A model generated the notes under the pieces. That model worked only from the letters and a program-made list of their open reading frames with translations. It did not search any database and had not been told where the DNA came from. Made by a program: the position numbers and the translations under genes. A DNA stretch of 64,000 nucleotides. Source: Setoptus koraiensis (lineage: Eukaryota; Animalia; Arthropoda). The stretch is from the NCBI GenBank assembly GCA_048013815.1, contig CM106585.1, positions 14,446,001-14,510,000 on the forward strand, written 5' to 3'. Below are positions 1 to 64,000 of this stretch, piece by piece (position 1 is the first letter of the stretch; each line of letters starts with the position of its first letter).

Positions 1-1251
1 GACCGGCCAACGTGGGCAAACTGGCAAGCGGGAAAAAGCGGGAAAAGTGGCAAATTGGCGGTTGCAAGTTGGCGCTCGCAGCCGGAAACTGGAAACGGGC
101 GATCGGCGGGCGAGCGGCGGACAGACGACGGACAGATGATATGGGCACTAGAGTGGATTGCTCTAGAATCCAGAGTCTAGATAGAGAGCTGGCAACGTCG
201 AGCATTCGAGCGCTCGTTTGCACTTGTGGCGGTCGCCTCTTCGCGTTTCGTGCGCGAATCCACTCAATCGATACATGCAATACCCGGCCATATTCACACA
301 CTGTCGGGTTTTGTGTCGGGTTTTGTCTCTCATCGGGTCTCGTATCGAGTCTCGCAGCCAGCGAGACAGCGAGCGAGACAGCGAAAGTCGTGATCACGAT
401 TCGTGCTTCGCGGCCTCAGCCGAGCAGCCAGCTCGCGAGCTCGGCGCTGCACGCCTCGCCAATTCGTCGGACGCAGCCGATTCAGCAGAGTGTGCGAACG
501 CGTTTGAATGCTAATTGCGTTAACCAATACACGCTCACAAGACCTATTTTATCACCTGTTGCCGTTGTTGCGGTCGTCTCGACAGCCGCTATCTGGCCGA
601 CAGGTAAGTGAGAAAGTGAAACTAATTTGCGCAATTTGTCAGTGTGGCACTGGCAATGGCATTGGCAGTTGCCGTCGGTGTCGTTGTTGCCGTTGTCGTT
701 GTTGCCGTTGTCGTTGTTGCCGTTGCCGTTGCCGTTGTTGTTGCCGTTGTTGTTGCTGTTGTTGTTGGTGTTGGTGTCGCTGTGGTGCAAATCCAATTGT
801 GCAATCACACTACATTTCGCGCTGTTGTTGTATGCGGTCTGGTGGTCGGCCGGCAACAACAACCGACCCCAACAACAATACGAACGCGAACCGTATGACA
901 ACCAAATGATGCAGCCAACACACTCAAAGTTGTGCCAACAAACGCCGGCCAGCAAGGCCATCAAGGGCACGACTGCCAGTGCAACATTCAGTCGGCCAGT
1001 CGCAAAATTGCACAAACTGGCTTGCCAAATTGGCATGCGTTTCGCGCGGCCAACAACTAACAAGCGACTAATCCATCCAGCTAACTCTGTTCAACAGCGC
1101 CAATTATCGGACCGGCCCGTTGGCGGGCCCGGCCGACGGGCCGGCGCAACGGGCCGACAATTAACGGGCGTGGGGCGAGCGTCGTGCGCCAAACGGAGCG
1201 CAAATACACAAATAAAAAACAGTCTGTCAGTGGACAGTGACCGCGACTCAC

Positions 1252-2469
1252 CTGTGGTTCTGTTGGTCACTATTTGCGAGTCGAGCTCGTCTATGGTGCT
1301 GGTCGTGCTTCGCGCGCTGCTCGCCGTGGTGACGATGGGCGCCGACGACGACCCGATCGACGACTCCTCCACCTCTTGAAACGGCGGGCCGGCCGCGGCC
1401 CACGAGGCTCCCTTCGACGACTGGTTGTTGCTGTTGTTGTTGCCGTTGTTGCTGTTGTTGTTGCCGTTGTTGTTGCCGTTGTTGTTGTTGTTGTTGGGCG
1501 CTAATTGGTTGTTGCCGCGTTGGTGCTGATTGCTGGCAGTTCTCTCTGTGATGCTGAACAAATCTGAGGCGCCAAATTCAAACTCGTTGCCGCTTGCCAA
1601 TGATGCAACTGTTGCATCATTTCCACCACTTCCGGTGTCTGGCGCAAATTGACGCTGGTAGGACAACTGTTTAGTTTGGTGCTGCTTCTGTTGACTAGAC
1701 TGCTGGTTGGCGGCGGGCCTCGTCGCCGCTTGATTGTTGTGATGATGCTGACTGCTCAACTGCTGCTGACGGTTGGCGCTGTTGGCGCTGGTGAGATGAA
1801 GAGTCTGACTGACGGTCGATATGCTCGAGCTTGAGTCCAGCTGGTCAGCGCCGCCGAGCTCGCCGTCTTTCTGCTGTTGCTGCTGCTGTTGCGGTTCCGA
1901 CTGCGGTTCCGGTCGCAGTTCCGGTCGCGGTTCCGGTCGGTCTCTCGGGGTGGGTCTCGACGCGCTTTGGGCCGCCGGAAGGGGCGCGGGCAGCGTGAAC
2001 TCGCTGTCGTCGGCCACCATAAACGACGAGCCGGCAACAAGTGGCCGCTTGGTGTGAGACTGGTTGTGTTGTTGATGCTGCTTGTGAAACTGGTGCTGCT
2101 GGTGTGACGCTGACGACGATGACGTAACTTGCTGCTTGTTTGATTGCTTGTGCTGCGGGCCGGAACTGTAACTGGCCGTATCCGCAAACGGAAGTGCCGA
2201 GCTGTCAGCTGACTTGCCGAGCGGGTATACGGTTGCCATGGTTACTGCGCTTGCCTCATTGACCAGGTCGCCGCTGTCTGTCGCTGGCGCCGCATTGGCC
2301 GACGTCGGGCCGTAACGGGACTGAGGGGCGCCGCCGGCCACAGTGAACACTGAGCCGGCCACTTTCATCGTGGGCCAAATTCGTTGTCGTATGGGCGCCG
2401 TTTGCGGCTGGCCAGTGGTTGGTGTTGTGCGCGACTGTGGCGCCACTGTCGTCGCAACGGGTCGTTGTT

Positions 2470-2568
<99 letters not shown>

Positions 2569-3394
2569 GCTGTTGTTGTTGTTGCCTAGAGTGCGCCAGC
2601 GACGGATTTCGGGTAGTCGGATGCGCTGATGCGCCGCTCGAACCGGAAATGAATTCAGCGGCGGCAGCGTCATCGAGCGGCGGTTGCCTTGCCGTTTGCG
2701 GGCCACGCAAATCAGTTACAACGTTGTCATGGTGTTTGGCTGGCGCTGTCGTCGACGACGGCACTGCTAATTGATCGCCGGCCGGTCTGGCTTGTTGTTG
2801 TTTGTAGTTGTTGGCAAAGTCAATGTTATGCAAGGTTTGTTTGTTGTTCGGTGGTCGACTAGATGTTGCTGTGATTGATTGCTGCTGTCTCGCCAACAGC
2901 GACCGATGGAGCTGCTGCTGTTGCTGTTGCTGTTGCGGTAGATGCTGGCACTCGGCTAACTGTGCGCAGTTGTTGTTGTTTGGCATTAACAAAGATGAGA
3001 TCAATAGTATAATTAGTGGATAAAATAATGATAATAATGAAGACGAAGACGAATAATTACAAGTTTTAGATGAGATCACAGGTGTAATTAGTTGCTTGTC
3101 GCTGACGGTTGTTGTTGGCTGCTGCTCGACACTTTGATTGATTGTCGCTGGTGGTGCGCTGGATTTTGCGACACTTGTTGCATATCTAACTGTTGTGGTG
3201 TCGTCGTTGTCGTCGTCGTGATAATCATCGCGATTATAAACTGTCTCGCATAGGCAGTCACTGGCACTCGTCGACGGCAGCAATTTTCTTCTTCGGCGCT
3301 TCTTCTTGGTCGTGTCATCTCTCAGATAATGATTGCAGCGCGATCTCAATATCTGTTTAGTGCGCGTGAATCTCGCTCTCATATGTTGATGCAT
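1252..3394 (-). CDS. Large low-complexity (poly-Q/N/S) exon of an unidentified, possibly secreted or membrane protein; other exons not resolved
   Basis: 767-codon stop-free ORF (1091..3394) with about 40 consecutive Gln (2465-2584), a hydrophobic signal-like segment LLSLFYPLIILLISSLLM and a strong donor ACAG|GTGAGT at 1252/1251. No recognisable domain. Start codon and downstream exons uncertain. Confidence 0.5.
2465..2584. repeat. (TGT/TGC)n trinucleotide tract, about 40 Gln codons on the minus strand
   Basis: Read directly from the sequence. Confidence 0.95.
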
Positions 3395-3617
3395 GACAAA
3401 CAGTTGCGCTTGCAGTGCACACCATTTAATGATAACAATTACAACAACGATAATAATTACACGCGATGCATCTGACTGCCACTGGGCTAATTAGCGCCAG
3501 TGCGCCGCTGATATACAATAAAATAATATAATGATAATAATAATGATAATATTATAAGCGATGATAATAACGCTGATAATGCCCGCGACCTCGGCTAATC
3601 TGACGCTGTCGTTTCTC

Positions 3618-3680
3618 GCGCTTATCCGACCGGCGGCGCTTATCCGAGCGGCGCTTATCCGAGCGGCGCTTATCCGAGCG
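3618..3680. repeat. 15-bp tandem repeat GCGCTTATCCGAGCG x4
   Basis: TTATCCG cores at 3622, 3640, 3655, 3670; first unit imperfect. Confidence 0.9.
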
Positions 3681-3813
3681 ACACTTACGCGCCTGACGCA
3701 AGCGACTCGTGATTCGCGATTAAAGCGATTGAAGATGATTTAATGGCAGCAGTTTGACGCGAGATGCGACGCACAATCGAGGAGCTCGGCGCGCGATCAG
3801 CGCCGCAGCGAGC

Positions 3814-4164
3814 TTATCTAAGGCAACTCAGGTCGGGGATTTTATTGCTGATCGGGCCACTTGTCGAACTTTGTCGGAACTTGTAGCTGCTTGCACGTGG
3901 CTCCGATTCACCTGTCGGCACCTGTCGGCGCTGCTTCACCTGCTGCTGCGGTTGTTGTTGCTGTTGTTGTTGTTGCTGCTGCTGTTGTTGCTGTTGCTGC
4001 TGCTGTTGTTGCTGTTGCTGCTGTTGCTGGTCGTGCTGTTGTTGCGGCTGCTGGCGGATGTGTCGGCTGAATGCAACAACGTGTGTCGCAATTGATGTCA
4101 CTCGAATGTATTTGTTGTCTGTTTGAATACAATTGCCTTTAGCTAACAAATGTTTTGTGAGCAA
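3814..4164 (-). CDS. Possible poly-Q exon, perhaps of the same unidentified gene
   Basis: 116-codon ORF with a mixed CAA/CAG tract followed by several CAG|GTG donor-like sites; no domain recognised. Confidence 0.2.
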   Translation of the reverse strand: MLTKHLLAKGNCIQTDNKYIRVTSIATHVVAFSRHIRQQPQQQHDQQQQQQQQQQQQQQQQQQQQQQQQQQPQQQVKQRRQVPTGESEPRASSYKFRQSSTSGPISNKIPDLSCLR

Positions 4165-7100
4165 ATTCTCGTTCGGTCGGATAATTCAGTCGGATAAACT
4201 CGCGAATGCTCGGCTAAGCGTCGTCGGCTGCGCTGGCGGCGGATAATCCGGCGCGCAGCGATAATGAATGAGTGGCGCGGATAATGGAAAGTATGCTTGA
4301 CTCTTGGTGCGTTTGCTGCATACGTCAACTTGCGACGATCGTCTTGCCCGTCGATGGGGCTGCTATTTGCAAATATATCGAGTGTCGCTGTTGTCACTGT
4401 CGTCGCTGTCGTCGCTGTTGTCGTTGTTGTCACTGGCGTCGCTGTTGTCGCTGTTGCTGGTTCGGACAAGTGCACACAAGTGGACGCGTTACAATGGCAC
4501 TTGTGCACTCCCACCGCAATCGGCTAGCAGCACTAACGAGCTTGCTGGCTCACCTGAACAATCGGCCAAGCAGTGGCTAATTTGGCGATGATGGCGCACA
4601 GGTAGCGATGACGAAGCGATGCAGAAATTGCTCAAATGGAGAGTGAAACGAGTGCCAGCGATCGGCCGGCCCGCTGATGATGCTCGGATGCTCTTGATGA
4701 TGGTGCCTTAATAATACACTGTGCCGATAATATGCCGTGCTGCTAATATTATATTGTGCCGATGTTATATTGTGCCGATACTATATTGTGGTGGCCGCTG
4801 TTGTTGCTGTCGTTGTTTGCTCTCGTCTGCCCTCGTCGCTCTCGCCGCGCTCGTCGCGCTCGTCCGCTCCCGTCGAGACTCCGCCTAATCGCGGGCTGGC
4901 CGTCCCGACAGACTGAAGATTCAATTCACTCTCTCGGCTCGCTGCTGCTGTTGTCGCTGTTACCGCTACTGTCGTGGCTGTTGTTGCTGTGGCTGTTGTT
5001 GCTGCTGTCGCTGTTGTCAGCATTCCAGCGCTGCGCTCAGGTGAGTTTGCGACGGCACACAGGCTCACCTGTGCGCAAACAGCTTAAATCGGTGCGCGCA
5101 ACAAGCCCACCGACAACACACAGTTGAGCACAACAATAGCGGCCGTGTGCGCAACTATAACTATATAACGTGAGTTGACGACTTTTCGCATTCCTTTCCT
5201 TTATCCGTCTCGGCACAGTGCCGACGCTGCAGTCAAGACACTGCAACACGCCACTCGCAACAAGTGTCGAGCTTGCCAGCCATTTATCCAGGCATGGCAT
5301 GCATGCTGCAGCCACACGGTGGCAGTGTGCGATATGCCGGCGCCGCACCGAAATGAAGCGAAAAGAAGCGAAAAGAAGCAAAATGAAGCAAAATGAAGCG
5401 AAATGAAGCGACTTCTCAGCGACACACAGTCGACGGGAATCGGTGGTTGCTGCTGCCTCCGAGGCCACATAAATGTTGCCAACATAAATCAGCTGACAAC
5501 AACAACAAATCTTGGGATAATCTGTCGTGGCGGGTTGCGTCACCAATTTGAACGATTTAATGTCATGTGTGTGCGTTGTTTGGCAGCGCCAGCAACAACA
5601 ACGACAACAACAACGACAACAACAACGACAACAACAACAGCGAAATCACGATGCGCCATGATGCGCCGGCAAGCGATTGTGATTCGGCTACAACTTGTAG
5701 TTGTTGTAACTGGCACTGACTGCCACCGACTGCCACTGACTGCCACTGACGGAGCCAGCGACAGGGCCGAGCGCTCAGCTGCCACGGCCACATTCTGTCC
5801 AGATATCCTTTCGATGTTCGCGGCGGCCACCGCAACATCGTTGCGCCGTCACATTTTGCGAACGTTCGCTGCGAACGTTGGTCGCGACGCTTCGGAGCCG
5901 TTCGCAAGATGCGGCTCGCCAGCGATTTGACGCGGATTTCGCACACGGCGCCAAATCCGCGATTTGCAGCCGCGGCCGAATCCACGTGCCCCATGCGACT
6001 TCTCATGCGACTTGTCCGGCCAATTCGCGGGCAAGTTCGCGGCCAGTTTGCGGGCGAGTTCGCCGGCCGGTTCGCTCGAAGCGGCCCGACTCGCCGGCCA
6101 AACATCTGCCCCGCGAACGGGCGGCCAAAACGCATTGTTGTGCATCTGTGGCAGCTGGCTGTTTGTTGGGCTGGCCACAAGCCGGCTGACAATAATTGAA
6201 GCGTCAATGAAATAAAAAGTAGTTGTGTAAAGTGCGCAATAATTGATGCCCGTCTCATTGTGTCCACTCCACAATTGTCAGTCAGTCGCTATTTGTTGTC
6301 AGTGCGGCCACTTGTTGCGCCAGCTCCTGTCCAGCGGTCGTGGTCGTCGTTGTTGTTGCTGCTGTTGTTGTTGTTGTTGCTGTTGCTGCTGTCGGCGTTG
6401 TTGCGTGTGTCTCGCCGCTGGCCAGTTGATTTGATTAGAGGCACACATATCGGTATCGCGTATCGTGGGCTAGTTTCCATATGTTTGCGATATAAGCGAT
6501 GAGCGTCTCCGCCAAAAACAAGAGCTGCCCACAGTGAGTTAGCTGAAGCGTAAACGCACAAGGACACAAATTGGCTCAGTTTCTTTAGTTTTCATACGTC
6601 CCCACAATAAGCTAATCAAATGATATATTCATTATGTTTGCATTGAGGGCATTTGGTCTTGCCGGGCGCATCCGATTGCGTCCCAGCGACACGCTTCAAT
6701 GGCTCGATCTGTTTCTCGGTGCATCTAATTCGCATCTTCAGTGATCACCGAAGCCTGCATATTGCGACGCTCAGCACATTGTAATGGCCAGTTTGCTCAA
6801 GTGTACACTATGCAATGGCACATCGAGGCGACACGTCGAAGCGAGAGAAACGATTTCGAGCGCTTATTCGGTGATCGGCTCGCGTCGGTGGCGCAATGTC
6901 CGGCGCGCGACTCGTCTCAAACACTTCGACAAACACTTCGACGAACATCTCTTTAAACATATCGACAGAGATTTCGGTGGAGCGTTTGTCGACACTGCTG
7001 GTGCATGCGTTCGCCGCTTTGCATTTGTGTGCGTACCTGTGATACCTGCGATAGATGCAATTCACCGATAAGTGAGCAAGTCGACATAAACAGCGCACTT

Positions 7101-8337
7101 CAACAGTTGAACAATTTAACATTTCAACGTAAGTGCCATCATCGCGCAATTCAAGCCACATTTGTCAGATGCGGCAATAGCGCACAAATTCAATCGCAAC
7201 TTTTGCTCCAATGTGACGCAATCAGCAAACAAGTGTCGAGAGAGCGCCATCAACACTGTTGATTCAACAGCTTCTGTTCTAGGAAATGCCGCGCACCGTG
7301 CTACTGCACAATTCATTCAATTATTTCGCTGCGAATCGTCAGTGTGTGTGTGCGTGAAATTTCCGCGTGAACAGGTGAGTTCAGTTGAACAGGTGAATAG
7401 GTGACAAACAAACAAACAGCACGCATTGCCGCCATCGGGCGAAACAATGGCCAGCGATGGCCGCACAACCTGTTGCGTTGATTGTGTTTGCTCACTAATG
7501 TCGCTTGTGGCATCATTAGCGAGTGACATTGCCAGTCCGAATTGTGCTCTGAAACGAGCTGACGCGATCAGCAGCTCGTTTCAAACGAGCAATAGGTGCC
7601 TATTATCGCTTTTTAGATCGCCTCTTTCGCCTTGTTTGCCCACCTTGCCTGCACCTTGTGATACTAATGCCAGTAGACAATGCCCACTAATATCGTTATT
7701 ACACTTTGCCCTTTCGCGACTAAAAATAGACGCAAATAATAGTTCTGATAATAACGATAATTTGTCAAACACAGTGAGGCCCGCCGAACAGCGAATAACT
7801 GCCGTCTAGCCGAAATTTCCTGTCGAAACACAATAGAGCCATAAAGATAACAATCTTTACTGCCTCGCATCTCGATAAGACTTTTCTAAGTGTAAGAGAT
7901 TTTTCTGATTCTCTCTCTCTCTCGCTGTTTCGCCTGCTAGTTTTGTCACAAACTTTCCCTTTTCCACAGCCGCGCAATAATCGCCCTACGCGTCGAAATC
8001 CTTCACTGGAAAAACAAACACAACCCAAGGGCAAATATTTTCTCCTTCTTTTTTGCCTCATTTCGCATTGTTTTCACCGAAAACTTTGCAGGCTCGATCC
8101 TGCCGCTGGCCGATACAACATGGCATGTAGCTGCAGATTGATTCATGAAAATTCACGCTCAAAACGTTCTCCCGTTGGCGGCACCTGGCGAAGAAATTTT
8201 TCACATTTCTTATCATTTTCAACGACGAGACTTGTGTGTGGTGTGAGCTGTACCAGTGAGCGCACCTTTAGTTGGTCAAACATCCACCAGGGGCATGTGA
8301 TGTGTGCATCAATAGAGAACTTGCACTCCAATCCTAC

Positions 8338-8456
8338 GTGTAGGACCATACTACGTTGAAAACACCGCATCTCGTCAGATCTGCGAAGTTAAGCAACGTC
8401 AGGCCCGGTTAGTACTTGGGAGGGAGACCACCTGGGAACTCCGGGTGTCCTACACT
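8338..8456 (+). rRNA. 5S rRNA gene, single copy
   Basis: 119 nt GTGTAGGACCATACTACGTTGAAAACACCG...GAAGTTAAGCAACGTC...GGTTAGTACTTGG...ACCACCTGGGAACTCCGGGTGTCCTACAC. Helix I GTGTAGG/CCTACAC, eukaryotic box A/box C-type motifs, followed by T-runs. Confidence 0.97.
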
Positions 8457-8466
8457 TTTACTTTTT
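8456..8466 (+). terminator. Pol III terminator of the 5S gene
   Basis: TTTT-AC-TTTTT directly after helix I. Confidence 0.8.
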
Positions 8467-11400
8467 GCTTCCAATTTTTGATTACAGAATTTCTTCAGAA
8501 TTATTCTTTAAAGTCCTGCATACCTTTTGCCATCACTATCTAAGTATATATCTGTCTATTTTTTCGCATAGAAATTCTTTTGAATCTAGAATTTTGCGAC
8601 AGCTCACATCTGACACAGCAAATACTAGCAAACACTGTCTGTGTTTTCGCATCGCCGAACATTACGTAACCACTGGCGTCCATTGATGACGATCTGCGGC
8701 CAGCATGGCAGCGCGCAACTGTGATAGCATTGGGGAGAGAGAGAGAGGCCATTGAAGGAGCGTTCGAGGTAACTAATCGATGTCATGTTTAACTTGACAC
8801 TTTCTTGTTACAAGTAACAAAAGTGTAATTACTAGCGTATAAAGTGTTTTATTGCGCAACCATAGTAGCCCGCTTTGGCCACTGTTGCGCAATCACTGGG
8901 TTGTTGCGCCATCATTGGCCGCAAAAGCTCATTAATGGTGTCGTTGAGAGAGATTTGGACATTTTTCCGAATTGAATCAAGGCTATGCAAACAAAGGGAA
9001 AGTGCTCCGTTCGTGGCCACTGGCCACCGACGGCCAGCAATTCAATATTTGCTGTTTGAATAACAATTTTCGAAACGAGACAGCGATAACCAGAGAGTGC
9101 CAGCGAGAGCCAGCGAGAGCCAGCATGACGAGACGCGCTCAGTGTCAATGGAGTGGCCTGGAATGGGGGCCGGTCAAGTTGCCAAGAGCCAACAATTATG
9201 ATTATTATTGATTGTGTGTGTGCCAGTGTCCTTGACAGCTCGCAATTGATTAAGTCGCTAATTGATACCAATGGTGTCACTAATTTCAATTGTCTTTGTT
9301 TGCACAGTCGCACAAATGACAGAGTGGTTCAATTAAGCGTGATGGTTCATTGTGACACGAGCTGGCTCACTGTCGTAACTCGCTGCCTTGCCGTTTGTGA
9401 GTGTCCGTTAGCGAGCCAGCAACAGGTTCAGTTTTTGGCCCATCCGATTATTATCGCCATTGAACAAACGGCCGTCGCGTCACTGATACTGATCAGGCCG
9501 GGCAAACGAGGCTGCACACAAGCGTCATTGTTTGCTAGGTTTGTTTGGACTGCCGACATTGGACTCGACGTCTCATGGCATCCACCAATCAACGGTGAGC
9601 ACACTAATTGCGATTGGCCACATGTTGCGCAATTGATTTTCCAGCTAAATACGAGCTAAATTGATAAAATGACGACAGACAGAGAAAATTCTCGCTCGGT
9701 CTTGTTTTTCGCTTATTGACTTATCATGAATATCACATATTACATAATACATTACGTATTATTTGCCAATTGTGCTCGTCATGCAGCCGCCATGAAAAGT
9801 TGAGTCAGTTTTCTCGTCGCCATCAGTGTGAGTTGGCGCTAGTTAGTGTGCCGACTGACTGCTGACTGACTGCTGACTGACCATTGTCCGACCATTGTCC
9901 ATTGCCGCTTGCCAGCTCCCCCTATCAAACAAATTAACGACTACTCGCCGCTACTCACAGTCCGACACAACAGCTGTGTGTGTGTGTGTGTGTGTGACCT
10001 CACCTTGATAATCGCCAACACTCAACAGGTGTATTATGTGAGGCCAGATTAAGTATGGATGCCGTTGGTACTAGAGAAGAGATGCCAATCAAGTTGGTGA
10101 TAGGTCAAAAGTCATCAAAAGTGGCCAGGCCCGGCTGCTCACACACTCACACCAGACTGGCGGACACAAGAGGCAGCTCGTCAACAACAAACTGCCAGCT
10201 ACCTGTTAGTGGCCGTTTATTTGCATTGTTCACTCTCACTCTCCATATGTTGTTGTTGCTGCTGTTGTTGCTGTTGCTGTTGTTGTTGTTGCTGCTGTCG
10301 TTTGCGGCCGTGGAGGTGGTCTCGTCACACTGTAGCGGCACTGTCACTGCCACCACCGCCGCTGATACAGATTCAGTTGTTGCTGTCGTCATCGTCGCAT
10401 AACGAAGAAGAATAACAAGGTGACAGGTGAGCGGCAGCTACTCATCAGCAGCTTGTTTGTGTGTAATGACAAAGATGACAACAGCAACAGCAACGGCCAA
10501 CCACCGGCACGACAGCAACGACAAGCAAGCCCAGTTGCCCGTCTGCTATCGTCGTTGTCGTCGTCGCTGTTGCTGTTGCTGTTTGATGAAAAACAATTGA
10601 ACGAGTTAATTTACAATTAGGCATTGCATATCATCGTGCTGGGCATGTTACAGTTGCTGAACGAGCCCAGCAGTAAACAGCAGTTTCATGTCTCAACTGT
10701 CGCTCGACAAAACACTACACAAACTTACAGTCGCTACTTTTTGTTTGTACTAACTGTCAAGTTGAAACAATTTTTCTTGTTCTTGTTGTTACATAATCTA
10801 AACTGTTTGTGTGTTCATTAATTCACAACACACACACTCACTAGCCTAATGTTGGCTGCCTGTCGATGATTATTGTGTCGTGTGTGTCTAATGATGGCAG
10901 CAAATTAGACTAATATCAGGCCAACAAGCTTACAACTAAGGACTTCACTTTTAAAATAACATAAACAAACATATTTTGCGGCAACAATGGCCGTTTTGGC
11001 CACCACTTTTATTCTTTGCCAATGACAATCTGGCCCGAACTTGACCACCACTTTGCATGATGTTAATCGTCGTTGTTGTCACTGTTGTTGTTAGTGTTGT
11101 TGTTGCTTGCTCGGTGTCATCAGTTTGCCCTGCTGTTGAGTTGATTGGGCTCAGACAGTGTGAGCCAATGTCAAGCGCTTACCAGCACTGACTCAATACA
11201 CTAATAGCGACGGTTGCTAATGCTAATTGAACATCAGCTGACCATCGGTCAAACTGACCATTTCGGACAACAACAATCGTTTAAGCGAGCAGCATTTGCA
11301 TACAAGGCGTCATATGATTCGCCATTCACAAGTCAAGTTGTCAGTGATGATGACGATGAGTCCGGTAACAACTAATTAGTCAATTAGTTAGGACTCAGAA

Positions 11401-13665
11401 GGAGAAGAAAAAAAGCGTAGAAAGAACACAATCGCCGTTGTTGTCAGCTGTGTCCCATTCAAACACATGGGTGCCACATTTGTTGGCCGTTTTGTTTGTT
11501 TCAATTGTTACGCAACACACAAACAAATTGACCACTCCATCTCGCTGGGCAACAATGATGTAAGAAATTTCTCTTTCTTTCTAGTTTTTTTTTTCTTGTT
11601 CTTTTCCTCTCTCATGGGTGTGTAAGAAAAACGGATGTTCGCTCTAATGGAGTATCCCCGTCTCATCTGCCTGTCTCGTTTGCCAGTTGGTGTTGACAGC
11701 AAACACAGAATTGATTGTTTGTTTGGCAGTTTGTCGACACGGGCACTATCATTAGAGATGGAGTCGTGATCATCACTTAATTATTATGCAATGTCAGCTG
11801 ATGATGGCGATAACGTCGGTGACAGCGGCCAAGTGACTGGGCGACGGTGAGCGCACACCTTGTTGCTGTTGCTGGAGAAAAACAAAACAAGATAATGGAA
11901 AATTTGATCCATTTGAACTCTGGTCGGGTTGCCGGCTTGACCAGCGCCTCCTATGACCGGTGACTTGGTGTGATTTCGACGCCGCTCAAGTGCCGTTATT
12001 TGCAGCAGCAGCAGCAAAAAAAAAAGATCGCTGCAAATGAATGGTAATCTTTTGTGAATAATCGTCTTGCTGCCAGCAGAGCTGTTACAAGCCAATCTGG
12101 CCGGTAGTTTACATCTGTCTGCTCAGCGTCAGAGAGATTTTCTTCGCGCTCGAGCTAAACTGCAAAAAGAAACGAACAGAAAAATGGCTCGCCATTATCC
12201 ATTGTCAGACCACCAGAGTGGTGGTTTTCGGGCAATTTAAGCGAAAAAGAGCGAGAGTTTTCAATCACAATTCTGTATCATCTGTGTCTAACCAAAAACG
12301 TCACTGCTATCTGTTGGCCGGCTAGCTATTACAATATGGTGGCTGTCATTTATCGTCCGACATGCCATGACTCCATGCACTGCGACCGAACGCACATACA
12401 CTTGTTGCTGTTGGCCATTGTTAATTAACTAGTAAATAAGCAAATTGTTGGTAAATGAGAGATAGGCCTTTGTGATGGTTGTTGTTGTTGTTGGCGTTGT
12501 TTTTGGAGGTAACAGTTTATCAATCAACGCGCTTGTTGTTGTTGTTGTTGTTGTTTACTTTGTTTGCGCACTCAACAATTGAAAGGATCGCTTGTCAGTG
12601 ACTGGTTAGTGGCTTGCAATTGTTTGTTTGCTAGTTAGCAGCAGCAAATTAACACCAAAACTTGCCAGTGTGTCTGTGTGAGATGATAACGTGATATGTC
12701 GTCTAGGCAACCGCGATAGAAATTGAATTCATGGCCAGAGCGACAAACACATACGACGAGATAATAACGGTGGACATTAAATGTAAAACCGAAATAGAAA
12801 TTAAACTAAGACTTAATTTGAAAAGAATTGCGGTTGCATGCGCATGCATCATTGTTGCGTCGATTGCTGGCTATTGCATTGTTTTTATCCAGACAGCAAC
12901 AATAGCAACGACAACAAGCAACCAACTTTCACATTTGACAAATTAAAATTATTGTTACCACAACTACCCACAGCACAGCAGAGACAGCAGTAAATCTGAG
13001 TTCGTGTATGGCACAATTGTGTAATCATTCTTTGTCGTGTAATTCATATTTGACATCGAAATTGATACAAAAGACCGAAAGCAATCGCTCACTCATAATC
13101 GCACACACCAGCAACATCATATTCTATCATTCGTGCGACATTGCAAACAAACACAAAGCAGGGACGTTGTCATCGTATCTCATTAGGCACAATCTACATT
13201 GATTATTCTTGTTGTGAATAATGCGTGCGATTTTTGTTTTATTAGCTTTTTTATTATCGCTATTATCACAGCTAGTTTGCTTCCTCCTGACCTGGCCGAA
13301 AATTGTGATTTTATGCAGTGAGCTGGTCGCTTGCGGCTTCTATTCGAGCACTCTGCGACCGCGTGACTGATCCGAAACAACTGTCGGATGTGACAATCAC
13401 TGGATCGTCTGCCAAACGAGCCGGCGACAACTCTCTGCGAACGTTATGCAAACGAGTCTGTTGCACGCCTCATGCACCGAACCAATTACTTCCTCAGAGT
13501 GTTTAGTAGTGCTTCCAGTTTCCACAGAGATCATTAGAGAAAACAAATTCAGTGGTTAGAACAAACCAAAATGGTCATTCAGATTTCGAAATTCTCGAAA
13601 TGCTAGTTGCACTAAGTCACCATCTCCAAACACTAACACCCTTCACGTCTGATCTTTTTTCCCCA

Positions 13666-16048
13666 TCAAAGCAGAAATTGGAGCACCAATATGATGCCAG
13701 ATATAACCCATCCTATGATCTACATGGACAAGAGAATAGAGCGATGAAATTCGAGAAGAGATGGTGCCGAATTGCCAAAATTGTAGTTACTAATATCTAT
13801 TCAGGTATCAAGATGACAAAGTACAAACAAGATTCACCCATGCGCTAACAATATTACTGAGCTCATCGATCAGGTAGCGACAGTGAGGATTGAGGACAAT
13901 CCAAGAATCACGGAAATCACTTTCACTCATCATGTTGCAACTATTTCAGTACTTACCGTCAACAAGTTTTCGTGAGTAACGGGGTAAACATACGCGATAA
14001 CGAATGCAGTACTGTCAGCATCGGCCAACAATTCCGATAATGACATCAATCGATTCAAGTTCCAGCTGCTCATGAGAGAATGGTGGACAATGAGACCCTG
14101 TAAAGCGTGATGGATTGCTTCAAACTGCATACCAGATTGACATGAGAGAGAAGTATAGCAATATTGAGAAATAAATCAGATTAGTCAAAGGTCCTGAGGT
14201 ATTGATGCCAAACTGATTGTCAATCAGTGATTGAGCGCGATTGGCACTGCTGAAAATAACTCACAGTCGCGCGCGAGTTGAGTCGAATGGCGACGTTCGT
14301 TATTCCAATCGACCACAAAACCTAAGCGCTCGATAAACTGAATCGGCCTACCCCCGAACACCTATCGGAACAAAAATATTCTCAATTAACTAAACATATA
14401 CCACGATTTATGCCGATGGCCCTAAATAAATTGGTTTTCAGCCAATCTGACCGAATTGCGGGGCGGTGTATCGATCGATGGGCAGTTATTGTTGCCGCAT
14501 CAATCTGTCACTTACCTTGGCGTGTACAAGGGCAGCACCGAAACAAAGGATGACAATCGGAGCCCATGTAAGAAGGAAAAGCATAAACATAATATGGAAT
14601 TGACCAATGTCCATGTCGGAATTTTTTATCATGGTGGCAAGCACCAAAGTGGTACACGTCAGCTTGAAGATGAGCTCTGAATGTATGTAGAAAGTGGAAA
14701 ATTCTTTCAATTCGTTCCATTCCGAACAGGTTGTCGTTATCATTTTAACGAGCGTATCTATTTTTCTTGATAAATCAATCGTGTCTGCTTCAACTGTTCC
14801 TTCATTCGTGGTATACCTTTGATTGTAGTACCTTCCATTGATGACTTTTCTGCGGTTCCAGTAGAGAATGACTAATCTTGACGCGAAATCTAAGGTATGC
14901 CTTGCCTTGTCGAAGCAGACCGCGGACCCAACAAAAAAATGGGATACTTCGAACGCTTGAAACACCAATTTCGTAAGGTTAAAAGTAAAATGCCACCACG
15001 CTAGATTACGTCGAGTGGCGCGATACTCTGACCATGACCTATGACATTGGTTGAATCCCCAAAGGAAAAACTGTGGTAGAACCGTAAATCCGGAATATGC
15101 AATGATCACACCACATCCTATACATAAGTTCGTGAATACTCTCGTGGTCGACAAATAGAGCCTATGCCCGGTTCCCATTTCGAGAAGTTCCTTCGGAAAA
15201 TTCAGCTGATAGTTGATTTCGTCAAAATCACTGTCGAAATCAAACAGCTTCTTGTCGCTACTCGTGGTCCCAGATGGACCTAGCTCTGTAAGTTCGCCTC
15301 TAAGATCATGATTACGCTGCAAGAGTGATGATATGCACTCACGCCCGCATTGATCAAATACATATGGATAACTATGACGGATATTATTCAACTCGACAGA
15401 CAGCTCGTACTTTTGTGGTTTAAGCAAACCGATTTCGGCACTTCCGTGTCTGCTGTCGGGAGTCAAGTTGATAGCGTTTTTCTGGTATTTTTTATCTCTC
15501 GACTTGACGACATTAGTTACACCAATCAGAAAGAGCCAACCTCTCAGAGTTAACTCTCGACTTCTTACATAGGTTGCCAAAGCTGAGATCGAGTTATTGA
15601 GTTTCTTGTAATTTTTAGAGCTCATTAGGCGCACCATGTCTTTTATACGGATAAGGTAAAGTGCAATTAATATTATGACTGTAACTTGGTTGAGCGTGCG
15701 AGAACATTCGAGGTTCAAATACATGTCATTCGTCCGAATTTTCTGCTCCATTCGGGATATAAGGCTCTTGCTTCCAAGACCGTATACCATTGAAGTTGAG
15801 AACGTGTATATTCCGAGACAGAGATCTAGCATCAGCCAGATTATGAAGACGTAATTTAGCCTCTTGATGGTGAGATATATATCAATTCGCGTCCGTATTT
15901 TATTTATGACGGACAAATTTTTCTCCTCCCGAAAAAGTTTTGCTATCTTTTCTTCTCTCTCTTGGTCTAACAAAAAATTCGCTCCATCGCCGATCCAGAA
16001 AACCAGCGTTACCATGGGCCAGTAGAGATTAAATTTGAATGAATCCAT
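13666..16048 (-). CDS. Gustatory-receptor-like 7TM protein, paralog A (584 aa)
   Basis: Exons 16048-14516, 14124-13957, 13719-13666; GT-AG, all phase 0. About seven hydrophobic segments. C-terminus ...AYVYPVTHENLLT|IIGWVISGIILVLQFLL* fits the GR/7TMIC TM7 pattern [TS]Yhhhhh-QF and the superfamily's C-terminal phase-0 introns. Confidence 0.8.
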
Positions 16049-17362
16049 CCTGCCGTCCGCTCAGCAAGTCTAAATTTCGAAAATTCTGAATGGTTCCTCA
16101 AACCGCCGAAATAGTCCATTAACTTTATTACTGTCACATTGCATCTCATCCTCGATCTCGACTCGATGTGAGGTTCATCGATATAACTTGCCACATTACA
16201 GGTGGCGTCTGAATTTTCCATAACTGATATATACAATGGATTTCTGTTATGTTGGCATAAAAACGACTGTGAATTCACGTTCTACAATAAGGTTTGTAAA
16301 GAGTTTAATGGAACCAAGCAGACAACCTGTCTATCCAAACCGAATCTACGCTTGAGTTAATTCAGCCATGTATGAATAATGGATGGTGAGCGAGCTCTCG
16401 CTGCGTCAATGTGGCGTTTATTTTATAATCTAAAAAAGTTTGCTATACTCATCTTTAGCCCCATTCGTGTACGAGAAGTTCTGAGACATGTTCCGTTTTG
16501 TTTTCGAAACAGATTGCGCTATTGCAGAGATTTACTCCTAAGAAGTTCGCTGCCTATGTTCCTAATACCTGTCAGGCGTGATTGCCTGCTGCGACGAAAG
16601 AAAGCTGGCATGTTGTGAGAAAAATCAACAAATCATAGGGAGCCTAGAATGGGCACAAAAAGGAAGATGATGCAAGGAGGGACCTCGCACGGTCCTCACT
16701 TGTTTTTTTATGACAATATGCCTATTTCATATTCCGTTCACACAAGTTAAATATGTAACTGAACTGCCGAAAAAACCGACAGATTCGCAGATCTCGTCAA
16801 ATTCGACAACGCTGGCAAGCACCAGCTCTCGGAAAAGCACAACCATGCTTACAAGAAAACATCTATCTCAGTTACACGCATTCTGAAACAATTTTATACA
16901 ACAATTTGAACCGCTCAATAGCACTCGTCGACAGGTGAAAAGGAAGTGTGATCCTGGGCCCGGGAACTGGATGTTTTTTGCAACAAAATCTGTTCTGGTG
17001 TGATATGCAGAGAATGACCGGAGTGCACATGGTCCTACCTGGGTTTATCAATCTACAATACTACAGTTCTACATTGTTGAGATGTTCCACAGCGTTTCCA
17101 GACATTATCATTGATATTTGGGGGTTTTCCTCACCAGTTCCAAGCTCATTTTTCGCGGAAACCTGGTATTCTTTGGACTAGATTTTTTCAAATAATAATC
17201 TAGCTCGATACCCTGGACAAAACGCATATTAAGATTTCGAAATTTGAGTGTCACAGAAACAAATGTTTCCTTGTTAGAATAATTCGATAGATAGTAATTT
17301 TTTCTATTTTTTGTAGTTGGACCTAGGTCACCTAGTGGCAATGAGTAAGCGTTTCCAATCAC

Positions 17363-18518
17363 TAGGGTAGGGCAAATCGGTCACTAAAATCAACCAAAAT
17401 CGGTTCTCATGGGAGCAAATATAGCATTTTTTCGGTTTTTTCGTTTTTTTGGGGTCTCGATACTTTTGAAAAAACATATACAATGAGTGCAGGGTGCGTC
17501 GAGAATTGATGGTTTTGTTGCGTTTTCCGACAGAGAGCATAATATCAGCGCGACTTTGTTAGGCTCACCGAAGTAAATAAATATCACAAGTGATCAGTGA
17601 TCAATTGCCCAGTAACCGACTCTCGGAAACCCCAACAGGGCAGCTTTTCTTTATAATTTGGGCTAAATTTCTACTCTTTTCCATGAAAACCATCCGTATT
17701 TCGGTCCCTATGTGCAAGTTGGTGAAAATCGGTGATTATGAGGAAAATGGGTTGAATTTCGGTTTTTCGGTGACCACAAATACGTCTCAAAATCATCCTT
17801 ATGATAAGAATGACTCGCTAGAAAATTCATAGTATTTTTGCCATGCACAGGAATAGTTCGGCTCGGAACCGATTTGCCCTACCCTGGTAATCACGCAACT
17901 GCAATTGATGAGCTTCTTGTCTTTGAAGTTCGAGTTGTCTCTCACGAACTGTCAATTTCTGCTGGATATCCCCTGTTTTTGTTGACAGTGGAGAGCACTA
18001 TGCTTTACCTCCATTTTAGAGGAGCTAGCTCGCGCCTTTGGCGAACGAACCTCGTCTGTAATTGGCTGCATTGGACAAACTTCGTCAGGATCGGTCATGG
18101 GATATAGAAAATTTTGCGATTGATTCGTTTCGGCCGGCACAAATGACCATACTTCTTGTATATTAAACTCTGGTTGTAATGATAGAATATCCAGATAAGC
18201 TAATTGGTCGTCCATAATTCTGTAATTATTTAGTAATTGTTCCATATCTTTGAAGGTTGAAGTAATTTTTGGTCAATTATAAAAATCAGGAACAAAATCC
18301 TTCATTACTGGACCGGCAAGTGACATAAGTAGGGTAGGGCAAATCGATCACTAAAATCAACCAAAATCGGTTCTTATGGGAGGAAATGTAGCATTTTTTC
18401 GGTGACTACAAATACGTCTCAAAATCATCCTTATGATAAGAATGACTCGCTAGAAAATTCTTAGGGTTTTTGCCATGCACAGGAATAGTTCGGCTCGGAA
18501 CCGATTTGCCCTACCCTA
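17363..18518. mobile_element. Composite non-autonomous hAT-like TIR element: two MITE copies plus a 443-bp spacer
   Basis: Outer TIRs TAGGGTAGGGCAAATCG / CGATTTGCCCTACCCTA. 8-bp direct repeat CCAATCAC at 17355-17362 and 18519-18526. Copy 1 is 17363-17886 (524 bp); copy 2 is 18330-18518 (189 bp, an internally deleted version). TAGGG termini with an 8-bp TSD are typical of hAT. No transposase. Confidence 0.85.
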
Positions 18519-18556
18519 CCAATCACACTCTTTTTGTCTCATTTTTTTTCGTCATT

Positions 18557-20728
18557 TTAAAGCATAAATTGGACTACTAGTATGATGCCTGATGCAAGCC
18601 ATCCCATGATCTACACGGAGGATATGATCAAACGGTGAGATAAGACAAGTGAAGGTGCCGAATTTTAAGAATTCTATATCGAGTTGCTAACCTCTATACA
18701 GGTGTGTGTATGACAGCGAAGAAAAAATCACTCAGATCCATGCATGTGAAATTTCACTAGCAACAGTGAGGATTGAGGCCGATCTAAATATCACGGAAAT
18801 TGACTTCGCTTTGATGTTTCACTCATTTCAGTACTTACCGACGGCAAGTTTCCGAGAGTAAGCGGGTAGACATAGGCGATAGTCAAAGCAGTATGTTCAG
18901 TGCGGCTCAGCACTTCCGATAATGACATCAATCGATTCAAGTTCCAGCTGCTCATGAGAGAATGGTGGACAATGAGACTATGTAAAGCGTGATGGATTGC
19001 TTCAAACTGCAGACCAAATTCACATGAGAGAGAAGTATAGCAGTGATCAGATTAGTTGCATCTTGAGGTATTGATATCAGAATGATCGAGCTTGAATATA
19101 TACCGTAATTGGCGGCGATGAGCCCGCAGAAAATTGGTTTCCGGCAATTGCCATCAGGTTGTTGAACAGTAGATCACCTGGATGGGCAGCCATTGCTACT
19201 CTGTACTTACCTTGGCGTGCACAAGAGCGGCACTGTAACAAATGAGGGTAATTGGACACCATAAAAGAAGGAAAATCCACGATATAACCAGAAATTGACC
19301 CTTGTCCATGTCGGAATGTTTCAACAAGGTGGCAAGTGTCAAAACGGTACACGGCAGCCTGATTAGAATCTCTGAATGTATGCGAGTGGTAGACCAATCT
19401 TTAAATTGGTTCCATTCTGAACGTGCTGTCGTTATCATTTTAATGAGCGTATCTGTTTTTCTGGATAAATAAATCGTGCTGGCGGCAACTTTTTCAGCAG
19501 TTATATTTTTGCAGTGTCTTTCATTGAATGCGTTTCTGCGACTCCGGTGAAGGCGTACTAATCCCGACGCAAAGTTTAAGGTATGCTTCGTCTTGGTAGA
19601 GCAGACCGCACATCCGAACGCGAAATTCATGGCTTCAAACAGTTGCAACCCCAGTCTCAAATAGGCGATTACGAAGTGCATAAATGCTGAAAAACGGTGA
19701 GTAATGAAGCTTCGCCGTAACCTATGACAGTTGTAGATTTCGTCTTGAAGAGTCAGTGCCCCCGCCAGGCTTCCGCCACCAACCAAGGCGCAAAAAAATC
19801 CTAGACATATGATTGTGTATGTCCTCATTCCAGACAAATCGAGTTTATGCTTGGTTCCCATACTGAGGAGTTCTTTCGGAAATTCCAGCTGATAGTTGAT
19901 TTCGTCAAAATCACTGTCGAAATCAAACAGCTTCTCATTATCCGTGGTTCTAGATACATCTAACTCTTTGAAGTAGACATGCTGATCAAGACTACACCTT
20001 AAGGGTGACAAAATACTTCTACGCCCGTATTGATCAGATGCATAAGCATAACTATGACGGATATAGTTCGAATCGGCAAGCAACTCGTACTTTTGTGGTT
20101 TGGGCACAAAAATTTTGGTACTTCCGAGCCTGCTGGATAGGATGCTGCTGCCAGCGTTCTTTCGGTATTTTTTATCTCTTGACTTGACGACATTAGTAAG
20201 ACCAAGAATAAAGAGCCAACCTCTCGGAGTAAGCTTGAGGCAACTCATATAGGTCGCCATAGCTGATATACTGTTATTGTACTTGTTGCAATTTTTAGGA
20301 CTCATTAGTTCTATTACGTCCTTTGCACGGATAATGTATTCTCCAATTATCATTATCACTGTAAGTTGGTGAAGTGTACGAGAGCATTTATAATTCAAAA
20401 ACATGTCATTCATTAAATTTTGTTTTTCCAATCTCAATCTTAAGCTTCCGCTGCCAAAACCGTATGCCATTGAAGTTGACAACGTGTATAACGCAATGCA
20501 GAGATCTAGCATCAGCCAGATTATGAAGACGTAATTTAGCCTCTTGATGGTGAGAAATATAACAAGTCGCGTCCGTATTCTATTTATCATAGATAAATTT
20601 TTCTCCTCTCGAAACAGGTTTATTATCTTTCGCACGTCTTCTTCTCCTAACAAGTAATTCGTTCCATTGCTAATCACAAATACTATCCATACCGTAAACT
20701 GGAACACATTTAATTTGACTGAATCCAT
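18557..20728 (-). CDS. Gustatory-receptor-like 7TM protein, paralog B (579 aa)
   Basis: Exons 20728-19211, 19006-18839, 18610-18557; ends IMGWLASGIILVVQFML*; clear homolog of A. Confidence 0.8.
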
Positions 20729-21880
20729 CTCGCCGTCCGCTCTTGAAGTCTGAAGTGCGATCTTTCTGAATTGTTCCTAATAATCCAATAGTTTGTTCAC
20801 TCTATTATAATCACATTTTGTCTCATCTTCTACCAACTGTATGTGGTTAAGAGATATAATTCGCCATAATCTTAGTGATATCTGAGTTTCCGTGGTTTCG
20901 TTGGATTCTTGATAGGTCGGTATAGAGACGACATCGATCTCACGCCAGAGGAAGAGGTTCGAAAGAGAGTATGCATCCATATTTGTACTGATGTTAGAAA
21001 CTATTTCCGTTGATCGATTCACCCCTCGAAAACGATCGCGTGATCTCAGTCCTAGAGGTCGAAGTCAAGCTATGCAGCTTGAATGTCAAAACCGAAGCTA
21101 CGCTTGAGTTGATTGATAAATATTATCATTCGGTGGGGAGTTGGCTCTCGCCAAATTAAGATCCCGATTGTTTTGCAATCTAAAACATTTCTCTCTGCTA
21201 ATTTTGGCCCCATTCGTGAACGAAAAGTTCTGAGAGGTGTTTCGTTTTGTTTCCGAAACAGATTATGCTACTACAGAGAAAACTCTTTCCTTCTGGAAAA
21301 ATTCATCGCAAGACTCTGTTAAGCTTAAGTTCGAAATACCTGACAGGAGCGATTTCGTGCTACGGTGAGAGATAGACGAATTGTTGTGCGAAGAATCAAT
21401 TAATCACAGGGAGCGTATAAAAGACACAATAACGAAAGATGATGCAAGTAGCGACTTCGCACGTGCCCCCTTTTGTTTTTCAGAGCGATACATCACTACT
21501 GAGAGGTGAGCGAAGAAGCTATTTCGAATCATCAGCTCAAACATTTATTTACATGTACCAATCATGCAAGTAATAATTCGTGACCTCAGCATACTATCCA
21601 GTTAGATAAGTTGCGACTCCAGCTTTGCAGCTGAGCTGCAAAAGCTACGTGTGTGTTTGCATATCTCGTCGAGCAGCAGCTTTAAGTTCGACTGCACCAG
21701 AAAATTGCTGGTCCAGCAAGCAGCAGATCAATAATACATAACCATATCGAAAAATATCTTTCGATAGATGTTGATTCTGCATTTTATTGCTGGCCAGAAA
21801 AAGCAGCAGTGAGTTGGCTGAACTCAGGTTCTCATCGCCAACCGAGAACACCCTTGACATCTCTTCATTGTTCCATCGTT

Positions 21881-23993
21881 TCAAAACATGAGAGTGAGTA
21901 CTAATGCGATACCAGATACAACCCATCCTATGATCTACAAAAAGAATAGATTCGAAAGGTTAAGTTAGACAAGAGAAGGTGCCCAATTGCGAGATTCGTT
22001 GATAGGGTTGCTAATCTCCATTCAGGTGCCGAGATGACAAAGAGAAAAAGATTTACCTATTTGCAACATTATGTTCTACTCATTTCTGTACTTACCTTTA
22101 ACAAGTTTCCGAGAGTAACCGGGTGCACATATGCAATATGGAGTGCAGTATTTCGAGTATAACTCAACACTTCCGATATCGACAATAATCGATTCAAGTT
22201 CCATTTACTCATGAGAGAATGATGGCTGATGAGACGCTGTAAAGTATGATAGATAGCTTCAAACTGTAGCACAGATTTAGACCAGGAACAGGTGTAGAAA
22301 TGATCGAGAAATAAATCAGATTAGTCAAAGTCTCGGGGTCCTCAAAATTGCAATTGCACATGTTCGGCCTAAAATAGACCGAATGTTCAAGAATCGTCCG
22401 CCACTCTCGATAAAGTTCGGTTTGATTTATGGAGACAGACAACGAATTGCAAAATCTGAGCCTTCAAGGAGTAAACTAGGCCCACCTAAGGGGACACGGT
22501 TGTTTTCTCGAAAGTTGCCTCGAGAGCCTTCAAGAAATCGGTTGATTCAGATCAGGTTGCGAAGCCATAGATCGCCCGATTGGCAGTTATTGCTGTTGTA
22601 TCAGTATGTCCCTTACCTTGGTGTTTATGACGGCGGCACTGTAACAAAATATGATAATTGAACTCCATGAAAGACCGAAAAGCAACAACATAACAGTAAA
22701 TTGTAAATTGTTAATGTCAGAGTTCTTGATCATTGTGGCGAGTGTCAACACGGTACAAACCAATTTCGAGGCGAGTTCCAGATGTATGCGGGTACCAAAG
22801 AAATCTTTCAATTGGTTCCATTCCGAACAAGCCGTCGAGATCATTTTAATGAGCGTATCTGTTTTTGTGAATAAATCAATCGGCCTTGTTTCATCTGTTC
22901 CTTCATTCATACATGTAAAATATCTTTCAGTGTGAGACATCCCGCTGAATGCGTTTCTGCAGTTCCGGTGAAGGCGTATTAATCCTGACGCATAGTATAA
23001 GATATGCCTCGTCTTGGCATAGCAGATCTCGCATCCAATCACAAAACTCATTGCTTCAAACAGTTGCAACCCCAGTCTCACATAGGTGATCCAAAAGTGC
23101 ACATATGCTGAAAAACGTTGAGTGAAGAACCTTGGCCATGACCTATGACAGTTGTGGAATTCGTCTAGCAAAGTCAGTGTCACCAACAAGAGTCCGCCAC
23201 CGCCCAAGGAGTGACCTAATACCGCACTTATTCTTAAGAATATTCTCCAGGTGTATAAATCGAGTTTATGAGCGGTTCCCATACTGAGGAGTTCTTTCGG
23301 AAATTCCAGCTGATAGTTGATTTCGTCAAAATCACTGTCGAAATCAAACAGCTTCTCTTCGTTACTCGTGGTTTCAGATACAGCAATTCCGAGTCTGCTG
23401 GATAGAATGCTGCTGCTAGCGTTTCTCCAGTATTTTTTATCTCTTGACTTGACGACATCAGTAACACCAAGAATAAAGAACCAAGCTCTCGGAGTGATCT
23501 TGAGGCAACTCAAATAGGTCGCCGTAGCTGATATACTGTTATTGTGCTTCTTGCAATTTTTATAACTCAGTAGTCTCATTAGGTCCTTTGTACGGATAAA
23601 GTAATCTCCAAGTAGCAATATCACTGTAACTTGGTGAAGTGTGCGAGAGCATTTAAAATTCAAAAACATGTCATTCATTAAATTTTGTTTTTCCAATCTC
23701 AATCTTAAGCTTCCGCTACCAAAACCGTATACCATTGAAGTAAAGAAAGTGTATAACGCGATGCAGAAATCTAGCATCAGCCAGATTATGTAGACAAAGT
23801 TTAGTCTCTTAATTGTGAGAAATATAACAAGTCGCGTCCGTATTCTATTTATTATGGACAAATTTTTCTCCTCCCGGAACAGGTTTATTATCTTTTCTTC
23901 GTCCCTTTTTTTTAACAAGTAATTTGTCCCATTGTTGATCGTGTAGACTATCGATGTCGCAATCCGATACATATTTAATTTGAATGAATCCAT
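21881..23993 (-). CDS. Gustatory-receptor-like 7TM protein, paralog C (532 aa)
   Basis: Exons 23993-22617, 22263-22096, 21934-21881; ends IIGWVVSGIALVLTLMF*; in-frame loop deletion relative to A and B. Confidence 0.78.
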
Positions 23994-25253
23994 CTCGCCG
24001 TCCGCTCTTGAAATCTGAGATGCGATATTTCTGAATGGTCGCTAACCGAAATAGTCCGATGACTCCATTACTGTCACACTTTGGTCTCATCTTCGACCAA
24101 CAATATGAGATTCATAGATATAATGAGCCATGTTACCGGTGGTCTCTGAGTTCTCAATCAGCGAAGTAAACCCGTGATTTTATTGGAACATTGATATGTC
24201 AGCATAGCAACGACACAACGTTCGACGAAAATTCTCTGAAAAGAGCCTTTAAGCCAGTACTAACTCATTCGCAACTATTTTTGGCGATCGACTCTGCCCC
24301 CGTCGACGATCGCGTGAACTCAGACCAGAGTTAAAACAAGTATAAAACTTTTATATCAGAACCGAAGCTACGCCTGAGTTGATCCATGAATATTATCATT
24401 GGGTGAGCCGGCTCTGATTGCGTCGATGCATCATGTATTGTATAGAATTCTTCAAGATTCTTCTTCTATAGAATTTGGCGCCACTGTTCCTGATAACTGG
24501 TAATCGCGTGTCACGGCTCATATGTTGTGCAAAGAATCAACAAATCACAGGGAGTGTAGAATGGACACAATAACGGAAGATGATACAGGGACCGACCTCG
24601 CACGGCCCGCATTTCGTTTTTCAGAACGATACATTCCGTTGATCACTAATGAGAGGTTTCCTCGCAACTTCGAAATATTCGCTATAACACTGATATTCGG
24701 TTACAGTATGTACGACTGCAGGTAATAATTCGTGACCTCACCATGTTCTCCAGATAGATAAGTTGCGACTTCAGTCACATAAATTCAATTTCAATGAAAC
24801 AAACTTTTTGTCCCCTCAGTCAGTGACTGAGGCGGGGAGATCATAGATCGAGAAGGTGCAGTTGATTTGCTACTCCCGAGAGAGAAAGATTTCAGCCGAA
24901 GAGAAAAACTGACTGATATTGTGACCGATCGATAATGCAACATTTCTCCTTAAGAATATGACGATCTACGTTCGTAACCTCTCTATGATCTGAAAAGAAA
25001 CAATGTGCGAATTACACCGGTACCGTCGAGAACTGAAAGATGTATGTGCATTATTATAAGTACTGAATCCATCTAATGGCCAACTACATCCTCTAGAGCG
25101 ATGTCTATTGTGGCTACAAGTTTATTTGGTCAATCGAAGTAATCTGTCGCTGTTGCGTGAACTGTTTAGAATTTCGTGAAGATTATAGTGCTGTTAATTC
25201 AAATGAAACTTCCTGGCACGCTGCTGAACGAAGTTGACAATTTTTCACTATTT

Positions 25254-27408
25254 TTACACCGCAAATTGAAGTAACAGTATAATGCCAGATGTGACCCACC
25301 CAAAAAGCTGAAAAATTTTGATATAATGATGAAATTCAATAGTTAGTAGAATAGATGTTATGCATCGTTCAATCTTTCGCCCAAAAATTCTCTTACCGTC
25401 GGCAAGTTGCCAAGTGTCAACGGATATATGTGGCCAATAACAAAGGCGACATTGTTGATGTCACCTAAATCCTCCGAAACATACAGCAATTTTTGCAGGT
25501 TATGGCCACTCATGAGCGACTGATGGATAATTAAATTTTGCAGAGCGTAATGGATTGCTTTGAACTGTATTGTTGAAGCAAAGGATAAAGTAATGTATGA
25601 TCAAAGAAGAAGCACAGTTGGATCAGGTCAGTTGATAATTTAGCCTGGTTTTTGTAAAAGAAAAACTCAAAATCACCGCCCGGCACTCGTAAACAATTAA
25701 TTATTCGACATTGCTCGAGATACTCATTATTAATGCTCATTAATTAGAGTTATCGGAAGCGTTCATTAATTGGAAGTAATGTGCTATTTACCTTGCTGTG
25801 TATAATTGTGGCGACAAAGCTAACCACTACGATGGGAATCCAGTAAAATGAAGAAACTATTTGCACTGCTAGAAGTTGTAATTCCTCAATTTCGGTCATT
25901 TGCATGAGCGTTGCTACCGTAAAAATAAGACAGGGTGTCTTAAAGATTAGTTCCATATGCAAATAAAGAGTATAAGACCGCTTCATTTGATCCATATCAG
26001 AGCGTAACTCTAATATCATTCCAACAAGTCTTTCTATACTGTTTGATAGATCCACGAAACTTTTGTTTTGTTTTATGTTCGTTGCGCAGAATGAGTGGCG
26101 AATCTGACGATTCTTTTGTGATATTATATCAATTTTATTTATGGCAAGGGAGTTTCGTCCACGAACCGTCCCACGTCTGCCGAAATTTTTAGAGCTGCCA
26201 ACATCAAACGAGTTATATTTTCTAGCTCTTCTCACTCTTACAGGTATGATAGAAACCATCATCATGTCATTTGTTCGTTTTCTATGATTCCAGTGAAGAT
26301 GGATTACATGCGAGGCATAATCCAATGTATGTTTTCCCTTATTTTGTATGGCCACACAATCAACAATAAATTTGGCTATGTCTACCATTTGGAAAATAAA
26401 ATTGGCAGTGGTGCTAACAGACATCAAATAAGGAATTAAACGTTGCTTAGCGAATGAAAGATTTGAAATTTTGCAATAATTTACTTCAATCTGGTAAGAT
26501 ATTCTCCCGAGAACCACTGCTGCAATCAATACCAACAAAGTGCCAACAGTGGCTAAGTAGGACATTATTCTCATTGCAAATAAATCAACTTTGTGAGGTT
26601 TGCCATATTTAAGAAGCTGCTCCGAGAATTTGAGCTGATAGTTTATCTCACGGAATTCATCGTCAAAATTGAAAAGTTCCTTCTCATCGTTCTGAATACC
26701 TCTTGGATAATTTGGATCATATAAATTCTGCAGTTCTGTACCAACTACGCAATGTTTCGGATTAGATTCTTCACTTAGGCATTGTTCTTTTGGTGCAACT
26801 TCATCCGACTTCATGAGGTCACTTCGAGATGGACGAATCGACTCACCTTCGGGCACTTTGAGCATGTTCTTTCGGCATACCGTATCAGTGGCTCCCGCGA
26901 TATATAACCATGCTCGTAAAGTTAATTTGATTTCTATCATGTAAGTTGTTGTCCTGGCAATGAAGTCATCGTAGCGATGGCGTTCATTTAACGTTCTCTT
27001 AAGGTTTAGGAAACGAATCAAGTACGTCTCAAACAGCAATATTGCCATAATTTTATGTGTCATACGGGAGTATTCATACGGTGCATAAGCGTTAGTTATC
27101 AGGTTTTTCTGTTCCATAAACGAAATTTGGCTTTTGCTAGCGAAACCGTAGATTGCTGAACTAAATAATGAGTATAATGACACGGACGCATCAAATATCA
27201 TCCAGATTAGGTAGGTGTAATTTTGCCGTCTTATTTCCAGTAATAACTCTATCTGATATCGAATTCTACTTATTGCTGTCTTCTTTCTATACAAAAACTG
27301 CATTTTTTTCTTGAATTCGTCATAATCGAATAGAAGATTCGTTGAACCGTTGATGAGCAAACAAATATAAAGAATATGTAGAAATACATTGAATTTTGGT
27401 GAATCCAT
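25254..27408 (-). CDS. Gustatory-receptor-like 7TM protein, paralog D (612 aa)
   Basis: ATG at 27408 (MDSPKFN, homologous to the other starts). Exons 27408-25792, 25564-25397, 25307-25254; ends LFGWVTSGIILLLQFAV*. Confidence 0.8.
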
Positions 27409-27997
27409 TCTATAGTTCGACAGTGATAACTGATGGAATTTTCTCACAGTTTTCTAATCAGATCAAACTTATCTGATTACTATAAATTATCTGAATATTC
27501 TAATTGGAAAGTTCCGATGGAACGATCGTGAACTTGTGCAGCAAATTAAACTGGCCAAAAGTTTCTCTAAGCAACATAGGTGCACTGTTTACAACCAATT
27601 GACCGACCATTTTCATCTTTATACTTTCATTGTATCACGCAAATTTTATTATTTGATATCAACTACGTTCAGGATGCACGCCATGATGCCTTTGGTGAAT
27701 ACTTTTTTTGTATTCTCGAACCATGCACGAACATCAGTTTACTTTTCCTAACCCTTTAAAACTTCTATCGCTGATTGGGAGTCACCCTTTAACAAGATCA
27801 TAAAAAATTAGATTAGAAAGCCAGAGGAACCTGACAAGAACAAAATTCAGTTTAAATCTAAAACCAATTTTGTTGTGGCATGCTTGCCTAATCAGAATGG
27901 TGTAATTTCCTTTATTCCTAATTCGCACAATATCGAGGTGTCCTCAGTTCAAAGAAACAATTGATCAGTCATGTTTACGCAGGTATAAACTGGGATT

Positions 27998-28037
27998 GGC
28001 GAATTGCCAAGTGTCAATGGATATATATGGATAACAA
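27998..28037 (-). pseudogene. Degenerate fragment of GR-like exon 2
   Basis: Translates VIHIYPLTLGNSP versus VIGHIYPLTLGNLP in D; 36 of 40 aligned nt identical plus a 3-nt gap; splice donor lost. Confidence 0.65.
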
Positions 28038-28361
28038 CAGGGAGAAAGATCCCTTAAACACCACCGGTCTAGCATGTCAAGGATATTTACATTTTCTCTT
28101 GCTTTGTTTTTTCTTTTGGTACTAAGTATTTACCATTAGTGTTTCTTTCATTAGTTGGAATTTCAAGCACGAACAAGTTATGATTAATGATTACGTTCTC
28201 GGAACTCATTTCCTATAGCACACGTGCTTGAATTAAAATTATCATATATGAATAAATTATATTCTTAGTCTATTTTAAAGCCGTACAACTACGGCGTACG
28301 ATTGCCAGTATCAAACTGCGACAAAGACATATGAACTCATGTCACGCATTCATTCAATATT

Positions 28362-30353
28362 TCATAATGCAAACTGAAGCAACAATATTATGCCTGATAT
28401 GATCCATCCAATAATCTGTAGAAAGTATTGTAACGTAATGAGAGGGGAAATTTTAGACAGTGACAGATAAAATAAAAGCCAGCTCCCTGTCGAACTCTGT
28501 CCTCATGATACTTACCACGGGCAAGTTCCCGAGTGTCAATGGATATAAATGTCCGATAACAAAAGCGATATTCTTGTCAGAGGTCAAATCCTCTGACACG
28601 ACCATCAATTGTCGCATGTTACCTTTGCTTATGAGTGATTGGTGCCGCATTAAATATTGGAGTACGTGATTTAAGGCGACAAACTGGAAAGAGATGTGAA
28701 ACGTATAAAAGATATGAGAAAATCGATAAAAATTCCATTGCAATAACAATCAATAAATGCACGAGATTAGATAATTTGTACTTATGTAATATTTTAGATT
28801 CTTACCTTGGCATGGATAAGGGCGGCACTGTAACTGACCACTGCAAGAGGAATGCAGTAGCCCGTAAACATGCATTGTGCAACTTCAAGTTGAAGCTTGT
28901 CCAGGTCTTTCAATTTGGTGAGGGCGGCAATCGTCAGCATAACACAGGGCATTCGGATTATGAGTTGCATATGCAAATCGAAGGTGTGAGAACTCTTCAA
29001 TTGATCCAAGTTCGTGCGCGATTCGATTATCATTCTAATCAATCTATCAATTTTATTTTTGTATAACTTAATCAAATTTCGCCTCCTTGTTTCTGTTGCT
29101 TCATGGTTGCCGATAGCAACAACGGAAGCAGGAAAGTGAGCATAATAACGTGTGCCAATCGTGCCGATTTTAGAGCTTCCGTTTCTGGTGCATTGCGAGC
29201 AAAGTTGGATTATCTGTGAGGCGAAAATCACTGTATATTTTACCCTCAAATGGCAGACCAAACAATCCACGATGAATTTCGAAAGATTTATGGACATGGC
29301 TACATTGCAGAAAATGACTACGATCATCAATAAATACGCAAAAAGACGCTCATTGAGAAATAATTCTAATGAGTTCTCACAATATTTGAGCTCAATCGAT
29401 AGAGAAGCATATGCAAACAATGCCGCCACGATAAATGTGAGCAATGAAAAACAGATAGTACTATAGCACAACATTCGCATTGTCACTAGGTCCACTTTAT
29501 GAGGAGTGCCGGTCCTGGCGAGTTCTATCGGAAAATCGAGCTGATAGTTGATCTCACGGAAGTCATCTTCGAAATTGAACAATCCTACGTTGTCTGTGCT
29601 TTCCGAATCGTTTTGATGCGAACTCGTGCCTCCTCGGCAGTGCACAACAGGATGGCGATTTCTTGTGTTTTCCTTAAAATTTATATAGGCACTTGATCTT
29701 TTTCTACCCAGTGGATTTGTGGTCAGAAATTGAGGCGCACTCATTTCGGGATTAGTAGAACAAGTGGCGTTTTTATGGTGTGCTCTGTCACGACAGCGAA
29801 CGGCATTGGTGAGACCCATAATATAAAGCCAAGCTCTTAAAGTTAAATTGAGGTTCACCATGTAAGTCCCCATTTCGGCAGTAAGGTCGTTTTGCTTTCT
29901 AGCAACAATAGTATTTCTTGCGTTTCTCAAACGGACACCGTAAGTCTCTATCATAAGTAGTGCAGAAACTTTGTTGATTGTGCGAGAGTATCCGTAAAAT
30001 AGAAAGTAGTCACTGGTCCAAATCATCTGCTCCATTCGCGAAATAAGACTCTGGCTACCGAACCCGTATAATAATTGGTGAAACAGTAAGTAGAGTCCGA
30101 CAGAGAAATCTATTATCATCCAAATCAAATAGACACGTCTATGTCGTCTGATTTTGAGGCATGAATCCAGTCGATCCGTCGTCCAGTGCCAAAAGTTACG
30201 CTCGGACTCATTCTCATGGTGTGGTACTGAGTTTTTTTCATCATCTTCAACCAGGAAATACCCAGAATTATTGATGAATGTCACAGTAAAAATCAAATGA
30301 CGAAATATATTAAATTTCACTGAATCCATCGTGTTCACTGTTGTTTCAACCAT
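28362..30353 (-). CDS. Gustatory-receptor-like 7TM protein, paralog E (589 aa; 581 aa from the homologous Met at 30329)
   Basis: Exons 30353-28806, 28683-28516, 28415-28362; ends IIGWIISGIILLLQFAL*. Confidence 0.8.
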
Positions 30354-31358
30354 TCAAAGATGTTCAATTTTCATCTTTTCCTGTGCACACATATCAGCCA
30401 CAAAGTTATTCGCCACTATTCAAAAAATGTTTGTGCTCGAAATTTCGTCTTGAAACCCAGCAAAACCCAGGTAAGTATGAGTGAAATTCAGCTCAGTAAA
30501 ATACATTCAGTTGTTGAGATACTCACCACTACCTTATTCTCTTCCAGTAGTGTGAACACCTAAATTGATTCTTTAATTGGTTGTAGACTGCCGCATCGTA
30601 TTGTATGGATAGTGACGGAACATTAGCAAAAGTTTTACTCTATCGTAAGAAACAAACATTTTTCTCCTAAGTTTAGCTACAAATGAAAAACTCCCACTTC
30701 CAATGTCGACCCCGTAACTGCGGTGACTTAGAAATCATCGGACTAACTGCGCTCTGAACACTATTTTCGGCTGTCCGTCACGAATTTAACAGTACTGTTC
30801 TCTTTTTCAAGTGCATTGTAGAAAATAATAATAACTATTATTCATTGTTCTTATAATAAATAATTGATGTGTGTACTATATATTTGTTATATTCGGACTA
30901 CTGTTCCAGAGAGGGAGCATTCCAAGTATGCTGCTAAAATAGAAAACGAAGCATTGGACTTATTGGTTTGGAGATAAATAAATCTAAATAGATTTAAACA
31001 GAATGACGTACTAAAAGAGAACTGAATACATTCCAGCTCAACCCATTCATTAGGCAAAGAAACAAGCTAGCAACATTGTGCTATCTCACCTCCCCACTTC
31101 CTATTTGTCTAGACAAGCAGGTAAATATTTGGATAAGTGCTTGTATTCTCATGTTGAACTAAGGCCTAGTTTGGCTCATAAGTAGGTTATGAGAGCTCTA
31201 TGAGGGTTAATTTCTCTTCTCTTTATCTCTCTCCTTCCCTATATATTGACAACGATTTAATAGATTGTTGCACAACTTCCTAATGTATTTCCAATGCATA
31301 ATGTACATTGTACGTAATAATATCATGAGGTGTTGATTGTTGACAAGTATAAGATATT

Positions 31359-31699
31359 AGTGTCTGGCCCATAAGAATAAATTATTCTTCATCACGCACC
31401 ATTCGTTAAATCGGGATTGTCAGCGATAAGTATGTGACAGGTCTGAGAACTCGGCCTGCGGTCCCGTAGTTGGAGGCCGTCACATCTCCGTCGTCGCTGG
31501 AGCGACGACTGCGTGTGACGGGAACCCTTCGGGCAGGGTTGATGGGCGCTTCGGGTTTTGGGTTTCGGGCCTCGCTCTCAGCCATCCGCTTACATGACTG
31601 CAATCCAAACACAGCTGCAGTGATAAAATGAGAGAAACAGACATGGATACAGGGTGTTGCGCTCACCGCGACCGCACAGGGCCCGGCCACACTCTTTTT
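31359..31699 (+). ncRNA. Candidate structured Pol III ncRNA, RNase P/MRP RNA-like (about 340 nt)
   Basis: GC-rich island with a bulged terminal helix 31359-31370/31679-31693 followed by CTTTTT. AGGTCTGAGA-N4-GGCC at 31439-31456 resembles CR-I/P4-P7 of nuclear RNase P RNA. Many nested helices and CUUCGG motifs. P3 and CR-V are not canonical. Confidence 0.5.
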
Positions 31700-31721
31700 G
31701 TGCGTCGAACAGCGATATCGA

Positions 31722-31960
31722 GGCAACCGGAAGTGGTAGAAGATTAATTTTGATTTCATCGTGCTTCGCTAGGTGTCATCTACCCGAATATGAATTTTCA
31801 GAGCTCTATCTCAATCTTTTAGTAACTCCGGAACCGGAAGTTTCCTGGCTTCCGGTCTACTCATTCCATGATGTTGGGCCCCTACGGGACTCATGTGTGA
31901 AGTTTCAGCGAAGTCTGAGTGGGGACCTAATCGCTAGAACACCCAGAAAAGAATCGCAAA
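31722..31960. mobile_element. Possible degenerate DNA-transposon/MITE fragment
   Basis: ACCGGAAGT twice and an inverted CTTCCGGT within about 130 bp, a style of motif seen in arthropod non-autonomous repeats; no termini identified. Confidence 0.25.
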
Positions 31961-32063
31961 TAAGACATTCAGAGTGGAAATTTCATCCAACCATTTGAGA
32001 AAAAAGCTGAGCATCATGATTAGACATTTATTGTAGAAGAAGAGGATAACAGAAATTGTTATG

Positions 32064-35029
32064 TTATGAGGGAAAGATCTGAGGCCTGATTTTTGGGCCC
32101 ATCTTGCTTAGTTTTGTATCAATAGGTTGATTGGTGTCGTAGAGACCAGGGGCCTGGAAAACTAGAAATGCTGTGCCAGCGACACAAACTACACTAAATA
32201 CCATTAGGAAGAAACGATCAATCATAGTGGCAACATATCTCCAGTGCTCTTCCACCTGAGCATGATGAAGGGATTGAAAAGAATGAGAAAGATCGATAAT
32301 AGTAAGTTTTGAATTGAAATTGATTGAGATATTGAGATTGAATTGTTTAATTTTCGTACCTTGTTATAGTTTTCTCTATTTTCCATGCGCTTCGCAACAA
32401 AATCCAGACTCAAAAAGGCATTGGCCACTTCTGTTTGATGACCGCACAATGATATCTCCTCTGTAGGATAGTTGTCATGATCGCATTCTAAAATAGTTTC
32501 AATCTGAGGCTCGGCGCTCGAATCGCGATATCGATCGTCTTTTCTGCGCATATCCTTTCTCATTTGACCACAACAAACTTCGTGATTAGTGTGACATCTT
32601 TCGCAGGGACACTTCAGTGGCGAATCACAAATCAATTGACAAGTGTTTCTGTGCAAAGGGGTCCGGTTGTTTGTCGAAGATTGACGATGACCGTTGTTGT
32701 GGCAACTATTGTGTTGTGAATCATGACGACGGCATATAAAATTATTAGTACTACTACTAAGACTGGGTTTTGTTTGCCAATTATGATTGTCTGATTGATT
32801 CCAAGTGGCCTCGTGGTAGCCCTCATCTTCGGCATCAGTGTTGTTTCTCAATATTTGCTGTTGCGGCCTGTTAGAAAAATAATCATGCCTGTTGGATTGC
32901 CGATGATTGTCTCTCAACGTATGACAATTGGTACATCTGACTAATTTCAATTGCTGTTGCTGATGATTTTCGTGATGGTGGTGCCTATGGCGTCTGGCCA
33001 AAGAGTTAGTACGGCCACCCTTGTGACATTGGTCGCATGTTTTCAGCTTCATGGAGCTCATCTCTTCGATTTTTTGATCGTTGTCCCTCTGGCCCATCAA
33101 CGATATAACTGGCAATACCTTCATATAAAACCACCTTTCAAACCGTGACATTTTGTGCGTGGAAGAGGTCCGAAAGCTTATATTGAGAACAAATATTGTT
33201 GCGCCCACCGATAGTGTAACCAAGAATAACGTGAATAGTAAATACTGGCCAAGTAAAGGCACAGTAAATGAGGTAGGCGGTATGATCTCAATAAGACACA
33301 GAAGAAACACGTCAACCGAGACCACAATAGAAATACTCAGCGAGATCTGTCATGTTATGTTATCCGAATGATGTACAAAGGATGAGATGGAATAATGGTG
33401 CAATTAGTGAATTAATTGTGTTAGCTCGTGCAAATGAGTTAAGTTGCTGCTAGACGGTGACACGTAAAACTTTTCATTACACATAACTCACCTTCTCGTT
33501 ACTGTCAGATGGGAGATAGAACACCAGAATAGATAGTAAGGACATGACGATGCACGGTATAATGAGATTGACCGTGTAGAAAAGAGTCTTCCTCCTCAAT
33601 AATATATTGAAAGTTATGTCTGATTGATGACGAGAGTTTCCATTCCAACAATCCGATTAGATAAAACAATATTCAAGATGATAATTTAAGAGTCAATCCA
33701 TGGTCGAACTTGAGAGCTTCACAAATGACAAGTGATCGATAAAAAATGCGTGATTGCTAATCAAGAACTCACCTGTAAATGCACCCAAGCAACAAGTGTA
33801 AGACTTCTCTTTTCTGGTGGCTGGCACCGCCATGACATCCCATTCGACGCTCAATAGAAACTCGCTTAGATCTATGCCAATTTCAATGACATCGGAGTAG
33901 TTAGATGAATTTGTGTCGGGTTGGTTGATGTGTCGTAGATCGATCTGTGTCACGACGTTCGGATTGTTTTAGCATCACATATGAGCAGGAGAATCGGAAT
34001 GGAAACAATCCGACTACTATTAAAAACTTTTTCTGAAACGACAAATGAAATTGACCACCAAATCAAATCGAAGTTTAGTTCACCTACCTGATTGCCTGTC
34101 CATGTCCAAGTGCTATGATTACATTCATTGAAACAAAACACATATGATATAGTATACAACATGATACAATGTACAATATGTCGCATCAGATGAAGCTATA
34201 GAATATCGCTTATTACTTACCCGAATTTGAGTATACAATTCTGCTGATCGAAGGGAAAATACGATACATCAATGTGGCAAGAGCTTTTGTAAACTGCCGG
34301 GGGTTTCCAAATGACGCGCCCGTCATGGTGTAAAGTAGCCTTAGTTAGAATAGTGACCTCGTACTGACCATCGGCACTACGTGTAAGACAAAAATGTGCG
34401 TTGATGATTAATTGATGATGTGTGTGGATTGAATGTTGAATTGATTAATCGAAAATGAAATAGTTACGCAATAATCAACTTACTTATTGTACAACACCAA
34501 ATCAGGCAACCAGATATTGTCGGCGGGTACATGGAGCTACGCATACACAGCATCGAAACAAAACGTAAACCAATAGGCGTGAAGATACTATTACAATATG
34601 GTCGAACAACTATTGATGCAAGATAATAGTGATAACAACGGAAAAGATGAACTCACCTTGGTTAGACCGCCATACTCATCTGGGTCCCACTTGAGCTTGT
34701 AATCTGTCCACTCTTGTTCCACCCAGACAATGGTGGTCATCATTTGATAGCGGAGATTCTGTGTGTTGGGCATGCAATTGGTTAATGTTGAGCCTGATAA
34801 AGTTAGATAAGTGAATTGGTAATTGCAAAATTTGCCTACTGACCACATCGATTAGCTGGGACAATTTGATGCCCATTTTAAGCACTAGAACATCGCTATT
34901 GTTTCCAACTGGCCGCACGAATCTATTGTATGACGTCATTAGGTCCTCGTAGAGACGCTTTGCGTCGTTGTTGGCCTCGGCCGATTGAGCGAGGATATTG
35001 GCGATTAAGTAAAGCATCCATAGCAGCAT
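32064..35029 (-). CDS. Nicotinic acetylcholine receptor alpha subunit (666 aa, 9 exons; insect alpha1-4/alpha8-like group)
   Basis: Exons 35029-34844, 34758-34657, 34536-34484, 34376-34221, 34112-34088, 33944-33773, 33619-33492, 33346-32360, 32255-32064 join in frame (2001 nt). Signal peptide, [21 protein letters not shown], Cys-loop [15 protein letters not shown], loop C YTCC, loop F insert LRH...IGIDL, four TM segments. Confidence 0.96.
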
Positions 35030-36164
35030 GTTGAATGTTGTGCACTGCGTTCTGGCAATTACTAACCATTATAAATAAATATTTTTTTTTTCTAGTAACC
35101 GAGCCATTAAATTGATGCTAACCAATAGCTAACCCACTCGTTATTGGGTTAGTTTACTGAGGCTCCGCAGAACTGCAGGATAAGGCAAAGCTGCAGAGCA
35201 AAGCACAGCACAGATTTGTGGCACAGACTGAGGGCACAAAAACTCGCACAGATTATGCATCAACAAAATACAACTAGGTTATCACTGGAATAACATTTCT
35301 GGAAGTATAATATAGTAAATAAATAAATTCTGATATCATGATATTCTTGAGATTAGGCCCGGATACCCTTTAATAAAATATCACAAACCATATATCATAG
35401 TCGCCAGCATAAAAACATATTACGGTTACATAACAACAACACCAACAACAATAACTATTATTATTTATTTACAACAACAATACGTTTGCATCATGCAACG
35501 AACGGTTTGGTTTTACACACCGAGACAATAGTTTCATTTGAATTCAATATTGGTATTCTACATGTCTACCAGCCACTATAACTGTGTCCGTCACATCAAT
35601 CGACTTATATGATATTATATCTTTTTGCATCTGCCCAACAATCTTCTGAAATAAATCAGGAATTGAAGCAGCAATTAAGATTCCACAGGAACGATATCAC
35701 TAAATCCTTTATATTACGCTAATAAGCTGCCTGGTAACATATAATCAAATTATGATATTATCAATACTTTAATGTTGTTGTTGTTGATTTTGATTGTTAT
35801 ATAATGATGGTATATCTTTTCGTAATTAGCTCATTATAAATAACTAAATACAACCAATCAACAGTCCAGCGGATTCCTGTCGACCCATCTATTTCACAGA
35901 ATAATATTTCATCAAGCCTACGACTTAACCACCAATCAAAACATACCTCTCTACTCATTCCACCGCCCATCAATGAATGAATTAGGCCCGATATTAGCAA
36001 CATCCGATAACTGCGCAATCAATTGAACGTTCGGACTTATCAATATATTGAACAAAATCAACCTCTGCTGACCGATTCAATTACTATTTATTATCGAACC
36101 AGCCTAATAGCATTAGTAAAACATTAGTGAGTGAAAGCAAGCTGATTTTCTTTTGCATATTAGA

Positions 36165-37217
36165 ATGGATATTAAGAAGCACAGACAACAAAGAGAACGA
36201 CACTCTGAGAATTCGGATGTGCCTGTCGCTGACGTGGCCGCAATACCATCTGTCAGTAATCAACTATCTATCTACGGTAATGACTCCATTAATCAACAAT
36301 CCACTAATCAACTATCGGCTGTAGCCCTCTTCCAAACACAAACACAAGCCCAGTTACCCACAACAGCCAAACCACATCCATCACAACAGGATCTTACCGC
36401 ATTGTTTGAATGTCCAGTTTGTTTCGACTATGTTGTGCCTCCGATACTTCAATGTCAAAATGGCCATTTAGTGTGTCAGCCATGTAGAACAAAAATGTCA
36501 TATTCAACATGCCCAACATGTCGTGTGTCTATAGGATCATTGCCATCTATCAGAAACCTTCAATTGGAGCGACTAGCATCGACGCTTTTTTTTCCATGCA
36601 AACATAGTAGTACTGGTTGCACAGTTAAACTATCTTGTACAAATAAACTTGATCATGAGGACTCCTGTAAATACAAACCGTATCCATGTCCTTGCCCCGG
36701 AACTTCCTGTAACTGGGTTGGACAACTCGATCAAGTTATGGCACATCTAACTAACCAACATAAGAGTATAACAACCTTAAATGGTGAGGATATTGTTTTT
36801 CTAGCCACAGATATAAATCTTAACGGGGCTGTTGATTGGGTCATGATCCAATCTTGCTTCAATCAACACTTTTTACTTGTTCTTGAGAAGCAGGAACGCA
36901 ATAATAGACATCAATTTTTTGCCGTCGTACAACTGATAGGATCTCACAGACAAGCAGAAAAATACAATTATAAACTAGAACTAAATGGACACAGGAAGAG
37001 ACTTCAATGGGAGGCAACACCGCGATCAATTTTAGACGGAGTACAAAGTGCAATCTCTTCATGCGATTGTCTTGTATTCGATGCCCAAATGGCTCAGCAT
37101 TTTCTCTCTCCTATCCAAAAAGAAGGCGCTAACCTGGGAATTAATGTGACAATTACTAAACTAAACGATAGGCCAGAAATAATGTCGACCAATGAATCAG
37201 CTACAAAACACCCATAA
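36165..37217 (+). CDS. sina: Seven-in-absentia/Siah RING E3 ubiquitin ligase (350 aa, single coding exon)
   Basis: RING FECPVCFDYVVPPILQCQNGHLVC...CPTCR, zinc fingers, substrate-binding domain (VDWVMIQSCF, RLQWEATPRSI, LGINVTI). ATG at 36165. Confidence 0.97.
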   Translation: MDIKKHRQQRERHSENSDVPVADVAAIPSVSNQLSIYGNDSINQQSTNQLSAVALFQTQTQAQLPTTAKPHPSQQDLTALFECPVCFDYVVPPILQCQNGHLVCQPCRTKMSYSTCPTCRVSIGSLPSIRNLQLERLASTLFFPCKHSSTGCTVKLSCTNKLDHEDSCKYKPYPCPCPGTSCNWVGQLDQVMAHLTNQHKSITTLNGEDIVFLATDINLNGAVDWVMIQSCFNQHFLLVLEKQERNNRHQFFAVVQLIGSHRQAEKYNYKLELNGHRKRLQWEATPRSILDGVQSAISSCDCLVFDAQMAQHFLSPIQKEGANLGINVTITKLNDRPEIMSTNESATKHP

Positions 37218-37784
37218 CGTTGAGTGGGTCAACTATTATATATTTTATATTAATAACATTACGGCCTGACCTCAATTCGGATAAAAACTGTTACAATCTA
37301 CTATCTTACCTTATAACACATTTTATAAAATAGATCACAACTGAACTATCACACCATTCGAGTGCGTGAAAAATTCCTTCGTGGGCATTGAATTGTTTCA
37401 TTCAATTTTTTATTAGATCTAGTATTATGGGGATAAATGCTTTTTATCTAGTCGATCGAGTGATAAATTAGTAATATTTGAATCGAGATTGAGTAGAGTG
37501 ATCCATAGGGTCATAATTGAGTCAGCAACTTGTCAATGTGCTAAAGAAGAAGAAGGAACATTGAATAAATAAATATTCTCCGAAGACTGAAAAAGTGAAA
37601 TCTACATCGTGCGAGACAAACGACTGGGAATCTTGTATAAAGAAAGTTGATAATGATAAGATAGACATTTTAATATAATAAGTTATAATAAGTTCTTGAT
37701 TAAATTCATTTTTGTGTGATACTTTTAGTCATATTGTTTTTATCTTGGATAATTCATCTATCCCAGGAACGTGAGGCCCTTGAA

Positions 37785-38930
37785 TCAGAGATCTTTGGGC
37801 CAGGCCCCGGGTGCATGATTTGCAAGTCGCCTCATTCGCCGAGTATTACGATCCTGATCGCGTATTTTCTTTTCCATTTCAGCATCAGTGAGTGTCTCGA
37901 GAGAGGGAGCGAACTGGTCAGTATCGTTGTTGTTTCTGAATGGGAAATCTAAGGCCGGTAAGTGAGCCTCGCTAAATGCATAAGTTTTTTGATGCCAAGA
38001 AATCTGACCTCGAATGGAGTAGGCTATGGCGGTGACAAATTCTCCACCCAATCCTAGTTCAGAGCATAGTTTCAGTGCAAACTCCTCGGGCGTGTTGTGT
38101 TTCTCGCTGAGATCCCATTCAAATTGATCAACGAGAGATATGTTGCCTACGTGAACATTTAATTTTATTAACACTCTCTGATCGGTCTGTTGATCTAGAA
38201 TGGTCTCTGTGGGGAACGCTTCGATTTGTTGTCTAATCGACTGAGCAATCGCTGGTTGAAATGCTTGCGGAGGCAAGTCCAAATCGTCACACAATATCTC
38301 AGCAAACTGTTCTGGGGTAATTGAAATTTCATTCTTGTTCCAAACGAACGTGTCTCTAAGTTTATGTCCTTCGACTTCCATATCTAATCTGATGGGTACA
38401 AGAACTTCTTTAACATTAGATATTTGATGTAGGGTAGCCGGATCTAGGTCGTCGTATACTAATGGATATGAGCGAATTCTTTTTTGTGTTAGTCTGGTGG
38501 ACGCTCTTGCAATTGCGGTGGAACATGGTACTGCATCTAAGTGGTGAGATGATGTAGATAAAACTGGAGTTGATAGTTGCCAATTGATTCGTTTGTTTGA
38601 TTTGGGCTCGCGTTCCGTTCTAGAAATTGTCGGCTCGGATGTAATGGACATTGCCTTGTAGCGTTCATCTTTGCCCTGGAAGATTTCATCGACTTCACTG
38701 GCTTTTAATAGAGTGACATTAGTTACAATTGTATGTGCCGCATAACCCTGTTGTGTGATTTTCTTTCGTTCGTCCACCGACACCATACGTCTCCAGAGTG
38801 AGGGATACTTTTTATAAAGGGAGCCCCTGAACATACGCAAATAGTTGCCTACATGTGATCCAATGTAGTACTTCTCGCCTCCCTCCTCCAATTGGAATGG
38901 CGACGGTCTATCTCCGAATGTTCTCATCAT
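37785..38930 (-). CDS. SMARCB1: SWI/SNF subunit SNF5/SMARCB1 (Snr1), 381 aa, intronless
   Basis: [23 protein letters not shown]-terminus, RPT1 [25 protein letters not shown]2 DQFEWDL, C-terminal [20 protein letters not shown]. Confidence 0.98.
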
Positions 38931-40108
38931 CTTTAACCGGTTGTTTTTATTGATTATTATAAATTGTAACTACTTTGTGTATATCTATATCTGTGTGACA
39001 ACTCAAATGTGTTATTATTAGCGACTCGTTTCTAAATGAGCTAAATTGATTTAAATTCTATTGGATTACATGGCTGACGAAATGTATAATTGATATGTGA
39101 TTTTATTGAATTGTAAGCATCATTGTGGTGATGATGAAATTTCACCAACAGCAGCATCTGTAAAAAACGTTGTCAATGTTGTTACTTCAAATGAATTTTA
39201 TCTGCCTGCTGATCGCGGTTGAATTCTGTGCAACTGTGCGCTTGCACAGTTTCTATAAATGGACGTCGAACACAGAATGGTGCGTCACAAATTGAATATG
39301 ACATGGGTATTTGCCATCGTTGCAGAAAGTTTTTATTCAATTTGTGTCGTATTCAACCTTTACCTAATAACATCTAAATCCTTACCGATGCGAAGACACT
39401 TGCATCGGAGTCTTCGACAACTCGTATTTTTAATTTTGACTATACAGACGAGAATAATGTAGCCAGTGTTTGGAGCTAGTTTAGCCAACAAATTTGTTAG
39501 TGTGGGATTCCATTGAGAGTTCCATTGAATTACCGTGGAGCAATGGTCCAGCCTATTAGTTGGTGAACAATTGATAAAAAAAATTTTTAATGACGATACG
39601 AGTTCCGACAAAGTTGCTCAGCATGCGTGCTGTTGATTGTCGCGCTCTCAGGCGCGGCGATCAGAGATCAGAGATCAGTAGATAAGATTGGATAGGTTAG
39701 CAAAGGCGATTCTATCGATCTTTTCTTACATTCTAAGACCACATACGTCCGGTTTTGAAAGTACGTACTTGTGTGTAGCACATTTTGTCATGCAACATCA
39801 TCTAGTTAGAAATCGATATGCGTGCGCGTTCTCATTAGGTTTCTCTATTTATCAGAAGACTAGCAGTAATTTCAAGGCCACAACTGCGACTGCAAAAAGT
39901 AAAATTAATCACCTTGATAAATTCTCGGTTACTGTAACTCGTACAACATACAAGTGTTGGTGTACTATTACTAATACTTACTAACTAATACTATTCATCG
40001 GCCAGTGAAGCGCATCACTGGATTCGAGTCAGCGGTGTTTGCGATAGCTGATCAGCAACAGAAAGATGTTAGTAGTGATTCTAGAGCGGTATAAATGAAA
40101 ACAACAAG

Positions 40109-42636
40109 ATGGACTCTATCAAGGTGAATATGTTCAAAATTTCACTTTTTATTTGGTCGACAATCATTTTATCAAGTTATTTCTATCCATATAATTGGCA
40201 CGAAGAAGGCGATGAAGAGGAAAAAATTGAAGCCAAAAACAAAGATTACGATGATAAAGACATAACCGCAGTAAAAAAGTCGCCCAGTTGCTGGTCGCTG
40301 TCTAGACTGACACGTAATGGAGCCAGAATCGGAGCAGCAGTGGCAAGTGTTAATATTGACGCAATTAGTGTAGGTAGATCAGATGAAACAATTGAGCACA
40401 AGAAGCCAACACAAGAGGCCCCTGAGAGGACAAGTTGCGAGGAAACGTCAATTCTAGCTAAGTGTCAGCGCAGAGTTGAGCTGCTTTTGAAATCACGTCA
40501 CCAGAGTGGTCTATATTTAATATATTTAGCATTTGATTATTTTGTAGCTTTCAATGTGATAATACGTTTTTTCATATTCGCCTTCTTAGATGAAGCGACA
40601 CTGTCATGGATTACACAGAACGATATAGTGGGCGATCCACTGAAACTCCACGGCCATTCGCCAACTTTCTCAAAGGTGGCGCTGATGCTGGTCCTCAGTA
40701 CATATATCATGCGTTCGGTACGCTTAGTGAACATGCTAAACTTTAGTGTGAATCCTCAGTATGATTACGACGACGAACCCTCGGAGGGACTGGTCTACTT
40801 GTCGAGCCTCATTCTGACTCCAAGAGCGTGGCTATTTGTGCTGGGTCTAGTGAGCCGAGTTGCATCTCGCGATGGTGCAACGAAAAGGGCATCGGTCCAG
40901 CAGAAAGAGGCGACATCGCGACAAGACGAACGAAACGAAAATAACAAAAGTAAAAATAACAATAGTGACAACAGGCCGAAACATTGGAAATTATCATTTC
41001 AATCGTTGGAAATGACCACAACTGATGGTGCGTCAAGCAAGCCAAATGATGATACACAACTGAGGGAATTTTCCGCTCACTACCAGCAGCATTTGGCCGA
41101 GCATGCAAATGAGGTCCGGCGGGCCTGTTTCGATTCGTCAAATTTGCAAGAGAACGACATAGGTAACAGCGAATTAGACAACTATGTTTGTCATCGACAC
41201 AACCGCAGCGAATTGTCTTCGAGTAGCTACCATGGTGTTTTGTTCGACTATGAACAAGATTTCAGCGAAATCAATTATCAAATCAAGTTCCCCAAAAGCC
41301 TCTATCTTCATGGCAACTCGCCGCATAGATTAGACTTGGTCACGTTGCGAGCTATGGCCTATTTGTACATTTTTGCAATATTTGTAATCGTTGTGTCATT
41401 TATCTATATAGCGATTATTAGTGTGCATGTGGAGTGGCAATATTGCGACTATTCGCTGGCAAGATTTTTAAGCAAGCGCTCAGTGCCCTGCTTGTTTGTT
41501 TTAGTAACATTAATATCGGTTCTGTTTCAACATTTCGACATGTTTTATTTTTCGTTTGCATGTTTAATTCACTTTGCCAAGGCCAGATACACCGCGAGAC
41601 ATGTAAAAAAGACAATAGCTTTGTGTAAGTTGTACCACATGCGACTGTCCAACAACATTACCGGAAATCATGTTGTAATAGACAGATCAAGCGGCAAAGA
41701 CAGAAGATCAGAATTTTCATCAGCGCCATTGAGTTCATCGGACACTCAGGAAAGACTCTATTACATGTCGATAGAGCTGATAGTGAACATTGACAAGCTA
41801 GTTCACATGATAATAAAACTGCGCAAGGATCTAGATCAAATGAAACTGCGATTTTTCACTTATTTGCATTTCGAGCTGTTGACAAAATCAGTTTGTACCA
41901 CGCTGTCGCTGGCCGCATTTGCCAGGTCAAAGCCATCGGATTATCCCGGCTTCGAAGTGATCACTATGTCCGCGATAGGCTACACGATGCCCATAGTTGT
42001 GCTCATGCTGTTCGCGGCACTAATCGAGCAGCAGGTGAGTATATCGGCGAACGGGTTATCGTTGATTAAATTTGATACGAAATTTTCGCAAATCTCATCA
42101 ATCTCATCGCATCGATTATCGGTCACATTCCATTGATGAACTTGCACTCTCTGAACTGTTTGTTGAAATAAGTTCAAAAAAATCTATCACAGCCTGCAGA
42201 TACTGATGGCGTTCAATTCGATGATGAGCAGCCGCGATGTGAGGCGCCTAATGAGCATCTCAACTGATTTGGGCGACACGGACAACATTGCCTTCATTGT
42301 GGCGAGCAAGTTTTCGCTGACCATGGGCTCGGTTCCGCCGGTAAGTGCCAGCGAACAGTCCGCATAATAGCAGGCGAATAATCCGCATTCAATCCATGCT
42401 GATCAATGCCAATCAATGCCGGAAGCTATCCCTCAATATGCCAAGTTTTTAATTAACCGCTTCATTTAATAATTAACCGGTTCATTTAATAATTAACCGG
42501 TTCATTTAGTAATTAACAGGTTCATTGACTAATTAAGCGAAAATAAACTAATCGGTCTTGTTTGTTGCTCTGTCTGTCACAGATTCTCGCCTGGATCGCA
42601 ACGGGAGTGGTCCTATTATTGCAGTTCGTGCTCTGA
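40109..42636 (+). CDS. Gustatory-receptor-like 7TM protein, paralog F (715 aa)
   Basis: Exons 40109-42034, 42173-42340 (168 nt, AAG acceptor), 42583-42636 (54 nt); ends ILAWIATGVVLLLQFVL*. Shares the MDS start, LTPRAWLF and LFDYEQDFSEINYQI with A-E. Confidence 0.78.
42450..42540. repeat. 20-bp tandem repeat (AATTAACCGGTTCATTTAAT) x4-5 in intron 2 of paralog F
   Basis: Read directly; two units contain the palindrome AACCGGTT. Confidence 0.85.
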
Positions 42637-43507
42637 TCGTCAGCCGACATCACCGAGCGCCGCTTGTTGTTGGATGGGCGCAACGAGACAACGATCGATT
42701 GAATGAATCGTGAATGAATCAAATATGTGCGACCAAATTGCACGTGGGCGCCCGAATATCGCCATTGACATCGTATATAGGGTACGCAGAGCGAATATAG
42801 AGCGCGCAGAGGGGCGACGGATAAACGACAGGAGGGGCCTCGTTTGATTGGGCCGTGGCAAAAGCGGCCGGCAATGAGGATAATGCGTTGCGACGATGAT
42901 AATAAGCATGGCAATAATAATGACATCTAAATCCATCATTGCGATCGTGATAGACAACAGCACACTGTCAACATGTATGTCTCGTTATGAATGGAACGAC
43001 AACACGAACAAGCGGCGGCGGCGACAATTTCAACAGTTTCCTTCGTGACACAAGGAGCCTATCGTTCGCGAGCGCAACAACAGCGACAACAACAAATCAT
43101 ATATGTATGTAATATTGTTTTTATTTCGGAAATGCTGCCGTCGTGCAGCAGCACTGATGACAGCCGATAAACACTTGCTGCCCAGTTGACAGCGGCATTT
43201 CCATGTAACTAATATCACGTTACGCGGGGGTGTAATTACGACACACTGGCAGTTGTTGTTGTCGCATTGGCAGCAGCAGCAGCAGCAAACATTCGCGCAA
43301 ACAACTGCTGACCAGTCGGCTGTCGCTGGCGACGAAGAAAAGCGAAATCTGGAGCAACGCCACCGGAGCATGACTAAACATGGCAACATGACAAGTGACC
43401 GCCGGCACGTACCAAACTGACACCCAACTGGCACGTTCGCCAGCGCGCGCAACTGGCTAACTGGTGCTCTTAATTAGTTGTGATGCGTTTCGACGGATGC
43501 TGTCGGG

Positions 43508-43874
43508 TTTTTTTTATTTTTTATTTTTTTATTTTTTTTATTTTTTATTTTTTTTTATTTTTTATTTTTTTATTGTTTATTTTTTATTTATTTTTTTTAT
43601 TTTTTTATTTTTTATTTTTATTTATTTATATTTTATTTTTTTATTTTATTTTATATTATTTATATATTATATTATTATTATTTTTTATTTTATATTTATA
43701 TTTATTATTTTTATTTTATTATATTTTTTATATATCTTTTATATTTTTATTTTATTATATTATATTTATTTTTTTATATTTTATTTTTTTATTTTTTATT
43801 TTTAGTATATTTTTTATTTTATTATATTTTATTTTATTTATTTTTTTATTATTTATATTTTATATATATATATT

Positions 43875-43905
<31 letters not shown>

Positions 43906-45838
43906 ATATTTTAGTTTTATTTTTTTTATTATTTATTTTTTATATTTTTTTATATATTTATATTTATTTTTTTATTTTTATTATATTTTTTTTATATTTT
44001 ATTTTATTATATTATTTGTTTTTATTTTTTATTTATTTTATATTTTATATATTTATTTATTTTATATTTTTTATTTTTTATATATATATTTTTTATTATT
44101 TTTATTATTTATTTTTTTATTTTTTATTTATTTATATTTATTTATTTTTTATTATTTATTTTATTTATATATTTTTTATTTTTTATATTATTTTTTAATT
44201 TATTTTATTTATATTTTTTTATTTTATTTTTATTATTATTTTATATTTATTTTTATTTATTTATTATATTTTATTTTTATATATTATTTTTATTTATTTT
44301 TTATTTTATTTTATTTTATTTTATTTTATTTTTTATTTTTTTTATATTTTATATTATATTTTATATTATTTATATTTTTAATATATTATTTATTTTTATA
44401 TTTTTTTTATTTTATTTATTTTTATTTATTTTATTTTTAATTATTTTTTATTTATTATTTATTTATATATTTATTATTATATATATTTTTTATATTTTTA
44501 TATTTTTTTTATTTTATTTTATTTTATTTTACTTATTTTCTTTTTATTTATTTATTTTTATTTTATTATATTATATATATTTTTATATTATTTTTTATTT
44601 TATTATATTTTTATATATATATTTTTTTTATTTTTATTATTATATTTTATTATTATATTTTTGATTTGTTTTTATATTATTTAATGAGTATTTATTATTT
44701 TTTATGTTTTTTATTAATATTATTTTTTATAAATTTATTATTTTTTAATATTTTTATTATGTTAGTTTTTTATTTATTTATTATTAATATTTTATTTTTT
44801 ATATATATTTATATTTATATTATTATTTTATAATATATTTTATATTTTATATTTATATTTTTTATTTTATTATTTTTATTTTAATATTATATTTAATTAT
44901 TTATTATTTTATTATAGATTTTTATTTTCTAATTTTATTATATATATTTAGTTTTTATTATTTTTTATTTTTTATTATATTTTTATTCTTTATTTAAATG
45001 AATGTATTATATTTATATTATCTTTTATATATTTATTTATTTTATTTTATTTTTAATTATTATTTTGTTATATTATTTTATTTTTATATTTATTTTATTA
45101 TTTTTTATTTTTATATTTTTATTTTTTTTATATTATTTTTTTATTTATTTTTATTTTTTTTTTATTTTTTTTTAATTTTTTTATTTTTTTTTTTATTTTT
45201 TTTATATTTTTTTTTTTTATTTATTAATTATTTTTTTATATTATTTTTTATTTATTTTTTTTTTATATTTATAATTTTTATTTTATTTATTTTATTTTTA
45301 TTTTTTTTTTTTTAATTATTTTTATATTTTTTTTTTATTTATTTTTTTTTTATTTATTTTTTATTATTTATTTTTTTTTTTTTTTTTTAATTTTATTTTT
45401 TTATTATTTTTATTATTTTTATAATTTTTATTATTTTTTTTTTTATTATTTTTTTTTAATTTTTTTTTATTTTTTTATAATTTTTTTTTTTTTTATTATT
45501 TATTTTTTTTTTTATTATTTTTATTTATTTTTATTTTTTTTTTTTTTATTTATTTTATTATTTTTATTTTTATTTTTATTTTATTTATTTATTTATTTAT
45601 TTTTTTATTTTTTATACAAGTTTTTTTTTTTTTTTTTGTTTTATTTTCGGTTGTAATTTTTTTTTTATTTTTATTTTTTTTTTATTTTTATTTTTTTTTT
45701 TTTATTTATTTATTTTTTTTTTTTTATATTTTTATTATTTTTATTATTTAATATATTATTTTTTTTTTTTTTATTTTTTTAATTATTTTTTTTTTTTATA
45801 TTTAATTTTTATTATAATTTTATTTAATTTATTTTATT

Positions 45839-45869
<31 letters not shown>

Positions 45870-48800
45870 ATTTATTTTTATTTTTTTTTTATTTTTTTAT
45901 TTTAATTTTTTTAATTATATTATTTTTTTTTATTATATTATTTTTTTATTTATTTAATTTTATATTTTTATTATTTATATTTTTTTTTTTTTTTTTAATA
46001 ATTTTTTTTTTATTTTTTTTTTATTTATTTATTTTTTTTTTTTATTTTTATTTTTATTTATTTAATTTTTTTTTTATTTATTTTTTTTATTTATTATTAT
46101 TATTTTTAATTTATATTTATGTATTTTTTTTTTTATTTATTATTTTTTTTATTTTTTTATTATTTTTTTAAATTTTTATTTATTTTTTATTTTTTTATAT
46201 TTATTATTTTTATATATTATATTTTTTATTTTAATTTATTATTTTTTTTTTTTTTATTTTTTATTATTTTTTTTTATTTTTTTTTATATTTTTTATTTTT
46301 ATAATTTTTTTATTTTATTTTTTTTTTTATATTTTTTTTATTTTTTTTATTATTTTTATTTTTTTTTTTTATATTTTATTTTTTTAAATTTTTTTTTATT
46401 TATATAATATATATTATTATTTTTTATTTTATTTTTTTTTTTTTTTTTTATTTTATTTTATTTTTTATTAATATTATTTTTTTTTTTTTATTTTTATTTT
46501 TTTATTATTATTTTTTATTTTTTTATTTTTTTTTTTATTTTTTATATATATTTTTTTTATTATTTTTTTTTTTATTTATTATTATATTAATATTTTTTTA
46601 ATTTTAATTTTTTATATAATATTTTTTTTATATTTTATTTTTATTTATTTTTATTTAATTTATGTATTATATTTTTTTTTTTTTATTTTTTTTTATTAAT
46701 TTTTATTTTTTTATTATATATTTTTTTATTTATTTTATTTTTTTTTTTTAATTTTTATATTTTTTTTTTTTTTATTTTTTTTTTTATTTTTTTTTTATTT
46801 AATTTATTTATTTTTTTATTTTTAAATTTTTTTATTATATTATTATATATTTTTATATTTTTTTTTTTTTTACTTTTTATTTTATATTTTATTTTATTTT
46901 TTTAATTTATTCATTTTTTTATTTTTATTTAATTTTTTTATTTTTTATATTTTATTTTTTTTATTTTTTTTATTTTTTATATTATTTTATTTTATTTTTA
47001 ATATTATATTTATTTTTTTTATTTTATGTTATTTTATTAATTTTTTTTAATTTTTTATTTTTTTATTTTTTTTTTAATTATTTTTTATTTTTTAATTATT
47101 ATTTTTTTTTTATTATTTTAATATTATTTTTTATTATTTTTATATTATTTTATTTTATTTATAATTTATTTTTTTTTTATTTTTTTTTTTTTATTTTTTT
47201 TATTTTTTTATTTTTATTTTTTTTTTCTATTTTTTATTTTTATATTTTTTATAATATATTATTATTATTTTTTTTTTTTTTTTTTTTTTATTTATAATTT
47301 TTTTTTATTTATTATATATTTATATATTTTTTTTATTTTTTATTTTTATTTATTTTTTATTTTAAATTATTTTTTTTTTTATTTTTATATTTTTTATAAT
47401 TTATTTATATTTTTATATTATTTATTTTTTTTTTTATTTTTTTTTTATTATTTTAATTTTTTATTATTATATATTATTTTTATATTTTTATATTTTTTAT
47501 TTTATATTTTTATTTATTTTTTATTATTATTATTTTTATTATTTATTTTTTTTTATTTATTATTTATTATTTTTATTTATTATTTATTTTATTTTAAATT
47601 TTTATTTTTTTAATTATTTTTTTTTATATTATTATTTTTATATTATTTTTTTATATTTTTATTATTTTTATTTTTTAATTTATTTTATTATATATTATGT
47701 TTTTTTTTTTTTTTAATTTTTTATTTTTATTTTTTTATTTTTTTTTTTTATTTTTTTTAATTTTATTTTATTTTATTTTTTATTTATTTTATTTTTTATT
47801 ATATTAATTTTTTTTATTTTTTTTATATTTATTTTTTTTTTTTTTTTTTTTTTTTATTTATTTATTTTTTATTATTATTTTAATTTTTATATTTTTTTTA
47901 TTATTTTTTTTATTTTTTTATATTTAATTATTTATTTATTTTTTTTATTATATTTTTTTTTATTTTATTTTTTTTATTTTTTTTTTTTTATTTTATTTAA
48001 TATTTATTTTATTATTTATTATTTTTAATTATTATTTTTTTTATTTTATTTTTTTTTTAATTTTTTTTTATTTTATTTATTATTTTTTTTTTTTATTTAT
48101 TATTTTTTTTTTTTTATTTATTTTTTTTATTTTTTTTTTTTTATTTATTTTATTTTTATTTTTTAAATTTATTTTTATTATTATTAAATTTTTTTTTTAA
48201 AATTTTTTTTATTTTTTTTTTTTTTTTTATTTTTTAATTATTTTTTATTTTTTTTATTTTAATATTATTATATATAATATTTTTTTTTATTTAATTATAT
48301 TTTTTTTTTTTATTTTTTTTATATTTATTATAATTATTATTATTTTATTTTTATTTTTTTTATTTTTTTTTTTTATTTCTTTATTTATATTATATTATTT
48401 TTTTTTATATTTTTATTATTTTTTTATTATTTTATATATTTATATTATTTTTTATTTTTTTATTATTATTATTATTATTTATTTTATTTTATTATTTTTT
48501 TATTATATTTTTATTTTATTATATTATTTTATATTTTATTTTTATTTTTATTTATATATTATATTATATATATTTATTTTTTTTTTTTTTTTTTTTTTTA
48601 TTTTTATTTTAAATTATTTTTAATATATATTTATTTTTTTTTTTTTTTATATATTAATAATTTTATTTTTATATTTTTTTTTATTTTTATTTTTTTTTTT
48701 TATTTTTTTTTATTTTATATTTTTTTTTTTTATATATTTTTTTTTTATATTTATTTATTTTTTATTTTTTTTTTTATTATTATTTATTTTATTTTATTTT

Positions 48801-48943
48801 TTTATATTTTATTTTTTTTTTTTTTTTTTAATTATTTTTTATTTATTTTTATTTTTTATTTTATTTTATTATTTTTTTATTTTTTTTTTTTTTTATTTTT
48901 ATTATTATTAATTTTTTATTATTTTTTATAATTTATTTTTTTT

Positions 48944-48977
<34 letters not shown>

Positions 48978-51278
48978 TTTTTTTTTTATTTTTATTTTTT
49001 TTTTTTTTTTTTAATTTTTAATTTATATTTTTAATTTTTTTTTATTTTTTTATTTTTTTTTTTATTTATTTTTTTATATATTTTATATTTATTTTATTTA
49101 TTTTTATTTTTTTATTTTTTATTTTATTTTTTTTTTTTTTTAAATTATTTTTTTTTTTTTTTTTTTTTTTTTTATTTTTTTTTTTATTATAATTAAATCT
49201 TTTTTATTTTTTTTTTTTTTTTTTTTTTATTTTTTTTTATTTTTTTTATTATTTTTTTTTTTTTTTTTTTTTTCTATTTATTTTTTTATTTTTTTTTTTT
49301 ATTTTATTATTTTATTTTTTTTATTTATATTATATTATATTTTTTTATTTATTTTATTATTTTTTTTTTTTAAATTATTATTTTTTTTTTTTTTTATTAT
49401 TTTTTTTTATTTTTTTATTTTTTTTATTTTATTATTTTTTTTTATTTTTTTTTTTTTTATTTTTTTTTTATTTTTATTTTTTTATAATTTTATTATTTTA
49501 ATTCTATTTATAATTATTATTTATTTTATTATTTATATTGGTTATATTTTATTTATTATATTATTTATATCTTTTTATTATATTATTATTTATATTTATC
49601 ATTTATATTTATTATGTTTGTTTTATATTATAATTATTTTTATATTTATTATATTTTTTATATTTTTTTTATCTTTTAATTTTTATTTTATATTTTTATA
49701 TAGAATATTCACAGAAATTGAAAAAAGAAACTTTATGTATATTATTTATTTTATATATTTTTAGATCTTGGCAGTATTATATCAGTTTGTTTTTATATGT
49801 AAATATATATTTTATTTATTTTTTGTATTAATTATTTTTTGATTATTTATTATTATTTTATTTTATTATTTTTATTTATTCTATAGTCTTATTTTTATTT
49901 ATTTATTTATTATTTTTTATTTTTTTATATTATTTGTATGATATTACTTTATTTATTTATACTATATTGTTTTTATATTCTTGGTTTATTTATTTTATAT
50001 TTATTTATTTTATATTATTTTATTATTTTTTATTTTAATTTTATTTTTTTATTTTTATTATATATATTTTTATTTTTTTTTTTTTTATTTTTTATTTTAT
50101 TATTAATTATATTTTTTATATTTTATATATATTTTTTATTTTATTTTTATTATTTTATATTTTATATTATATTATATTTTATATTTTTATATTTTTTTAA
50201 TTTTTATTATTTATATTTATTTATATATTTTAATTTTTTATTTTTATATTTATTTTTTTTTTTATATTTTTATTTTATTATTTTTTTTTATTTTAATTTT
50301 ATTATTATTTATAATATATATATATTTTTTTTATTTATATATATTATTTTTTATATTTTTTTTATTTTTATTTATATTTTTATTTTTTTGTTATTTTTTT
50401 TAATTTTTATTTTTTATTTTTTATTTATTATATTATATTATTTTTATATTTATTTTTTTTATATTTTATACATTATATATTTTTTATTTTTATTTATATT
50501 TTTTTTTATTTTTATATTTATTTATATAAATATTATTTTATTATTTTTTATATTTATTTATTTTTTTTATATATATTTATATATTATTAATAAATTATAT
50601 ATATATTTTTAATTTTTATTATATTTATTTTATTTATTATTTTTATTATTTTTTTATTTATTTTATTTAATTTATTTTTATATATTTTATTATTTTTTAT
50701 ATTTTTTATTTTTATATATTTTATTTTTTATTATTTTATTTATATTTATTTTTTATTTTTTATTTTATTTATATATATTTTATTTATTTTTTATTATTTA
50801 TTTATTATTATTATTAAATTTTTTTTATTTTTGTTTTTTCTTTTTTATTTTTATTTTTTATTTTTTTTATTATTTATTTATTATTATTATTTTATATTTA
50901 TTTTATATTATTTTTATTGTATTATTATTTTTTTATTTATTTATTATATATTTATATATATATTTTTATTTTTTTTTTATATTTTATTTTTATTTTTTTT
51001 ATATTATTATATATATTTTTTTATTTTATTTATTTTTATTATATTTTTTATTTATTATTTTATATTTTATTTTTTTTATTTTTTTATTTATTTATATTTT
51101 ATTTATTTATGTTTAGTTTTATTTATATTTATTATATCTTTTTATTTATATGTTTTATTTTATTATATATTTTTATATTTTTATATATATATTGTTATAT
51201 TTATTTTTATTTTATATTTTTATTATATTTATTTTATATATTTTTATATTATTATATATTTTTTATTTATATATTATT
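43508..51278. repeat. 7.8-kb T-rich, almost G/C-free low-complexity tract (possible assembly artefact)
   Basis: Nearly only T and A with T far exceeding A on the + strand; no stable period; sharp borders. Confidence 0.9.
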
Positions 51279-54200
51279 GTACAATGCGATTATTGTCGCT
51301 TGTTTGTGTCAGCGTGTCTCGAAATAATGCTAAGTGATTTATGTCGGCAATACGCGCGACAATCCTCTCATTGGACAAGTCAAACAGATAAGTTTAACTC
51401 GTGTGTTGCAAACAACGCCAAAAACGAAAAATAACTGACCAAATAAATAACTGAGCTGTGCGCCGTCTATTGTCGTCTGCACCATAAATCATACACTCAA
51501 TACTTAAATGGTTACTTATTATTATTGTTGCTGTTATTAGCGTCTTAGTTATGGGGCGCCCTCTGGCAGCGCGCCCGTGGGCCCCAATACGTTTTCCAGC
51601 GCCTCTGGTGTTTGGCCGCACTACCAACGTGTGCCGAGTTGAAATAACTCGATGATTGAGTGTTCATCATTGTGATGCAACCAGTCATAGGCATGCGCTA
51701 TATTTCTAATTAGGTGTGTAGTTGAAGATTACATCGGCAGGGATTTCTTGTGCTCAGGCTCACGAAATTTTCGCAAAAATTTGCCCTAAATAAAGTAAAA
51801 AAAATGCGCACTCATATGTGCAAACTCAAATCCCTTTCACGTCCCGTGCGCGCTATCTACGCCAGTTACGTGCGACGATGCGCACAGGTTTTGATCTCTT
51901 CATTTTTGGTGGACTTTTGTGGGAGAAAAGCGAGAAAAAATCTGTACCGATTTGATCGCTGCACACCTAACCAAAAATATGTCACATTCCCAAAATGAAC
52001 CGAATACTCGCGCTACAATGATGAAAAATAGCAACAAACTGTTTCAATTTACCACACGTCAGATTAGTGTTGGTGCGAGGCAAATTTTCGGCCGCTTTTC
52101 GTTTTTTCGTTTGTGTATGATCTGCATCTGAAATGTGTGAATCGTCGACGAGAAATGCTCCCATTTCATCATTTGTCCATTAACTGCTCGCGCTGTTCGT
52201 CGTATGTGGCGCCTCCAACGGGGCCCACACACACACACACACTGGCTTCCGATCGCAAAGCACCTTTCAATTGGCAAAATTCACCGGAGATTCATAAGAA
52301 ATATATCAAAAAATGGCAGATAATCGCCGAATTTCACCATATCGACCTCATTCCCCTTTTTGCGAGTGTTTCGCTGCTGACCACACCGAATATGAATGAG
52401 GTCGAATGTGAATTTCTCAGTTCGCATGGCAACATCTCGCTCTTGCATTGGATTGGCCGGCCGGCGAGTTTTGCGGTCGACGGTCGGCCGTCGGACGCTA
52501 TTTGGGGGCCATTTTCTTCGCAAGCGACACAGTGTGATTAAAATGACCAATTCGGTGGAGCCAAATCAATTCAAGCTGCAGCCAGAAGAAGGGTTGCTGG
52601 CGCGCGATCTTGCTGATAGAGCACATTGCATCACAAATCAATCATCAGATTGTGGGACGAGAAAGAGGGACAGACGCGACGTTTAGCACTCAATATATCA
52701 CCCAGTGTGACAGTTTTAGGTGTCAGCCCGCTATTTGGGCCCCGTCTGCACACAACATAGACTCTGTGGCTCGGGTTGAGACACTGCCGGCCAAAAAGGG
52801 AATAAAAATACATGCAATGTAAATAGTTGAATAGAGCGAAAATGCGAAAGGTTTGTTTTGTTTTTTTTCGCGTCGTCGCAAGTGACGCAACGCGCGCTAC
52901 GTGGTACCACGTTACGTCACTGCGCCATAACGAACCATACAATATCTCACTTAAAACTTAAATAATACACGCACACACGACGAATATATACACAGTGTGC
53001 TAAAAGTCGGTATCATTTCCATTAATCATACTTAGCGAACGCGTGCCAACGCTCTCAGTTGCTATCAACAGCACGGGAACACACAGCATTCGTGCCAATA
53101 GCAACAAGCTGAGAAAATGGCAATAACACACAGGCATAGGCAAACAAACAAGCATCATCTATTATGTAATTGTAGTTTTGCGAAAAGAACTGGCCAATTC
53201 TGTTGTTGCCATATATTTAGTTATTATTGTCACAACTGTTTGCATTTGGAACGCGCCGGGCGCCGGCCAATGGCGAGAAAAAACTCCATTAGTGGACCCG
53301 TTTCGACGTCTTGTCGTTGTCTTATTATCTCACCCAGTAAGACTCTTCGGTTGTCCTAGCGAGTCTGTACTGCAGACGCGTTCTTTTTATCACTTTTTGC
53401 GCTGGCCAACTGTATTTCGTCGCGAATCGTTTTTTCGCCTCTTTTTGCCACTTTGATCGACTCGACCCCACAAAATCCCATCAACAGTGTCCAGAAGCGC
53501 GTGCCCAAAACCAATATACGGACAAATGGCCATTAATATGCTAATCACATCAGCTGGGCCACACAAAGTATCACTGTCGGCGATGCCCATTATGCATACA
53601 CAGTCGCATGTCACATAAATAAGCCGGCGCATGACGGCCAGTTTGAATGTCCGGCGCGACAAAACTGGTTTATCTCTGGCTAAACTGGCACAAACAGTGC
53701 TGTCTTTAGGCGCATTGTCCTATCAAAAACATTTTATTTCTTTCACAATGTTAACATGAGCCACTTGCAGCAGAGGGCGCTTCGGAGAATGGGCCAAAAA
53801 AAGATGGAAATAGCTGAGCATGTTAAGCTAGCGTCGATACCTCAGAGACTCACGCGCCAGCTGACAAGCATGTAAATTGTTGCATTGGTTTATTTTATCC
53901 GCCACTGATCTCTATAATGGATGGATTACGCAATGTTGCATATGGTCATATGTATCTATGTATGTATCATAATGTGTGATACAATTCTGACGCAATCTGT
54001 TTGCTGGTTGACGCAACCGCAAAAACGCAACACGAGAACACGAGAACACGAGACAGAGAGAAGAGAAGAAAAAGACGAAACACTCTTTTGGGGACTCTGG
54101 GGAAACAGACGTAACAAGAAAATTGAACAAGAATCAAATCAAATCAAAAGAAAAGTAAACTCTGCTAGATGGACAGAGATGAATGGACGAGAATGGGCGA

Positions 54201-55276
54201 AATGCTGCTCAGTTTGTCACTTACACACATACATCACATGACTAATGATGTCGTGAAAAAACAAACAAGCGCCCTCTCATTTTCGCCTCCGACTGAACTT
54301 TTCCTACGAAACTTTTCCAACGTTGTCACAAACAAAATAATAACAACACAACACTGTCACATGGAACATTGTTTGAGACGTGCACTGGCTGGCGTGTCCG
54401 TGCTGGCAAGAGGACAACAAAGTTGCGTAAGAAGATTCTTCGTCTTTTGGCAGCTGTAAATGTTCAAAAGTACAGTAATAAAAGTTTTAAACTTAACTGA
54501 AATTTAAACTAGAAAAAAATCTCAGCTCGCGCACGTATCGCGCGACGTATCTAATGCGACAGGTAATAACCGTAAATTAGGCACAGTGCTAACGTCCATT
54601 AGACTCTAATGATTAGAGGCAAATAACGTTGGGCACTGCAACTCGCCTATACAAGCAATTTCCACATCTTAGATTATAATTGGTCACTAGGTGACGCCAT
54701 AGTTGCGCCGTGTGACGTAATTAAAAGTGGCCGGTGTCCGACCGTTTCGCAAATGCTTGCACTTGTAACGCCAAACGCCATCGTACACCAGCATCATGGT
54801 GTCATTTTATCAGGCCATTATTGTGCTATGGGGTACAGTTATGGCCATGCTGAGCTTTTATAAACTGGGCCCCAACGCACAAGCGAACGCGCCATCACAA
54901 ACACAAACAAATCAATGGCCGAAACCAGCCGGCAACGAGGTTAATGATGTTGCTTTGTTTGACAAGCGCCCGGCAACGACAACAACCAACGGAAGTGTTT
55001 ATCAATGACGATGCTGCAGCGCCCAACGAAGGATTGCCGTTCGTTGGGGCCCAGCAGTGGGCGCCGGCGCTGAACTGCCGGTGTAAACATGGGGCTGTGA
55101 TATCATATCATCATATAACTGATATCGGGCGAACAAGTGGACATAAATAAAATAAATTACCATTGTGAATGACTTGCGACTATGGGGTGCGAGCGCCTCT
55201 ATCGGTGCACGGGCGTGACAGTGCAAACTATTTATGATAATCTAATTGTTTTGTTTGTCATTGTGTGCGCGCCATA

Positions 55277-55352
55277 TTAGCTATATCAGCTATATCAGCT
55301 ATATCAGCCATGTCAGCTATATCAGCTATGTCAGCTATATCAGCTATATGAG
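55277..55352. repeat. 9-bp tandem repeat (TATATCAGC)n, about 8 imperfect units
   Basis: Read directly. Confidence 0.85.
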
Positions 55353-57654
55353 CTATATCAGCGGCCAGTGGCGACAGCACAACGTTCGGCTGACAATTAT
55401 CGCAATGATGATTATGTAACTGCCTTTATTATGTAACTGTACTGTATTATAGTTGCACACAATAAGTGGACCGTTTACAGTCAGTTTAGTCAGCTGAGCG
55501 CTGGAGCGCCGTTGGAGACCGCTTGAATTGTTGTTGTGAAAATTATCTGTTGGCGTTGTGCGCCGAATGGCCATTTCAATGGCTGCGTTTTCCGTTTTCG
55601 GAAATGATTTTCATTTCTAACAAAGTCTAAATTCAAAGTCGCTCACTTGTTCCAGTCGGCGCAGTTGCACCGGTCCAACGGGGCCCCCTTTTGCCAGACA
55701 ATGGCCGCAGACGATTGCAAACTGCAGCGTGTTTATATCGTCGGAAATCGCCAGCAAGTGTCCAGTTGTTGACAACGGGTCCGCCAGTGCACATCGCATC
55801 CATCATTGCACCGTTTTGTTTTATTTTCATTTTGTTGTTGCCGTTGTTGCCGTTGTTGTTGCTGCTGCTGTTGTTGTTGTCGTTGTTGTTGTTGTTGCTG
55901 TTGCCGTTGTTGCCGCGGCTGTTGTCGTTGTTGTTGTCGCTGTTGTTGTCGGTGGTGGTGTGTGTTGACTAAAGTTGACGACGATCTTTGTGCGCGAATA
56001 ACGGCCCATTACCACCAACGGTGTTGAATGGTTTGCGCCACTTCCATTAACAACAATCATCGATTTACTCTGCAAACTGTGCTCTGTGAATATGCAAATC
56101 TGCATCACAAACAACGCCACACTCGTCATATTTGGCTTTTGCATGGTCGCGCATATGCACCAAATCGGCGCCAGTAATCATATCATGTAATCGCCACCTT
56201 AATCGGGCCCCAAACAATTCAGTGGCCGTCCAGCAATGACTGATCATTGCTCATCCTTCTGTGTGTGTGTGTGTGTGTGTGTTTGAACTTGCTTTATGGG
56301 CTCCCCTGCTTTTGGGGCCGCACTAAATTTATCATTGCGCCCCAATGATGACGACTCATCAAAATCGATACATCATTTTGGAGGCGACACTTGCTAGCCA
56401 TTGTCAGTGGTTAAGGTTTTGCACATAAACACACAATAAACAGGTTGTTGCACTGGTCGCTAGGCGCCGCCTCGTCCAGCCTGAGCCAGCAACGCGTCCG
56501 GCCATTTCAATGGCACACACCGAATGAAATCGCTTTTCGATGAAATCGGCTTCGGCTGGAATCGCTTCAGAATCTGGTGCACGATTACACGCTGCACCAG
56601 ATTGTATGCAAATCCGGCCGGGCTTGTTTTGTCATGGTGGCAACATTGGGGCCAATCAATGGGGGCCTCCATTTAACCCAACCAGCTCACAGCTTGGCTA
56701 TCATTCACGGCAGCAATTAACGAGTGACAATTGTGAGCAACATTGTCGTGCAGCCAACATTACGTTTAATTACGTAATTGAACGATTGCGCGTGACTGTT
56801 ATATTGAAGTCATTACTTTTGACTGCGTCACTGCGATTATGTAACGCGATGCATATTCAGAGAGTCATACATTCTGTACTGGATTTTGTATTGGAGAGCG
56901 TGATGAGGGCGATGATCACGCGATCATGATTAGTAGCGTAATATACACATGCCACATGTAGTCGTATGGCGAGATAGAGAAGAGCAGCAAACTGCAAGCT
57001 AACTGCAGCTAAACTCTCGTGCGCTTAGGTCAGCAGCTAATAAAGTAAATATTAAATATTAAATAAATGATTAAATGATACAACACATGATTAAACAACA
57101 AACAAACATGTAATTAAATGATGAAAATGAATAGATAAACAGTATAAAATAAAAGTGTTTGACGAAACAAACATAGATGGCGTTGTCGTTCGATTTCCGG
57201 CCGGCCGGCCGGCCGGCGGTGACGCAACACAGTGACCAACAGCCGCCTGCCGAAATGTAGGCCTCACTGACAAGTGCATTTCGGTGCTCAGTGGCGCGTG
57301 CAACTAGGCGCTTACGTCACACTGCATTGAATCGGTCATCGGGGTTTGGCCAATGATGAGCAGCGCGATTGGGGGCTGCAAAGCAACACGGGCCCAGCAT
57401 GCATGCAGTTGGATATTATATTATAAATTGCACAGTTGCATAACTGTATAACATGCTGTGTTGCACGGACTAAACTGGACGCCAACAGTGGTCATGTTGT
57501 ACACAGACGAAAACGCGTACACGCACTCCGACAGATAAAAATGAGACACGAGCGAGCAAGTGCACACTGACAAACGCATTCAAGTGTGCAAACTGGCCCC
57601 ACTCGCCAGAGTGGCCCGTCAATCGGTTTGCGATCGGCAACCGATCGTCGTTCG

Positions 57655-57724
57655 ATTGCTGGCCGATTGCTGGCCGATTGCTGGCCGATTGCGGGCCGAT
57701 CGCGGGCCGATCGCGGGCCGACCG
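57655..57724. repeat. 11-bp tandem repeat (TGCTGGCCGAT / CGCGGGCCGAT) x6
   Basis: Read directly. Confidence 0.85.
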
Positions 57725-60047
57725 TTGGCCAGCCACCCGCAACCGTACGCGTTTCGTTCGGGCCGAACTGCGGCCGGACAGCGTTTAAAAAGAAGCGGTC
57801 AGTTGTTATATGCTGATGCTTGCACGTACGCAACTTGCAACAGTGATCGTTCGGGGGCCGAGCAAACTGTAACTGACCAACGGCAACCAACGATAACCGG
57901 CTGGCCACTCATTGGTGCCTCGAGCGTGTCATCATCATCACCTGGTCAGCAGTAGTATCAAACTGACACTACTACCGTAACTCACCTGTCGATGATGATG
58001 CGTCATTGGGTGGTTGTTATCGCAACCTTGCAACACACGAAAAGTTATTATATAAGTTTGTTGTTGCAACAAAACAACAACAACAACAACAAACTCATAT
58101 AACTTACTTGCAATCATAGGCTGCTGTATCGCACTGTTGCACTGTTGCATTGTTGCTGCCAATTATAATCGTATTATTGTTATTGGCCATCATATTGCCA
58201 GCATTGCGTCATCCTTAATTGGCGCTGTCCCAACTGTGCTTACTGTGCTATAATTGAACAGTTCAACATTGAACTCTGACGGGATTGGGTTGGCCCAGGT
58301 AAGTTAGCTGATGCTAGTTGCTAATGCACACGCACACAATGCAACCTTTGTGGTCATTCGAGTGTGACTGGTGGTTGCTGTTCAACCGTGCGGGTTACAA
58401 CAGCGCAACAACCGATCATATGGGCGCCACGGCCACTAGCAGTGGGCCCACTATGGGCACGGCACAGGTAGCAGCACAGGTAACGGCACAGGTAACGGCG
58501 CAGGTAACAGGTTGCCACGAGAGGGTCCATTGCACAAGTATTAGCATATGTATCGCAATAAGTTATTGCGTAAGTGGTCTGCGCGGCCTCGTCCTCGGCC
58601 ACTGAGAGGCCAACCTGGTGAGAGACCATCACTGGCCAACCCAATCATTAGAACGATTAGACGACGAGGCCAGTGGGGCCCCGTTGGCGGCCGACAGGTT
58701 GCCCTGACACCACGCAGCCCGTGCCGGGTGTCGGTGCGCGCTGCGGAGAGAACAGCCAGAGAATAAGCGAGGGAGAGGGGCCAAAAAAGAAGCAAGTGCG
58801 CCGACCACATCACTAATGTTGTCGTGCTTCGTGTTTGTTTGTTGCGCACACCAACCAGCGCGCAGCGGGGGCGTTCGAAATCCCTGGCTTATCCATACAA
58901 AGATCAACCTGACTGTGCCGCTGAAAGATTCTTTCAGAAAGAATGCGCGCACCATGAATATTACATAACACAGTGCAAATCTATATGGGCTGACAGGCGC
59001 GAAGAAGCCGCTCTGATATGTACGCAACGATCGAATGGCGCAACGATCGAATGGCGCAGCGATGGGGTAATTAGTTTCGGATTGCACAATAGTTAATGTG
59101 CGCAGCGGCCTCTCTCGGCCGATGCGCGTCGGCTAATCGCCGTTCGGCTGCAGTTCAACTGCACGGCTATACTGCTCAACGTTATACGGCCATTTGGCTA
59201 GATTAGGCATGTCAATGGCGCAAACAGCACACAGTTACATAACAGCACACGTATAGCGCACGTTATTGCGCGGCAGCAGCGCTACAACGAGCGCGTTATG
59301 CCGCTATGCGCCGGAGGGCTCAGTGCGCAAAACGCGCACTATAGACGGCTCAGTATGGGGCCCCGTGCGGGGCCCTGTGCGCCGTCAGTGGGGTGCTCGC
59401 TCGGGTCGGCTCGCGGCTGCCAATTGCGCGGTAGGGGCTTGTGCGGGCCGGGCCCGATGCCACGACAGCGGCAGGTTGAACGGGGGCCGCTGAGCTGGTG
59501 CCGGCAATAATGGCGCGACAACAGCTATTTACACTTGACTTAATGTCGTTGTTACGTCGTCGTCGTCGTTGTGGTTGTCAACTAATGAACCGGCTGTAGC
59601 AACCGGCATTACAAGCAACCGGCAATACAGCCAACGGCAGCGGCGCCAGGATAAGATTTTCCGCCGCTATGGTTTTGTGACAACGAAACCATCGAGTTAT
59701 CGACTGCGCGCCGACAGCGCCACCGATTTGGGCCCGTCTGAGACGGGCCATCCGACAATTGTGAGACGGTAGCGTAAAACAAGGCGCGCCCGCAGCGCTG
59801 ACTCGCGGCCGAAAACAAGTGGTGCTCGGCTTACATTTTTACACCATTTCTGGGGGATTTGCAGAGGATTTGCGCAGGATTTGCGCAGGATTTGCGCCCA
59901 CTGAGCGTACGAGGATGCACGGGGATGCACTTGCAGCCTATGTAATATCCATGTAACAATGCCCTCGCGGCCGCAATATGAATTATTTGTGAAATTATTA
60001 ATAACTTTTGTCTGGCGCGCGCCGGCAGCCGCACAAATGACACGGCG

Positions 60048-60147
60048 CACACAGTGTTACATAACGCACACAGTGTTACATAACGCGCACAGTGTTACAT
60101 AACGCGCACAATGTTACACAACGCGCACAATGTTACATAACGGGCAC
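60048..60147. promoter_or_regulatory. 19-bp tandem repeat x5 carrying PAR-bZIP/Vrille D-box sites
   Basis: GTTACATAAC (reverse complement GTTATGTAAC, fits RTTAYGTAAY) at 60056, 60075, 60094 and 60132; variant GTTACACAAC at 60113. Confidence 0.55.
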
Positions 60148-61306
60148 AAATGTGGCGCAAATGGCTTACAGGTTAGCGGCAGACAGAGAGGTTAAACGGT
60201 GCATGATGAACAAATGACAGCGCAGGAACAAGTGATTAGTTTGCTTCATTACGTTTAAACACGTGCTACGTGTTCACTTGTCGTGGCGTTGTTGCGCCAG
60301 AACGACGACGCGACAACAGCGACGCACGAGCGCCGATTGCGCCAACGAGCGGGCCGGCGGCGTCGCGCAAGACGACAATTTGTTGGCTCAGCGTGATTTA
60401 TTGAAATTAAATATTTAGAAACTGATCAAGTGTTAATTGCTGTAAAATAACGCATTAACAGGCCCCTAATGGTGACGGGCATCATTAGAGCCACATCATT
60501 AGGGCATGCCAACGGTGCGCAAAACAGTGCGGACAATGCGAGTGGGCCCACAATGTCGTCGCTGTATGAGATGTGTCGGACAAACAGCATTGGCCGGGTT
60601 TGTTCGTGTTTTACTAGGTAGTTGGCGAGGGTGTCACGCGGGCCCAAAATGACTAATGATCCCGTTGCTCACAGAGGCGATAGGCAGCACAGGTTGCTAT
60701 CGTATAATATCGCGTAGTATCATTGTTATGTAATAATGATAACTATTTTTGGTCAAATCGAGAGCGGCGCATGACTTTTGCAGCAGCGGCCCATCATCCA
60801 TCATGCCGGCCGATCACGCAGCGGCGGATCGCGCCGCTCAACTGGGGGCGCCACTTGTTACTACAACCGCGACGAGCCGGCAAAAACACGCGATGCGTAA
60901 TCTTTTTGTTTAAATTCATCGGGCCTCTATAACGGATATAGCTCTATATCGCTATCTAATATGCTGCTCGCTGCCTTGTCTATGAGCGATTTATATTTAT
61001 ATCGTATTCGTTGCCGTTGTTTGCGAGCAGCGCCCCGTTCAGCGCAAACACTGACCCGTGCGGGACCCGCTGCGGCGCGTTTATAGGCCTAGCCACGGGC
61101 CGCTAGCCGCCGGTGGTGGGCGCCGTCTAGAGGTCACTGTGTGATACAGTCTGCACAGTCTGTTGTTTATCCGTTGTTTGTCCGTTTTGGGCGAGCATGC
61201 TAACGAGCACTCAATTTATAATGGCCGCCCGCCAATTGATTACGCAACTCCATTGCTCAACGATTGGTCATTGTTGTTGTGCGTGGGTGTGTGCTGTGCA
61301 TAATTG

Positions 61307-61380
61307 CCGTGCAAAGTCGCCGTGCAAAGTCGCTGCGCATAGTCGCTGCGCATAGTCGCTGTGCATAGGGTCGCTGTGCA
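61307..61380. repeat. Degenerate 13-bp tandem repeat (GTCGCTGCGCATA-like) x5
   Basis: Read directly. Confidence 0.75.
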
Positions 61381-63732
61381 GAAATGGGGCACGACCCAAC
61401 GGCCCGACGATGGCCAGCAACGTAAAACGGGCATATGCCCGGGCCGGACAGTAGCCGCTGACAGTAGCGGCCACTGGCAATCCTGTCAGCCAATTTCAGC
61501 GGCCAGCAAACAACAGCCGTCAGATGGGGGCGCTGGCCAGAGTCCAAGTGACAAAGTGGGGCCCGTAAGTGCACAGCCAAAACCATTAATAACTGTGCCG
61601 ATAATTGTCATTCGGTCGGTCAGCGCAACGGTCAGCGCAACGGTCAGTGGCAAGAGTCGATTCAGAGACAGTTGCAAACGGGCGGTCAGTGTCCGGTGGG
61701 CACAAACAATTGTCTACAATTGTCGTGCGGCAACAAATGGCCACGATTGTCCCCCTCTAGCGCTCAGATGATCATAATAACGATAATAACAATAATAATA
61801 ATAATAATCAAATGATCATCGCGCGTCATTTGTGCGCGACACTGGTCAGCGGCTGATCGCTTTGGCCGAAAATGGCCAAGCTGGCGCGACAAGTGCCAAT
61901 CGTGGCCAATCAATGGGCGCCAGTTGGTCAGTGTGTGTGTGTGTGTGCCCATTAAAGTGTGACCAGCGCCACAGTGACTCAGTGGGCCAAATGTAGGCCG
62001 TTGCTATAGTTGCTCCGGTCAGTTTGCTAATCGGTCTATGCCATGTGGCCGGTTTACCGCCGCAATGCATATACCGGGCCGGTTATATCGGCGGACCTGG
62101 CGCAATCGTGCAGCGCCACCTACGCCTCTACTGGCCGGCCGAAATGGGGCCAAACGGCGGGCCTGTGACAACAAATGACGACAACAACAACAACAACAAC
62201 AACATCAACGACAACGACAAATCAACAAAACAAAACAAAGTAAAACACAAACTGCGCGCACTTGTCCGTATTTGAGTCTGTATTGATTTAGTCGTGTTGG
62301 CGGCAGGTTGCGCGTGCTCTATTTGGCCGCCAGGCCACTGGTCATTTGCAACTGGGCCCGATCGCCTGTTTGGTCATTGGCGGTAAATGAGCTCTGAATA
62401 CATTATAAGTCGCTGTGGTCGTTGGCGCTGTTGTTGCCGTTGTTGCTGTTGTCGTTGGCGCTGTCGTTGTTGGGGCGCCGTTAATGAGCCTGTTGTGGTG
62501 CTTTTAATGGCGCTCGTTATCGCTGTCTATTTATATATTCAGCGACAAGTAAATAAAGTGGGCCACTTTTTTCCGTGCGCGCTGCCCAATCATGAATTAT
62601 TACTTTTGCCCGACCAAAACAAACACTCGCCGCTGTTGTTTGCTGTTGTTGTCGCTGTTGTTGCCATTGCAACCGGTTAGCCGATGACCGTTATCACGAC
62701 GGCCAGCGTAAACAAGTGCACGCGGGGCCAGCGCGATTTTCATCGATGACTTTAGGTTAATCCAATCGAGACGACTGTGACGACTGCTCACTTCCTGTGC
62801 GCGGCCATCGGCGCTGGCCACTTGGTGTCGTGCCGGTCGTCGAATAATAAACAGACAGCCACTGGCTGCCAAACGGCCATCAATCATTGCTTCAGCCTGT
62901 AGCAGGTGGATTAGCCGTGGCCCACTGACAATGCGGGGCCCCAAGCTGGCAACAAACAAACAAGTGCCGTTTGTATTTATGGAGTCAGCGCGTTAGGATT
63001 AATTCAATTCGCAGCGAGCCCAATCGATACACTAAAGTCAGTCGGCTAAGCAATGTTGTCGGCCGAACAATGTTGTCGGTGACATGTACGTGGCAGTGGA
63101 TAATCCTGTTATCGCCGGCAAGTATGGCGTACCGCTGTCTTCATGCACCGGCTTACGATCGCTTTCGGCCGGTTAAGCGGGCCATATTTCCACTGGCGCT
63201 CTCGCAGACTCGTCGTGGGCCCGAATCAATAATCAGCGATCAGTTTTGGCGCACAAATGCCAATTCCGAACGCAAACGCGAATTCCGAACGCGAACGCAA
63301 ACGCAAATTCCGAACGCAAACGCAAATTCCGAACACTAATCGCAACCAAAAATACGCCCAAAATAGAACGGAATAGATTAAAACAAAATCAGAGTCAACC
63401 GACGACAATGAACAAAATCACCAGTTTACACTGGCTATCGCAGTTCAACTCACTGGCTTAAGCTGAACGCACTGAATAATTCCGCTTTGACTCGGTTATC
63501 TCTGCGCGCAACTATCAGCGTTCACCACCCCAATCATTGGGGCCCAATCCACCTGATCGGGCTTTTGCTTGGTTCTGCATTTGCAACTTGCCTTACTCAC
63601 AGTTAAAGCAACTAATCTGAAATATATTCAGACGAAACTCCATCTATTATACATTGCAAATGTTGGCGCTCGTGCAATACAAACCCTAGCGACTCGAGCG
63701 CCCCTAGCGGACAGTTGACTCGTCTTGATTCG

Positions 63733-63790
63733 GCTCAACTGGTATGAGCTGGGGCTCAACTGGTATGAGCTGGGGCTCAACTGGGGCCCG
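63733..63790. repeat. 21-bp tandem repeat (GGCTCAACTGGTATGAGCTGG) x2.5
   Basis: Read directly. Confidence 0.8.
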
Positions 63791-64000
63791 AATGACGACT
63801 GTGCAAATGTGTACATAAATGTCCGCCAGGGTAGTGGGCTTCTTATAGGGTTTATGCGTTGCACGTTACGTCGAGTACGATGACTAATGCAACAACCAAC
63901 GATACGTAACTAACAAGTGTTACATAACTAACTGGTGGCTGGCTATTGTAACTAAATGAGGAAGGGAGTGAAAAAATGATGATCACCATCAAATGAGTCA

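What the first reader, a model, noticed from the sequence alone, without database searches (positions are those of the whole stretch)
13666..42636. Six-member family of very long, divergent gustatory-receptor-like channels with an invariant 3-exon plan
Seen: six intact genes (584, 579, 532, 612, 589 and 715 aa) whose last two exons are exactly 168 and 54 nt with phase-0 introns; the ORF track shows only their truncated exon 1. Established: the arthropod GR/OR (7TMIC) superfamily has a TM7 [TS]Yhhhhh-QF motif and conserved C-terminal phase-0 introns, and typical GRs are about 350-450 aa. Inference: this is a lineage-specific chemoreceptor or ion-channel expansion with large cytosolic insertions that automated annotation would probably leave as hypothetical proteins. 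If the organism is an eriophyoid mite, a group reported to have a very reduced GR repertoire, an active local expansion is notable.
Basis: partly seen in the sequence, partly recalled or inferred. Interest (0 to 1): 0.75.

Follow-up and report, generated by a model that had tools for sequence, protein, structure and literature searches.

The report
Hidden oversized taste-receptor-like gene family
Six neighbouring genes in what is probably a tiny plant-feeding (eriophyoid) mite encode unusually long, fast-evolving membrane proteins that no sequence search recognises, yet their predicted fold, last-intron position and pore motif mark them as distant insect-type taste-receptor channels from a family of at least 50 genes, so these mites probably have far more chemoreceptors than the published count of two for a related species.

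Summary
Six intact three-exon genes lie at 13666-42636. Each has a long first exon, then exons of exactly 168 and 54 nt, with GT-AG phase-0 introns. Predicted lengths are 584, 579, 532, 612, 589 (581 from the conserved start) and 715 aa.

- Pfam, a word-index search and profile comparisons find no named relative.
- The last intron lies six codons before an [S/T]-G-h5-Q-[F/Y] motif, the ancestral Gr intron position.

The genome holds at least 56 such genes. It is probably Setoptus koraiensis. Only genes 1-3 are a recent local triplication; genes 4 and 5 each pair with a protein from unnamed assemblies of other DNA.

The extra length is mainly a cytosolic loop between helices 2 and 3, which carries a strongly conserved acidic-aromatic motif. 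Channel and sensory function are inferred.

The scan has already flagged similar GR-like clusters elsewhere in this genome (s1-338090, s1-359719).

The parts
14516..16048 (-). gene 1, exon 1 (511 codons; helices S0-S6 and the long intracellular loop 1)
   Evidence: ORF and phase-0 GTAAGT donor. AF2 model of this exon: pLDDT 76; top 8 PDB matches all OR/Orco/GR.
13957..14124 (-). gene 1, exon 2 (168 nt; cytosolic end of S6, loop 3, S7a)
   Evidence: AG...GT open segment. Finds 56 paralogous exons in the genome. Colinear with the contiguous C-termini of intronless homologs.
13666..13719 (-). gene 1, exon 3 (54 nt with stop; S7b pore helix: six codons, then S-G-h5-Q-F)
19211..20728 (-). gene 2, exon 1 (506 codons)
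18839..19006 (-). gene 2, exon 2 (168 nt)
18557..18610 (-). gene 2, exon 3 (54 nt; S-G-h5-Q-F)
22617..23993 (-). gene 3, exon 1 (459 codons; shortest loop 1)
22096..22263 (-). gene 3, exon 2 (168 nt)
21881..21934 (-). gene 3, exon 3 (54 nt; the Q-F pair is replaced by T-L, the only degenerate motif of the six)
25792..27408 (-). gene 4, exon 1 (539 codons from the conserved M-D-S start; long loop 2)
25397..25564 (-). gene 4, exon 2 (168 nt)
25254..25307 (-). gene 4, exon 3 (54 nt; S-G-h5-Q-F)
28806..30329 (-). gene 5, exon 1 (508 codons from the conserved M-D-S start; an in-frame ATG at 30353 would add 8 codons)
28516..28683 (-). gene 5, exon 2 (168 nt)
28362..28415 (-). gene 5, exon 3 (54 nt; S-G-h5-Q-F)
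40109..42034 (+). gene 6, exon 1 (642 codons; about 100 extra residues before S1; separated from genes 1-5 by three unrelated genes and on the other strand)
   Evidence: long branch in the tree
42173..42340 (+). gene 6, exon 2 (168 nt)
42583..42636 (+). gene 6, exon 3 (54 nt; T-G-h5-Q-F)

Best explanation
The six genes belong to a large family (at least 56 loci in this genome) of extremely divergent gustatory-receptor-like proteins of the seven-transmembrane ion-channel (7TMIC) superfamily.

Shown:
- The three-exon gene plan.
- Paralogy across the genome.
- A predicted 7TMIC fold: S0-S6 directly for gene 1, and S7a/S7b through an intronless homolog whose C-terminus is colinear with exons 2-3.
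- An inside-positive topology with long inner and very short outer loops.

Inferred by analogy with BmGr9, Gr43a and Orco:
- Subunits assemble as tetramers through the cytosolic anchor formed by the long S4-S6 extensions and S7a.
- S7b lines a central cation pore.
- The Q-[F/Y] pair forms the outer gate.
- Ligands bind in the pocket between the outer halves of S2-S6, where S3 and S4 are the least conserved helices.
- The proteins act as chemoreceptors in the mite's few sensory neurons.

The extra 150-300 residues are cytosolic. They comprise a loop of about 155 residues between S2 and S3, holding a disordered variable stretch followed by a strongly conserved acidic-aromatic motif (LFDFDDDFREINYQLKFP...G.PH..D). 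There is also a variable S4-S5 loop and, in gene 6, an N-terminal insertion. I infer that the conserved loop motif is a docking or regulatory element facing the anchor domain.

Genes 1-3 arose by recent local triplication. Genes 4, 5 and 6 are older lineages.
For: Gene plan.

Family size and clustering: 56 exon-2 places; 77 exon-1 pieces.

Fold:
- Exon 1 of gene 1, folded with 34 paralogs: pLDDT 76, pTM 0.72.
- A profile search of 1.84 billion proteins found 42 relatives. Several are intronless and carry a C-terminus colinear with exons 2-3.
- P0024, folded full-length: pLDDT 85, pTM 0.85.
- Foldseek ranks 1-23 are all OR/GR/Orco at probability 0.96-1.00.

[quoted passage not shown] Exon 3 here is six codons plus the motif.

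Motif roles in BmGr9: PMC11100771.

Motif conservation over 30 paralogs: S/T in 28, G in 30, Q in 26, F/Y in 29.

Topology: inner loops total 282 residues at 16.8% K+R; outer loops total 32 residues at 8.9% K+R.

Protein language-model neighbours carry 7tm_7, Trehalose_recp or DUF267, and none of the listed ones 7tm_6.

Constraint: intact ORFs; dN/dS 0.56-0.60 at dS 0.36-0.52 for genes 1-3.

History: tree.
Against: - No sequence-level link to any named GR. Pfam 7tm_7, Trehalose_recp and 7tm_6 give nothing at E<=10 on exon 1, on exon 2 or on full-length homologs.
- Profile searches of PDB sequences give nothing.
- hhalign against this genome's own weakly 7tm_7-like lineage gives probability below 1%.
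- The Tyr of the TY pair contacts the pore-penetrating lipid in BmGr9 and is Tyr in 81% of GRs. It is Gly in all members here.
- The window proteins could not be folded full-length, so S7 is inferred through a homolog that is about 15% identical.
- There is no expression, localisation or channel evidence.
- dN/dS near 0.6 shows weak constraint, and gene 3 has lost the Q-F pair.
- The structural scores do not separate GR from OR.
Confidence: 0.78

Rival explanations
1. The proteins have the 7TMIC fold but are not chemoreceptors. They would be channels or scaffolds with an internal role (developmental, metabolic or organellar), as proposed for some non-arthropod GRLs and for PHTF. The conserved cytosolic loop motif would bind a conserved intracellular partner.
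For: The most conserved element of exon 1 is cytosolic: the loop-1 motif has a mean top-residue frequency of 0.70, against 0.42-0.44 for S3 and S4. PHTF proteins also combine a 7TMIC core with a very long loop 1 and an N-terminal extension (PMC9998090). There are no expression data.
Against: Fifty-plus tandemly arrayed, fast-diverging paralogs with lineage-specific bursts are the signature of environmental-response receptor families, not of housekeeping proteins. The helices that line the ligand pocket in solved ORs and GRs vary most, while the pore and anchor are conserved. The GR-type motif and intron are present.
Confidence: 0.13
2. The family is a 7TMIC lineage that does not descend from arthropod Grs. 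It would be, for example, an expanded PHTF-like or ancient GRL-like branch, with the intron and motif similarity coincidental.
For: No profile-level similarity to the genome's own 7tm_7-like genes. The long loop 1 resembles PHTF. The top structural hits are ORs rather than GRs, by 1-3 Z units.
Against: A phase-0 intron exactly six codons before an [S/T]-x-h5-Q-[F/Y] motif at the extreme C-terminus would be a coincidence of roughly 1 in 900 for two introns placed at random over about 600 codons and three phases. PHTF1-2_N does not match any of the six proteins at E<=10. Language-model neighbours are 7tm_7, Trehalose_recp or DUF267 clusters. PHTF is reported as largely single-copy and conserved, not expanded.
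Confidence: 0.06
3. The fold match is only a generic long-helix bundle resemblance, or the genes are decaying relics, so there is no functional receptor family.
Against: All eight 7TMIC clusters, and only those, occupy ranks 1-8 in two independent models, covering about 90% of the targets, and the score then drops by 6-11 Z units. Six of six ORFs of 1.4-1.9 kb are intact. The start codon, splice sites and exon lengths are conserved across 33 paralogs. dN/dS is below 1. Counterparts exist in other DNA.
Confidence: 0.03

Closest known systems
Arthropod gustatory receptors (Pfam 7tm_7 / Trehalose_recp; solved examples BmGr9, DmGr43a, DmGr64a)
   Same: Predicted seven-helix 7TMIC fold with S0 and a split S7a/S7b. 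Long cytosolic extensions of S4-S6. Short outer and long inner loops. The protein ends 2 residues after the motif. [quoted passage not shown] S/T, five hydrophobic residues and Q-[F/Y] conserved. Tandem arrays with lineage-specific bursts.
   Different: 1.3-1.8 times longer (532-715 aa against about 350-450). No HMM or profile similarity. The motif Tyr is replaced by an invariant Gly. Loop 1 is about 155 residues and carries a conserved acidic-aromatic motif. Only two of the three ancestral C-terminal introns are present.
Cryptic Drosophila Grl proteins found by structural screening (Benton and Himmel 2023, PMC9998090)
   Different: Those are single genes of ordinary length in an insect that has many canonical Grs. 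This is a family of more than 50 genes in a chelicerate with almost no canonical Grs, and the proteins carry large cytosolic additions.
Tetranychus urticae GR clades A and B (Ngoc et al. 2016, PMC5203786)
   Same: Acariform mite. Massive tandem expansions. Only 8.9% hit 7tm_7. Compact genes with one to three short phase-0 C-terminal introns, the last one in TM7.
   Different: The spider-mite GRs were found by iterative BLAST from known GRs, which failed for eriophyoids (PMC7738191). The TYhhhhhQF motif is mostly unrecognisable there but clear here. Whether the two families are directly related was not tested.
PHTF proteins (candidate vertebrate and eukaryote-wide 7TMICs)
   Same: A 7TMIC core with a very long first intracellular loop and an N-terminal extension.
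   Different: PHTF has a conserved N-terminal Pfam domain, which was not found here. It is reported as conserved and low-copy. No GR-type intron or motif is reported for it.

Membership tests
GR/GRL branch of the 7TMIC superfamily | Seven TM helices, intracellular N-terminus, intracellular loops longer than extracellular ones | tested here: met
   Helix order from the AF2 models. Inner loops total 282 residues with 16.8% K+R; outer loops total 32 residues with 8.9%. No dedicated topology predictor was available.
GR/GRL branch of the 7TMIC superfamily | [quoted passage not shown] | tested here: met
   All six genes and 30 of 33 modelled paralogs have a final exon of six codons + motif + two codons + stop. 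The position is as stated in PMC2680840.
GR/GRL branch of the 7TMIC superfamily | [quoted passage not shown] | tested here: inconclusive
   Two phase-0 introns are present. The first lies in the cytosolic end of S6, 56 codons upstream of the last. Its equivalence to ancestral intron 1 or 2 needs an alignment with annotated Gr gene structures, which these tools do not hold.
GR/GRL branch of the 7TMIC superfamily | TM7 motif TYhhhhhQF | tested here: inconclusive
   S/T in 28 of 30, five hydrophobic positions, Q in 26 of 30 and F/Y in 29 of 30 are kept. Y is G in 30 of 30. Gene 3 has T-L in place of Q-F. Variant motifs are accepted for Gr36, Gr59 and Grl36a.
GR/GRL branch of the 7TMIC superfamily | Match to Pfam 7tm_7 / Trehalose_recp, or sequence homology to known GRs | tested here: not met
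   No Pfam match at E<=10. hhalign against this genome's 7tm_7-like lineage gives probability below 1%. The PDB sequence search is empty. Only language-model features point to 7tm_7 clusters. In T. urticae, 91% of accepted GRs also fail this test.
GR/GRL branch of the 7TMIC superfamily | Tetrameric ligand-gated cation channel expressed in chemosensory neurons | not testable with these tools
   Needs expression data, electrophysiology or a multimer prediction of the spliced proteins.
Insect odorant receptors (7tm_6) | 7tm_6 profile match; restricted to insects; partnered with Orco | tested here: not met
   No 7tm_6 match. The host is a mite. OR chains score slightly above GR chains in Z, but within 1-3 units.
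PHTF | PHTF1-2_N domain with a long loop 1 | tested here: not met
   No PF12129 match in the six proteins at E<=10. The whole-genome scan for PF12129 found nothing, but its controls were also silent, so it is uninformative. A long loop 1 is present (about 155 residues, against more than 300 in PHTF).

The most novel reading that the evidence does not exclude
Eriophyoid mites are held up as animals that have almost lost chemoreceptors. They may instead run chemosensation on a hidden GR-derived family that makes up about 1% of their genes. That family has a re-engineered channel: the lipid-contacting Tyr of the pore motif is replaced by Gly throughout, and a conserved acidic-aromatic module has been added in intracellular loop 1. 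The module would give the channel a second, cytosolic input, for example a docking site for a partner or a regulatory plug on the anchor domain. The distant, partly intronless relatives found only in unnamed assemblies would then mark a wider, undescribed GR-like clade.
Probability: 0.3. Interest if true: 0.78.

Novelty: new variant of a known kind. Interest (0 to 1): 0.63.

Why it matters
Published work on the eriophyoid Aculops lycopersici reports only two GRs. It interprets this as loss of chemosensation linked to miniaturisation and host specialisation (PMC7738191). A family of 50 or more GR-like genes that BLAST and HMM searches cannot see would overturn that inference for at least one eriophyoid. 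Relatives 37-57% identical turn up in DNA from other, unnamed sources, so the family probably extends to other species.

It would also supply candidate receptors for host finding in a group of crop pests and virus vectors. It extends structure-plus-intron detection of cryptic 7TMICs from Drosophila to chelicerates.

Finally, it offers a natural variant of the GR pore motif (Tyr to Gly) and a conserved cytosolic loop module. Both could be tested against the recent GR structures.

Tried and rejected
- Pfam on all six first exons, all six second exons, a read-through ORF and ten distant homologs: nothing.
- Word-index protein search with exon 1 of gene 1: no hits. With the 54-sequence alignment: only two unnamed proteins.
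- PDB sequence-profile searches: only chance-level rhodopsin and coiled-coil hits.
- Foldseek on the exon-1 model: not significant, though the OR28 and BmGr9 rows had the highest probabilities.
- hhalign of the family profile against the two weak 7tm_7 loci of this genome, and against an 8-sequence alignment of one of them: no relation.
- PF12129 (PHTF) scan of the genome: silent, controls silent, uninformative.
- Paralogs with lost introns, sought so that a full-length member of this genome could be folded by reference. The apparent exon 1-2 fusions (L003-L005) are in-frame, stop-free retained introns, not intron losses.
- Spliced (joined) proteins were not given to any search or folding tool. 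Exons were searched one by one by reference, and exon 3 (17 residues) is too short for the family scanner. Exons were joined only inside local scripts, for lengths, hydropathy, dN/dS and a display alignment of C-termini.
- Rejected readings: insect-type OR, PHTF member, pseudogene array, chance helical bundle.
Full report
THE OBSERVATION

The region holds long ORFs on the minus strand (14486-16048, 19196-20728, 22587-23993, 25750-27447, 28794-30353) and one on the plus strand (40109-42136). A script searched downstream of each ORF for open AG...GT and AG...stop segments. It recovered in every case a phase-0 donor at ...HAK|GTAAG (gene 6...EQQ|GTGAG), one 168-nt exon and one 54-nt terminal exon ending in ...G-h5-Q-F plus two residues.

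Gene 5 is 581 aa from the family-conserved M-D-S start. Introns are 89-391 nt.

THE WIDER FAMILY

Exon 2 of gene 1 finds 56 places in the window's genome (48,755,295 bases in two contigs). They cluster on both contigs, and exactly six fall in this window.

I fetched 20 further stretches and modelled the genes there. Exon 2 is 168 nt in 33 of 33 and exon 3 is 54 nt in 30 of 33 (the exceptions are 51, 60 and 66 nt). Exon 1 varies from 459 to 642 codons, and pairwise identity to gene 1 is mostly 24-31%. The invariant plan is therefore a property of the whole family and reflects constraint.

THE ORGANISM

The neighbouring genes are animal genes: a Cys-loop receptor transmembrane region, Sina and SNF5. 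Earlier scan notes call the organism a mite.

The published chromosome-level assembly of the eriophyoid Setoptus koraiensis has two chromosomes and an N50 of 24.53 Mb (PMC11920263). That equals the larger contig here (24,533,333 bases). I take the genome to be that species, probably. This is an inference from the assembly statistics, not a sequence match.

SEQUENCE SEARCHES

- Pfam gives nothing for the first exons at E<=10 apart from chance rows, and nothing for the second exons.
- The word-index search finds nothing.
- A profile of 34 first exons (A1) searched against 1.84 billion representative proteins finds 42 proteins.
- Twelve of these are close relatives. One of them, P0002, is at best 57% identical to anything in this genome, so it comes from other DNA.
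- About 25 are distant full-length relatives (E from 1e-16 to 7e-4).
- The ten looked up come from unnamed Logan, JGI or ENA assemblies. The ten scanned against Pfam have no match.

FOLD

Exon 1 of gene 1, folded with A1, gives pLDDT 76 and pTM 0.72. It has two very long helices (341-406 and 416-475) and a disordered stretch at 196-264.

- Foldseek was not significant on this model.

The tools do not take spliced proteins, so S7 had to be tested through a homolog. Several distant relatives are intronless. Their C-termini align colinearly with the end of exon 1, exon 2 and exon 3 of the window genes.

- One of them, P0024 (640 aa), folded with a 54-sequence alignment at pLDDT 85 and pTM 0.85.
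- Foldseek ranks 1-23 were all OR/GR/Orco at probability 0.96-1.00.

GR-SPECIFIC MARKS

- Exon 3 here is six codons, then [S/T]-G-h5-Q-[F/Y], then two codons and the stop.
- Over 30 paralogs, S/T occurs in 28, G in 30, Q in 26 and F/Y in 29.
- In BmGr9 the Thr forms a hydrophilic ring, the Tyr contacts a pore-penetrating lipid, the middle hydrophobic residue is a gate, and Q and F swap at the outer gate (PMC11100771).
- The gating pair and the polar ring are thus kept here, while the lipid-contacting Tyr is replaced throughout.
- Inner loops total 282 residues with 16.8% K+R. Outer loops total 32 residues with 8.9%.
- Language-model neighbours of both gene 1 and P0024 are clusters carrying 7tm_7, Trehalose_recp or DUF267, or are unnamed. 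I treat this as a lead only.

WHAT FAILS

There is no sequence-level link to GRs.

- The genome has only two weak 7tm_7 loci (24 bits, below the cut-off). This echoes the two GRs reported for Aculops lycopersici (PMC7738191).
- One of these loci has relatives that reach 7tm_7 only at E 1.5e-4, in 2 of 8 members.
- hhalign between that lineage and this family gives probability below 1%.
- Of the criteria listed for GR membership in PMC5203786, the family meets topology and the last intron. It meets the TM7 motif in variant form. It fails the HMM criterion, as 91% of accepted spider-mite GRs also do.

ANATOMY OF THE EXTRA LENGTH

Counting helices back from the C-terminus in gene 1:
- S6 is 481-511 and continues into exon 2.
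- S5 is 416-475.
- S4 is 341-406.
- S3 is 299-337.
- S2 is 116-142.
- S1 is 64-91.
- A hydrophobic S0 and charged helices lie before S1.

The main addition is intracellular loop 1 (about 143-298). It holds a variable disordered stretch and then the best-conserved element of exon 1, LFDFDDDFREINYQLKFP...G.PH..D (mean top-residue frequency 0.70; invariant F, E, I, H). Loop 2 varies in length and is long in genes 4 and 6. Gene 6 has about 100 extra residues before S1.

S3 and the membrane part of S4 are the least conserved helices (0.42-0.44). S5, exon 2 and exon 3 are the most conserved (0.60-0.69). This pattern fits a variable ligand pocket combined with a conserved pore and anchor.

HISTORY

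- dN/dS among genes 1-3 is 0.56-0.60 at dS 0.36-0.52. Other pairs are saturated.
- A quick IQ-TREE of 46 first exons gives (gene 4, P0005) support 97, (P0007, (gene 1, (gene 2, gene 3))) support 99 and 100, and (gene 5, P0011) support 100. Gene 6 sits on a long branch.
- Left out of the tree: L004 (a duplicate of L003) and two ORFs without a recognisable donor.
- Only genes 1-3 are therefore a recent local triplication.
- A 17-gene clade on the other contig is the larger lineage-specific burst.

COMPARISON AND NOVELTY

The closest known things are arthropod Grs, the cryptic Drosophila Grls found by structure (PMC9998090) and the divergent spider-mite GR clades (PMC5203786). PHTF shares the long loop 1, but no PHTF domain is found here.

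I found no paper that mentions both 7TMICs and mites. The S. koraiensis genome paper (PMC11920263) has no chemoreceptor section and annotated the genome without RNA-seq.

The scan has already flagged GR-like clusters elsewhere in this genome: s1-338090 and s1-359719. I fetched the first of these. It holds four ORFs of 533-546 aa with the same architecture, but only a weak, colinear profile match to this family (E 0.026). It is likely a second cryptic subfamily.

VERDICT

This is a new, architecturally modified variant of a known superfamily. Function remains inferred.

Noticed in passing
window 43510-51278: Immediately after gene 6 lies a 7.8-kb tract made almost only of T (about 78%) and A (about 21%), with G+C near 1%. 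There is no clean repeat unit: Tandem Repeats Finder reports periods of 15, 93 and 282 at 69% matches. The cause is unknown. It could be an assembly artefact of long-read data, or a real T-rich satellite.
   Followed up: partly
G000:C1:14674262-14689195 (L027 1262-2902, 7126-8748; L028 2986-4587, 6591-8195): Four ORFs of 533-546 aa lie 164 kb downstream. They share the architecture of this family: an N-terminal F-x-[IV]-F...N-x-S motif, long helices, and an exon 1 that ends in phase 0 at ...Q/E-K|GT. The profile match to this family is weak but colinear (E 0.026). They are probably a second cryptic GR-like subfamily, flagged earlier as s1-338090.
   Followed up: partly
L003, L004, L005 (G000:C2:11902500-11907500, C1:11489000-11494000, C2:14984000-14989000): Three near-identical copies of a family member lie on different chromosome regions. 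At two of them the same ORF of 267-300 aa with no Pfam match sits alongside, which suggests recent segmental or transposon-mediated copying. In these copies intron 1 (120 nt) is in frame and stop-free, so the ORF reads through exon 1, the intron and exon 2.
   Followed up: partly
L001 (G000:C2:8509530-8513141) and L002 (G000:C1:17960826-17964326): These are the only two places in the genome that approach Pfam 7tm_7 (24 bits, below the cut-off). Both are long intronless ORFs (680 and 651 aa). L002 ends in T-F-S-V-M-I-I-Q-L. Its relatives in unnamed assemblies are 696-950 aa, so the more canonical GRs of this lineage are oversized too.
   Followed up: partly
window 31406-33325 (-), 36153-37217 (+), 37785-38930 (-): Three unrelated genes separate genes 1-5 from gene 6. 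The first is a Cys-loop receptor transmembrane-region exon with a His/Gln/Asn-rich cytosolic loop. The others are a Sina E3 ligase and SNF5/INI1.
   Followed up: partly
L006 (G000:C1:14244000-14249000), about positions 1200-1900: A run of N interrupts a family member in the cluster at C1:14.24-14.26 Mb. It is either an assembly gap or a withheld stretch.
   Followed up: no
family-wide, intron 1 donors (e.g. L008, L009, L011, L012): Many paralogs on contig 2 use GTGATC or GTAATC as the first-intron donor, where the window genes have GTAAGT or GTGAGT. This is a weak-looking donor conserved within a clade.
   Followed up: no
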